Origin: Rhodospirillales bacterium
Lineage (GTDB): Bacteria; Pseudomonadota; Alphaproteobacteria; Rhodospirillales; Casp-alpha2
Length of the DNA: 32,000 nucleotides
Assembly (NCBI GenBank): GCA_040216635.1
Contig: JAVJOU010000003.1
Location: 87,175 to 119,174 of the forward strand
Direction: 5' to 3'
The translations under genes and the position numbers were made by a program. The notes beneath the pieces are model-generated. The model was not told where the DNA came from and did no database searches. It saw only the letters and a program-made list of their open reading frames with translations. Shown here in pieces: positions 1-32,000 of the stretch (within the stretch, counting starts at the first letter, position 1; each line of letters opens with the position of its first letter).

Positions 1-333
1 GTTGTTCGGTCGTTCGCGGGTGATTTCAACCCACCCCATATGCATGATGGCCATGTATCCGGGGCGGGATACCTCATGGTGCCCGAACAAATCAGCCGGG
101 GAGAAGCATCACGCAAAGCCGATGGGGATGGCGGTTTTATCAATTTCCATTTTTGCTCGACACAATTCGCAAGTGACGGCATGTACACGGGCAAGCCCCG
201 GGTCGGCCATGTCTTTCTGTTTCCCAATTATCTCAGCCATTCGGTGAACCCGTTCCAAGGCGAAGGGGAACGCCGTTCCTTTTCATTCAACGCAATGGTC
301 GATGACGATATTTATGACATTTATCGGTTATAG
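1..333 (+). CDS. 2OG-Fe(II) oxygenase-like protein (TIGR02466/PF13759-type pattern), 5'-truncated by window edge
   Basis: Frame 1 is open from base 1 (VVRSFAGDFNPPHMHDGHVSGAGYLMVPE...). The H-x-H..SG..Y...G.INF...G.VFLFP..LSH.V.P....R.SFSFN pattern is typical of this family. Stop at 331-333. Confidence 0.5.
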   Translation, partial: VVRSFAGDFNPPHMHDGHVSGAGYLMVPEQISRGEASRKADGDGGFINFHFCSTQFASDGMYTGKPRVGHVFLFPNYLSHSVNPFQGEGERRSFSFNAMVDDDIYDIYRL

Positions 334-413
334 ATACGGTTAACGGATTGCTAACCACCCCGTGCCATCCTGACGTTGGACGAGTTTTTGACGCAGGATG
401 GGACAAAACCCCC

Positions 414-941
414 ATGAAAAAGATCATTGCAGCCGTTGCCTTCTCGGCCGTGCTGACCGCGTGCGGATACGTGGACAAGTACGAAGAAGGCGTTGCCGAT
501 TACGAGCCGACCTATTGCTATGCAGCCTTGGGCGGCGGGGTGGAATGCTTCCGCGAGCCCATCGCCGGCGAAGACCGGCGGCTGGTCAATTATTACGGCA
601 AGCACCCGTCACGCTATGACGCGCCGGAAAAACCGGCCCCCGTGGCCTATCAGGCCCCGCCCATGACCAATGTTTGGGTTAAGGATCCGGAACCGGTTAT
701 CCGCGCCATGCCCAAGGGCGACACGGCGGACCGGCCCTGGCTGGCCTCCGATTATCAGGAACCGGCGGCAGGGCAGACGTCTCCGGTCGCGACACAGGCG
801 TTTCTGCGCCGGGCCCATGAACATCTCAGCCGGTCGATCCGGCAGGATTCGCAGGATAAACTGAACAAACTCAGCCAGCGGGAAAGCGAGGACGCCCGGA
901 CGTCGGAAGAGACGCCCGCGGAGGCACCCCCCTTTCGTTAA
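414..941 (+). CDS. Lipoprotein, proline-rich, unknown function
   Basis: MKKIIAAVAFSAVLTAC has a signal peptide with lipobox L-T-A-C. Start moved to the internal ATG at 414 of track ORF 348..941. A hairpin terminator follows. Confidence 0.7.
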   Translation: MKKIIAAVAFSAVLTACGYVDKYEEGVADYEPTYCYAALGGGVECFREPIAGEDRRLVNYYGKHPSRYDAPEKPAPVAYQAPPMTNVWVKDPEPVIRAMPKGDTADRPWLASDYQEPAAGQTSPVATQAFLRRAHEHLSRSIRQDSQDKLNKLSQRESEDARTSEETPAEAPPFR

Positions 942-998
942 TACCTCGATCTGACGACCGGCAGTTCTGTTCGCTCTGACAATATCTTAACGATAAAC

Positions 999-1036
999 AT
1001 GGCCGTCCCGGGCGCGGGGCGGCCATTAGCTTTTTG
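999..1036 (+). terminator. Rho-independent terminator after the lipoprotein gene
   Basis: atggccgtccc / ggggcggccat form an 11-bp stem (one G-U pair), followed by tagcttttt. Confidence 0.6.
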
Positions 1037-1062
1037 AAATATTCCACAGCTTTTTGGATATT

Positions 1063-1078
1063 TGTGACATGAGTCACA
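1063..1078. promoter_or_regulatory. CRP/FNR-family binding-site candidate (TGTGA-N6-TCACA)
   Basis: tgtgacatgagtcaca matches both half-sites of the CRP consensus exactly. It lies about 60 bp upstream of the ATG at 1137. Confidence 0.5.
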
Positions 1079-1136
1079 TGACTTTCGTTAGGGGTTCTGC
1101 TACGAGTCCATTCTCCTTTCCTGACAAAAACCTGAC

Positions 1137-1352
1137 ATGGTGAATGAGGGGCGGACGGTGAAAGACAAAACGCAGAAACCCGCGATCAAGCAGACCGAGA
1201 TGCAACGCCTTCAGAATCAACTGGTTGGCGACGCTTCGGACAAATCAGGCGCTTCCAAGCCCGCTTCGGGGGCCAAGGCCCGCATGATGAAGGGCGCGCG
1301 GAATGCCTGCGGCCCCCTTAATCGCCGTGATTGGCGCTGGGCCGGGAACTGA
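1137..1352 (+). CDS. Small basic hypothetical protein (71 aa)
   Basis: The ORF has GC-rich third codon positions consistent with coding, and sits downstream of the CRP-type box. No recognisable domain. Confidence 0.35.
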   Translation: MVNEGRTVKDKTQKPAIKQTEMQRLQNQLVGDASDKSGASKPASGAKARMMKGARNACGPLNRRDWRWAGN

Positions 1353-1469
1353 TCCCGCGGCCGGAATTCGGACGGTTTTGAACAGGGGTCCGGCGGTCTT
1401 GCCGGGCCTTGTTCATTGGGGGGCGGGGCCGGTATGTGGCCTGACTTTGCCCGCCAGACGAGGTCTTTC

Positions 1470-1498
1470 TTGACACCCGCGCGACAGGGCTTTAAATC
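1470..1498 (+). promoter_or_regulatory. Candidate sigma70-type promoter upstream of tRNA-Met
   Basis: TTGACA (1470-1475), 17-nt spacer, TAAATC (1493-1498). It lies about 50 nt upstream of the tRNA. Confidence 0.4.
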
Positions 1499-1550
1499 CC
1501 ACCTCTCCAATGGCCACCCCCGGGTGGCAAGTCCTATATAAGTTCTCTGG

Positions 1551-1627
1551 GGCGGAGTAGCTCAGCTGGTTAGAGCAGCGGAATCATAATCCGCGTGTCG
1601 GGGGTTCGAGTCCCTCCTCCGCTACCA
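1551..1627 (+). tRNA. tRNA-Met (anticodon CAU); tRNA-Ile2 (lysidine) cannot be excluded
   Basis: Hand-folded cloverleaf: acceptor ggcggag/ctccgct, D arm gctc/gagc, anticodon arm gcgga-atCATaa-tccgc, T arm ggggg-ttcgagt-ccctc, discriminator A, encoded CCA. Not initiator-like. Confidence 0.9.
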
Positions 1628-1628
1628 A
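1583..1628 (+). repeat. attL core: 46-bp direct repeat (3' part of tRNA-Met)
   Basis: 1583-1628 matches 17208-17253 at all 46 positions (compared base by base). The flanking bases differ on both sides. Confidence 0.85.
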
Positions 1629-1634
1629 CAAAAA

Positions 1635-1669
1635 CCCCGCTAGGTCAATGACTTAGCGGGGTTTATCTT
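1635..1669 (+). terminator. Rho-independent terminator after tRNA-Met (supplied by the element)
   Basis: ccccgcta / tagcgggg 8-bp stem followed by tttatctt. Confidence 0.6.
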
Positions 1670-1685
1670 GCCTTCCGCCCGGCAG

Positions 1686-1707
1686 TCATGTTGCAACCTT
1701 GTTGCAA
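1686..1707 (-). repeat. Tandem 11-mers ttgcaacaagg + ttgcaacatga (candidate integrase arm-type sites)
   Basis: Read on the minus strand. Same motif family as 1756-1777 and 17148-17169. Confidence 0.55.
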
Positions 1708-1755
1708 GGTAATTCCATTGAATAACAGCCAGTTACAAGCGGTGACAAAAAATCC

Positions 1756-1777
1756 ATGCAACAAGGTTGCGACAAGG
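1756..1777 (+). repeat. Tandem 11-mers atgcaacaagg + ttgcgacaagg (candidate integrase arm-type sites)
   Basis: Inverted relative to 1686-1707. The decamer ttgcgacaag recurs at 17148. Confidence 0.55.
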
Positions 1778-2128
1778 CGCGGGTGACGGCGGCAATTGGG
1801 GCGTTGGGTCGCTAAGCTTTGACGATTGCGCCCGCCCGAGTGATCGCTTGCGCGGGCGTCTATTTTGCCCTATATTGAACCCGCTTGGACAAGTGCGCCT
1901 AATCCGCATTTGGTGTTGATGGGCGCAGCAGAATACCTTATATTGTCAGAATTGGAATTATAGCGACCCGGCACCAGTCGCGGGCGCTTCTTTCGTTTGG
2001 CGCATAGACCAGACGTACACAGCCCAAGTCCCTTAAACATCAGCCCGCCGCCGCCCGTTAGGGTGCGCGGTTTTTTTGTGCGGCCACGGGACGGCCGCGA
2101 CCAAACACCTATGAGAAGGAAAGCAGAA

Positions 2129-2320
2129 ATGAACAGCATGAAATCTGGATTGAATGACGACCTTTTGCGCGGCGCGGAAGCTATCGGCGGCTACTTGGGC
2201 GAGTCCCGCCGCCGGGTGCATTACATGTGCCAACAGGGACATATCCCCGCCTTCCAAGTCGGCAAACGGTGGTACGCCAAAAAATCTGACCTGGACAAGC
2301 GGTTTAGCGCCGCCGGGTAA
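2129..2320 (+). CDS. AlpA/excisionase-type helix-turn-helix DNA-binding protein (63 aa)
   Basis: GAEAIGGYLGESRRRVHYMCQQGHIPAFQVGKRWYAKKSDLD fits the small HTH_17/MerR-like Xis/AlpA pattern. The ATG at 2129 is preceded by gaaggaaag. This is the first gene inside attL. Confidence 0.7.
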   Translation: MNSMKSGLNDDLLRGAEAIGGYLGESRRRVHYMCQQGHIPAFQVGKRWYAKKSDLDKRFSAAG

Positions 2321-2344
2321 TCCCCCGACATGATCGAGTGACAC

Positions 2345-2367
2345 AGCGGCGCAAGCCGCTTTTTTTG
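2345..2367 (+). terminator. Rho-independent terminator
   Basis: agcggc-gcaa-gccgct hairpin followed by tttttt. Confidence 0.55.
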
Positions 2368-2475
2368 TGTCCGCGCGCACAAATGACAACCCCGCCGTTC
2401 GCAGCGGCGGGGCGTCTGAATTGCGTTTGTTTGGTGGTGCGCGCTCACGCCCCCTTGGCAAAGGACTAGAACAGG

Positions 2476-3045
2476 ATGAAACTATCTGCATTCCCCCGAA
2501 AATTCAACCATGGCGTTCCCGCGCCGACATCATCGGGCCGACGCCCAGGCTATCAAATCCCGGTAGGTGATCGGGTCGCCGTTGTTGACGCGCAGGACGC
2601 GCACATCATTAAGCAATATCGCTGGCGTCGTGGCGGGACGGGTGGCGGCTACGCGGTCGCGCGCGTCAAAGGATCGACGGTGTACATGCACAGGCTCATT
2701 ATGGGGGCCGGTGCCGGTGAGATCGTGGACCATGCAAACGGCGACACGATGGACAACCGCCGAAGCAACCTCCGGCTGGTCACGCGATCAGAAAACGCGG
2801 CCAATCGCGCCACAACTGAAAACGCCTCCGGCTTCCGGGGCGTTGTCTTTCATCCCCTGAAAAATCGCTATCAAGGTCGCGTCTCAAAAGACGGCGGCAC
2901 CTATCGCGGCCCCTACCGACGCAAGGCGGAAGATGCCGCGCGAGACTTCGACGCACTCGCCCGTGGCCTGTACGGCGCGTGTTGCTCGTTCAACTTTCCG
3001 ATGGATGGTGAACGGGGCGTTACGCCCGTTGGGGGTGCGCTATGA
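2476..3045 (+). CDS. HNH endonuclease (HNH_3-like) fused to an AP2 DNA-binding domain
   Basis: VDHANGDTMDNRRSNLRLVTRSENAAN is an HNH motif. SGFRGVVFHPLKNRYQGRVSKDGGTYRGPYRRKAEDAARDFDALA is an AP2-type fold pattern. Confidence 0.8.
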   Translation: MKLSAFPRKFNHGVPAPTSSGRRPGYQIPVGDRVAVVDAQDAHIIKQYRWRRGGTGGGYAVARVKGSTVYMHRLIMGAGAGEIVDHANGDTMDNRRSNLRLVTRSENAANRATTENASGFRGVVFHPLKNRYQGRVSKDGGTYRGPYRRKAEDAARDFDALARGLYGACCSFNFPMDGERGVTPVGGAL

Positions 3046-3581
3046 ACAACCAAGTTGAGGCGCTCACAGCCCATGACCCTATCAAGCCGGTCCCGCGCGA
3101 TATGCTGGCGAACGCAATCATGGTTGGTTCGCGGGCATATGCGGGCCGGGATCGCATGGCCCCCCTCGCTGGTCAATATGCGCCGTCCCTATGGATGGAA
3201 GATGAGGATGACGGTCTGCAACTTGTCACCTTCACGAATCATCCGTTGAACCGCTTTGCTATGTCGATCCTGGATGCAAACCCGTTCGACCGCGACACAG
3301 CCCGCGCGCTTCTGTTCCGGTCGTTCCTGTTCGCGGACGTGATGAACGACAAACGGGCAGCACCCTATCGGCGCGACGACACCGCCGCCCATATGGTTGA
3401 GGTTGACGACGCATTAATTGAAGCCGTCGCGCAGGTGCCGCACGCTTTCATGGCGCAACCAAACTTTGACGAAATATTCCGCCGCGCTGCTGATGCCGTC
3501 TCAGGCCAGCCGCGATTGCCTCTGGCCGATCCAGCGCCCGTGCGTTGTGGAAAACCGGAGGACGAAAACCATGCCGGATAG
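3042..3581 (+). CDS. Hypothetical protein (179 aa)
   Basis: ATGA overlap with the upstream gene and co-directional operon context. No recognisable motif. Confidence 0.55.
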   Translation: MNNQVEALTAHDPIKPVPRDMLANAIMVGSRAYAGRDRMAPLAGQYAPSLWMEDEDDGLQLVTFTNHPLNRFAMSILDANPFDRDTARALLFRSFLFADVMNDKRAAPYRRDDTAAHMVEVDDALIEAVAQVPHAFMAQPNFDEIFRRAADAVSGQPRLPLADPAPVRCGKPEDENHAG

Positions 3582-3858
3582 CGCACCCATAGACACCCGT
3601 TCCAACGAGGGCGTTGCCCTTCGATTGTCCGAAGGTTGGCAAATCAACTTCGACTCCCTTCAATGGATCGTCTGTAGGGGCCGAAATTTGCGTTCAGGGC
3701 GCAAGTGGCAGCCCGTGGCATACATCGCGGCCCGGAAGTCTTCACTCCTGCGGATACTGGCCGAATACGGGGCGGAAATTACCCCAGGGGCCGAAGCGAC
3801 CTTAACAGCCTGGCCCGACACCTTCCGCCAGTGGCGAGCGCAACGGGAGGGGCGTTAG
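3571..3858 (+). CDS. Hypothetical protein (95 aa)
   Basis: The internal ATG at 3571 is preceded by ggagga. It ends directly before the primase ATG. Confidence 0.5.
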   Translation: MPDSAPIDTRSNEGVALRLSEGWQINFDSLQWIVCRGRNLRSGRKWQPVAYIAARKSSLLRILAEYGAEITPGAEATLTAWPDTFRQWRAQREGR

Positions 3859-4851
3859 ATGTTTGGCGCTCATGCGCCGGATTACATCGCGCACCGGCTG
3901 GCCGTGTTTCCGACCGGGGGCGATGATGGCAAGCGGCCCCTTGTTGGTAATTATTCTCGAATGGGTTTGCCCGCGTCCCGGCGCTTATCCCAGGCCCAAC
4001 GATTCAGGACCGCGAATGTAGGATTCTGCACCGGCCCCAGATCAGGCTTAACCGTGGTCGATGTAGACAGCCAGAAGGAAAGCGACTTTGCCGCCGCGCT
4101 GGCCCACTTCGGGGACACCCCGGTAAAGATTCAAAGTGGATCTGGACATTTCCAGGCATGGTATAGGCACGGCGGAGAACGGCGACAAATCCGCGCCCTG
4201 GATAAGATCGACATTCTAGGCACCGGCCTTTGCATCGCCCCGCCGTCTGTTCGCCCGGATCGAGACAACGGCGCTTATCGGTTTCTGGAAGGCTCGCTTG
4301 ACGACCTGGACCGCTTACCCGCCCTGAAATCTCCCGTAGCGCCTTCCCAGGCTGGCCCGGCGCATGTTTCGACTGGAGGCGCGGAACAGGGCCAGCGGAA
4401 CATCTCTCTATTCAGACAGTGCTTAAAAGACCTAGCCGAAGGATGGCCCGCCGATGAACTGCCCGCCCGTGCTTGTGCCTGGAATGAACAGTGCACCCCG
4501 CCGCTACCAGAGGCCGAAGTGATGGCCGTTGCAGCATCGGCAATCCGCTATCACGAACGGGGCGAGAACTGGATAGGCCAGGAAGCCCGCGCACATATCA
4601 CGGCCAGTGAATTAGGCGACCTTGGCGGCAATGGTGATGCCGTGTTGCTCTTGATGAAAGTCCGGGCCGCGCATGGCTGGCGTTGTGGTGAACCGTTCCC
4701 GCTGGCGATGGCGTTGGGCGAGACGCTTGGATGGCACCCCAAAAAATTCCGACAAGTGCGCGGGTTTCTGTGCGAGCGCGATTATCTGGAATGCGTTCAC
4801 CCCGGCGGCGCTGGTCCCGGCGACCCGGCCCTATATCGGCTGCTTAAATGA
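3859..4851 (+). CDS. Bifunctional primase/polymerase (Prim-Pol N-terminal domain) with PriCT-like C-terminal domain
   Basis: VVDVDSQKE...IQSGSGHFQAWYRH...ILGTGLCIAPPS matches the Prim-Pol catalytic pattern (DxD, sGGxH). The C-terminal NISLFRQC...PLPEAEVMAVAASAIRY is PriCT-like. Confidence 0.8.
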   Translation: MFGAHAPDYIAHRLAVFPTGGDDGKRPLVGNYSRMGLPASRRLSQAQRFRTANVGFCTGPRSGLTVVDVDSQKESDFAAALAHFGDTPVKIQSGSGHFQAWYRHGGERRQIRALDKIDILGTGLCIAPPSVRPDRDNGAYRFLEGSLDDLDRLPALKSPVAPSQAGPAHVSTGGAEQGQRNISLFRQCLKDLAEGWPADELPARACAWNEQCTPPLPEAEVMAVAASAIRYHERGENWIGQEARAHITASELGDLGGNGDAVLLLMKVRAAHGWRCGEPFPLAMALGETLGWHPKKFRQVRGFLCERDYLECVHPGGAGPGDPALYRLLK

Positions 4852-5023
4852 CCGTTCGGGCAAAGTGGCAAAAGGGGGCACATTTTTGCCCCCAATATAA
4901 CTATACCCCTTCCCCCCTCTATCCAGGGGACCAGGATCGAAAACAGCCAGAAACCAATTTTGCGCGATTTTCGATTTTCAATCCGCGTCGTGAGACGCCG
5001 AGGCCCATAGAAGGAATTTCAGC

Positions 5024-5206
5024 ATGAAAGAAGATTTGCAATTTGGCCGCGTTGACCTTTTCCCAGACTGGCTGGAATTGCTGCGGTCGGTTGACTATGA
5101 CGTTGACCGGTTGCCGCGAGCCGACGCACGCGCGGTCTATCACGGCCTACGGATGAGCAATATTTGGCTGATGGTCCCCCGCCGGAGCCGTCGCGATGCT
5201 GATTGA
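5024..5206 (+). CDS. Small hypothetical protein (60 aa)
   Basis: gaagga lies 9 nt upstream of the ATG. Its stop overlaps the start of the next gene. Confidence 0.35.
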   Translation: MKEDLQFGRVDLFPDWLELLRSVDYDVDRLPRADARAVYHGLRMSNIWLMVPRRSRRDAD

Positions 5207-5726
5207 TGAATCTGTTTTCGCGGATTGGCCGCCGGGCGCGTTCATCTTCAACATGGCGAGTCCCGCCAAGGTGAACGCGGCCCGTTTACGCCGAATTGCG
5301 GAAGACCTGGCTACACACAGTAACCAGGATCATAGATGGCTTGGCGAGCGTGTTCTTGACTACCTGGACGACGCCCCACGAGGCGCGACCCTGGACCGTG
5401 CCCTAGGTGTTGAACCTTTGCCGTTTTGTCGCCCCTGGTGGGACGAGGACACCCGCGACAACCTAGTGACTCAACTGGCCGCCCACTTTCCAGGCAAGAA
5501 GCTAACCGTAAAGGCTAAGGCGAGTGCCGCCGCTGCGAGACGATATGCCACCGACGTATGGCCGCGCGAGTGTGGCCTTTCTGAGCCGCCGGAATGGCGA
5601 GAGGGGTCGGCGCAGGAAATCTGCTGGCGGCTTCACAAGGCCCCCGGCAAATGGCCGTTGGGCTGGCGCCAGATTTACAGCGTTTTGCAATCACGACCCG
5701 TTCCGATTGCAAAAACTGAGGCGTAA
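5196..5726 (+). CDS. Hypothetical protein (176 aa)
   Basis: Co-directional ORF with normal amino-acid composition. No recognisable motif. Confidence 0.55.
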   Translation: MLIDESVFADWPPGAFIFNMASPAKVNAARLRRIAEDLATHSNQDHRWLGERVLDYLDDAPRGATLDRALGVEPLPFCRPWWDEDTRDNLVTQLAAHFPGKKLTVKAKASAAAARRYATDVWPRECGLSEPPEWREGSAQEICWRLHKAPGKWPLGWRQIYSVLQSRPVPIAKTEA

Positions 5727-5777
5727 ATTTGTTGCATGGAAGGCGGGACAGCCCCCGCCCGTAGTGGAGAAATTAAA

Positions 5778-6383
5778 ATGTTTGGAAAAAAGCAGGCCAA
5801 GCTTCCGGCGGTTGAAACCGTGGAGACGTCTTCGCAGGACGCCCGCGCCAAGGTATCCGCATTGAGGGCACGTTTGCGCGAACTGGAAAACGAACGCGCC
5901 CGCCTGAATTCCGCACGTTGGGCGATTGAAACCGCGAATGATGGCGGCAAGCTTGATGATGCCGCCGCCGCGCTGTTGGAAGACGTTGCTGCCGAAATCC
6001 CAGACGTGACCAACATCGAGCAAAATCTCAAAAAGGTTGAGAACGATATCGTCGTTACAGAGAAAGCCTTATTCAAGGCACGGGAAATTCTGGACGCTGC
6101 AAAGCGGCGGGATGCAAGGGCGGCTGTTAAGCAGCTGCGCCCGGCGCACCGTGAGGCCGTCGCTAAAATCGCGCACGCCCTAGCCCTTTTGGAAGATGCC
6201 AACAGGGAGGAAGCCGCGATCAGGGGACAGATTCCGGGCGGCGGGCCAACGCTGCCGTTGGCTTCGTTCCCCGGCGTTGGGGGGCGTAATATCCAATGTA
6301 GTCCGGCCTTTTATTGGTTCCGCTTCGCCAAGGACAGCGGCTTGCTGGATGAGCGGCCCCTCTACGCTGACGCGGCGGATTGA
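5778..6383 (+). CDS. Coiled-coil hypothetical protein (201 aa); a scaffold-like role is only a guess
   Basis: The ATG at 5778 is preceded by ggagaa. Long charged, Ala-rich helical segments (ARAKVSALRARLRELENERARL...). It sits directly upstream of the prohead-protease-like gene. Confidence 0.5.
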   Translation: MFGKKQAKLPAVETVETSSQDARAKVSALRARLRELENERARLNSARWAIETANDGGKLDDAAAALLEDVAAEIPDVTNIEQNLKKVENDIVVTEKALFKAREILDAAKRRDARAAVKQLRPAHREAVAKIAHALALLEDANREEAAIRGQIPGGGPTLPLASFPGVGGRNIQCSPAFYWFRFAKDSGLLDERPLYADAAD

Positions 6384-6386
6384 TCC

Positions 6387-7031
6387 ATGACAAATTTGAT
6401 CGGAGTGGATGGCCGCGCCCTTGCCGTCGTGGGATTGGCTTTGCCCTATGGCGAGTGGATTTCCGATAGCAACCTACCCGAACGCGTCCAGTCTGGCGCG
6501 CTTGATAGTCAGTTTGCGCGGGGCGTGTGGTGTCCTGGTGATCCTCAATTGTCCAATGGCGTGACCTGGGAACATGACGACACATTCCGAATTGCAGAGC
6601 CGCAAAACGTCTCAATCCTGAATGCGCCGTCCGGCTTGTACTTCCATGCTCTACTGCCCGACAACGCGCGCGGAAGGCATGCCGCCCAATGCGCGGGATC
6701 AGGGATATTCGGCGCGAGCGTCGGCAATTTCGACATTCGCAACCAAGATCAGGACGGCACGGTTACGGCGTGCAGAATCCGCGCCATCGGCCTTACAGAC
6801 CGCCCGGCATATGAAACCGTTATTTGGCGTTCCGACGCGGCCCCCGAAAGCATGCCGACGGAAGCCCGAGACACTATGCGCCGGTTTCAGATTGCCGACA
6901 TGGCAGCGCGTAGCCGGACGGACGCCCCCGAAGCGAAGGGCACGGGTAAGGCTGTAATTCACATTTTCCAGGACGGCGCGAAAAACGGAAAGCCGACATA
7001 CCGCCGCGAAGTCAGAACGGTGCGCCCATGA
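6387..7031 (+). CDS. HK97-family prohead protease-like protein (S78 type)
   Basis: VTWEHDD (candidate catalytic His) and GIFGASVGNF (candidate Ser) occur in the usual order, and LTDRPAYE lies near the end of the domain. Confidence 0.6.
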   Translation: MTNLIGVDGRALAVVGLALPYGEWISDSNLPERVQSGALDSQFARGVWCPGDPQLSNGVTWEHDDTFRIAEPQNVSILNAPSGLYFHALLPDNARGRHAAQCAGSGIFGASVGNFDIRNQDQDGTVTACRIRAIGLTDRPAYETVIWRSDAAPESMPTEARDTMRRFQIADMAARSRTDAPEAKGTGKAVIHIFQDGAKNGKPTYRREVRTVRP

Positions 7032-7657
7032 ACGGCGCGACCTTAACCCTTGTAACACCGCCCCCCGTTTATCCGGTGACGGACGCGGAAGTGTGGGACC
7101 ATCTGAGGGTGAACCTCATAGGGTCGCCTGCGGTCCCTGTTGACCAGTCACATATCGCGACCCTCATTGCCGCCGCCGTCAACCATATGGACGGTAAGGA
7201 CGGCGCGTTGGGCCGCGCCTTGGTCACTCAAACCTGGGACTACAAAATGGATTGCCTTCCGCGTGACGGCTTTAAAGTCCCGTTGCCGCCCGTGCAGTCT
7301 GTGACGTTCATCAAGTACATCGACCTAAACGGGATCGAACAAACGCTATCCTCTGACCTGTACACGGTCGATACATCTTCTGAACCGGCGCGGATCGTCC
7401 CGGCATATGGCGAGACGTGGCCCGACGCCCGGAACCAAGTCAACGCCGTCACAGTGCGCCTTGTCTGCGGCTACCCCCCCGAGGGAAGCCCGGCAGACTA
7501 CCGCGCGAATGTGCCCGGCCCCATCAAATCGGCGATTAAGCTGTTGGTCGATGACCTGTACCAGCACCGGGGCACAGCGGGGCCGCGCGCACCCATCAAG
7601 ACCATTCCCCTCAATGTGTCGGCGCTTATCGCGCCCTATCGCGCGTGGGGGGTGTGA
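7028..7657 (+). CDS. Head-tail connector/adaptor (gp6-like, phiE125 gp8 / TIGR02215-type)
   Basis: N-terminus: VTDAEVWDHLRVN...IATLIAAAVNHMDGKDGALGRALVTQTW. C-terminus: PLPPVQSVTFIKYIDLNG...YTVD...PARIVPAYGETWP...VTVRLVCGY. Confidence 0.7.
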   Translation: MNGATLTLVTPPPVYPVTDAEVWDHLRVNLIGSPAVPVDQSHIATLIAAAVNHMDGKDGALGRALVTQTWDYKMDCLPRDGFKVPLPPVQSVTFIKYIDLNGIEQTLSSDLYTVDTSSEPARIVPAYGETWPDARNQVNAVTVRLVCGYPPEGSPADYRANVPGPIKSAIKLLVDDLYQHRGTAGPRAPIKTIPLNVSALIAPYRAWGV

Positions 7658-7660
7658 CGC

Positions 7661-8077
7661 ATGTTTGACAAACTGAAACACAAATTCGGTAGGGCCGTTC
7701 TCCCCCAAGCCGAAGGGGCCGGCAGCGTCTCCGGGTGCGTTGGCGCGCCGCCCCATCAATTCCAGGACCAAGCCGACAAGGAAACAGACGCGGCTTTTTT
7801 AATCATCGAGCAAAGCCCGGACCCCGCCATGGCTGCAATCACACTTGCCACAGTTGCGGTTGATCTTGTCGCGGCTGTAGGTGGTCGAAAGGTCGCGCGT
7901 GATTTCGTGATGATCCAGCTTGCCCGCGTCCGCGCTAACGCCATCCCGGCCCAAGTCGATATTGAAGGGATCACGGTTGCTGATGTACGCGCCGCCATCG
8001 AAGCACAGCGGGTCAAGGTCGAACAGGCCGCGCAATCATCGGAACAGCTTCGCGTCCTGATGCCGGGGCCGCAATGA
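7661..8077 (+). CDS. Hypothetical protein (138 aa)
   Basis: Co-directional ORF 3 nt after the previous stop. No motif recognised. Confidence 0.5.
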   Translation: MFDKLKHKFGRAVLPQAEGAGSVSGCVGAPPHQFQDQADKETDAAFLIIEQSPDPAMAAITLATVAVDLVAAVGGRKVARDFVMIQLARVRANAIPAQVDIEGITVADVRAAIEAQRVKVEQAAQSSEQLRVLMPGPQ

Positions 8078-8183
8078 TGGGCGAGGTATTGCACACAGAC
8101 GGCCACCAGGGGATGGGGGGGCAAAATAGCTACAAGACGGGTTTTTGCGTACCGGTGTTGCCCTTTTGCGTGGATGAAATGGA

Positions 8184-8555
8184 GTGTTTCCTTTGAAAAA
8201 TTCTGATGCCCGTTCGTCCGTCAAAGGACTGTCCGCCGAAGCGAAACGCTGGCAGCGCCGCCTTACCGACGAATATTCGCTAGACGACGAGGCCGCTTGC
8301 TTGTTGCTGCAAACGGCGCTGGAAGCGTTCGACCGTATGAGGGACGCCCAACGCTACATCAAAAAAGACGGTGCAGTGGTCAAGGATCGTTTCGGCCAGA
8401 CGCGGGCACATCCCGCCGTGGTCATTGAACGCGATAGCCGCGCCGCGATGCTGGCCGCATTGAAGGCGTTGAATCTGGATATTGAACCTTTGGCCGATGG
8501 TCCAGGCCGTCCCGCCGGTTCATTCAAAACCGGGGGCAAGCGAAGTGGCGACTAA
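8184..8555 (+). CDS. Phage terminase small subunit, P27 family
   Basis: LSAEAKRWQRRLTDEY.LDD.AACLLLQTALEAFDRMRDAQRYIKKDG..VKDRFGQTRAHPAV is the typical P27 TerS pattern. The start is uncertain: GTG at 8184 or TTG at 8193. Confidence 0.75.
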   Translation: MFPLKNSDARSSVKGLSAEAKRWQRRLTDEYSLDDEAACLLLQTALEAFDRMRDAQRYIKKDGAVVKDRFGQTRAHPAVVIERDSRAAMLAALKALNLDIEPLADGPGRPAGSFKTGGKRSGD

Positions 8556-8790
8556 ACGACGGAAAAGAGTTCGGGGATTTACCGAACGGATTACGCCGGA
8601 GGCCGTGGCAGCCTATCAGGCCGGGGATTGGGGAGCGCTCACCCGTGCGTTGAGATTGAAGCCATGGGACATGACCGCGCGCGCCGTGATCCATGGTCAT
8701 TGCGTTGTGGACACTCCCGAACAGATCGCCCGGACGAATGCCCTACGGGCGGAACTTGACGCGCTGGCGGGGGGTGCCGATGGCGACTAA
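8545..8790 (+). CDS. Small basic hypothetical protein (81 aa)
   Basis: GTG start overlaps the end of terS. The N-terminus is VATKRRKRVRG. Confidence 0.45.
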   Translation: MATKRRKRVRGFTERITPEAVAAYQAGDWGALTRALRLKPWDMTARAVIHGHCVVDTPEQIARTNALRAELDALAGGADGD

Positions 8791-9049
8791 ACGCACGCGC
8801 CGTTCACGGGGACGCCGCCCTGATGATGCCCGCGCATGGGCCGTCTTGTTTGAAACGGGGCACGATTATTTTGAAGACCTGGCCCGCCTTGGGTTTCCCG
8901 GTGGCGATGGCGACCGCGCCGCCCGAACAGCGGCAAGGGACGCATGGGCGCGTCTGGGGCGCACCTTCCTGTCCGCTTGGCAACCGACACCACAACGCCA
9001 GACACCTTGGGCGCGGGATCAATTCGGCGCGCCTGTAGGGGGTGTGTGA
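8780..9049 (+). CDS. Small basic hypothetical protein (89 aa)
   Basis: The ATG overlaps the previous gene. The N-terminus MATKRTRRSRG is encoded by nearly the same DNA as the previous start. Confidence 0.45.
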   Translation: MATKRTRRSRGRRPDDARAWAVLFETGHDYFEDLARLGFPGGDGDRAARTAARDAWARLGRTFLSAWQPTPQRQTPWARDQFGAPVGGV

Positions 9050-9486
9050 TGGGGCCGGTTAAATTCAATGTCTCAGGTTTGCGGGAAGTGGAAACCGCGC
9101 TCACCCGCCTTGGCCCCGAACTGGCCGAACAGGTAGGGGATACAGCCGTGCGCGCAATGTCGAAACCCATCATTGAGGAAGCCAAACACCGCGCGCCGCG
9201 AGATACCGGCGACTACGCCACTAAGGGAATCGGCTACGCCAAGGATAAGGCGGATTCCAGAGACGGACGTCGGGCCGGGAAGGTTGGTGCGACCGGAGCG
9301 GGACGTTTCATCGCACACCTTTTGGAATTCGGAACATCGAAGGCGGCGGCAAAGCCGCACTTCCGCCCCGCCCTGGACAGTAGGGCGAATGATGCAATTA
9401 GGGCGGGCGCCGAAGCCTTGGCCCGTGGATTAAAGAACGTCGCGCGCCGACTGGCGACCGGCAAGAAAGTTAGGAGTATTCGATAA
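9049..9486 (+). CDS. HK97 gp10-family head-tail/tail-completion protein
   Basis: AKHRAPRDTGDYA...GRFIAHLLEFGTSKAAAKPHFRPAL matches the gp10-like pattern (P..tG.L...vEfGt...a.PF..PA). Confidence 0.75.
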   Translation: MGPVKFNVSGLREVETALTRLGPELAEQVGDTAVRAMSKPIIEEAKHRAPRDTGDYATKGIGYAKDKADSRDGRRAGKVGATGAGRFIAHLLEFGTSKAAAKPHFRPALDSRANDAIRAGAEALARGLKNVARRLATGKKVRSIR

Positions 9487-11777
9487 TGGCTACGTCTGTT
9501 GGTTCAGTTGTCATTGACCTTGGGCTTGAGTCGGCTTCGTTTAGTCGCAACGTCGCGAAAGCGAACAGCGATCTATCGCGCGCAACAACCCAAATGCGGC
9601 TGCATATGCGTTCCGTGGATCGGGCCGCGCGTGATATGTCCCGCCAATTCGGGCAACTGAAATCCGCCGCCGCCGCTTTCGCGGGCGTCCTGGCCGTGCG
9701 CCAGTTTACGCAATTCACGAAATCCGCAATTGAAACCGGGGACGCCTTGGCGAAGCAATCCCGACAATTGGGAATCGCCGCCTCAGAACTGCAACGCTAC
9801 CGGATCGAGGGCGATCTTGCCGGGGTGGCTACCGAAAAACTTGAATCCGGTATCGGGGCTTTCGTTAAGCGCGTTGGGGAACTACGCGCTGGAACGGGAA
9901 CGCTGGTCACGATCCTGGATAAGTCGAACGTGGCGCTTAAGGAACAGTTGCTTGCCGCCAAAGACACGGGCGAGGGGATCGACATAATTCTAAAGGCCAT
10001 CCGGGAAGCTGAAACGGCGTTCGACAAACAAGCCCTTTCCGCCGCCGCCTTTGGCCGACAAGCCGGGCAAGCCATGGTCCTGCTGGCAGAGGAAGCCGGG
10101 AAGCTGGACGGCCAAATGGTCAACCTTGTCACGCGCTCCGATGAAATGCTGGCCGCGTCGGAACGCCTGAATGATGAGTTCACGCTATTTCAATCCGCGC
10201 TATCGGCGGGGTTTGATAATGCCATTGTAACCGGCTTTGCCGGGTCGCTGGACGTAACCGTTGAGTCCATGCGCTCGGCGCGGGAAGTCGGAGAAACCTT
10301 CGGCAAGGCCGTGGGGGCCTCCATGCGCGCCCTTATCACGGTGGCGAAAACCGTTGCCGAAAACATGCGGGGAATCACAGCGGCAATTGCCGGGCTTGTC
10401 GCCTTGAAGGCAGCAACACTATTCACGGGCATTGCGACGGCAACCGCGACATTCGCGACCGCGACCCTTGCCGCCGCCCGAGCCCAAGGCGTGTTGAACA
10501 CCATCGTTAGCAAGTCCGTCTTGGGGGCAATTGCGAAACTGGCAATCACTCTTGGGGCCGGTGCCTTATCGTGGGCCGCATTCGGGAAGGAAGCGGACGC
10601 CGCCGCAAAGGCCGTAGATGCCGCCGCTAAGGACATTGCTGATTCACTCTCCGGCGCGGGTGGTGCTACTCAGTTTGTCGGCGCGCAACAAAGCGCCTTT
10701 GACCAATTGCAGGAATCACTTGTCCCGGCGATCAAGGCGCAACGTGAATACGCCGAAGGCGTGAAGGCATTGGACGCTGCCGTCGAGGCGGGCAAGATCA
10801 GCTTCATGGACTACAACCTGATGCTGGAAACGCTTCAGATGAACTTGGACGAAGCGACAAAGGGGACCATTGCTCTTTCAAAGGCACAGAAGGAAGCCGC
10901 CGACGCCAGTAAGGCTGCGAAAACAGAGAACACCCGCATTGCCGCCGAAACCCAGGCCATCATGGACGGGGCCAAGGCATGGGAAGATTACAAGAAGTCT
11001 CGCGAGGTCGATCAGGAAGTTACGGCGCTCAAAAAGGATCTGGAATCCGCCGGATTGGCCGCCGATGAAATCAAGCGCCTGACGGAAGAACGCCGTTTCC
11101 TGCTGCAAGTTCAACAAGAAGCCATCGAACAACATGAACAGGAACAAACCCTTTATCGGGAGTTAGAGCAAGTCGGCTCCCGCGCCTTCGACCGCATTGG
11201 TGCCGCTGTTACAGAGATGTTTGTGCAGGGCAAGTCCAGCGCCTTCGAATGGAAGAATGTTCTGCTCGGGGTGATCTCCGAAATTCAGCAGGCATTCATC
11301 GAACTGGCGTTGAATCAGGCCAAGGCGTCTGCGTTTGGTGGTGGTGGCTTCCTGTCCTCAATTTTGGCTGGGTTTTTCGGCGGCGGCGGAAGTGCCGTTG
11401 CGGGTGCTTCTGGAATGAGCGCCATCGGATCATCGGTCCCAATGGCGTTCTTGGCAGATGGTGGTCCAGCTAAAGCCAACACGCCCTATATCGTTGGTGA
11501 GGAAGGCCCGGAACTATTTGTTCCCAACGTCTCCGGCCAGGTTGTTCCGAATGACAGGCTTGTCTCCGGCTCGGGGATGTCGCGGGTTTCTTCCGGTGTA
11601 TCCGAGAAGTCCGGCGACACCTACGTCATCGACGCCAGGGGCGCGGACCGCGAAGGCTTGGCGCGTCTCGAAAAGATGATTCAGTCTATCAACGGCAGCA
11701 TCGAAAAACGCGCCGTTGGGGCAGTTGCCGATGCCCAACGTCGTGGTCGTCCGGCCATGCGGGGGGCCTTCGGGTGA
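9486..11777 (+). CDS. Tail tape measure protein (763 aa)
   Basis: Long Ala-rich helical protein with a hydrophobic central segment and a Gly-rich tail. It has the C-terminal PYIVGEEGPELFVPNVSGQVVPN motif common in tape measure proteins. Confidence 0.8.
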   Translation: MATSVGSVVIDLGLESASFSRNVAKANSDLSRATTQMRLHMRSVDRAARDMSRQFGQLKSAAAAFAGVLAVRQFTQFTKSAIETGDALAKQSRQLGIAASELQRYRIEGDLAGVATEKLESGIGAFVKRVGELRAGTGTLVTILDKSNVALKEQLLAAKDTGEGIDIILKAIREAETAFDKQALSAAAFGRQAGQAMVLLAEEAGKLDGQMVNLVTRSDEMLAASERLNDEFTLFQSALSAGFDNAIVTGFAGSLDVTVESMRSAREVGETFGKAVGASMRALITVAKTVAENMRGITAAIAGLVALKAATLFTGIATATATFATATLAAARAQGVLNTIVSKSVLGAIAKLAITLGAGALSWAAFGKEADAAAKAVDAAAKDIADSLSGAGGATQFVGAQQSAFDQLQESLVPAIKAQREYAEGVKALDAAVEAGKISFMDYNLMLETLQMNLDEATKGTIALSKAQKEAADASKAAKTENTRIAAETQAIMDGAKAWEDYKKSREVDQEVTALKKDLESAGLAADEIKRLTEERRFLLQVQQEAIEQHEQEQTLYRELEQVGSRAFDRIGAAVTEMFVQGKSSAFEWKNVLLGVISEIQQAFIELALNQAKASAFGGGGFLSSILAGFFGGGGSAVAGASGMSAIGSSVPMAFLADGGPAKANTPYIVGEEGPELFVPNVSGQVVPNDRLVSGSGMSRVSSGVSEKSGDTYVIDARGADREGLARLEKMIQSINGSIEKRAVGAVADAQRRGRPAMRGAFG

Positions 11778-11842
11778 GTTTGGCTATACGGGCGTTTGGC
11801 CCTTGGTAAGGGAGTATTCCTTAGCAGGGAGCCCGCTTGTAG

Positions 11843-11898
11843 TGCCCAGGGGCGGATTCGAACCACCGACACCCGCATTTTCAGTGCGGTGTTCTACC
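11843..11898 (-). pseudogene. tRNA-Phe(GAA) 3' fragment (D-arm remnant to discriminator), non-functional
   Basis: The minus strand reads ggtagaacaccgcaCTGAAAAtgcgggtgtcggtggttcgaatccgcccctgggca. The anticodon arm, variable loop, T arm and 3' acceptor strand are intact. There is no 5' acceptor/D-stem partner and no CCA. Confidence 0.75.
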
Positions 11899-12355
11899 TA
11901 TTTCCCGTCGGGCGGCAGTACCCCGGCAATCGAATTGCCCTTCTGGCGTCCGGCGTTTCCAATTCACGATACCGTCCACCGGAAAACCTGGGGCAATCGA
12001 GCGCCAACCCAGCCTTGATAACCTCGGTCCCAATGTCCCTGTTCCCGAGATAGCAGATACCAACAACCCGGTCATGGGTTCGCGTCCCATCCAATTCGCA
12101 CCGCACGGCCTGGCCCATGACCAGGCGCACCATGAATGCTTTACCCTCATCGTATAGGGGTTGCCTTTTCTCGGGTGCGGAGACGCCTTGAAGGCGCACG
12201 GCGATACCCTCAACCTCAATCGTGTCACCGTCGCGCACGTGGGTGACGGTCCCTGTCAAGTCGGCGGCGAAGCCTGTGACGGGATAGCTGAGCAAGGTCG
12301 TGACGGCGAAGAAGAGCTTAGCGTAATTCCCAAACTTCACAGGTGAACGGGTCAA
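11894..12355 (-). CDS. Secreted thermonuclease (staphylococcal nuclease/SNase family)
   Basis: Signal peptide ...LLSYPVTGFA-AD. VRDGDTIEV...VRLQGVSAPE shows SNase Ca-binding and catalytic motifs. Confidence 0.8.
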   Translation of the reverse strand: MTRSPVKFGNYAKLFFAVTTLLSYPVTGFAADLTGTVTHVRDGDTIEVEGIAVRLQGVSAPEKRQPLYDEGKAFMVRLVMGQAVRCELDGTRTHDRVVGICYLGNRDIGTEVIKAGLALDCPRFSGGRYRELETPDARRAIRLPGYCRPTGNR

Positions 12356-12358
12356 TTT

Positions 12359-12754
12359 CTAGTTGGACAATTTTACCGCCAAATTGATGACGACGTCGTA
12401 AAAATATATCACGCCCATTACAACGGCAGCTACTCCAGGTAAGAGCAAAAAAAATAACCCCGCCCAAAAAACTAAACCGATAAAAGCGTTGTCACTATCT
12501 AATCCCCATTTTCCAATCCGATGGCCTATCCGTCCGAGTGCAGATAACACAGTTACAAGCCAAAGTAGCGAAATAAAGAACGCAAACCCCCTAATCAGCA
12601 CATCGCCAGATAATCGACCGATGGCTACAATAGTTGATATTATTAACAACCATCCTAGAGATTCAAAAACACGCCCTGTCAATCCCCATAAGTGTTGATT
12701 AACCCATGTGATAGCCGCTGATTTTAGTGAATCTAGTTTATTCATAATCAACAT
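12359..12754 (-). CDS. Small integral membrane protein (131 aa, 3-4 TM), unknown function
   Basis: gggagg RBS. Hydrophobic segments: GWLLIISTIVAIG, FAFFISLLWLVTVLSALG, FIGLVFWAGLFFLLL, VAAVVMGVIYFY. About 41% GC by hand count over 12361-12760, against about 73% in the next 60 bp. Confidence 0.65.
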   Translation of the reverse strand: MLIMNKLDSLKSAAITWVNQHLWGLTGRVFESLGWLLIISTIVAIGRLSGDVLIRGFAFFISLLWLVTVLSALGRIGHRIGKWGLDSDNAFIGLVFWAGLFFLLLPGVAAVVMGVIYFYDVVINLAVKLSN

Positions 12755-12780
12755 TAACCTCCCTGACTACCTGGATAAAA

Positions 12781-13023
12781 TCACTCCCCCGGCCCCCGAA
12801 GCCTGACCCCCGGCCCCTGGCCGTTGCTGGCGATGAACACGACCCCGGCGGCCTCTAGGGCCGTTCGTAATCTTTCAAGTGTCTCGTCGCGCGCTGAAAC
12901 GGGTCCGTGAATCTTTTCCAGGCGCTTAACCGTCTCAAGCGAGACGCCCGCCGCGCCCGATAGGTCGCGTTGCTCCATGCGAACCAACGCCCGCGCGGCT
13001 CGGATTTGTTCCCCGGTCATCAT
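12781..13023 (-). CDS. XRE-family helix-turn-helix transcriptional regulator (80 aa)
   Basis: GEQIRAARALVRMEQRDLSGAAGVSLETVKRLE is a classic HTH_3 pattern. Confidence 0.8.
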   Translation of the reverse strand: MMTGEQIRAARALVRMEQRDLSGAAGVSLETVKRLEKIHGPVSARDETLERLRTALEAAGVVFIASNGQGPGVRLRGPGE

Positions 13024-13034
13024 GCAGATAATTT

Positions 13035-13083
13035 ACACCTCAGGTGTTGAAACTGCAAATAAATGTAATTACACTTGAGGTGT
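13035..13083. promoter_or_regulatory. Two operator-like palindromes in the divergent region
   Basis: acacct-c-aggtgt (13035-13047, perfect) and acactt-g-aggtgt (13071-13083, one mismatch). Each is preceded by tta. Confidence 0.5.
13047..13075 (+). promoter_or_regulatory. Candidate rightward sigma70-type promoter bracketed by the two palindromes
   Basis: TTGAAA (13047-13052), 17-nt spacer, TACACT (13070-13075). The -10 lies inside the second palindrome. Confidence 0.4.
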
Positions 13084-13159
13084 AAGTAAGCAGGGCCGGA
13101 AAGGGATTGCGCCCCCTTCCAGCCCCTACGCCCCAAACCTGAAACGGAGGTTCAAGACG

Positions 13160-13873
13160 ATGCCTGATTTTACCAGACGACAGGCTACGAATGCCATCGC
13201 CGCAAGCGCCGTGATCGCCCCAATTACATTAACCGCGCATGCCTCAACTGACGGTGCGGTTGCGGCCCTCGTCAAAAAACGTGCGGAACTATGGGTTAAA
13301 TTTTGCGCCGCCGACAATTTAGCTGATGAGCGCCGGTTCGCGTTGCCTGATGAAATCCGCCGCCCGCGTGTCTTGTTGAGCGACGGACACCCAATAGGCC
13401 CGCAATACGCACACAGCAGGGAAGAAATCGCCCGGTATTTCGACCGTTTCAAACAGGAAGCCTTGGCTACAAAGGATTTCGCCGGGTTCCTGATGTGGGC
13501 GCAAATCAATCAAATACCCGGAAGCTGGACGGCGGATGAAATGCAATCGTCGGGACCGCTGGCCCGGGAACGGTATTTTGATAACCTCGCCAAAAACCGC
13601 GCCGCCAAGCTGGCCGAATACGAACAGGCGGAAGCCCGCACCCAAGCCGCCAAGGACGCGGCGGGCGTGACGGATGCCGAAGCCGAAGCGGCCCGGATCG
13701 ATGCGGAAGAAAGGGCAACCGTACAAGCAATAATCGACACCCCGAGCGGTGGCCCCCGCGACTTGCTCGCCAAACTTTCTATGTTGGAAATCACGGAGGG
13801 CAGCAGCGAAGCCTACTGGCACGGCGACATTCTCGAAAGCCTGCGCCGCGATCTACAGGCCGTGGGGGCGTGA
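13160..13873 (+). CDS. Hypothetical protein with Tat-like N-terminus (237 aa)
   Basis: MPDFTRRQATNAIAASAVIAPITLTAHA has a twin-Arg, a hydrophobic stretch and A-H-A. The rest is helical and charged, with no recognised domain. Confidence 0.55.
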   Translation: MPDFTRRQATNAIAASAVIAPITLTAHASTDGAVAALVKKRAELWVKFCAADNLADERRFALPDEIRRPRVLLSDGHPIGPQYAHSREEIARYFDRFKQEALATKDFAGFLMWAQINQIPGSWTADEMQSSGPLARERYFDNLAKNRAAKLAEYEQAEARTQAAKDAAGVTDAEAEAARIDAEERATVQAIIDTPSGGPRDLLAKLSMLEITEGSSEAYWHGDILESLRRDLQAVGA

Positions 13874-13876
13874 CCC

Positions 13877-14038
13877 ATGACCGCAACCCAAGAACAACTT
13901 GCGCGCCTTCGTGACTGCCTGACGCGCCTACGGGGCGTGGTGGAAGACCTTGAGCGGGATCACGCCGCCAACGACGAAGCCAAGCCCCAAGGGGAGGTAG
14001 AGTTTGACAAGCCTGACAAGCCGCCAGTGATCGACTAG
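13877..14038 (+). CDS. Small hypothetical protein (53 aa), below the ORF-track cutoff
   Basis: The ATG at 13877 lies 4 nt after the previous stop (MTATQEQLARLRDCLTRLRGVVEDLERD...). It ends TAG at 14036-14038, and a terminator follows. Confidence 0.35.
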   Translation: MTATQEQLARLRDCLTRLRGVVEDLERDHAANDEAKPQGEVEFDKPDKPPVID

Positions 14039-14051
14039 GCAGCAAAAACCT

Positions 14052-14075
14052 CGCCCCGCTTCGGCGGGGTTTTTC
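14052..14075 (+). terminator. Rho-independent terminator
   Basis: ccccgc-ttcg-gcgggg hairpin followed by ttttt. Confidence 0.65.
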
Positions 14076-14116
14076 TTGTCCGAGTCCTCTTGCCAGATGG
14101 GAGCGGCGGGGAATAT

Positions 14117-14131
14117 GTTCGCATTATGTTC
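14117..14131. promoter_or_regulatory. Alphaproteobacterial-type LexA (SOS) box, GTTC-N7-GTTC
   Basis: gttcgcattatgttc. It overlaps the candidate -10 (TATGTT; -35 TTGCCA at 14090-14095) and the umuD ATG at 14126. Confidence 0.65.
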
Positions 14132-14566
14132 TCATCATCCCAGAAACACCGAATCCTGCACCCCATCGTTGAACGGCGGCTTCCGTTACCGTTGTTATTG
14201 TCGAGTGTGCCCGCAGGCTTCCCGAGCCCCGCCGAAGATTTCGCGGATGGGGCACTCGACCTTAACGATTTGATCGAGCATCCAGCGGCGACCTTCATTG
14301 TTCGGGTGTCTGGGTATTCTATGACTGGGGCGGGTATTTTTGACGGCGACCTACTGATTGTGGACCGGAGTATTAAGCCACGATCCGGCCAAATCGTCGT
14401 TGCCGTCATGGCGGGGGATATGATGGTGAAGCGTCTGAGACAGAAATCCGGGCAGTGGTGGTTGGTGCCTGAAGCCCAAGACCATGAAGAATTTCAAGCT
14501 GTGGAAATGGGCGAGGACTCGGAAATCTGGGGCGTGGTCAAGAATGTGATGCGGTGCTTGTCGTGA
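14126..14566 (+). CDS. umuD: UmuD-like S24 peptidase (translesion polymerase V accessory subunit)
   Basis: [12 protein letters not shown] aligns with E. coli UmuD VQCGFPSPAADY, placing an Ala-Gly cleavage site. GYSM supplies the Ser and MVKRL the Lys. Start set at the ATG at 14126 within track ORF 14090..14566. Confidence 0.85.
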
Positions 14567-15816
14567 CCCGCATTTTCGCCCTAGCCGATGCCAACAATTT
14601 TTATGCGTCATGCGAGCGGGTGTTCCAGCCGGAGCTACGCGATAAGCCCACGGTGGTCCTGTCCAACAACGACGGATGTGTGATAGCCCGTTCACCGGAG
14701 GCCAAAGCTCTAGGCATCGCCATGGGAGCCCCTTTTTTCAAGCTGCGAGAGCGGCCCGAATGCCGGGGCGTCCAAATCCGATCCGCGAACTTCACGTTAT
14801 ACGGCGACATGAGCCGCCGGTTCATGGACATCATCGCCGCCAACGTGCCGGACATGGAAATCTACAGCATTGATGAGTGTTTCATCGATTACACCGGCAC
14901 GGATCAGGCAGCGGGTCACGCGCGGGCGCTTCGGGCCACTATCCTGCAATGGACCGGCCTCCATGTGAGCATCGGCCTAGGTGTGACCAAGACCCTTGCC
15001 AAGGTCGCCAACCGCCGGGCCAAGACAGCCCCTGATGGGGTTTTTGATTTGATGGCCCCGGACATACGGGAAAACGTGCTCAGGGAAACCGACGTTGGCG
15101 ACGTGTGGGGAATCGGGCGGCAGTGGTCGAACCGCCTTAAGCTTCGCGGCATTCAGAATGCCTTTGACCTGGCCCAGGTGGACCGGCAATGGGCGCGCAA
15201 CGTCATGGGCGTCACCGGACTGCGCACGGTCGATGAACTGAACGGTCTGTCCGCAGTGGATCTGGAACATGTTCTCCCGGATAAGCAGACCTTGTGCGTC
15301 TCCCGCAGCTTCGGAACCACCGTCCGGGATCGTGATGGACTGGCGGCCCGCCTGCATCACTTCGCAGCCAGGGCGGCGGAAAAGCTGCGCCAGGGCGGCT
15401 TGGTCGCGGGTGCCGTCAACGTATTCATCCGGGGCAACCCATTCCGTCCCGACCTACCGCAATATTCGAACAGCGCCACAGTGAACATGCTGCAATCGAC
15501 CTCCGATACCGGAGACATTGTACGAGCTACGTTACAAGGCCTGGATGGGATATACCGGCAAGGCATTCCCTACAAAAAAGCAGGTGTGTTGCTGGTGAAT
15601 ATTCATCGTAGAGAGCAAGCGCCGCAGACATTATTCAGCAGGCCAGACGCGCGCCGGGATGCGTTAATGCACACCCTGGATAAATTGAACAGCAAGCACG
15701 GTGCCGGCACCCTCTGTTATGGCGAACTACCACAGCCACGGACGTGGTTTATGCGGCAGCAGCATCGATCGCGACGGTATACGACGCATTGGGGAGAGTT
15801 GCCGATAGTGAGTTAA
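14554..15816 (+). CDS. umuC: Y-family DNA polymerase V catalytic subunit UmuC
   Basis: [48 protein letters not shown] closely parallels the E. coli UmuC N-terminus. GTG starts at 14554 or 14563 overlap the umuD stop. Confidence 0.9.
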
Positions 15817-15859
15817 TGCACGCGGGGGGGGGCAGGTTTTGGAGGGTGGGCCAAGATAA

Positions 15860-15888
15860 TTGACAAGCGGAATTTATTGCAACATAAT
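15860..15888 (+). promoter_or_regulatory. Candidate sigma70-type promoter for int
   Basis: TTGACA (15860-15865), 17-nt spacer, CATAAT (15883-15888). The -10 overlaps a copy of the 11-mer motif (ttgcaacataa, 15877-15887). Confidence 0.4.
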
Positions 15889-15923
15889 CGCGATGTAGCC
15901 AACAGCCACTAGGAGCGAGTGCC

Positions 15924-17147
15924 ATGGCAAAGGTTAGAAAGCGCAAATGGGAGTCCGGCGGCAAAACCCGCGAGGCTTGGGTGGTCGATTATTTCGACCA
16001 AAACCGAAAGCGCCACATTGAGACGTTCAAGACGAAGCGCGCCGCCGATGATCGGTTGCATGAAATCGCGGGCGAGGTTCGCGCCGGGACGCATACCGCC
16101 GCAAGCGAAAGTGTGACGGTAAAGGAAGCCGCCGCCGATTGGATCACGCGCGCGGAATTGAACGAGCGCGAACAATCGACCATCGACCAATACCGCCAAC
16201 ACGTAAACCTCCATATCGTGCCGTTGATCGGCAATGAAACGTTGGCGCGGTTGACGGTGCCCGCCGTCGAAGCCTTCCGGGATAAGCTGCTGGATCGTGC
16301 GTCGGCCAAGCGGCCCGATGATAAGATTTCACGCGCCACGGCCAAGAAGGTACTGGCGAGCCTGAAAGGCATTCTCAGGGAAGCGCAGAGGCGCGGGAAG
16401 GTGGCTCAGAACGTCGCCGCCGACGTGCGAGTGGAAATGTCGAAACGCAACCGCCGTAGCTTGGAAATCGGGCGGGACATTCCTTCCCGCGACGAAGTGA
16501 AAGCGATCATTGATGCCTCAGAGGGTCGATGGCGCCCTCTGATTATCACGGCGATATTCTCGGGCTTGCGCGCCAGTGAATTGCGCGGGCTGCTTTGGGA
16601 TCACGTCGATTTTGAAGGCAAGGTTATTCACGTCCGGCAACGGGCAGACCGCTATGGCGAAATTGGCAACCCGAAATCGGAAACCAGCCGCCGCGATGTT
16701 CCGATTCCCGATATTGTGGTGAACACCCTAAAGGAATGGCGCTTGCAGTGCCCGAGGCACGGGAAGTCGGAAACCAGTCCGGGCGAATTGTGGCTGGTAT
16801 TCCCGAACGGCCTAGGCAAGATCGAGTCTCACGCGAACATCTATAACCGGGGTTTGGTCCCTGCCCAGATCGCCGCCGCCGTCACCGTGGATACGGGCGA
16901 AGTGGATAAGGACGGAAACCCCATCCTGGCCCCCAAGTATGCGTTGCACGCCTTCCGCCACTTCTACGCATCTTGGCTTATCAACCGAAAGAAGGACGGG
17001 GGCCTTGAGCTTCCGGCAAAAACCGTGCAATCCCGCCTTGGTCATTCATCTATTCAGATCACCATGGACCTATACTCGCACCTGTTCCCCGCCGACGACG
17101 GCCACCACAAGGAATTGTCAGATGGGGCGCGGCTACTACTCGGGTAA
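15924..17147 (+). CDS. int: Tyrosine-type site-specific integrase (phage integrase family)
   Basis: Catalytic pattern: ...GLRASELRGL..., HAFRHFYAS (H-x-x-R) and GHSSIQITMDLYSHL (Tyr). The N-terminal arm-binding-type domain is MAKVRKRKWESGGKTREAWVVDYFD. An aggag RBS is present. Confidence 0.9.
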   Translation: MAKVRKRKWESGGKTREAWVVDYFDQNRKRHIETFKTKRAADDRLHEIAGEVRAGTHTAASESVTVKEAAADWITRAELNEREQSTIDQYRQHVNLHIVPLIGNETLARLTVPAVEAFRDKLLDRASAKRPDDKISRATAKKVLASLKGILREAQRRGKVAQNVAADVRVEMSKRNRRSLEIGRDIPSRDEVKAIIDASEGRWRPLIITAIFSGLRASELRGLLWDHVDFEGKVIHVRQRADRYGEIGNPKSETSRRDVPIPDIVVNTLKEWRLQCPRHGKSETSPGELWLVFPNGLGKIESHANIYNRGLVPAQIAAAVTVDTGEVDKDGNPILAPKYALHAFRHFYASWLINRKKDGGLELPAKTVQSRLGHSSIQITMDLYSHLFPADDGHHKELSDGARLLLG

Positions 17148-17169
17148 TTGCGACAAGAATGCAACAAAA
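17148..17169 (+). repeat. Tandem 11-mers ttgcgacaaga + atgcaacaaaa (candidate integrase arm-type sites)
   Basis: Starts immediately after the int stop codon and ends 38 nt before the attR core. Same motif as the attL-proximal copies. Confidence 0.55.
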
Positions 17170-17207
17170 AGGCCCAAAAGCCGCAGAAATACTAGCCTGA
17201 AAACAGT

Positions 17208-17253
17208 ATCATAATCCGCGTGTCGGGGGTTCGAGTCCCTCCTCCGCTACCAA
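17208..17253 (+). repeat. attR core: 46-bp direct repeat (displaced original 3' part of tRNA-Met)
   Basis: Identical to 1583-1628. No 5' half of a tRNA lies upstream, so this is not a gene. Confidence 0.85.
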
Positions 17254-17276
17254 TATCGGCAGTGATGCCAAAAAAA

Positions 17277-17305
17277 CCGACCACGGCGGCGCCTTGGTCG
17301 GTTTT
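17277..17305. terminator. Bidirectional rho-independent terminator (native tRNA terminator and end of the convergent SRPBCC gene)
   Basis: aaaaaa-ccgacca...tggtcgg-tttt: a stem flanked by an A-run and a T-run. Confidence 0.65.
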
Positions 17306-17358
17306 GTCTTGGTTGGCGGCGATAGAGTGCCGCTGCGTCCATTCGATATTCGGTGGCG

Positions 17359-17838
17359 TCAGGCCGTTTTCAATGTACCCGCGTATTCCACCAATTGATC
17401 AACCACGGTGCCCCAGCCGTCGTAGAAGCCCATGTCTTCGTGCTGTTTTCGGGCGTTCGGTGAACGGTGGCGGGCAATCGCCGTGTATTCGGTTCTGCCG
17501 TCGCCTTTGTCCGCCAACAGCAGGATCGCGGTCAAAAACGGTTCCGGCGCGGGTTTCCAGCCCTCCGAGTAGGCATCCGTGAAGACGAGTTTCTCGCCTT
17601 CGACGACGTCCAGGTAGACGCCGTTGTTTTCCATTGCGTTGCCTTCGACTTCGAATGTCGTGTTGAACCGTCCGCCGATACGTAAATCGATGTCGCAAGA
17701 GACGACGCGATGGGGGCGGGGAACAAAAAAATTCTTTATGTGATCGGGGGTTGTCCAGCATTCCCAGATCAACGCGCGCGGAACCTCCAGCACGCGGGTG
17801 AAACTGAGGTCGGTTTCGGGGTCGAGATGGTCAATCAT
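17359..17838 (-). CDS. SRPBCC/AHSA1-family protein (activator of Hsp90 ATPase homolog-like)
   Basis: FTRVLEVPRALIWECWTTPDHIKNFF...GGRFNTTFE...NNGVYLDVVEGEKLVFT fits the pattern. Start set at the internal ATG at 17838, which forms an ATGA overlap with the arsR-family stop. Confidence 0.75.
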   Translation of the reverse strand: MIDHLDPETDLSFTRVLEVPRALIWECWTTPDHIKNFFVPRPHRVVSCDIDLRIGGRFNTTFEVEGNAMENNGVYLDVVEGEKLVFTDAYSEGWKPAPEPFLTAILLLADKGDGRTEYTAIARHRSPNARKQHEDMGFYDGWGTVVDQLVEYAGTLKTA

Positions 17839-18191
17839 TCCCGGGGCTCCTTTGAGTTTCTGGTTTTTGCAAGTTGGGTGACATAGTCGTCGAACCGGTC
17901 CAATCGGCCCTCCCAGAGGTCGCGCTGTTCCTCGAGCCAGGATCGAACCGGTGCAAGGGCTTCTGGTTGAAGGCGGCAATGGCGGATTCGGCCTTTCTTC
18001 TTGCTGATGACAAGGCCGGCCTGCTCCAATTTTCGCAGATGGCCCATAAAGCTCGGCAGGGCCATGCGGTGCGGTTCGGCAAGTTCGCTGACCGTTGCTT
18101 CGCCAAGGGCCAGGCGCGACAACACGGCCCGCCGGGTCGGATCGCCCAGGGCCGTAAAAAGATGATCGAGTGTCGAATAATGGTTAGTCAT
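17835..18191 (-). CDS. ArsR/SmtB-family transcriptional regulator
   Basis: LFTALGDPTRRAVLSRLALGEATVSELAEPHRMALPSFMGHLRKLEQAGLV is the canonical winged-HTH ArsR pattern. Confidence 0.85.
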   Translation of the reverse strand: MTNHYSTLDHLFTALGDPTRRAVLSRLALGEATVSELAEPHRMALPSFMGHLRKLEQAGLVISKKKGRIRHCRLQPEALAPVRSWLEEQRDLWEGRLDRFDDYVTQLAKTRNSKEPRE

Positions 18192-18234
18192 ATGGCTAAG
18201 TATATGAATTCCTGATCTCGGCGCAAGATAAAAG

Positions 18235-18250
18235 TTAGCTTATTAGCTAA
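18235..18250. promoter_or_regulatory. Palindrome TTAGCT-tatt-AGCTAA in the arsR-family/MFS divergent region (operator candidate)
   Basis: Perfect 6-bp inverted arms, seen directly in the sequence, between two divergent genes. Confidence 0.35.
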
Positions 18251-18327
18251 GTGTTTTCCGGAACATATAAGGCCCGCAGAGGCCGTTGATTTTTTGGCCC
18301 CTCCAAGAATAAGTTTGTATACAATCT

Positions 18328-19971
18328 GTGACGCTGGGAGGCAGGCTGGAGCGATCGAGAGTCGCCACAAGAAGCATTCCGGTGCGTCCGACAACACTGG
18401 AAGCCACAGACTTGCAATCAGACAACCCCGCCATCACCAGACAGTTCGACCGGTTCGGCCCGTCCTACCGCTGGTGGGTGACGGCCTGCGGCATGTTGGG
18501 TTCGATGACCATGGTGCTGTCGTCGACCATCGTCAACGTGTCCATCCCGTCGATCATGGGGGCCTTCGGTGTGGGCCAGGACCTGGCGCAATGGGCCTCG
18601 ACGGCGTTTCTGACGACCATGGTCGCGAGTCAGCTGCTTAATTCATTCACGTCGCGAACCATGGGCCCCCGGAATACCTGCCTGATGGCGTTGGTCGTGT
18701 TCACGGCGGGGGCCGTGCTGTCGGCGATCAGCCCGACCATCGAAATCCTGATCCTGGGCCGCATCATGCAGGGCTTCGCCGCCGGGTTGGTGCAGCCCCT
18801 GACCCTGGCCACGGCGGTTGCCGTGTTTCCGCCGGAACGGCGCGGCCTTGCCGTCGGCACGGTCGGCATGGGGATCGCCCTGGCGCCCACGTTCGGCCCG
18901 CTTGTGGGCGGGGTGACCATCGACCTTGTGTCCTGGCGCCATGTGTTCATCGTGCCGCTGCCGCTGGTTGCCCTGTCGGCGATCATGGCTTTGACCTTCA
19001 TGCCCGCGCGCAATCCGCTGGACAAGCGGCCTGACTTCGACTGGGTCGGCTTTTTGCTGCTGGTCACGGCTTTGGGTACGTTAATGGCGACCATCGGTAA
19101 CGGTCAGCGCTGGGGCTGGCAATCGCCCAAGCTGTTGATCTTCGGAACGGTCGGCGTGCTGTCGGCCGTGGCCTTCGTGATGACCCAACTGCGGTCCAAG
19201 AACCCCTTGTTGGATCCGACCCTGTTCCTGGACGCCCGGTTCGCATCGGCCGTGGCGGTCGCCTTCGCCTTCGGGTTGGGGAATTTTTCGACCAATTATT
19301 CCATTCCGCTGTTCACCCAGACGATCCAGGGGTTCACGGCCACCAAGGCCGGGTTGGTCCTGGTGCCGGCGGGTCTGCTGCTGGTTATGATGATGCAGGC
19401 GTCCGGGCGTCTGGCGGATCAGGTGCCGCCCCATTGGCCGATCATCGTCGGCTGCGCCACGTTTTCCGTGGCGGCCATGTTCCTGGCGACCATCGATGTC
19501 AACACGGCCTTTCTGACCGTGGCCTTGCTGGCCATGTGGACGCGCGGTTCCATGAGCCTGATTTCACCGAACATGGGCAAGGCGGCGTTGTCCGCCGTGC
19601 CGGCGGAGAAAATGGCCCAGGGGGCGGGGACCTTTAATTTCTTCCGCCAGATGGGCGGGGCCTTCGGCGTCAACATGACCGCCGTGACGATTGAAATGCG
19701 TACGGCCTATCACGCCGATTTTCTGACCGCGACCCAAACCAACGTGAAGGGGCCGACCGCGGAAATGCTGGACAAGGTCCGCGATCTGTTGAACGCGGGC
19801 GGTGTGCCGGCACCGGCCGACGGGGCCATGGCGTTGGATTTCCTGGGGCGTGTGCTTTACGCCCAGGCCAATACCTTCGCATTCCATGATTCGTTCCGGC
19901 AGATCGCCCTGATCTTCGCGCTGACCTTGATCCCGGCGTTCGTCCTGGGGCGGGCACGGTCGAAGGAATGA
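18328..19971 (+). CDS. MFS transporter, DHA2 (EmrB/QacA-like, 14-TMS) family
   Basis: LSSTIVNVSIPSIMGAFG..., GRIMQGFAAG and many TM segments, with length typical of DHA2. The start (GTG at 18328) is uncertain. Confidence 0.8.
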   Translation: MTLGGRLERSRVATRSIPVRPTTLEATDLQSDNPAITRQFDRFGPSYRWWVTACGMLGSMTMVLSSTIVNVSIPSIMGAFGVGQDLAQWASTAFLTTMVASQLLNSFTSRTMGPRNTCLMALVVFTAGAVLSAISPTIEILILGRIMQGFAAGLVQPLTLATAVAVFPPERRGLAVGTVGMGIALAPTFGPLVGGVTIDLVSWRHVFIVPLPLVALSAIMALTFMPARNPLDKRPDFDWVGFLLLVTALGTLMATIGNGQRWGWQSPKLLIFGTVGVLSAVAFVMTQLRSKNPLLDPTLFLDARFASAVAVAFAFGLGNFSTNYSIPLFTQTIQGFTATKAGLVLVPAGLLLVMMMQASGRLADQVPPHWPIIVGCATFSVAAMFLATIDVNTAFLTVALLAMWTRGSMSLISPNMGKAALSAVPAEKMAQGAGTFNFFRQMGGAFGVNMTAVTIEMRTAYHADFLTATQTNVKGPTAEMLDKVRDLLNAGGVPAPADGAMALDFLGRVLYAQANTFAFHDSFRQIALIFALTLIPAFVLGRARSKE

Positions 19972-20018
19972 GTGGCGGGCGGTGGTCCCGGTATGAGCCC
20001 TAAAGCCGGCCGCAGCCG

Positions 20019-22082
20019 CTATTTCCCGACCAATTCGGCGACGATGGGCAGGACCACCCGCACGGTGGTGCCGCGGCCGATGCGGCTGTCGATCTGAAGT
20101 TCCCCACCGTGTGCCTGGGCCAGGGCCTTGGCGATGGACAGTCCCAGGCCCGTGCCCATCTGCGCGATATGGGGGTCCGAGTGCAGCTGTTGGAATGGCT
20201 CGATCACGCTTTCCAGTTTTTCGTCGGGAATGCCGTTGCCCGTGTCGATGACTTCCAGCACGTGGCGGCCCGGCTCTTCGCGTGCGGCCAAGGTCACCAG
20301 CCCGCCTGGCGGCGTGAATTTCACGGCATTGAACAACAGGTTCAACACCACCTGTTTGACCCCGCGTTCATCGGCCAAAATCTGGGATGTGTCCTTGGCG
20401 ACCTTGATGTCGAAATAAATCTGGCTGCAGTCGGTGGCGCCGGTGACGACGCGCAGGCAATCGTCGAACATGGCCTGGATATCGATATGGGACCGGTTCA
20501 GGGGATTGCGCCCGGCTTCGATCTTGGAAAGGTCCAGGATGTCGTCGACCAGCGACAGCAGGTGCTTGCTCGACTGCATGATGTCGCCGGCGTATTCGTG
20601 ATATTTGTCCGAGCCCAGGGGGCCGAAGTACTGCCGGGTGATCATTTCCGAAAAGCCGATGATGGCGTTCAGCGGCGTGCGCAATTCATGGCTCATGGAG
20701 GCCAGAAAGTTGGATTTGGTCTTGCTTGCCTGTTCGGCTTCCATCTTGGCGGAATACAGGTTTTCCAGGACCAGGTTGTATTGCCGGGCGATGTCGCCGA
20801 TGTCCGAACTGGGTTCCACGGGGATGGGCTTGGAATAATCCCCGGTCAGGCGCTGCACTTCCATGGATCGCAGGATGTCCAATTGTTCGGTCGATTGATT
20901 GTGCTCGCTCACGTTCAGGCCGATGCGTTCCGCTTCGGGCGAAACCCGTAAGGGCACAAACCGGTTAATCAGGCGCAGCAGGATATAACTGATGCCGAAT
21001 GCCCAGACCGCGGCCGTCAGCACCCCGCTGCCTTGGGCCATGAACTGTTCCCATCGGTTCAGCCCGGTGCCGATAAGGTCAAGGTCGCCCAGAAGGGCGA
21101 CCGCCATTGTCCCCCACACCCCGGCAACGCCGTGAACGGGGAAGGCATAGACCACATCGTCAAGCTTCAGCCGGTCCATCAGCAGCGAGGTCAGGATGCA
21201 CAATCCGCCGCCGACCGCGCCGATGGTCACGGCCCCTGCGGTCGATACGCAATGGGCGGCCGGTGTGATGGCGACCAGTCCCGCAAGGGCCCCGTTGAGC
21301 ATGCTGGGAACGTCCATGCGTTTCATGGTGACAGGGCCCAAAACCATTACCCCCAGGCCGCCGAACGCCCCGGCCATCACCGTGTTGAGAACGATCAGGG
21401 GAACCTGGTCCGATGCGGCGAGCGTGCTGCCGCCGTTGAACCCGATCCATCCGACCCAGATGATGAACACGCCGAGGGCCGCCAGCGGCAGAGAATGGCT
21501 GCGGAACGGTGCGCCCGTACCGCTATTGTACCGCCCGGTCCTGGGGCCGACGATCATGACGGCGGCCAGACTGACCCAGCCGGCGACGGAATGAACGACC
21601 GTGCCCCCCGCGAAATCGACAAAGCCGAGGGCGGCCAGCCAGCCCGGATCGCCGCCGAATGCGCCGCCCCAGGCCCAATGGCCGAACACGGGATAAATGG
21701 GCAGCGCCACGACCAGGCTGATCAGCAGATAGCCCGTATAGCGCGCCCGTTCAGCGATGGCGCCGGAAACGATCGTCGTGGCGGTGCCGCAGAACATCAA
21801 TTGAAAGACGAAAAACGCCGCTGATTGCGGATCGGTCATGGAGAACAGAAAATTCTCCGAGCCGTAAAGGCCGCTTGCGCTGGCGCCGAACATGATCCCG
21901 AACCCGACCATCCAGAACACCCCGGCCGAAATGCAGAAGTCGGCGAAGTTCTTGGCGGCGACGTTGATTGAATTCTTGGAGCGGACGGAGCCGCTTTCCA
22001 GGCAACAGAATCCAGCCTGCATCATGAATACTAATGCGGATGCGGTCAGCACCCAGACGATATCGATCCTGGTTGCGTCCAT
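20019..22082 (-). CDS. Ammonium transporter (Amt) domain fused to a sensor histidine kinase (HisKA + HATPase_c)
   Basis: The N-terminus (DIVWVLTASALVFMMQAGFCCLESGSVRSKNSINV...) is Amt-like, with AGGTVVH and FPVHGVAGVWG. The C-terminus has H-box SHELRTPLN, N box LLFNAVKFT, and G boxes DTGNGIP and GTGLGLSIA. Start set at MDATR (22082). Confidence 0.85.
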   Translation of the reverse strand: MDATRIDIVWVLTASALVFMMQAGFCCLESGSVRSKNSINVAAKNFADFCISAGVFWMVGFGIMFGASASGLYGSENFLFSMTDPQSAAFFVFQLMFCGTATTIVSGAIAERARYTGYLLISLVVALPIYPVFGHWAWGGAFGGDPGWLAALGFVDFAGGTVVHSVAGWVSLAAVMIVGPRTGRYNSGTGAPFRSHSLPLAALGVFIIWVGWIGFNGGSTLAASDQVPLIVLNTVMAGAFGGLGVMVLGPVTMKRMDVPSMLNGALAGLVAITPAAHCVSTAGAVTIGAVGGGLCILTSLLMDRLKLDDVVYAFPVHGVAGVWGTMAVALLGDLDLIGTGLNRWEQFMAQGSGVLTAAVWAFGISYILLRLINRFVPLRVSPEAERIGLNVSEHNQSTEQLDILRSMEVQRLTGDYSKPIPVEPSSDIGDIARQYNLVLENLYSAKMEAEQASKTKSNFLASMSHELRTPLNAIIGFSEMITRQYFGPLGSDKYHEYAGDIMQSSKHLLSLVDDILDLSKIEAGRNPLNRSHIDIQAMFDDCLRVVTGATDCSQIYFDIKVAKDTSQILADERGVKQVVLNLLFNAVKFTPPGGLVTLAAREEPGRHVLEVIDTGNGIPDEKLESVIEPFQQLHSDPHIAQMGTGLGLSIAKALAQAHGGELQIDSRIGRGTTVRVVLPIVAELVGK

Positions 22083-22354
22083 GGTGTCTATCCCGCGTCC
22101 CGCATCGCATGTGTCGGCACCTGGTCGTGTCCGTGCGTGATCCCTGCCGGGATATCGCAAACTGAATTGCTCAACAAAGCCTCCCCCTGATGGCTTTTGA
22201 AAGAAATGCTGCGTTGCAACATAAATCGATCTTATGCCTCCCGATCAGGCCTGATCAAGTCTCAATAACCCGTTCTATGGAATGAACTGCAACCGCAGGT
22301 CTATGGCGCGGCCCCTATGCGTGCCGGTCCAAACCGATTGGCACGGGATAAAAT

Positions 22355-22369
22355 TTTCGCTATGCGAAA
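22355..22369. promoter_or_regulatory. Palindrome TTTCGC-tat-GCGAAA upstream of the IclR-family gene (operator candidate)
   Basis: Perfect 6-bp inverted arms about 120 bp upstream of the ATG at 22489. Confidence 0.3.
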
Positions 22370-22488
22370 CTAAATTCCGAAAATTGACGATAGTATTCCG
22401 CCGTGACAAAGTGCGTTCCTTCGCGGCCAGGTGTATGAGGCCGCGCGATAATGGGAGGCGGTGTGCGCCCGCACGCCGAATCAAGAAA

Positions 22489-23334
22489 ATGACCGGCCTT
22501 GCTAACCGTGGCGTTACGCCGCTGGACGACGTTCCTGAAATTTCCGAGCCTGAAGACCGGCAGTTCGTGACCGCCCTTGCACGCGGTCTCAGCGTGCTGC
22601 GCGCCTTTCAACCGGGAGACGGCGTGCTTGGAAACGGTGAATTGGCGGAACGTACGGGGCTGCCCAAGCCGACCGTGTCGCGCCTGACCCACACGCTGAC
22701 GCGACTGGGTTATCTGGCCCATGCGGAACGATTGGGAAAATACAGGCTGGGTCCGGGCGTGTTGTCGCTGGGCTATTCACTGCTTGCCAATATGGACATC
22801 CGCAAAATCGCCTGGCCCTACATGCAGGAGTTGGCCAACGCGTCCGGATTGTCCCTGGCCTTAGGTGCGCGTGACCGCCTGAACATGGTTTATCTGGAAC
22901 ATGCCCGCGATGCCGGGTCCGTGACCTTGCGTTTGGATATCGGCTCGCACGTTCCCATCGCCACATCGGCCATGGGCCGCGCTTTCCTTGCAGCCATTCC
23001 AGAAGATGAACGGGCGTATCTGATGACTGCGATGGAAGAACGCGCCGGTCCCGCCTGGCCGGGCATGGCCCGCGGGATCGATCGCGCCATCAAACAGGTG
23101 CGCGAACAGGGGTTCTGTACCTCGTTCGGTGAATGGCAGCACGACGTGAACGCGGTCGGCGTGCCGCTGCGATCCATGGACGGGGCGACGATCATGGCCG
23201 TCAACTGTGGCGGTCCGGCCTTTATGCACAAACCCGACCGTTTGGAAGGGGAATGGGGGCCGCGTCTGGTGAACATGGTGCAGACGATCCAATCTGAAAT
23301 GCAAAGCGGTTTCGCCGCCCAGGGGCGCTGGTAG
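22489..23334 (+). CDS. IclR-family transcriptional regulator
   Basis: LARGLSVLRAFQPGDGVLGNGELAERTGLPKPTVSRLTHTLTRLGYL is an IclR HTH, followed by an effector domain (...GSHVPIATSAMGRAFLA...). Start set at the internal ATG at 22489. Confidence 0.85.
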   Translation: MTGLANRGVTPLDDVPEISEPEDRQFVTALARGLSVLRAFQPGDGVLGNGELAERTGLPKPTVSRLTHTLTRLGYLAHAERLGKYRLGPGVLSLGYSLLANMDIRKIAWPYMQELANASGLSLALGARDRLNMVYLEHARDAGSVTLRLDIGSHVPIATSAMGRAFLAAIPEDERAYLMTAMEERAGPAWPGMARGIDRAIKQVREQGFCTSFGEWQHDVNAVGVPLRSMDGATIMAVNCGGPAFMHKPDRLEGEWGPRLVNMVQTIQSEMQSGFAAQGRW

Positions 23335-23421
23335 TTCGCCGCATGAAGGCACCGAACGAATAATCACCAACCATCAAAAGACCAGGAACTGGCTTTAAAC
23401 GTCCAAAGCGTGGAGGAAATC

Positions 23422-24573
23422 ATGAAAGTACGTGGACTTATTATGGCTGGCGCAGTGGCTGTTGCCGCGATCTGGCCGCACCAGGGCAAAGCGGATGACA
23501 TCAAGCTGCCCGATACTCTGGCATGGTCGGCTTACGGTACGAAATCGACGGGCTATGCCCAGGCCGTCGCCATCGGCAAAGCGTTGAAGGACAGCTTCGG
23601 CGTTTCTCTTCGCATCGTGCCCGGCAAGAACGACATTTCCCGCCTGACACCGCTGATGACCGACAAGGTTCAGTTCTCGGCCAACGGTTCCGGCACTTAT
23701 TTCGCATCCGAAGGGGTGTTCAATTTCGCGACCAAGGATTGGGGGCCGCAGCCCCTGCGCCTGCTGATGTCGGCCACGTCCGATGCCAACCTGTCCGTGG
23801 CGACGGCGGCCGATGCCAACATCAAGACGCCGAAGGACCTGAAGGGCAAACGCGTTGCCTACGTGCGCTCGTCCCCGGCCCTGGTCATCGGGGTCGAGGC
23901 CATGCTGGCCTTCGCTGACCTGACCTGGGATGACGTCGAAAAGGTGGAGTTCTCGGGCTATGCCGCATCGTGGAAAGGCATGGTCAACGGCCAGGTCGAT
24001 GCCGCGTTCGGGTCCACGGTTACGGGCCCGTCCAAGAATTTGGAAGCCTCGCCGCGCGGTATTTACTGGCCGCCGATGGCGCATGACGACGAAGCGGGCT
24101 GGAAACGTCTGATGGCCAAGGCACCCTATTTCGTCAAACACGTGGCCACCCTGGGGACCGGCATTTCGGCGGACAAGCCGCATGTGGGCGGGGCCTATCC
24201 TTATCCGATCCTGATTACCCGCGCCGACCAGGACGCGGCCCTGGTCTATTCCATGACCAAAGCCATCCATTCCAAGTACGACAGCTTTAAGGATGCCATG
24301 AAGGCCATGAAGGGCTGGGCGCTGGAAAACCAAGCCTTCATGTGGTCCGTGCCCTATCACGATGCGGCGGTGAAGTATTGGAAGGAAGCGGGCGCCTGGA
24401 CCGACGCCATGGATCAGCACAACCGGATGCTGATCAAGCGCCAAGACGTGTTGGCGGCGGCTTGGAAAGAGATGTTGGCCAAGGACGTTGCCGAAGACGC
24501 CTTCAAGAACGCATGGATGAAGGTGCGGGCGGCGGCCCTTGAAAAGGCCGGTTTCGATCCCGTCTGGAAATAA
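23422..24573 (+). CDS. TRAP transporter solute-binding protein, TAXI family
   Basis: Signal peptide MKVRGLIMAGAVAVAAIW. TGYAQAVAIGKALKDSFGVSLRIVPGKNDISRLTPL is TAXI-like. ggagga RBS. Confidence 0.85.
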   Translation: MKVRGLIMAGAVAVAAIWPHQGKADDIKLPDTLAWSAYGTKSTGYAQAVAIGKALKDSFGVSLRIVPGKNDISRLTPLMTDKVQFSANGSGTYFASEGVFNFATKDWGPQPLRLLMSATSDANLSVATAADANIKTPKDLKGKRVAYVRSSPALVIGVEAMLAFADLTWDDVEKVEFSGYAASWKGMVNGQVDAAFGSTVTGPSKNLEASPRGIYWPPMAHDDEAGWKRLMAKAPYFVKHVATLGTGISADKPHVGGAYPYPILITRADQDAALVYSMTKAIHSKYDSFKDAMKAMKGWALENQAFMWSVPYHDAAVKYWKEAGAWTDAMDQHNRMLIKRQDVLAAAWKEMLAKDVAEDAFKNAWMKVRAAALEKAGFDPVWK

Positions 24574-24585
24574 CCGGCAAGACCC

Positions 24586-26580
24586 GTGAATACTTCATCC
24601 GACGGCACGATACAGGCCGAAACACCGGTGGCGGGTTCCGCCCGCCACCGGGCCTTGCCGCCGGTCTGGCGTGGGGCGGTGCTGTTTCTGACGGTGGTCG
24701 CCTGCTTCCTGTCGGTGAACCACATTTTCAACCTGGGTTTCTTCACCGGCCAGGTGCTGCTGGACAATCAATACCAATACGCCCTGGTGGGCCTGTTGGT
24801 GCCCATTGTTTTTCTGATCTTCCCGGCAACGTCAAACAGCGCCATGGACCGCATTCCCTGGTGGGATGCGGTGCTGGCGACCACGTTCTTTGCCATCGTC
24901 GTGTTCTTTTTCGTTCAGGGCGAACAGATCGTCGACAAGGGTTGGGAAATGGGGGCGCCGGCGCCGGTGACCTGGGCGGGCTATGTGCTTTGGCTGCTGG
25001 TGTTGGAAGCAACCCGCCGGGCGGGCGGCATGGCGCTGTTCGTCATTGTTCTGGTGATTTCCCTTTATCCCCTGTTCGCCGACAAGATGCCGGGGCCGAT
25101 TTCGGGCCTGTCCAGCACGCTTGCCGAAACGACCGCCTATCACATGATGTCGAACGAAAGCATCCTGGGCATTCCCATGCAGGCGCTCGCCAATCTGGTG
25201 ATCGGCTTTCTGATTTTCGGTGTTGCCCTGACGCGTACGGGCGGCGGCCGGTTTTTCATCGATCTGGCGTTTTCCCTTTTGGGCCATGTGCGGGGCGGGC
25301 CGGCCAAGGTCGCGATTTTTGCCTCGGGCCTGATGGGCTCCATGTCGGGCTCCGTGATTTCCAATGTCATCACGACCGGGGTGATGACCATCCCGGCGAT
25401 GCGGCGCACCGGATTCCGTCCATCCTATGCGGCGGGAGTCGAAGCCTGTGCCTCGACGGGCGGGGTGTTGATGCCGCCGGTCATGGGGGCGACGGCGTTC
25501 ATCATGGCCGTGTTCCTGAACGTGCCCTACATCGATATTGCGATCGCTGCGATCCTGCCGTCGGCCCTTTATTACCTGGGTCTGTTCGTGCAGATCGACG
25601 CGTTTGCGGCGCGTCAAAAGATGCCGGGCCTGACCCGTGCGGACCTTCCGGACCTGAGAGCAACATTGAAGGAAGGCTGGTACTTCATCTTCGTGTTCGT
25701 GCTGCTGGTCGTGATGCTGGTCTATCTGAAGCGCGAGGTGTTCGCGCCCTATTACGCCACGGTCCTGCTGATCGGCATCAATCAGGTCGTATCATCCGAC
25801 AAATGGGGATGGCCGGAATTGCGCGCCTTCATCGCCGCCGTCGGCGTGCTGCTGGCGGAAATCACGGCGATCTTGGCCGGTGTCGGCCTGATCGTCGGGG
25901 CCCTGTCGATTTCCGGCATGGCGGGAACGCTGGTTAACGACCTGTTGTTCCTGGCCGGGGGCAATACCCTGGTGCTGCTGGCCATGGGGGCGCTGACCAG
26001 TTTTATCCTGGGCATCGGCATGACGGTGACGGCGGCTTATATCTTCTTGGCGATCGTGCTGGCCCCGGCCTTGGTGCAGGGCGGGCTCAATCCCATGGCC
26101 GTACACCTGTTCATTCTGTACTGGGGCATGGTGTCTTACATCACGCCGCCGGTGGCATTGGGTGCTTATGCGGCGGCCTCCGTCGCGGGGGCCAATGCCA
26201 TGCGCACCGGGTTCGAAGCCATGCGCCTGGGCTCCATCATCTATTTCGTGCCGTTCTTTTTCGTGCTCGATCCGGCGTTTATTCTGGATGCCGGATGGGA
26301 CCGCATTCTTTACGTCGGGATCGAAGCGGCCATCGGCACGGTGATGATTGCGGGCGCACTGCAGGGCTATCTGGTGGGGGTCGGCGATCTGACCCGTCAC
26401 CCGCTGCTGGCCTGGCCGGCACGCATTCTCGTGTTCGCGGCGGGTCTGTTGCTGGCGACGCCGGGCGACAGCGTGCTGATCCCGACCAGCGATTTGGAAC
26501 TGACCATCGTATCCGTGATCTGCCTGGCCTTGGGGGCTGTTTGTGCCCGGGTCGGGCAGGCCCAAGCTCGTGCCCAATAA
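24586..26580 (+). CDS. TRAP transporter fused permease (TAXI-associated 4TM/12TM type)
   Basis: A 664-aa polytopic membrane protein immediately downstream of the TAXI receptor, with DctM-like segments (GGPAKVAIFASGLMGSMSGSVISNV). Confidence 0.85.
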   Translation: MNTSSDGTIQAETPVAGSARHRALPPVWRGAVLFLTVVACFLSVNHIFNLGFFTGQVLLDNQYQYALVGLLVPIVFLIFPATSNSAMDRIPWWDAVLATTFFAIVVFFFVQGEQIVDKGWEMGAPAPVTWAGYVLWLLVLEATRRAGGMALFVIVLVISLYPLFADKMPGPISGLSSTLAETTAYHMMSNESILGIPMQALANLVIGFLIFGVALTRTGGGRFFIDLAFSLLGHVRGGPAKVAIFASGLMGSMSGSVISNVITTGVMTIPAMRRTGFRPSYAAGVEACASTGGVLMPPVMGATAFIMAVFLNVPYIDIAIAAILPSALYYLGLFVQIDAFAARQKMPGLTRADLPDLRATLKEGWYFIFVFVLLVVMLVYLKREVFAPYYATVLLIGINQVVSSDKWGWPELRAFIAAVGVLLAEITAILAGVGLIVGALSISGMAGTLVNDLLFLAGGNTLVLLAMGALTSFILGIGMTVTAAYIFLAIVLAPALVQGGLNPMAVHLFILYWGMVSYITPPVALGAYAAASVAGANAMRTGFEAMRLGSIIYFVPFFFVLDPAFILDAGWDRILYVGIEAAIGTVMIAGALQGYLVGVGDLTRHPLLAWPARILVFAAGLLLATPGDSVLIPTSDLELTIVSVICLALGAVCARVGQAQARAQ

Positions 26581-26598
26581 GACGAGGAGGTATCTGAA

Positions 26599-27807
26599 TT
26601 GGATTTGAATCTCACCCCCGAGGAAAAAGCCTTTCAGGACGAGGTGCGCACATTTCTGCGCGCGAACATTCCGCCGGAAACCAAACGCAAGGTCGATCTC
26701 GGCCTGAAACTGGTCAAGGACGACTATGTCGTCTGGCAGCGCATCCTGCATGAACAGGGCTGGATCGCGCCCAGTTGGCCCAAGGAATACGGTGGGCCCG
26801 GCTGGTCGCCCGTGCAGCGCTATCTGTACGAAGAAGAACTGGCGGCGGCGTCCAGCCCACGCCTGATTACCTTCGGGTTGAAGATGCTGGGCCCGGTGCT
26901 GATCGAATTCGGCACGCCGGAACAAAAGGCGCATTACCTGCCGCGCATCCTGGCCAGCGAGGATTGGTGGTGTCAGGGATTTTCCGAACCGGGGGCGGGA
27001 TCGGATCTGGCGTCATTGACCACCCGCGCGGTGCGGGACGGCGATCATTACGTGGTCAACGGGCAGAAGACCTGGACCACCCTGGCGCAATACGCGGATT
27101 GGATTTTCTGTCTGGTCCGAACCTCGACCGAAGGCAAGAAGCAGCAGGGCATTTCGTTCCTGCTGATCGACATGAAAACGCCGGGCGTGACCGTGCGACC
27201 GATCAAGACATTGGACGGCGGCCAGGAAATCAATGACGTGTTTCTGGAGAACGTGCGTGTGCCGGCGGAAAACCTGGTCGGCAAGGAAAACGACGGCTGG
27301 ACCATTGCCAAGTTTCTGCTGGGGCATGAACGGTTCGGCATTGCCGGTGTCGCGCGCTCCAAGAAACAAATGGAACGGGTGCGTGAGATCGCGTCCAAGG
27401 AATTAAAACGGGGCCGTCCGCTGATCGAGGATGCCCGGTTCCGTGAACGTATGGCCGAGGTCGAGATCGAACTGACGGCCCTGGAAATGACGGAACTGCG
27501 CCTGTTGTCCGAAGAAGCCGCCGGGCGCAAACCGGGGCCGGAGGCGTCGATCCTCAAACTGAAGGGCACCCAAGTGCAGCAGGGTGTTACGGAACTGTTG
27601 CTGGAAGCGGTCGGCAACCGGGCCCATGTGTTCGATCCCGGAATTCTGGAAGACGAATGGCCGGGTGCCGCCAACGATGGGCCGCCCGTGCCGGAACATG
27701 CGGCGACCGTGGCCAGCCATTATTTCAACTGGCGCAAGGCGTCGATCTACGGCGGCAGCAACGAGATCCAACGCAGCATCATCGCCAAGGCGATCCTGGG
27801 GTTTTGA
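26599..27807 (+). CDS. Acyl-CoA dehydrogenase family protein
   Basis: WCQGFSEPGAGSDLASL..., DGDHYVVNGQKTWTT and the C-terminal IYGGSNEIQRSIIAK. TTG start lies 8 nt after gaggagg. Confidence 0.85.
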   Translation: MDLNLTPEEKAFQDEVRTFLRANIPPETKRKVDLGLKLVKDDYVVWQRILHEQGWIAPSWPKEYGGPGWSPVQRYLYEEELAAASSPRLITFGLKMLGPVLIEFGTPEQKAHYLPRILASEDWWCQGFSEPGAGSDLASLTTRAVRDGDHYVVNGQKTWTTLAQYADWIFCLVRTSTEGKKQQGISFLLIDMKTPGVTVRPIKTLDGGQEINDVFLENVRVPAENLVGKENDGWTIAKFLLGHERFGIAGVARSKKQMERVREIASKELKRGRPLIEDARFRERMAEVEIELTALEMTELRLLSEEAAGRKPGPEASILKLKGTQVQQGVTELLLEAVGNRAHVFDPGILEDEWPGAANDGPPVPEHAATVASHYFNWRKASIYGGSNEIQRSIIAKAILGF

Positions 27808-27823
27808 AGGATAATACCGGACC

Positions 27824-28957
27824 ATGAATTTTACTTTCTCCGACGAACAAATCCTTATCCGCGATATGGCGGAACGTTATTTCCGGGACGATTACAGCCT
27901 GGATATCCGCCGCGACCATCAGGCCAAGCCCGGCGGTTTTTGCCGTGATACCTGGGCGCAGTTCGCGGAAATGGGCTGGCTGGCCCTGGGCATTCCCGAA
28001 GATTTGGGTGGTATCGGCGGCGGGGCGGTCGAAATGGCGATCCTGTTGGAAGCCATGGGCGGGGGCCTTGCGGTCGAACCCTATCTTTCCACTGTGGTGC
28101 TGGGCGGCAGCTTGATCCGCGAAGGGGCGGGGAACGACGTCAAAGCCGATTTTCTGCCGCACCTTGCGGGGGGAGATCTTCTGATCGCCGTTGCCTATTC
28201 GGAAGCGCAATCACGCTACGATCTGAACGATGTGACAGCGCGGGCCCGCGCCGACGGTGGCGGCTTCATCATCGACGGGACCAAGACGGTCGCCCTTCAT
28301 GCCGGGACGGCGGACAAGATCATCGTGACGGCGCGAACCGCGGGCGATGACCGCGACGAAGACGGCATCACCCTGTTCCTGATCGATGCCGATGCGCCGG
28401 GGGTGGCGGTGGCCGAGTATCCGACCGTCGACGGCATGCGCGCGGGCGATGTGGTGTTGCAAGGCGTCAGGGTCGATGCGGCTGCCGTCCTGGGTGAAAC
28501 CGGCAAGGGATTTCCGCTGATCGAGGCGGCGGTCGACCGGGCGGCGTCCCTGGTGACGGCCGAGGCGGCGGGGGTGATGGAAGCCCTGACGCGCGGCACG
28601 GTCGACTATCTGAAGGAACGCAAACAGTTCGGCCGCCCGCTCGGCGATTTCCAGGCCCTGCAGCATCGGGTGACGGAAATGTACATGGAAACGGAACTGA
28701 CGCGCTCGCTCGCCTATATGGCGGCCGTGCGCCAGGACGGCGGCGACCGGGCAGCCGCCCGCCGGGCGGCATCACAGGCCAAGGCCAAGGCCGGACAGGC
28801 GGGCCGCCTGATCGGCCAGGAAGCGATTCAATTGCACGGCGGGATGGGGGTGACGGACGAAATGGCCGTCAGCCACTATTTCAAACGCCTGACCCTCATC
28901 GACCATACCTTTGGCGACGGCGCCCACCATCTTGAACGATTGGCGGATATGACGTGA
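27824..28957 (+). CDS. Acyl-CoA dehydrogenase family protein (partner subunit candidate)
   Basis: ACAD fold pattern (FIIDGTKTV..., RKQFGRPLGDFQALQHRV, QLHGGMGVTDE). It starts 16 nt after the previous ACAD. Confidence 0.85.
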   Translation: MNFTFSDEQILIRDMAERYFRDDYSLDIRRDHQAKPGGFCRDTWAQFAEMGWLALGIPEDLGGIGGGAVEMAILLEAMGGGLAVEPYLSTVVLGGSLIREGAGNDVKADFLPHLAGGDLLIAVAYSEAQSRYDLNDVTARARADGGGFIIDGTKTVALHAGTADKIIVTARTAGDDRDEDGITLFLIDADAPGVAVAEYPTVDGMRAGDVVLQGVRVDAAAVLGETGKGFPLIEAAVDRAASLVTAEAAGVMEALTRGTVDYLKERKQFGRPLGDFQALQHRVTEMYMETELTRSLAYMAAVRQDGGDRAAARRAASQAKAKAGQAGRLIGQEAIQLHGGMGVTDEMAVSHYFKRLTLIDHTFGDGAHHLERLADMT

Positions 28958-29568
28958 TCGCAGCGAACGACCGTGAGCTGGCCCTGTTGGCTCTGCTGTG
29001 GCTGGCGGCTTTGGCCCTGTCCGCCGTGGGCGTGGCCGACCGGGTAACCTGGTTCTTGGAAGTCGTTCCGGTGATGGCCGCATTGCCGTTGATGATGGCG
29101 ACACGCAGCCGCTTTCCCCTGACGCTGCTGTTGTACCGGTTGGCCTTCCTGCATGGCCTGGTGCTGATCCTGGGCGGTCATTACACCTATGCCCAGGTGC
29201 CGTTGGGGTTCTGGCTGCAGGATGTATTCGACCTTGCCCGCAATCCCTATGACCGCATCGGGCATTTCTTCCAGGGCTTCGTGCCCGCGATCCTGGCGCG
29301 GGAAATTCTGATCCGGAAAGAGGTTATGGCGCGGGGCAAAATGCTGTTCTTCGTCGTGGCCTGTATTTGCCTCGCGTTCAGCGCGTTCTACGAACTGATC
29401 GAATGGTGGGCAGCGGTGATCCTGGGGCAGGGGGCCGACGACTTCCTGGGCACGCAGGGGGATGTTTGGGATACCCAATGGGACATGTTCATGGCCCTTG
29501 TGGGCGCGGTTTTGGCGCAGATTCTGCTGGCCCGGCGCCATGATCACGAGATCGCGAATATCAGATAA
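28954..29568 (+). CDS. DUF2238 (YjdF-like) inner membrane protein
   Basis: GGHYTYAQVPLG...NPYDRIGHFFQGFVPAIL.RE...AFYELIEWW...FLGTQGDVWDTQWDM is the characteristic YjdF-family pattern. GTGA overlap with the upstream stop. Confidence 0.7.
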   Translation: MIAANDRELALLALLWLAALALSAVGVADRVTWFLEVVPVMAALPLMMATRSRFPLTLLLYRLAFLHGLVLILGGHYTYAQVPLGFWLQDVFDLARNPYDRIGHFFQGFVPAILAREILIRKEVMARGKMLFFVVACICLAFSAFYELIEWWAAVILGQGADDFLGTQGDVWDTQWDMFMALVGAVLAQILLARRHDHEIANIR

Positions 29569-29637
29569 TGCTGATTTCGCGGGCGACGGTTCCGTGACAT
29601 AATCATCTCAGAATCACCAATTTGGGAGGCTGACGCC

Positions 29638-29883
29638 ATGAAGAAGCTTATCCTGTCCGTTGCGGCTGCAATCCTGCTTGCCGCATCACCGGCCTATGCC
29701 GGTTCATGCCCGAAAATCATGAAGCAATTTGACGCGGCGGTGTCCAAGTCAAATGCTTCTGCCGAGAACAAGACGAAGGCGATGGCCCTTCGTGCAGAAG
29801 GCGAAGCCATGCACAAGGCCGGTAAGCATGCCGAGAGCGTCAAGGCGCTGAATGACGCCATGAAGCTTATTAGCGGGATGTAG
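29638..29883 (+). CDS. Small secreted helical protein (81 aa)
   Basis: gggagg RBS. Signal peptide MKKLILSVAAAILLAASPAYA. A strong terminator follows. Confidence 0.6.
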   Translation: MKKLILSVAAAILLAASPAYAGSCPKIMKQFDAAVSKSNASAENKTKAMALRAEGEAMHKAGKHAESVKALNDAMKLISGM

Positions 29884-29918
29884 CGCCACGCAATCGTCGC
29901 ATCACCGATATCAATGCC

Positions 29919-29949
29919 GAACCGGCCCTTCGGGGCCGGTTCCTTTTTC
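29919..29949 (+). terminator. Rho-independent terminator
   Basis: gaaccggccc-ttcg-gggccggttc: a perfect 10-bp stem followed by ctttttc. Confidence 0.7.
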
Positions 29950-29981
29950 GCCCTTCCGCCAACAAGATCAGAGCCCAGCCC

Positions 29982-31121
29982 ATGACCATCAAATCCATTG
30001 AAATTCTCCGCGTCGGTATTCCGTTCGACACCGACGGCCCGCGCCAGGGCATGCGCCCGGGCCTTAACACCAATATCTGGCTGGTCAATGAATCCCTGAT
30101 GGTCCGGGTTGAAACCGAGGACGGCCTGGAGGGCTGGGGCGAAGGTTTCGGCCACTTCGGCAACCCGGGGACGGAAGCCTTGCTGAAGGAACTGATCGCC
30201 CCCTGGTTCATCGGCCGGGATGAAACGGATTTGGATGCCTTGATGAACGAGGCGCATCGTTCGTTTTTCGGCTTCGGCCGTCACGGGCCCTGCATGTATG
30301 CCTTATCGGCGATGGATATCGCGCTTTGGGATTTGGCCGCGAAACGAGCGGGCAAACCGCTTTACCAGATGCTGGGTGGGCCCGAAGGGGATGTCACGAT
30401 CACCCGCTATGCCAGCCTGATGCGCTACGGCGGTGATCTGGATGCCGTTGCGCGCAATACGGAAAAGGCCGTGAACCTGGGCTTTCCCATGGTCAAGCTG
30501 CATGAACGCGACATGCCGTCGTTCATGGCGGCCAGGGAAGCCGCCCCCGAACAGGTCGCGGTCACGCTGGACGTCAATTGCCCCTGGTCGGTCAACGAGG
30601 CCTGCAGCGTGGCCCGTGAATTAAAGGAACGGGAACACATCAAGGGCGGTTTCCTGTGGCTGGAAGAACCGGTCTGGCCGCCCGAGGATTTCGAAGGCCT
30701 TGCCCGCGTGCGGGCCGAAGGCACGGCGGTTTCCGGCGGTGAGAACATCGGCTCTTTGACCGAATTCGCCCGCGCCATCAAAGACGGGGCCTTCGACATC
30801 ATTCAACCCTCGATCGCCAAGATGGGCGGGGTGTCGGCCGCCAAGGAGGTCTTTCCGATGGGCCGGGCCGCGGGGCTCCGCGTGATGCCGCATAGTTTCT
30901 ATTGGGGGCCGGGCTATGTGGCGACGGCGCATCTGTTGGCCGCGCAACCGGAACCGGATTGGCTGGAAACCGCGTTTATCGAATACGAAGAGAATCCCCA
31001 CGACCTGATCGATCCGTTCGCGGCGACGGTCACGCTTTCTTCCGGCCGCCCCGGTTTGGGGTTCAATCCGGACGCGGCGCGGTTCGAACGGTATGAAGTA
31101 TCCAGAACCGTCATCAGTTGA
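29982..31121 (+). CDS. Enolase-superfamily enzyme (mandelate racemase/muconate lactonizing enzyme family)
   Basis: VRVETEDGLEGWGEG, ALSAMDIALWDLAAKRAGKPLYQMLGG, LDVNCPW, LEEP and GGEN are MR/MLE hallmark segments. Confidence 0.85.
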   Translation: MTIKSIEILRVGIPFDTDGPRQGMRPGLNTNIWLVNESLMVRVETEDGLEGWGEGFGHFGNPGTEALLKELIAPWFIGRDETDLDALMNEAHRSFFGFGRHGPCMYALSAMDIALWDLAAKRAGKPLYQMLGGPEGDVTITRYASLMRYGGDLDAVARNTEKAVNLGFPMVKLHERDMPSFMAAREAAPEQVAVTLDVNCPWSVNEACSVARELKEREHIKGGFLWLEEPVWPPEDFEGLARVRAEGTAVSGGENIGSLTEFARAIKDGAFDIIQPSIAKMGGVSAAKEVFPMGRAAGLRVMPHSFYWGPGYVATAHLLAAQPEPDWLETAFIEYEENPHDLIDPFAATVTLSSGRPGLGFNPDAARFERYEVSRTVIS

Positions 31122-31163
31122 CAGCTCGTACGTTATTAAACGCAATTGGAAAGACTACTTTCG

Positions 31164-32000
31164 CTATGGTGACCCGCTGAAGGTATTGCTCAAGCGTTCC
31201 TGAAAACCGGCTTTTTCAGATTTAAATTTTTCGCCAAGCTGTTTCACGCGTTCGCCGAAGTCATCAACCTCTGTCGCATTGACAGTAATGGTCACGATCG
31301 ACACGTTGCCAATTCTGTCAGGCGCCGCAAAGTAACGCGTTGCATCAGCTGTCGGCCCGGCGGGTGTCGAAGCATTATACGCGGCAATCAGTTCGCTTTG
31401 AGACCCGCATTTGACCTTCGTTATCGCGTCTGTTTTATCGCTGGTCCGTTCGTCTTCTGCAGATCGCATCTTCAATTTCTTATAAGTGGGGAATTCGAGC
31501 TTCGCTAAGTTAGTGGTCTCGATTGTGTTGTTTTTTGTATTTAAGCGCAAATTATCGACTTTCAGCGACAGGGTGAGATCCACGTCATCATCATTGATCA
31601 ATCTGACACCGTCATCTTTGAACAGATTTGTTACGACTTCCCATGGATTCAAAACATCCACGCCAAACGGTGACAAAAGGTCAAAAGCGACGACCTTGGC
31701 TTTGCTGTAATGGAAGTCGAGGGCAATCGGTGCGACCTGAAACAGTTTGCCGTCACTGCCGGCAACCGGATCAATCCGCAGGCAATAGCTCATCGCGGTT
31801 CGGCCTTTGAGGCCTTTACTGCTGTCTTTTCCGACGATGCGGTAGAACCGAATAGCGGCAAGCCGGTTATACACCGTCATACCGCCGACTTTCTTAGGGG
31901 TATTGCCGACACCAGCCGCTTTTACGCAAAAATTATTGACCGTGATGCTTTTTGAATACCCTTGGATGAACCGCTTGCCCTCGGCCTCGATGGATTTTTC
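31164..32000 (-). CDS. Hypothetical protein, low GC, 5' end beyond the window
   Basis: The track ORF 31164..31880 stays open in frame for all 40 codons up to base 32000 (EKSIEAEGKRFIQGYSKSITVNNF...GGMTVYN...), so the true start lies outside the window. Hand counts give 35-47% GC in three 60-bp samples. Confidence 0.6.
   Translation of the reverse strand, partial: EKSIEAEGKRFIQGYSKSITVNNFCVKAAGVGNTPKKVGGMTVYNRLAAIRFYRIVGKDSSKGLKGRTAMSYCLRIDPVAGSDGKLFQVAPIALDFHYSKAKVVAFDLLSPFGVDVLNPWEVVTNLFKDDGVRLINDDDVDLTLSLKVDNLRLNTKNNTIETTNLAKLEFPTYKKLKMRSAEDERTSDKTDAITKVKCGSQSELIAAYNASTPAGPTADATRYFAAPDRIGNVSIVTITVNATEVDDFGERVKQLGEKFKSEKAGFQERLSNTFSGSP

What the first reader, a model, noticed from the sequence alone, without database searches (positions are those of the whole stretch)
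1583..17253. Intact-looking tRNA-Met island with an incomplete, satellite-like phage gene set
Seen in sequence: a perfect 46-bp att duplication, int at one end and an AlpA/Xis-like HTH at the other. These two genes become neighbours across attP in a circular form. A Prim-Pol primase is also present. Morphogenesis genes are limited to a prohead-protease-like gene, a gp6-like connector, a P27 small terminase, a gp10-like gene and a tape measure. No ORF has the size or motifs I would expect for a large terminase, portal, major capsid, tail tube, baseplate or lysis protein. Gene junctions are tight (ATGA/GTGA overlaps) and nothing looks frameshifted, which argues against simple prophage decay. Encoding a TerS without a TerL is how PICI-type satellites hijack helper packaging. 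However, a protease without a capsid gene plus a tape measure does not match the PICI, cfPICI, P4-like or PLE layouts as I know them. The element may therefore be an undescribed alphaproteobacterial satellite family, or a chimeric remnant.
Basis: partly seen in the sequence, partly recalled or inferred. Interest (0 to 1): 0.78.

Follow-up and report, generated by a model that had tools for sequence, protein, structure and literature searches.

The report
New satellite-like island with protease and tape measure
A 15.6-kb mobile island in a marine Rhodospirillales genome looks like a new family of phage parasite: it cannot build a virus particle itself, but it keeps a conserved kit (DNA-packaging subunit, head protease, tail-lumen proteins) that would let it take over the head and tail of a helper phage.

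Summary
A perfect 46-bp repeat (1583-1628 / 17208-17253) brackets a 15,625-bp island at tRNA-Met. The island carries an integrase, an AlpA-like HTH, Prim-Pol, a P27-type TerS, a divergent S78 prohead protease, a gp6-like adaptor, a gp10-like tail-completion protein and a 763-aa tape measure. No TerL, portal, capsid, tail-tube, baseplate or lysis gene was detected.

It is not a decayed prophage. A second element from marine Rhodospirillaceae bins is 14,979 bp and has the identical att site. It shares 14 genes in the same order at 49-82% amino-acid identity. Synonymous sites are saturated and dN/dS is 0.06-0.32. Integrase arm-type sites and repressor operators are also conserved.

A third, very distant element (15,640 bp, tRNA-Val, different integrase and replication genes) keeps u176-like, helical-protein, S78-protease and tape-measure genes in the same order.

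The adjacent gp10-like and TMP genes match marine phage-like tail clusters, which are candidate helpers.

The best reading is an undescribed PICI-like satellite family that redirects packaging and supplies tail-lumen and neck parts, as PLEs do. It fails the PICI and cfPICI membership tests. Mobilisation is inferred, not shown. Only two complete close relatives are known.

The parts
1551..1627 (+). tRNA-Met (CAT), the integration target
   Evidence: ARAGORN
1583..1628 (.). attL: left copy of the perfect 46-bp repeat (3' part of the tRNA)
   Evidence: The identical 46 bp flank the L001/L014 element.
1686..1777 (.). Four arm-type sites TGCRACAAGR in two pairs spaced 11 bp apart (1686/1697 on the - strand, 1757/1768 on the + strand). 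Putative Int/Xis arm sites.
   Evidence: All 4 exact matches in the 32-kb window lie next to attL or attR. The arrangement is conserved in L001.
2112..2320 (+). AlpA-like HTH_17 (putative excisionase/activator). The start codon is uncertain (2112 or 2130). A terminator-like hairpin follows at 2345-2360.
   Evidence: PF12728 E 5e-8; phrog_66 E 1e-3. Absent from L001.
2476..3045 (+). HNH_3 homing-type endonuclease. Accessory.
   Evidence: PF13392 E 1e-10; phrog_99 E 2e-29; PADLOC HEase. Absent from L001.
3042..3858 (+). Two ORFs of unknown function (3042-3581 and about 3571-3858). Accessory.
   Evidence: No profile hits. No homologue in L001.
3859..4851 (+). Prim-Pol + PriCT_1 primase/replicase. 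First gene of the conserved operon.
   Evidence: PF09250 E 4e-14, PF08708 E 8e-9. 63% identity to L001. dN/dS 0.13.
4848..5206 (+). Two small conserved ORFs (59 and 60 aa).
   Evidence: Partial matches in L001.
5196..5726 (+). u176: conserved core protein of unknown function.
   Evidence: 51% identity to L001, dN/dS 0.19. The C-terminal half matches the L007 144-aa ORF (hmmsearch E 1e-6, hhalign probability 66%).
5736..6383 (+). cc215: all-helical protein (scaffold-like by inference). Core gene directly upstream of the protease.
   Evidence: AF2 gives four long helices at pLDDT about 80. 56% identity to L001, dN/dS 0.15. The C-terminal domain matches the L007 281-aa ORF (E 7e-9, hhalign probability 87%). 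No significant fold or PDB match.
6387..7031 (+). Divergent stand-alone S78-type prohead serine protease. Core gene.
   Evidence: phrog_2263 (protease-capsid fusion family, profile positions 99-211) E 9e-7. The profile search reaches PF04586 proteins and S78-capsid fusions. His63 and Ser111 are invariant in 9 sequences at 29-61% identity. The top PDB fold hits of a poor model are herpesvirus assemblins.
7028..7657 (+). gp6-like head-tail adaptor/connector. Accessory, present only in this element.
   Evidence: TIGR02215 E 3e-24; phrog_442 E 3e-19. 29-38% identity to adaptors of alphaproteobacterial siphophages and of L010-L013. Absent from L001/L002.
7661..8077 (+). u138: conserved protein of unknown function.
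   Evidence: 59% identity to L001-L004, dN/dS 0.32. No profile or PDB hits.
8111..8127 (+). Conserved 17-mer GGATGGGGGGGCAAAAT in the only sizeable gap of the operon, upstream of terS. Candidate cos/pac site or late regulatory site.
   Evidence: The same 17-mer lies upstream of terS in L001/L002/L008/L014. Chance expectation is 0.02.
8184..8555 (+). P27-family small terminase (Terminase_4).
   Evidence: PF05119 E 1e-6; phrog_83 E 2e-6. 49% identity to L001.
8545..9049 (+). Two small conserved proteins: s102 (8545-8790) and s118 (8780-9049). Both start with the basic motif M-A/P-T-K-R-x-R/K-R.
   Evidence: 68% and 64% identity to L001. N-terminal motif and 13-mer junction repeat. No similarity to tail assembly chaperones or phage proteins.
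9049..9486 (+). HK97 gp10-like tail completion protein, directly upstream of the tape measure gene.
   Evidence: PF04883 E 1e-9; phrog_5 E 6e-18. 71% identity to L001, dN/dS 0.10. The same gp10-TMP adjacency occurs in phage-like loci L009, L010 and L012.
9486..11777 (+). Tape measure protein, 763 aa.
   Evidence: TMP PHROGs, best E 9e-13. 61% identity to L001. The N-terminal 320 aa are 66% identical to IMG/VR L011/L012 and 39% to L007. The C-terminal motif is shared with Roseobacter phage and cyanophage TMPs.
11894..12754 (-). Cargo: SNase-like nuclease (11894-12355) and a 131-aa membrane protein (12359-12754).
   Evidence: PF00565 E 1e-6; phrog_452. Not in L001. No PADLOC hit.
12781..13023 (-). 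80-aa XRE-type HTH, putative master repressor. Core gene.
   Evidence: Weak PF13560 hit. 72% identity to L001/L014.
13033..13085 (.). Two palindromic operators TTACACYTNRGGTGT in the divergent promoter region.
   Evidence: Both copies are conserved in L014.
13160..14038 (+). Unknown ORFs (237 and 53 aa), followed by a terminator at 14053-14070.
   Evidence: Not conserved in L001.
14090..15816 (+). Cargo: umuD-umuC cassette (umuD 14090-14566, umuC 14554-15816) with an alpha-type SOS box GTTCGCATTATGTTC at 14117-14131.
   Evidence: PF00717 E 5e-25; PF00817 E 8e-38. SOS box. Absent from L001.
15924..17147 (+). Tyrosine integrase, preceded by a promoter-like site at 15860-15888 (11 of 12 consensus matches).
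   Evidence: PF00589 E 2e-15. 82% identity to L001, dN/dS 0.06. Promoter.
17149..17169 (+). Pair of arm-type sites next to attR.
   Evidence: Conserved in L014.
17208..17253 (.). attR: right copy of the 46-bp repeat. The displaced native tRNA terminator follows at 17273-17305.

Best explanation
The island is an integrative phage satellite of a previously undescribed family. It is PICI-like in its left half and carries an unusual hijacking module.

Proposed cycle:
1. It sits in the 3' end of tRNA-Met, held by a tyrosine integrase with arm-type sites. An 80-aa HTH repressor bound to two operators keeps it quiet.
2. When a helper siphophage of the marine alphaproteobacterial type is active, AlpA and Int excise the island, and Prim-Pol replicates the circle.
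3. Its P27-type TerS directs the helper's TerL to island DNA.
4. The block u176 / helical cc215 / S78 protease acts on helper procapsid assembly and maturation.
5. [quoted passage not shown] The resulting particles are chimeric, as shown experimentally for PLEs.

Shown here: the anatomy, the conservation, the purifying selection, and the phage origin of the tail genes.

Inferred: induction, packaging, capsid remodelling, chimeric tails, and the identity of the helper.
For: Intact recombination module:
- The 46-bp att repeat is perfect.
- Paired arm-type sites lie at both ends, and these include all exact matches in the window.
- The integrase has its own promoter-like site.

Family conservation:
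- L001/L014 is 14,979 bp with the identical att.
- It shares 14 genes in the same order at 49-82% identity.
- pS is 0.56-0.79 (saturated) and dN/dS is 0.06-0.32, including for three unknown ORFs.
- Arm sites and operators are conserved.
- The attR copy is still perfect in both elements, although neutral sites are saturated.

Accessory genes differ between the two elements: umuDC, SNase, HNH, gp6 and alpA here, versus PemK and a 426-aa HTH protein there.

Distant element L007:
- It sits at tRNA-Val with a 55-bp repeat spaced 15,640 bp.
- Its integrase and replication genes are different.
- It keeps u176-like, cc-like, S78 protease (fused to ClpP) and TMP genes in the same order.

The three elements measure 15.0-15.6 kb, which is the classical satellite size.

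No TerL, portal, capsid, tube, baseplate or lysis gene was found in the window element by Pfam, PHROGs or NCBIfam, or among the genes of L001 and L007 that were scanned or had precomputed Pfam marks. No capsid remnant was found in the window.

Phage origin of the tail genes:
- The gp10-like and TMP genes are adjacent, as in phage-like tail clusters L009, L010 and L012.
- The TMP N-terminus is 66% identical to L011/L012.
- In the 80alpha/SaPI1 neck structure, the HK97-gp10-equivalent protein binds the TMP N-termini, the DNA end and the gp6-equivalent connector (PMC11661146).

Precedents: PLEs assemble chimeric tails with their own TMP (PMC12987554). EPIP satellites carry TerS, an adaptor and a TMP (PMC12822802). 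Alphaproteobacterial VEIMEs carry HNH and prohead-type protease genes (PMC9618062).
Against: - There is no direct evidence of excision, replication or encapsidation.
- No relative of the protease, cc215 or u138 was found in IMG/VR. None was found in cultured phages or plasmids.
- No helper prophage lies in the window; the flanks are housekeeping genes.
- The window and L001 hosts share flanking synteny. The two close copies could therefore descend vertically from one insertion, so transfer is not demonstrated.
- The family is tiny: about 9 protein clusters at E < 1e-20 among 1.84 billion representatives, and only two complete close elements plus one distant one.
- The functions of u176, cc215, u138, s102 and s118 are unknown. 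The scaffold role of cc215 rests only on a helical model and gene position.
- L012 is a phage-like tail cluster whose head genes were not seen.
Confidence: 0.6

Rival explanations
1. The island is an integrative element whose phage-like genes serve mainly as anti-phage interference or defence. Decoy tape measure and tail-completion proteins, a protease that spoils procapsid maturation and a TerS that misdirects packaging would protect the host, without the island itself being transduced. Alternatively it moves by some other route.
For: Satellites and islands commonly block tail or capsid assembly: Tai systems (PMC11364771) and PLE Rta. No virome hit exists for island-specific genes. The two close copies sit in syntenic chromosomal contexts. 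The cargo includes a nuclease and toxin-type genes.
Against: Interference alone does not explain three things. First, the att, arm sites, Int, AlpA and Prim-Pol are all intact and conserved. Second, the size stays at 15.0-15.6 kb in three elements with different cargo. Third, the attR copy is perfect despite saturated neutral divergence. No PADLOC model hits the cargo. In known satellites, interference and own transfer go together.
Confidence: 0.17
2. The island is a decayed or chimeric prophage remnant: what is left after deletions removed the TerL, portal, capsid and tail-tube genes.
For: All recognisable structural genes are of HK97-like siphophage type. Their order (protease, adaptor, TerS, gp10, TMP) is scrambled relative to phages. 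The gp6-like gene is present in only one element.
Against: The same reduced gene set and order recur at 49-82% identity with dN/dS 0.06-0.32 and no stop codons. A distant lineage with another integrase and another tRNA target keeps the same core. The protease homologues are stand-alone proteins of 214-266 aa, not truncated fusions. No capsid remnants were found. The att sites are perfect.
Confidence: 0.06
3. The island is an autonomous but unconventional small virus or GTA-like particle producer. Its capsid, portal and packaging ATPase would be among the unassigned ORFs or supplied by host-domesticated genes.
For: Eight ORFs have no assignment. The tail relatives L010 and L012 resemble GTA-lineage clusters, with a 138-139-aa major tail protein.
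Against: No conserved unassigned ORF exceeds 215 aa. That is too short for known HK97-fold capsid, portal or TerL proteins. cc215 is all-helical. There are no tube, baseplate or lysis genes. S78-capsid fusion queries match only the protease.
Confidence: 0.05

Closest known systems
PICIs of Gram-negative bacteria (e.g. EcCICFT073-type), as modelled in SatelliteFinder (PMC10085698)
   Same: About 15 kb. Tyrosine integrase and att duplication. AlpA-type regulator. Primase/replicase. Own TerS without TerL. Accessory cargo at the ends. No lysis genes.
   Different: It carries tail and neck genes (TMP, gp10-like, gp6-like) that are 'forbidden' components in the PICI model. It has an S78 protease. 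It has no recognisable Ppi, Rpp or Cpm-type capsid-morphogenesis gene. int and alpA lie at opposite ends of the integrated form. The host is a marine Rhodospirillales.
PLEs of Vibrio cholerae (chimeric-tail mechanism, PMC12987554)
   Same: A satellite encodes its own tape measure plus a partner tail-assembly protein and relies on the helper for tube and baseplate. This gives the mechanistic precedent for the gp10-like/TMP pair.
   Different: No sequence relationship was found. PLEs parasitise a lytic myovirus and carry TAC and a baseplate hub, not a tail-completion protein. PLEs use RepA and other markers. PLEs have no S78 protease or P27 TerS core.
EPIPs of Mycolicibacterium (PMC12822802)
   Same: Small satellites encoding TerS, a head-tail adaptor, a scaffolding-type protein and a TMP, but lacking tail-tube and lysis genes.
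   Different: They occur in Actinobacteria, use a serine integrase, have a stopper protein, and have no Prim-Pol or S78 protease reported. No homology was tested or seen here.
cfPICIs
   Same: Prohead serine protease, head-tail adaptor, HNH and TerS occur together in an integrase/AlpA/primase island. Some cfPICIs carry putative tmp genes (PMC12987554, Extended Data Fig. 10).
   Different: The defining capsid, portal and TerL genes are absent here. The HNH here is a homing-type HNH_3 and is accessory.
VEIMEs of marine Alphaproteobacteria (PMC9618062)
   Same: Marine habitat and alphaproteobacterial hosts. Tyrosine integrases. Modules with HNH and prohead-type serine protease, or with TerS.
   Different: VEIMEs are defined by recovery from virus particles, often as concatemers of small monomers. 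Encapsidation is not shown here, and no TMP is mentioned in that paper.

Membership tests
PICI (SatelliteFinder definition, PMC10085698) | Integrase | tested here: met
   PF00589 E 2e-15, 15924-17147.
PICI (SatelliteFinder definition, PMC10085698) | Regulation module (alpA, merR or stl homologue) | tested here: met
   HTH_17/AlpA-like E 5e-8, plus an 80-aa HTH with operators.
PICI (SatelliteFinder definition, PMC10085698) | Primase-replicase module | tested here: met
   Prim-Pol + PriCT_1.
PICI (SatelliteFinder definition, PMC10085698) | Small terminase | tested here: met
   Terminase_4 E 1e-6.
PICI (SatelliteFinder definition, PMC10085698) | Capsid-morphogenesis gene of PICI type | tested here: inconclusive
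   No Pfam, PHROG or NCBIfam hit to such a gene. cc215 and u176 are candidates by position only. SatelliteFinder profiles were not available.
PICI (SatelliteFinder definition, PMC10085698) | Absence of forbidden components (tail genes, head-tail adaptor/connector, portal, holin) | tested here: not met
   TMP, gp10-like and gp6-like genes are present. Definition read.
PICI (SatelliteFinder definition, PMC10085698) | Induction and packaging by a helper phage | not testable with these tools
   Needs experiment or read mapping.
cfPICI | Own major capsid protein, portal and TerL | tested here: not met
   No hits in three profile libraries. S78-capsid fusion queries match only the protease ORF.
cfPICI | Prohead serine protease and head-tail adaptor | tested here: met
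   S78-like protease. gp6-like adaptor, though the adaptor is missing from the sister element.
cfPICI | No tail genes | tested here: not met
   TMP and a tail-completion gene are present.
P4-like satellites | psu-delta-sid operon, epsilon, alpha primase-helicase | tested here: not met
   No PHROG or Pfam hit to these in any island ORF. The primase is Prim-Pol/PriCT_1 only.
PLE | PLE marker set (RepA, CapR, NixI, LidI and others), Vibrio host, ICP1 helper | not tested
   No PLE profiles were available. The host is a Rhodospirillales MAG. Only the concept of an own TMP is shared.
EPIP | Serine integrase; TerS, adaptor, stopper, TMP; Mycobacteriaceae host | tested here: not met
   The integrase is a tyrosine recombinase. 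No stopper was found. The host differs. TerS, adaptor and TMP are present.
VEIME | Recovered from virus particles (encapsidated, often concatemeric) | not testable with these tools
   No IMG/VR relatives of island-specific genes.
Peptidase_S78 (HK97-type prohead protease), for ORF 6387-7031 | Match to PF04586 above the gathering score | tested here: not met
   No Pfam hit at E <= 0.01. The close relative P0004 scores 18.5 bits against a cut-off of 21.
Peptidase_S78 (HK97-type prohead protease), for ORF 6387-7031 | Homology to S78 proteins and conserved catalytic His/Ser | tested here: met
   The family profile retrieves PF04586 proteins and S78-capsid fusions. His63 and Ser111 are invariant. 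phrog_2263 E 9e-7. The top fold hits are herpesvirus assemblins, but the model is poor (pLDDT 46).
Tape measure protein, for ORF 9486-11777 | Homology to TMPs, and position next to tail genes in phages | tested here: met
   Five TMP PHROGs at E <= 1e-7. Annotated TMPs in phages. Homologues in L009-L013 follow the major tail protein, TAC and gp10 genes.

The most novel reading that the evidence does not exclude
A satellite family whose conserved hijacking core is a capsid-less prohead-type protease plus a helical partner (cc215), u176 and a tape measure with its cognate tail-completion protein. Such an element would reprogram both the head interior and the tail lumen or neck of its helper. The S78 protease would have a substrate other than its own capsid protein: the satellite's scaffold-like protein, the helper's capsid protein, or the tape measure itself. 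In the distant L007 element the protease is fused to ClpP and lies next to tmp. The approximately constant 15-kb size would reflect a remodelled small capsid.
Probability: 0.3. Interest if true: 0.75.

Novelty: new variant of a known kind. Interest (0 to 1): 0.6.

Why it matters
Phage satellites are well characterised in only a few bacterial groups, and alphaproteobacterial examples are known mostly as anonymous marine virome elements. This family would add three things.

- A defined, syntenic satellite type in marine Rhodospirillales, with a recognisable att site, regulation region and candidate helper lineage.
- A second, independent case (after PLEs) of a satellite replacing the helper's tape measure. 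Here the tape measure is paired with the tail-completion protein that contacts the TMP N-termini in the only solved neck structure.
- A prohead protease kept under selection without any capsid gene, which poses a clear mechanistic question.

It also shows that satellite finders which treat tail genes as 'forbidden' will miss such elements.

Tried and rejected
- **Profile searches swamped.** Two word-indexed profile searches returned few hits.
- **s102/s118 as tail assembly chaperones.** This was suggested by their position before gp10-TMP and their overlapping frames. hhalign against TAC and g10.1-like alignments from L009-L013 gave probability <= 1%, and tblastn against phages found nothing. 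Rejected.
- **L007 164-aa ORF as TerS.** No support from PHROGs or hhalign. Dropped.
- **Conserved 17-mer as a helper-shared cos site.** The IMG/VR scan gave 3 unrelated contigs with no island homologues. It remains unexplained.
- **Structure route.** The protease model is poor (pLDDT 46). The cc215 model is helical but has no significant fold match. The PDB sequence searches for cc215, u138 and u176 found nothing significant.
- **Defence cargo.** PADLOC found nothing beyond the homing endonuclease.
- **Integrase-based metagenome scan.** It gave 30 loci, but only L014 (the same contig as L001) carries core genes. The others are short or carry a different island.
- **Extending the window along its source contig.** Exact-protein look-ups failed.
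- **Hidden capsid remnants.** S78-capsid fusion proteins match only the protease ORF.

Full report
**1. Observation**

ARAGORN finds one tRNA in the window, tRNA-Met(CAT), at 1551-1627. The repeat finder returns a perfect 46-bp direct repeat at 1583-1628 and 17208-17253, 15,625 bp apart. The left copy is the 3' part of the tRNA. The original tRNA terminator hairpin now follows attR (17273-17305), and the island supplies another hairpin after attL. G+C content is not distinctive.

- tyrosine integrase
- AlpA/HTH_17
- Prim-Pol + PriCT_1
- P27-type TerS
- gp6-like adaptor
- HK97 gp10-like tail completion protein
- a 763-aa tape measure

None of about 25 ORFs hits TerL, portal, capsid, tail-tube, baseplate or lysis families in Pfam, PHROGs or NCBIfam.

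The cassette sits behind its own terminator and has an alphaproteobacterial SOS box, GTTCGCATTATGTTC. The flanks are ordinary chromosomal genes, and no helper prophage lies in the window.

**2. The protease-like ORF**

ORF 6387-7031 has no Pfam hit. It matches positions 99-211 of a 551-position PHROG of protease-capsid fusions.

An exhaustive profile search of 1.84 billion representatives found only 14 proteins at E <= 1e-10, and 119 at E <= 1e-3. The distant hits are PF04586 prohead proteases or S78-capsid fusions.

The close relatives are stand-alone proteins of 214-266 aa. His63 and Ser111 are invariant across nine sequences at 29-61% identity.

An AlphaFold model from three sequences is poor (pLDDT 46). 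Even so, its best PDB matches are herpesvirus assemblins, the fold shared with HK97-type proteases.

I conclude that it is an intact, divergent prohead-type serine protease, not a truncated fusion. S78-capsid fusion proteins align to the protease ORF only and to nothing else in the window.

**3. It is a conserved family, not a remnant**

The 58%-identical homologue P0002 lies in a 137-kb contig of a marine metagenome bin (L001/L014). The same element was recovered in other assemblies (L002-L005, L008).

That element is also inserted in tRNA-Met and has the identical 46-bp att on both sides. It is 14,979 bp long.

It shares the following with the window, in the same order:

| Gene | Identity |
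|---|---|
| Prim-Pol | 63% |
| two small ORFs | partial matches |
| u176 | 51% |
| cc215 | 56% |
| protease | 58% |
| u138 | 59% |
| TerS | 49% |
| s102 | 68% |
| s118 | 64% |
| gp10-like | 71% |
| TMP | 61% |
| HTH80 | 72% |
| integrase | 82% |

Synonymous sites are saturated (pS 0.56-0.79), and dN/dS is 0.06-0.32 for all eight genes tested. Those eight include the unknown ORFs u176, cc215 and u138, and none contains a stop codon.

Non-coding signals are conserved too:
- Pairs of TGCRACAAGR sites spaced 11 bp apart lie next to attL and attR. All four exact matches in the 32-kb window are there.
- Two palindromic operators TTACACYTNRGGTGT lie between HTH80 and the divergent gene.
- A 17-mer, GGATGGGGGGGYAAAAT, lies upstream of terS in otherwise unalignable DNA.

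The accessory content differs. alpA, HNH, two unknown ORFs, the gp6-like adaptor, SNase plus membrane protein, and umuDC occur only here. PemK, a 426-aa HTH protein and others occur only there.

The hosts are related: their flanking genes are 73-84% identical. Vertical descent from one insertion therefore cannot be excluded. However, the attR half-tRNA is still perfect in both elements although neutral sites are saturated. That argues that it is kept functional or was recently re-formed.

**4. A distant lineage keeps the same core**

P0010, an S78-like domain fused to ClpP, lies in L007. This island is bounded by a 55-bp repeat at tRNA-Val, spaced 15,640 bp. It has a different integrase, a topoisomerase-like gene, a RepO-like gene and iterons.

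In the same order as in the window it carries:
- a 144-aa ORF matching the C-terminal half of u176 (E 1e-6)
- a 281-aa protein whose C-terminal domain matches cc215 (E 7e-9, hhalign probability 87%)
- the protease (32% identity)
- a 1,062-aa TMP whose first 330 residues are 39% identical to the window's TMP (E 5e-60)

L007 also has a packaging-type HNH and a 453-aa protein. The first roughly 100 residues of that protein match an ORF downstream of tmp in phage-like loci L012 and L009. No detectable TerL, portal or capsid gene is present.

So three elements of 15.0-15.6 kb share u176, a helical protein, an S78 protease and a TMP, although their recombination, replication and cargo genes differ.

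**5. Where the tail genes come from**

An alignment of the TMP N-terminus retrieved the following:
- IMG/VR contigs L011/L012: TMP N-terminus 66% identical, gp10-like 41%, gp6-like 36%
- a gammaproteobacterial MAG contig, L009: gp10 54%
- a Marinicaulis chromosomal cluster, L010
- L013

L012 encodes a tail terminator, a 139-aa major tail protein, a tail assembly chaperone, a gp10-like protein and a TMP. L009 and L010 show the same gene order by ORF size, position and similarity to L012. In L009, L010 and L012 the gp10-like gene sits directly upstream of tmp, exactly as in the island.

The phage-type TMPs are about 1,050-1,200 aa, against 763 aa in the island.

L012's upstream genes are sugar-modifying enzymes, and its head genes were not seen. 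I therefore call it phage-like rather than a proven phage.

**6. Mechanism**

Published work gives a rationale.

[quoted passage not shown] The tail completion protein is the equivalent of lambda gpZ and HK97 gp10. The connector is the equivalent of HK97 gp6 (PMC11661146).

The island encodes exactly this lumen set. gp10-like and TMP are core genes, and the gp6-like gene is present in this copy. It has no tube, terminator or baseplate genes.

PLEs have been shown to replace ICP1's TMP, chaperone and hub with their own and to assemble chimeric tails (PMC12987554). EPIP satellites carry TerS, an adaptor and a TMP, and have altered tails (PMC12822802).

I therefore propose the following. The island excises with Int and AlpA and replicates with Prim-Pol. 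Its TerS recruits the helper's TerL. It builds chimeric particles, supplying the tail-lumen and neck parts itself.

The u176-cc215-protease block, placed where phages have portal, protease and scaffold genes, most plausibly acts on procapsid assembly. cc215 is predicted to be four long helices, like scaffolding proteins, but no significant structural match was found. The roughly 15-kb size fits a small capsid or a one-third headful.

All steps after the anatomy are inference.

**7. Comparison with known families**

By the SatelliteFinder definitions (PMC10085698), the island has four of the five PICI core components: int, alpA, primase and terS. It also carries 'forbidden' tail and adaptor genes, so it would be rejected as a PICI.

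It lacks the capsid, portal and TerL genes that define cfPICIs. It has no P4 genes. It is unrelated to PLEs except in concept. EPIPs use serine integrases in Actinobacteria.

Marine alphaproteobacterial VEIMEs are reported to carry HNH and prohead-type protease genes, or TerS (PMC9618062). They are defined by encapsidation, which could not be tested here.

No paper found by five literature searches describes this gene set.

**8. Verdict**

This is an intact, conserved, satellite-like island of a family not yet described: a new variant of the phage-satellite kind.

Weaknesses:
- There is no evidence of mobilisation.
- It does not appear in viromes or in cultured phage and plasmid records.
- Very few members are known.
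- Five conserved genes have no assigned function.

Noticed in passing
window 14049-15816: The umuD-umuC cargo cassette has its own upstream terminator (14053-14070) and an alphaproteobacterial-type SOS box, GTTCGCATTATGTTC (14117-14131), overlapping the likely umuD start. The island therefore carries SOS-regulated error-prone polymerase genes.
   Followed up: partly
window 8545-9049; L001 11807-12317: The two small conserved proteins after terS (s102, s118) both begin with the basic motif M-A/P-T-K-R-x-R/K-R-x-R. Their gene junctions share an exact 13-mer, TGGCGACTAAACG (8546-8558 and 8781-8793). The motif is kept in the sister element. It could be a shared targeting or processing signal.
   Followed up: partly
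window 8111-8127; L001 11372-11388: The 17-mer GGATGGGGGGGYAAAAT is conserved upstream of terS in DNA that is otherwise unalignable. An IMG/VR scan found only three unrelated contigs.
   Followed up: yes
L007 10001-11218: The S78-like prohead-protease domain is fused to a ClpP protease domain (405 aa). It lies one 44-aa ORF away from the tape measure gene in a 15.6-kb tRNA-Val island.
   Followed up: partly
L007 7553-7679: Four iteron-like 26-nt repeats lie inside or next to the RepO-like gene of the distant island. This is probably its replication origin. No comparable iterons were seen near the window's Prim-Pol gene.
   Followed up: no
L014 11348-19400: In the sister genome about 7 kb more DNA lies between attR and the MFS-transporter homologue than in the window (8 kb versus 1 kb). 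There is no further att copy. It could be another insertion there or a deletion here.
   Followed up: no
L012 9995-13138 and 621-5160: The IMG/VR contig's tape measure appears split into two ORFs (517 + 527 aa), whereas L011 reads through further. Genes upstream of its gp6-like gene are glycosyl-, methyl-, sulfo- and cytidylyl-transferases rather than head genes.
   Followed up: partly
window 20019-22160 (-): A 713-aa fusion of an ammonium transporter (Amt) domain with HisKA/HATPase histidine-kinase domains, next to an IclR regulator and a TRAP transporter. It is chromosomal and unrelated to the island.
   Followed up: no
window 2476-3045: The HNH_3 homing-type endonuclease is absent from the sister element. 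It differs from the small packaging-associated HNH found in L007 (16856-17188).
   Followed up: partly

What the first reader, a model, noticed from the sequence alone, without database searches (positions are those of the whole stretch)
11778..11898. Internal tRNA-Phe 3' fragment at the junction between the phage-like module and the cargo module
Sixty-six nt after the tape-measure stop, on the opposite strand, lies a 56-nt stretch. It reads as the anticodon arm (GAA), variable loop, T arm and 3' acceptor strand of tRNA-Phe, with no 5' half. Such 3' tRNA fragments are the signature of an att site from an element that targets tRNA-Phe. The thermonuclease stop codon abuts it. This implies the island is a chimera. 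The right-hand cargo (11894-15816), or the left-hand phage module, probably once belonged to a tRNA-Phe-integrating element and was captured by recombination.
Basis: partly seen in the sequence, partly recalled or inferred. Interest (0 to 1): 0.6.

Follow-up and report, generated by a model that had tools for sequence, protein, structure and literature searches.

The report
Satellite carries host tRNA anticodon-arm copies
A phage-satellite-like island carries a tight cluster of near-exact copies of the anticodon arms of three host tRNA genes, the docking sites that other mobile elements use to integrate, and related islands carry the same three, which suggests a maintained set of landing pads or decoys and not a single leftover scar.

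Summary
The fragment is real: 11842-11898 (-) matches host tRNA-Phe nt 18-74 at 56/57 and is not a complete tRNA. It is not alone. Next to it lie a 21/21 copy of the host tRNA-Ser(GCT) anticodon arm and an inverted tRNA-Thr(GGT) arm. Arms of these same three tRNAs sit at module junctions in three other satellite-like islands, in two genera and at other tRNA sites (4 of 16 genomes with a shared marker gene). The Phe arm is 98% identical between the window and G106 elements, whose proteins are only 34-40% alike, and G106's Thr arm matches its own host 32/32. So the site is either selected or repeatedly renewed. All three tRNAs are anticodon-loop integration targets in this family. Best reading: a maintained bank of attB-like cores, as landing pads or decoys (0.45). 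Rivals: recent att scars at a chimera junction (0.3), or RNA mimics or hairpins (0.2). No Phe-specific integrase was found beside any arm, and expression could not be tested. The scan had not noted this cluster on other DNA.

The parts
11842..11898 (-). Copy of host tRNA-Phe(GAA) nt 18-74 (D-loop to acceptor 3' strand); one change at nt 24; no 5' half
   Evidence: 56/57 to G000:C29 tRNA-Phe; not a full tRNA
11818..11838 (-). Copy of host tRNA-Ser(GCT) nt 22-42 (anticodon arm and left flank)
   Evidence: 21/21; 0 of 200,000 control windows reach 18 nt
11800..11814 (+). tRNA-Thr(GGT) anticodon arm, inverted relative to Phe and Ser; weakest of the three
   Evidence: 13/13 to host nt 28-40; the 15-mer equals the site found once in each of 11 other genomes of the genus (confirmed as tRNA-Thr genes in G002 and G015); recurs beside Phe arms in G002 and G106
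11778..11845 (+). Predicted hairpin formed by the Thr arm pairing with the Ser arm, between two convergent genes
   Evidence: -33.7 kcal/mol, z -4.09; no equivalent joint fold in the other elements
11894..12355 (-). Thermonuclease (SNase) gene; its stop codon is the TAG in the D-loop of the Phe copy
   Evidence: PF00565 E 1e-6
12359..12754 (-). Hydrophobic hypothetical protein in the leftward block
   Evidence: ORF; no Pfam, PHROG or NCBIfam hit
12781..13023 (-). XRE-type HTH regulator heading the leftward block; homologues in all 4 arm-bearing satellites
13160..13873 (+). Hypothetical protein divergent from the XRE gene
   Evidence: weak match in G106, E 0.003
9486..11777 (+). Tape-measure-like gene, last gene of the rightward phage-like block
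   Evidence: PHROG tape-measure families, E to 9e-13
3418..4851 (+). Small conserved ORF (3418-3858, used as family marker) and primase-polymerase (3859-4851)
14090..15816 (+). umuD-like and umuC-like genes
15924..17147 (+). Tyrosine integrase of the island
   Evidence: PF00589
1551..1627 (+). tRNA-Met(CAT), left end of the 15.7 kb island
17208..17253 (+). Right att repeat, 46 bp, starting at the tRNA-Met anticodon loop
   Evidence: 100% to 1583-1628

Best explanation
The stretch is a small bank of attB-like sites carried by a phage-satellite-like island. SHOWN: three pieces copied from host tRNA genes (Phe-GAA, Ser-GCT, Thr-GGT), each covering the 7-nt anticodon loop and both stems, sit at the junction of the replication/late block and the nuclease/XRE block. 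The same three kinds recur at module junctions in other satellites of two genera, and each of the three tRNAs is an anticodon-loop integration target in this bacterial family. INFERRED: the pieces are kept matched to host tRNA genes, by selection or by repeated recombination with them, because integrases of other elements treat them as attB. Other islands and prophages could then insert into the satellite, or recombine with it, at this spot. That would give the satellite a hotspot for swapping cargo, or a decoy that draws incoming phage DNA and integrase away from the chromosome. Which benefit applies is not determined.
For: (1) Every tRNA piece found inside the 4 satellites covers an anticodon loop and belongs to these 3 of about 40 tRNA kinds. 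Core score (exact loop plus matches in 10+10 flanking nt): window Phe 19, Ser 15; G002 Phe 20 and 17, Ser 17, Thr 12; G106 Phe 20, Thr 20; G098 Phe 18. The reversed 3.8 Mb genome never exceeds 13 (the window's Thr arm is below that scan's cut-off of 12). (2) Window against G106: only 2 blastn matches, the Phe arm (98%, 57 nt) and one of 75%, while proteins are 34-40% identical. Neutral common descent does not fit this. (3) Alleles mostly follow the host: G106 Thr 32/32, G002 Ser 21/21 and Thr 16/16, G098 Phe 24/24. (4) Real att sites cross these loops: Phe nt 28-31 to 76 in G066, G077, G047, G053; Thr nt 24-75 bounding a 40 kb prophage in G008; Ser nt 1-44 in G005. (5) In G002 two Phe copies flank a 5.7 kb cargo-plus-integrase block; the outer halves rejoin to a perfect host nt 18-56 and the inner halves are both diverged, as an insertion into the pad would leave them. 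A Ser arm marks the point where G002 has a different replication gene. (6) The Thr arm is inverted in 2 of 3 satellites, and in one group I intron its anticodon is flipped while the flanks (nt 19-47) match the host, which suits a DNA site better than an RNA mimic.
Against: No integrase specific for Phe was found beside any arm. The inner integrases of G002 and G098 belong to a family with a tRNA-Glu fragment nearby in 24 of 30 loci and a Phe arm in 1 of 30, and they are only 24-25% identical to the G066 Phe integrase. No island at tRNA-Phe was seen in the 39 genomes of the two arm-bearing genera among the 150 listed rows (506 weaker rows not shown), so a Phe integrase for this allele is unproven. 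12 of 16 genomes with the marker gene show no arm (7 of these loci end at or near a contig end; G109 has one borderline Thr score of 14). The window's Thr arm and G106's Phe arm carry another lineage's allele. Thr pieces end at nt 47 and the G002 Ser piece at nt 44, the same borders as 5'-type att fragments (G089, G005), which scars would also show. One unrelated att fragment starts at nt 17 (L170), so a start at nt 18 does not exclude an attR. All 5 satellite Phe copies lie on one strand relative to the XRE gene, which an RNA role would predict. Only 4 elements, in 2 genera.
Confidence: 0.45

Rival explanations
1. Recent, unselected scars. The nuclease/XRE block came from a tRNA-Phe element and the Ser and Thr pieces from 5'-type att junctions of other islands. 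Satellites swap modules often, so fresh att remnants or abandoned attP cores pile up at the junction and then erode.
For: Compositional step at the junction. Thermonuclease homologue inside a true Phe island. Thr pieces end at nt 47 and a Ser piece at nt 44, like 5'-type att borders. An integrase or excisionase-like gene adjoins the Phe arm in G002, G098 and G106. Partial tRNAs scattered in islands are described as remnants of older integrations (10.1101/2020.12.28.424599, passages), and an internal foreign attP in a composite PICI is described (PMC10111431, passages).
Against: Scars should sample the many tRNAs used as att sites here (Asp, Pro, Met, Val, Lys, Arg, Thr-CGT, Gln and Ser in G000 alone), yet only 3 kinds appear. 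Published remnants are copies of the island's own tRNA; these are foreign to the island's site. Erosion spares the anticodon arm in 6 of 6 Phe copies (3 of the 6 came from full-length BLAST, the others are open to search bias). It needs the same tRNAs to be re-captured at the same junction in unrelated elements.
Confidence: 0.3
2. RNA role. The 3' end of the leftward XRE-nuclease transcript (or read-through from the late genes) yields anticodon stem-loop mimics or antisense RNAs that soak up tRNA-cutting defence nucleases or tRNA-binding proteins, or the hairpins end and stabilise convergent transcripts.
For: All 5 satellite Phe copies and both Ser copies are on the strand of the XRE gene. In 3 of 5 the upstream ORF stops at the D-loop TAG. 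The window's Thr and Ser arms pair into a hairpin with z -4.09. Phage tRNAs that counter an anticodon nuclease are known (PMC11464382, search listing and abstract start only).
Against: No shared fold of the cluster across elements (6 of 7 stretches have z between -1.3 and +0.9). The Thr arm is inverted in 2 of 3 satellites. Terminator-like hits are at chance level, 3 against 2.4 +/- 1.8. Identity to the host allele beyond the stem is more than a terminator needs.
Confidence: 0.2
3. A decayed element-encoded tRNA-Phe gene, with the Ser and Thr matches being chance.
For: Infernal aligns a full 71-position model at 28.4 bits using coding DNA as a poor 5' half. Elements do carry whole tRNA genes (PMC11476347, section 2.3 read).
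Against: Nothing upstream of nt 18 matches tRNA-Phe in any of 6 copies. The Ser match has an empirical chance below 1 in 200,000, and Ser and Thr arms recur in G002 and G106.
Confidence: 0.05

Closest known systems
tDNA att fragments of anticodon-centred (A-site) integrative islands (Islander, PMC4383910; passages read)
   Same: Pieces of host tRNA genes that include the anticodon loop, associated with tyrosine-integrase elements.
   Different: Canonical fragments are end fragments of the island's own target tRNA at the island's border. These are inside the island, from three other tRNAs, mostly internal fragments (the class that Islander's filter rejects), clustered and partly inverted.
Partial tRNAs inside tycheposon islands of Prochlorococcus (bioRxiv 10.1101/2020.12.28.424599; passages read)
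   Same: PICI-like satellites at tRNA genes, with partial tRNAs inside islands read as remnants of older integrations.
   Different: In the passages read, the partial copies between elements are of the island's own tRNA and mark tandem accretion. Here a fixed trio of foreign tRNA arms recurs in elements at Met, Asn and Ser sites.
Helper-embedded PICIs and composite PICIs (PMC10111431; passages read)
   Same: One element holds an attB used by another; nested and composite satellites; an internal foreign att site.
   Different: There the attB lies in a phage late gene and the satellite is the invader. Here the satellite would be the one offering tRNA-derived targets.
Whole tRNA genes in prophages and islands of Sinorhizobium meliloti (PMC11476347; passages and section 2.3 read)
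   Same: Alphaproteobacterial elements carrying tRNA-Thr(GGT) and tRNA-Ser(GCT) sequence; the paper raises their use as integration sites and states there is no evidence for it.
   Different: Those are called as complete tRNA genes that differ from the host's. These are non-functional arm-sized pieces nearly identical to the host's.

Membership tests
attR fragment of a tRNA-Phe island | High identity to the host tRNA-Phe 3' part | tested here: met
   56/57
attR fragment of a tRNA-Phe island | Forms the far border of an island that starts at the cognate tRNA gene | tested here: not met
   It lies mid-way inside an island bounded by tRNA-Met repeats; host tRNA-Phe is on another contig and has no second copy of its 3' end apart from this one
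attR fragment of a tRNA-Phe island | 5' border like that of true Phe att fragments in the family | tested here: inconclusive
   4 of 4 true ones start at nt 28-31, this and 2 other copies at nt 18; but they come from other genera, and a Leu fragment starting at nt 17 was seen
attR fragment of a tRNA-Phe island | Cognate Phe-specific integrase next to the fragment | tested here: not met
   None in the window; inner integrases of G002 and G098 belong to a mostly tRNA-Glu family
Functional tRNA gene | Complete cloverleaf with 5' acceptor strand and D-arm | tested here: not met
Active attB for another element's integrase | Contains the 7-nt loop and about 10 nt of host-like flank on each side | tested here: met
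   Met for Phe (9+10 of 20) and partly for Ser (10+5); not for the window's Thr arm (below 12)
Active attB for another element's integrase | Natural insertion that splits the site, with a cognate integrase | tested here: inconclusive
   G002 has a 5.7 kb block between two Phe copies, but its integrase is not shown to be Phe-specific
Active attB for another element's integrase | Recombines with attP in the presence of the integrase | not testable with these tools
   Needs a recombination assay
Phage satellite (PICI- or tycheposon-like), for the host island | Integrase, att repeats, excisionase-like HTH, primase, small terminase, about 15 kb, no full virion set | tested here: met
   no portal or large terminase hit, one weak partial major-head hit (E 9e-7) at 6387-7031
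Phage satellite (PICI- or tycheposon-like), for the host island | Mobilised by a helper phage | not testable with these tools
   No helper identified
REP/RAYT hairpins | Y1 transposase in the genome and many dispersed copies | tested here: not met
   PF01797 found in 0 of 5 arm-bearing genomes; no other such arm in G000

The most novel reading that the evidence does not exclude
Satellites, and group I introns riding on tRNA-Leu islands, in this lineage carry maintained multi-target attB decoy banks copied from host tRNA anticodon arms. The banks would trap or recruit other phages and islands inside the satellite: an integron-like capture platform, or an anti-integration sponge, run by other elements' integrases.
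Probability: 0.35. Interest if true: 0.8.

Novelty: new variant of a known kind. Interest (0 to 1): 0.55.

Why it matters
tRNA fragments inside islands are normally read as dead scars, and internal fragments are filtered out by island-mapping software (PMC4383910). If a satellite keeps host-matched copies of other elements' integration sites, that is an undescribed way for mobile elements to compete or to collect cargo, and it is easy to test with a plasmid recombination assay. If they are only scars, the cluster still records repeated module exchange among islands that use four or more different tRNA genes.

Tried and rejected
Nested Phe-specific element in G002: first attractive, then weakened, because homologues of the inner integrase lie beside an ODP-DHH gene or tRNA-Glu fragments, not tRNA-Phe. 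Tie to the nuclease gene: 1 of 80 loci; the 29 viral nuclease loci were not scanned for arms. Wider spread: the Phe+Thr composite pattern gave 0 hits in viral contigs, 2 in metagenome contigs that are the G002 element itself, and 4 of 401 genomes of the order, of which 2 are G002 and G106 and 2 look like chance from the matched letters (the window's own spacing falls just outside that pattern). The exact Phe arm in viral contigs gave 2 whole phage tRNA genes and the Ser arm none. Phage and plasmid collections matched only the Phe part, 0 records over 80% of the query. Tape-measure and marker-gene searches of viral contigs confirmed no relative. Seven extra Phe-pattern hits in the family lack tRNA flanks and were dropped. 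Of 20 regions fetched for Thr-pattern hits, several 13-mers lie in ordinary sequence and were treated as chance. Expression: no sequencing run was listed, which is no evidence. Match of satellite cargo to the Thr prophage as helper: no tblastx hit between the G008 prophage and the 4 satellites. Position of the three tRNAs near the origin: tRNA-Phe lies about 1.0-1.6 Mb from dnaA in 5 complete genomes. REP/RAYT: rejected. Shared RNA fold: not found. One search ran on the wrong genome set and gave nothing usable. PMC6103662 was not held. PMC6035254 passages were not relevant.

Full report
Observation. The minus strand at 11842-11898 equals nt 18-74 of the host's single tRNA-Phe(GAA) gene at 56 of 57 bases. 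The next-best host tRNA matches 40 of 57. ARAGORN sees no gene and Infernal scores 28.4 bits, just under the cut-off of 29, with a broken 5' half borrowed from coding DNA. The copy begins in the D-loop, and the thermonuclease gene ends on its TAG.

Surroundings. The piece lies mid-way in a 15.7 kb island bounded by a 46-bp repeat that starts at the anticodon loop of tRNA-Met (1583-1628, 17208-17253). The island has an excisionase-like HTH, HNH, primase-polymerase, head-tail adaptor, small terminase, HK97-gp10-like and tape-measure genes, then a leftward block (thermonuclease, membrane protein, XRE HTH), umuDC and an integrase. No portal or large terminase was detected. That is a satellite-like gene set. 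Record titles of the nuclease's closest relatives point to Rhodospirillales. Base composition steps at the fragment: GC 0.595 to 0.557, and a 4-mer distance of 0.363 against 0.225-0.289 for 6 control pairs.

The 64 nt between the tape-measure stop and the Phe copy contain tRNA-Ser(GCT) nt 22-42 (21/21, same strand) and the tRNA-Thr(GGT) arm (13/13, opposite strand). In 200,000 random 64-nt windows of the reversed genome none reached 18 nt across a host anticodon loop, and 129 reached 13 nt. Nothing comparable exists elsewhere in G000: its other long tRNA repeats are end fragments, mostly from nt 28-33 to the 3' end.

Recurrence. A tRNA-Asn island in G002 (same genus) holds two Phe copies, a Thr arm beside one of them and a Ser arm. 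A tRNA-Asn island in G106 (another genus) holds Phe nt 18-76 followed by an inverted Thr nt 16-47, the window's layout without Ser. An island at the 3' end of tRNA-Ser(GCT) in G098 holds Phe nt 22-45. G009 has a more decayed Phe arm in a small insertion. A marker gene of these satellites was found in 16 of 401 genomes; 4 of the 16 carry arms, and 7 of the 12 negative loci end at or near a contig end. A Phe-arm pattern over 96 family genomes gave 6 well-formed extra copies in 5 genomes, all in the two genera (39 genomes), plus one true attR; 7 other hits lacked tRNA flanks. Across the order, the Phe+Thr pair was found only in G002 and G106 among 401 genomes. The feature is real but, as far as searched, confined to one lineage.

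Not an old neutral scar. The window and G106 elements share only two nucleotide matches: the Phe arm at 98% and a 73-nt stretch at 75%. Their shared proteins are 34-40% identical. G106's Thr arm equals its own host's gene at 32/32, G002's Ser and Thr arms at 21/21 and 16/16, and G098's Phe arm at 24/24. Two arms carry another lineage's allele: the window's Thr and G106's Phe. Across 6 Phe copies the flanks erode while the anticodon arm stays, though search bias favours that pattern. So the site is selected, or is renewed often by recombination with host tRNA genes. That step is inference.

Why att sites. Each of the three tRNAs is a loop-crossing integration target in this family: Phe in G066, G077, G047 and G053 (fragments from nt 28-31), Thr(GGT) for a 40 kb prophage with portal, large terminase and repressor in G008, and Ser(GCT) for a 5'-type island in G005. 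About half of tDNA islands use the anticodon-centred site (2083 of 3919; PMC4383910, passages). That a tyrosine-recombinase core is a 7-bp overlap with about 10 bp on each side is recalled knowledge; the Thr piece in one intron (nt 21-47) has exactly that size. The arms sit at module breakpoints in every case. In G002 two Phe copies flank a 5.7 kb block, and their outer halves rejoin to a perfect host nt 18-56.

Against. The integrase in that block, and the one ending on the G098 Phe arm, belong to a family found near tRNA-Glu fragments in 24 of 30 loci and are about 24% identical to the G066 Phe integrase. No Phe island was listed for the two arm-bearing genera (top 150 of 656 rows shown). 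The right borders of Thr (nt 47) and Ser (nt 44) pieces coincide with 5'-type att borders, and a thermonuclease homologue lies in the G066 Phe island, both as the scar model expects. All satellite Phe copies share one orientation, and three follow directly on a stop codon, which keeps an RNA role open. The cluster has no common fold, and no sequencing run was listed to test expression.

Side finding. Five group-I-like introns or intron remnants in tRNA-Leu(TAA) genes were seen (G106, G015, G020, G023, G103; the two scored by Rfam reach 48.6 and 40.3 bits, below the cut-off of 50). Three carry a Thr(GGT) arm where the other two have a small hairpin. G106's matches its host 27/27, and G020's matches nt 19-47 except that the anticodon is flipped. 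The sample is biased, because those three were found through the Thr pattern.

Comparison. The nearest described things are tDNA att fragments (PMC4383910), partial tRNAs in tycheposon islands (10.1101/2020.12.28.424599), nested and composite PICIs (PMC10111431) and whole tRNA genes in Sinorhizobium prophages (PMC11476347); I read passages of each, and section 2.3 of the last. Ten full-text searches listed no paper whose title, abstract start or read passages describe clusters of foreign anticodon arms inside satellites. Most subscription journals and all supplements were not covered.

Verdict. Observation confirmed and extended; interpretation partly supported. Best explanation: a maintained bank of attB-like anticodon-arm copies at a satellite module junction (0.45); recent scars 0.3; RNA role 0.2; decayed tRNA gene 0.05. 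New variant of a known kind; interest 0.55.

Noticed in passing
L171:5482-5936, L174:6301-6500, L175:6218-6544, L188:2323-2634, L259:1315-1605: Group-I-like introns or intron remnants in tRNA-Leu(TAA) genes of five family members; 3 of 5 carry a tRNA-Thr(GGT) anticodon arm just before the last hairpin, one with the anticodon flipped. In G106 and G020 an att-like Leu fragment lies downstream, so islands may deliver the intron-bearing tRNA half.
   Followed up: partly
window 1630-11777: The satellite encodes a tape-measure protein, head-tail adaptor, HK97-gp10-like protein and small terminase but no detected portal or large terminase; the G106 and G098 relatives carry large unannotated ORFs in place of these.
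   Followed up: partly
G000:C26:464952-468234; L050:11284-14579; L059:3405-8026; L052:6337-8273: An ODP (metallo-beta-lactamase fold)-DHH fusion gene recurs in islands of four genomes with a shared left border, followed in three by one or two tyrosine integrases.
   Followed up: partly
G000:C19:104453-104491; L059:1210-1253; L179:7490-7525: 5'-type tRNA fragments (Arg-CCG nt 1-39, Ser-GCT nt 1-44, a decayed Thr-GGT ending at nt 47): elements that replace the 5' half of the tRNA occur in this family, a rare class in Islander (159 of 3919).
   Followed up: partly
L056:94-169 (G000:C29 tRNA-Phe): Genera g1 and g34 have a changed tRNA-Phe anticodon stem (CGCA/TGCG type in place of the CGGA/TCCG type of other genera); extra Phe arms were seen only in these genera and Phe islands only outside them.
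   Followed up: partly
window 14090-15816: umuDC-like mutagenic polymerase genes as cargo next to the integrase; not found in the three related satellites.
   Followed up: no
window 1689-1774: 21-nt inverted repeat (90% complementary, 44 nt apart) just inside the left end of the island, a possible regulator or integrase-arm site.
   Followed up: no

Follow-up and report, generated by a model that had tools for sequence, protein, structure and literature searches.

We describe a three-gene cassette consisting of genes for an XRE-type regulator (XRE), a small membrane protein (TM131) and a staphylococcal-type nuclease (SNase). The cassette is most readily explained as mosaic accessory cargo attached to the core regulator of a phage-derived mobile element, not as a co-evolved three-component system, and we put the probability of this reading at roughly 0.6. 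Sequence comparison reveals a variable slot right past the XRE stop codon, as defined by just four related elements. By the same comparison, the slot between XRE and SNase has taken up new contents on at least three occasions, namely PemK, HigBA plus other genes and, in the window (the whole 32-kb stretch of DNA that was analysed), an orphan membrane gene. This present occupant is low in GC, arrived recently and encodes a small inner-membrane protein with four predicted helices. The cassette is an ordinary but neatly resolved case of cargo accumulating beside a mobile-element regulator, in which the breakpoints of the slot, between the conserved XRE gene and a conserved nuclease predicted to be exported, are resolved at the nucleotide level.

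Results

The mobile element and its setting

The mobile element is phage-derived, is about 15.6 kb long and is integrated at a tRNA-Met gene. Its repeat-bracketed span runs from 1629 to 17207, with the integrase at the right end (Table 1). The accessory region starts directly 3' of the tape-measure gene, and the three-gene cassette sits in this accessory end; in complete phages that carry a homologue of the tape-measure gene, distal tail genes come next. Relatives of orf237 and of the tape-measure protein were sought in IMG/VR and none were found. The N-terminus of orf237 reads as a putative twin-arginine signal.

Table 1. Positions of the features of the mobile element and its accessory cassette in the window
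Feature	Position	Strand	Description
tRNA-Met gene	1551-1627		Found by ARAGORN and Rfam
attL	1583-1628	+	3' 46 nt of tRNA-Met; perfect direct repeat with 17208-17253; left boundary
Tape-measure-like protein	9486-11777	+	PHROG tape-measure families; last phage-structural gene
tRNA-Phe(GAA) relic	11843-11913	-	Rfam tRNA, 28.4 bits, E = 2.8e-4, slightly below the gathering score
SNase ORF	11894-12355	-	153 aa
Low-GC (~41%) foreign segment	12320-12780		Variable slot, XRE stop codon to SNase gene body; from GC profile and homology breaks
TM131 ORF	12359-12754	-	131 aa
XRE ORF	12781-13023	-	80 aa
Candidate operator 1	13035-13047		Perfect palindrome between -35-like and -10-like hexamers, just 5' of the XRE start codon
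Candidate operator 2	13069-13085		Palindrome in the XRE/orf237 divergent intergenic region
Divergent gene string orf237-orf53-umuD-like-umuC-integrase	13160-17147	+	Pfam, PHROG, NCBIfam
umuD-like	14090-14566	+	
umuC	14554-15816	+	
Tyrosine integrase	15924-17147	+	
attR	17208-17253	+	Second copy of the 46-nt tRNA-Met repeat, 60 nt past the integrase gene; right boundary

The tRNA-Phe relic at the end of the SNase gene was not called by ARAGORN. The relic is intact over the 3' two-thirds of its length and degenerate in the 5' remainder, and the SNase stop codon (TAG, 11894-11896) falls within its GGTAGA segment. It is probably the relic attachment site of an ancestral island that targeted tRNA-Phe. 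When the DNA of 11780-13160 was compared with cultured phages and plasmids, the relic was the sole match. An independent Logan contig (L001) displays 100% identity across 11862-17237 and terminates inside the relic, short of the tape-measure junction. A chimeric assembly at the relic was considered as well; it is argued against by a sister element, L175, which has the same transition from the tape-measure gene to the accessory region.

Composition and transcription of the cassette

The earlier note had described three packed minus-strand ORFs, and these were found with the coordinates and lengths that it gave, separated by gaps of 26 nt (XRE-TM131) and 3 nt (TM131-SNase). Public gene calls place two of the starts later, with an ATG at 12745 for TM131 (128 aa) and a GTG at 12340 for SNase (148 aa, in place of the TTG that gives 153 aa), and the gaps then become 35 and 18 nt. 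The GC content of the middle gene, put at about 41% in that note, was computed as 0.409 (GC3 0.39), against 0.654 for XRE, 0.589 for SNase and 0.593 for the whole window. TM131 is the lowest-GC 396-nt stretch of the 32 kb (mean 0.594, sd 0.039). The figure of 73% GC given for the start of XRE applies instead to its last 60 coding bp, which abut the middle gene; the first 60 coding bp are 63% GC. The low-GC stretch extends from directly past the XRE stop codon to a point some 10 codons inside the SNase ORF. Nucleotide homology to three related islands (L009, L014 and L015) breaks off at exactly 12781, the XRE stop codon, and restarts at 12268 inside SNase, which bears out the proposal that the middle gene was inserted recently from a foreign source. 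The view of these genes as accessory cargo on a mobile element, adjoining its regulator, was likewise upheld.

A weak hairpin with a T-run is present at the 3' end of XRE (12787-12801). Terminator-like matches were no commoner than chance, and the promoter and terminator matches inside the AT-rich insert were those expected from its composition. Because the gaps between the genes are short (26-35 and 3-18 nt, depending on the starts) and hold no convincing promoter or terminator, the XRE transcript most likely reads through TM131 and SNase. The cargo would then be produced whenever the regulator is produced, in the manner of prophage 'morons' on an immunity transcript. As a separate observation, the 3-nt junction of TM131 and SNase could reflect a functional coupling that is invisible from one instance.

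The XRE regulator and its candidate operators

The XRE protein scored 19.6 bits against Pfam HTH_31, below the cut-off of 27, and matched a PHROG transcriptional regulator (2.8e-7) and a PADLOC control protein (1.5e-5). Its PADLOC matches were to generic regulators only (the control protein, the RmrA N-terminus and CapH). Alignment of its relatives revealed a well-conserved alphaproteobacterial family, and XRE carries the C-terminal motif EAAGVVFI..NGxGPGVRL. At least 469 XRE-related loci were found in Alphaproteobacteria. Judged by this conservation, XRE is the core gene of the module.

Two palindromes were identified upstream of XRE. The first, ACACCTGAGGTGT, occurs once in the window, with 0.11 occurrences expected, and its half-sites are kept in L175. 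The second, TTACACCTCAAGTGTAA, is present in L175 as an identical 17-mer inside a region of 69% overall nucleotide identity, and it overlaps a promoter-like site on the plus strand (13047-13075). Both palindromes would function as operators, and XRE, as the conserved regulator of the element, probably binds the two of them between its own gene and the divergent orf237-umuDC-int genes.

Related elements and the variable slot

The sister element L175 shares with the window the integrase (82% at the amino acid level), XRE (72%) and the tape-measure protein (60%), and the region upstream of XRE is kept too, both palindromes included. TM131, SNase, orf237 and umuDC are all absent from L175, in which PemK lies 2 nt past the XRE stop codon. 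Islands L009 and L014 display nucleotide homology to the window in the 3' end of XRE (80%, up to the stop codon), in SNase (78%) and in the tRNA-Phe relic (91%), which is placed between SNase and the integrase in these islands; a 69-aa ORF and PemK lie between XRE and SNase. In L015, an orf237-like gene is divergent from XRE, and HigB, HigA, three more genes, SNase and an integrase then follow. Because the flanks of the insert are homologous in L009 and L015, which do not carry TM131, SNase predates the TM131 insertion in the module.

The genes found just 3' of XRE homologues are heterogeneous and include BrnT, HigB, PemK, an AbiJ N-terminal domain and PDC-S31, together with other small membrane proteins and many unknowns. 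A low-GC segment was found no more than 900 nt downstream in 11 of the 97 other XRE loci examined.

TM131, an orphan membrane protein

Hydropathy analysis of TM131 revealed four hydrophobic segments, at about residues 33-48, 55-73, 92-107 and 108-127. The protein is predicted to be a four-helix inner-membrane protein with an N-in/C-in topology by the positive-inside rule. Homologues were sought in a word-indexed search of 5.8 billion clustered proteins, a HMMER scan covering all 1.84 billion representatives, and scans of JGI metagenomes and IMG/VR with confirmation by tblastn, each of which returned the window itself only. No family, toxins included, was matched in Pfam (also at E <= 10), PHROGs, NCBIfam or PADLOC. 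An AF2 model built from the single sequence was all-helical, with two long helices and a pTM of 0.41, and was uninformative, as expected without an alignment; Foldseek found no fold match to it in the PDB (best E 1.9). TM131 displays no similarity to the low-GC three-helix protein encoded 3' of the XRE homologue in locus L022. From the position of its gene, we would guess that TM131 most likely works alone as a membrane-located accessory protein of the exclusion or toxin-like type, and it is possible that it is a defence gene.

The SNase nuclease

SNase matched Pfam PF00565 with 29.5 bits (cut-off 21, E = 1.1e-6) and a PHROG endonuclease, and a profile of 12 SNase homologues reached a PDB thermonuclease at 1e-6. 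Its AF2 model had a pLDDT of 86.7, with values above 94 across residues 31-140, and was matched by Foldseek with a probability of 1.0 to staphylococcal nuclease (TM 0.64-0.68 on target) and to the SN domains of SND1. At the level of the predicted structure, SNase is confirmed as a member of the OB-fold SNase/thermonuclease family. It has an N-terminal hydrophobic helix (residues 11-22) followed by GFA|AD, and all 12 aligned homologues carry an equivalent putative signal-peptide segment and four invariant cysteines.

Residues D44, R54, E62 and R96 align with D21, R35, E43 and R87 of the S. aureus nuclease and are invariant in the family. The S. aureus Ca2+ ligands Asp40 and Thr41 correspond to S59 and A60 (in GVSAPE), with Ser/Ala found family-wide. 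Because Ser and Ala replace these two ligands, activity of SNase is not guaranteed. A recognisable Shine-Dalgarno sequence was absent 5' of either candidate start, so the expression level of SNase is uncertain. The protein would probably be exported by Sec and disulfide-bonded in the periplasm, where it may cut nucleic acids non-specifically outside the cytoplasm. The likeliest benefits would be the destruction of free or incoming DNA, which would hinder transformation or plasmid entry, or else the scavenging of DNA and the turnover of biofilms.

In total, 541 SNase homologues were found. With tblastn, relatives were located in 1,567 plasmid records of PLSDB, of which 806 are conjugative; those on Roseobacter-group plasmids have 46-54% identity. 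Homologues were also found in 67 IMG/VR contigs and in islands adjoining integrases. By this distribution, SNase is typical mobile-element cargo.

Discussion

The reading of the cassette as mosaic cargo beside a core regulator was weighed against several alternatives. One of these holds that XRE and TM131 form a toxin-antitoxin or abortive-infection-like pair, in which a membrane-depolarising TM131 would be checked by XRE and SNase would be unrelated cargo. The layout does resemble that of type II toxin-antitoxin modules (HigBA, PemIK), in which a small HTH gene is followed by cargo at or overlapping its stop codon. The slot of the relatives holds type II toxins (PemK in L175, the 69-aa ORF with PemK in L009, HigB/HigA in L015), XRE has weak matches among antitoxin HTH models, of the HipB/Y4mF and MqsA types, and other XRE homologues, in L022 and the L017 group, precede overlapping small membrane ORFs. 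However, TM131 falls outside the toxin families, and the membrane toxins of toxin-antitoxin systems are usually much shorter than TM131. XRE looks like a regulator of the element and not like a dedicated antitoxin, because it is conserved together with its own candidate operators regardless of the gene that comes next. We regard such a pair as unlikely.

The earlier note had favoured a dedicated exclusion or defence system made up of all three genes; TM131 could, for example, sense or gate incoming DNA that the periplasmic nuclease would then destroy. The tight same-strand packing beside the regulator of the element is consistent with this proposal, as is the occupation of the slot elsewhere by toxin or Abi-like genes, and low GC is common among horizontally moving defence genes. 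A precedent also exists in a prophage SNase-type nuclease that restricts plasmid traffic from a membrane location (bioRxiv 10.1101/2025.10.26.684598). The proposal is nevertheless quite improbable. The membrane gene and the nuclease gene are not co-conserved across genomes, the outcome that the note itself had named as counting against its proposal: TM131 has no homologue, and a comparable multi-TM gene upstream of SNase was found in 0 of 85 other SNase loci. SNase is also older in the module than the TM131 insertion, and PADLOC, which the note had suggested running on the locus, left both TM131 and SNase unmatched. Furthermore, phage DNA in the cytoplasm lies beyond the reach of an exported nuclease, whereas an Abi effector would have access to it.

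The parallel that had been drawn with the lambda cI-rexA-rexB genes stands for the layout only. In both cases, the regulator gene shares its strand with two further genes that follow it, one of which encodes a small four-helix membrane protein, and these are probably active while the phage or element is integrated; operators (here candidates) lie within a divergent control region. The gene order differs, being regulator-TM-effector here and regulator-RexA-RexB in lambda, and BLASTP detected no similarity between TM131 and RexB (E = 1.0) or between SNase and RexA (E = 19), with no other RexA candidate in the cassette. In addition, the 'effector' here is predicted to be exported and not cytoplasmic, XRE is without an S24 cleavage domain, and the pair that follows it is not co-conserved.

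It is very improbable that TM131 is a non-functional ORF, arisen by chance or decaying in a foreign AT-rich fragment. Such an ORF could well be an orphan with a single genomic context, as TM131 is, and could yield a single-sequence model with only two long helices. Its length is unusual for its composition, however, since shuffling the low-GC segment 5000 times produced a stop-free run as long as that observed on just 10 occasions. A strong Shine-Dalgarno sequence (AGGGAGG) is present at a suitable distance 5' of the ORF, GC1 exceeds GC2 and GC3 in the manner of a real gene, the four hydrophobic segments and their positively charged loops form a coherent pattern, and the ORF fills the insert almost exactly. 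That TM131 is a holin-like helper releasing the nuclease from the periplasm is far-fetched: it is a small multi-helix membrane protein, the junction with SNase measures 3-18 nt, the inserted DNA possibly supplied a new SNase N-terminus and holin-assisted nuclease release is known in Serratia, but SNase homologues elsewhere lack such a partner, no holin family was matched in Pfam or PHROGs and no endolysin gene lies nearby.

The preferred reading, that of mosaic cargo, has counterparts among the accessory genes of plasmids and prophages. An alternative listed in the earlier note, a plasmid-type SNase nuclease, fits well with the plasmid records described above. Plasmid 'thermonuclease family proteins' are SNase homologues of small size with a signal peptide, encoded by accessory genes on mobile elements; ParB of the RP4/RK2 parCBA stability operon is an example, likened here from its description. 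Unlike ParB, the SNase of the window has no resolvase or ParC partner beside it, and unlike the plasmid thermonucleases it is found in an integrated phage-derived element, next to a relic attachment site. The establishment genes of pLS20-family plasmids include SNase-like ones as well (PMC8708921). The literature held nothing decisive on an established role for SNase genes of Gram-negative mobile elements.

Another precedent for SNase is YokF of the SPbeta prophage, a signal-peptide-bearing thermonuclease that is membrane-localised in Bacillus subtilis and blocks nanotube-mediated plasmid exchange (bioRxiv 10.1101/2025.10.26.684598). Both are SNase/thermonuclease-domain proteins with an N-terminal signal peptide (a putative one in the SNase of the window), borne on prophage-type DNA, and would act on DNA outside the cytoplasm, and by analogy YokF may serve as a precedent for an 'exclusion' role of a lone nuclease. 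The two proteins differ in that YokF has 296 aa, carries an autoinhibitory TNM domain at its C-terminus and acts together with FlhA in a Gram-positive bacterium (bioRxiv 10.1101/2025.10.26.684598), whereas the SNase of the window has 153 aa and four conserved cysteines, belongs to a Gram-negative-type lineage and is without a TNM domain, for which its end about 10 residues past the SN domain leaves no room. Judging from YokF, the exported SNase family, which is widespread on plasmids and islands, may serve to limit DNA traffic.

For the insert itself, prophage 'morons' and superinfection-exclusion membrane proteins, such as SieA/SieB of P22, offer a comparison (PMC3594210, PMC10883804). These too are acquired genes of deviant composition situated between core genes near the lysogeny module, and many of them encode small inner-membrane proteins. 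Classical morons have their own promoter and terminator, whereas the insert described here offers no space for a promoter and would sit within a transcript that was already there. PHROGs gave no homology between the cassette and known Sie protein families.

As a speculative extension, which we hold to be improbable, phage-derived islands of Alphaproteobacteria could generally use the site past the XRE stop codon to dock interchangeable genes directed against competitors. TM131 would then represent an effector of exclusion or abortive infection not seen before, acting at the membrane, expressed on the transcript of the regulator and perhaps cooperating with the periplasmic nuclease. The slot is in any case a reasonable hunting ground for new toxin and exclusion genes in marine Alphaproteobacteria, and TM131 is a cheap candidate.

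Composition of the cassette

We read the cassette of XRE (an HTH regulator), TM131 (a membrane protein) and SNase (a thermonuclease homologue) as a mosaic and not as a co-evolved three-gene system, and give this reading a probability of roughly 60%. It follows from the differing histories of the parts. XRE and its putative operators are a conserved core, and the position past the XRE stop codon is a variable slot. SNase and an adjoining tRNA-Phe relic form an end-module of related islands that is older and has travelled widely, and TM131 is the newest arrival, whose insertion probably gave the present SNase ORF its first ~10 codons.

The three minus-strand ORFs reported in the earlier note are present (see table), separated by 26 and 3 nt when the longest ORFs are taken. 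Public gene calls start TM131 at ATG 12745 and SNase at GTG 12340, resulting in gaps of 35 and 18 nt. At 40.9% GC (XRE, 65.4%; SNase, 58.9%; window, 59.3%), TM131 is the lowest among 396-nt stretches of the 32 kb (~4.8 standard deviations under the mean). The low-GC stretch runs from directly past the XRE stop codon to ~10 codons inside the SNase ORF. A GC content of ~73%, previously ascribed to the start of XRE, holds for its last 60 coding bp, which abut TM131, but not for its first 60 (63%). Elsewhere in the window, GC falls under 0.47 (396-nt windows) only at ~31260-31800, where a minus-strand ORF (31164-31880) overlaps.

Positions of cassette, element and regulatory features in the window, and of low-GC genes at XRE homologues in compared loci
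Feature	Coordinates	Strand	Description
SNase homologue	11894-12355	minus	ORF, 153 aa
TM131	12359-12754	minus	ORF, hydrophobic protein, 131 aa
XRE-type HTH	12781-13023	minus	ORF, 80 aa
tRNA-Phe(GAA) relic	11843-11913	minus	Rfam tRNA model, 28.4 bits vs gathering score of 29
Palindrome ACACCTGAGGTGT	13035-13047		flanked by -35-like and -10-like hexamers, a few bases ahead of the XRE ATG
Palindrome TTACACCTCAAGTGTAA	13069-13085		XRE/orf237 intergenic region
Repeat copy 1	1583-1628		3' part of tRNA-Met
Repeat copy 2	17208-17253		just beyond tyrosine integrase
Tyrosine integrase	15924-17147	plus
L022 gene	4239-4742		167-aa three-helix membrane protein, low GC
L141 gene	4244-5293		349-aa protein, AbiJ N-terminal domain
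L115 gene	4222-4887		unknown protein
L116 gene	1491-1943		unknown protein

Variation downstream of XRE

Comparison with the related islands L009 and L014 was decisive. Nucleotide homology to the window was seen at three places: over the last 81 nt of XRE, at 80% and up to precisely the stop codon, in the body of SNase (78%) and in the tRNA-Phe relic (91%), which in these islands lies between SNase and an integrase. In place of TM131, a 69-aa ORF and a PemK-family toxin separate the XRE remnant from SNase there. The view that TM131 is a foreign insertion is thus borne out both by its low GC and by the end of island homology at the XRE stop. In L009 (3992-5212), a low-GC gene for a 349-aa secreted-looking protein replaces the 5' two-thirds of XRE, leaving ~30 last codons, and is a further insertion event at the same module. 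In another related island, L015, a gene like orf237 (the first gene divergent from XRE in the window) is likewise divergent from XRE, and HigB, HigA and three more genes come next, before SNase and an integrase. L175, a sister of the whole element on a 137-kb metagenome contig, shares with the window the integrase (82% aa identity), XRE (72%), neck protein (71%) and tape-measure protein (60%), and keeps the XRE upstream region including both palindromes. In L175, PemK starts 2 nt past the XRE stop, and SNase, TM131, orf237 and umuDC are absent.

XRE is one of a large family of alphaproteobacterial proteins that share the invariant C-terminus EAAGVVFI..NG.G.GVR. The ORFs downstream of its homologues are heterogeneous and mostly without a family match; the few matched include BrnT, HigB, PemK, an AbiJ N-terminal domain, DUF6998 and PDC-S31, and several homologues are followed by small membrane proteins. 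Of 97 further XRE loci examined, 11 have a low-GC segment within 900 nt downstream. We consider it improbable that exclusion or toxin genes have a hot spot in this slot, with TM131 as a new membrane effector.

Genes 12-20 GC points under the locus value lie at or overlap the XRE stop in L022, L141, L115 and L116 (see table). In the phage-type loci L017 (4242-4424), L019, L021, L133, L182 and L183, a conserved ~62-aa ORF with a single TM helix (MIEALFWI..., GC3 0.74-0.77) overlaps the stop of the XRE homologue by 8-17 nt, with a convergent large terminase gene next; this is a second recurring pair of XRE and small membrane protein, unrelated to TM131.

TM131 is an orphan

TM131 looks like a real gene, since shuffling the low-GC segment 5000 times gave a stop-free run of this length just 10 times, an AGGGAGG Shine-Dalgarno sequence lies upstream, GC1 exceeds GC2 and GC3, and its hydropathy profile has four hydrophobic segments, joined by basic loops, and fits an N-in/C-in four-helix topology. 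By sequence comparison it is an orphan. Only TM131 itself was recovered among 5.8 billion protein clusters, in a HMMER scan of 1.84 billion representatives, and in JGI metagenome contigs and IMG/VR. Pfam, PADLOC, PHROG and NCBIfam yielded no match, and Foldseek found no fold match for a single-sequence model. Its one known context is the window together with an identical 5.4-kb Logan contig. It is no recognisable TA toxin, though relatives have toxins in the same slot.

SNase family and distribution

The assignment of SNase to its family is solid as judged from sequence and model: it matches Pfam PF00565 over threshold, a profile of its family finds PDB thermonuclease at 1e-6, and its AF2 model (pLDDT 86.7) matches staphylococcal nuclease and SN domains with a Foldseek probability of 1.0. 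Residues D44, R54, E62 and R96 align with catalytic D21, R35, E43 and R87 in S. aureus nuclease, and the family motif GVSAPE (12163-12180, codons ~57-62) corresponds to VDTPE. Ser/Ala replace the S. aureus Ca2+ ligands Asp40 and Thr41. An N-terminal signal-like segment is found in all 12 homologues aligned, as are four invariant cysteines not present in the staphylococcal enzyme; these features would be compatible with export and disulfide bonding.

At least 541 SNase relatives were found, the nearest on mobile elements with differing neighbours. On plasmid-like Tara contigs, copies with 81% aa identity are convergent with umuDC; one with 74% identity sits in an island with an adjoining integrase and a PemK module upstream, and one with 72% in a different island. 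By tblastn, relatives occur in 1,567 records of plasmids (806 conjugative) and in only one cultured-phage record, in keeping with the alternative of a plasmid-type nuclease.

The marine plasmid-like contigs L002, L003, L004, L005 and L016 carry ParA, a DnaA_N-like replication gene and SNase (81% aa) tail-to-tail with umuC-umuD, and on Klebsiella plasmid NZ_CP034677.1 (L256) the gene for an SOS-response-associated peptidase stands tail-to-tail with a thermonuclease gene. It may therefore be a recurring pattern for SNase genes to neighbour genes of DNA-damage tolerance.

Comparison with known systems and possible function

The three-gene defence system once proposed for this locus is not supported by the co-conservation check suggested along with it: TM131 and the nuclease are not co-conserved, and no comparable multi-TM gene lies directly upstream of SNase in any of 85 other SNase loci. 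PADLOC has no model that matches TM131 or SNase. The parallel drawn with lambda cI-rexA-rexB extends to layout only, as TM131 is not similar to RexB, nor SNase to RexA, the gene order is different and the second protein would be exported. The one experimental precedent found for such a nuclease acting in exclusion comes from prophage SPbeta, whose YokF, a thermonuclease with a signal peptide, blocks the exchange of plasmids through nanotubes (bioRxiv 10.1101/2025.10.26.684598); YokF-type proteins are defined by a TNM domain, which SNase lacks. SNase-like genes are also among the establishment genes of pLS20-family plasmids (PMC8708921).

The cassette is best filed as regulator-linked accessory cargo of a phage-derived island with a plasmid-type thermonuclease; SNase and XRE are each of a known kind. 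Once exported, SNase would break down nucleic acid outside the cell's cytoplasm, either as a barrier against DNA that comes in or competes or to scavenge DNA, and TM131 would work independently, as an accessory protein in the inner membrane with an exclusion-type or toxin-type role. Judging by their spacing, the three genes may all be transcribed from the XRE promoter; a shared transcript is open to doubt because of a weak hairpin at the XRE 3' end and the absence of a Shine-Dalgarno sequence before SNase, which also leaves room for doubt about SNase expression.

Host element and regulatory region

A perfect 46-nt direct repeat flanks a 15.6-kb insert (1629-17207). The left two-thirds encode phage-like HNH endonuclease, primase-like, head-tail adaptor, small-terminase-like, neck and 763-aa tape-measure proteins. 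The right third is accessory and regulatory. Its minus strand carries, in order, the tRNA-Phe relic, SNase, TM131 and XRE, after which orf237, orf53, umuD-like, umuC and integrase genes lie on the plus strand. The earlier reading of the three cassette genes as cargo holds. No large terminase, portal or distal tail genes were seen in this tRNA-Met element; in complete phages with a homologous tape-measure protein, DUF1833, NlpC/P60 and GpJ-like genes come next. L175 ends its run of phage genes at the same point, which points to a family of conserved elements, satellite-like or stably defective, and not to random decay. The last SNase codons and stop overlap the tRNA-Phe relic, with the stop within a GGTAGA segment, and an independent Logan contig breaks inside the relic.

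Both palindromes have ACAC(C)...(G)GTGT half-sites kept in the window and L175 (~4940-4995), within an intergenic region elsewhere only ~69% identical. Through them XRE would autoregulate and repress the divergent genes. The XRE start codon lies ~6 nt past the -10-like TAAATT, so its mRNA may be leaderless or nearly so. The divergent orf237 has no Pfam, PHROG or NCBIfam match and is 36% identical to its L015 counterpart. The N-terminus of orf237 (13160-13873) reads like a twin-arginine signal (..TRRQ.., then an Ala-rich hydrophobic stretch), and similar N-termini occur in divergent genes of L015 (1240-1965), L017 (3503-3907), L025 (2948-3589) and L026 (3330-3881).
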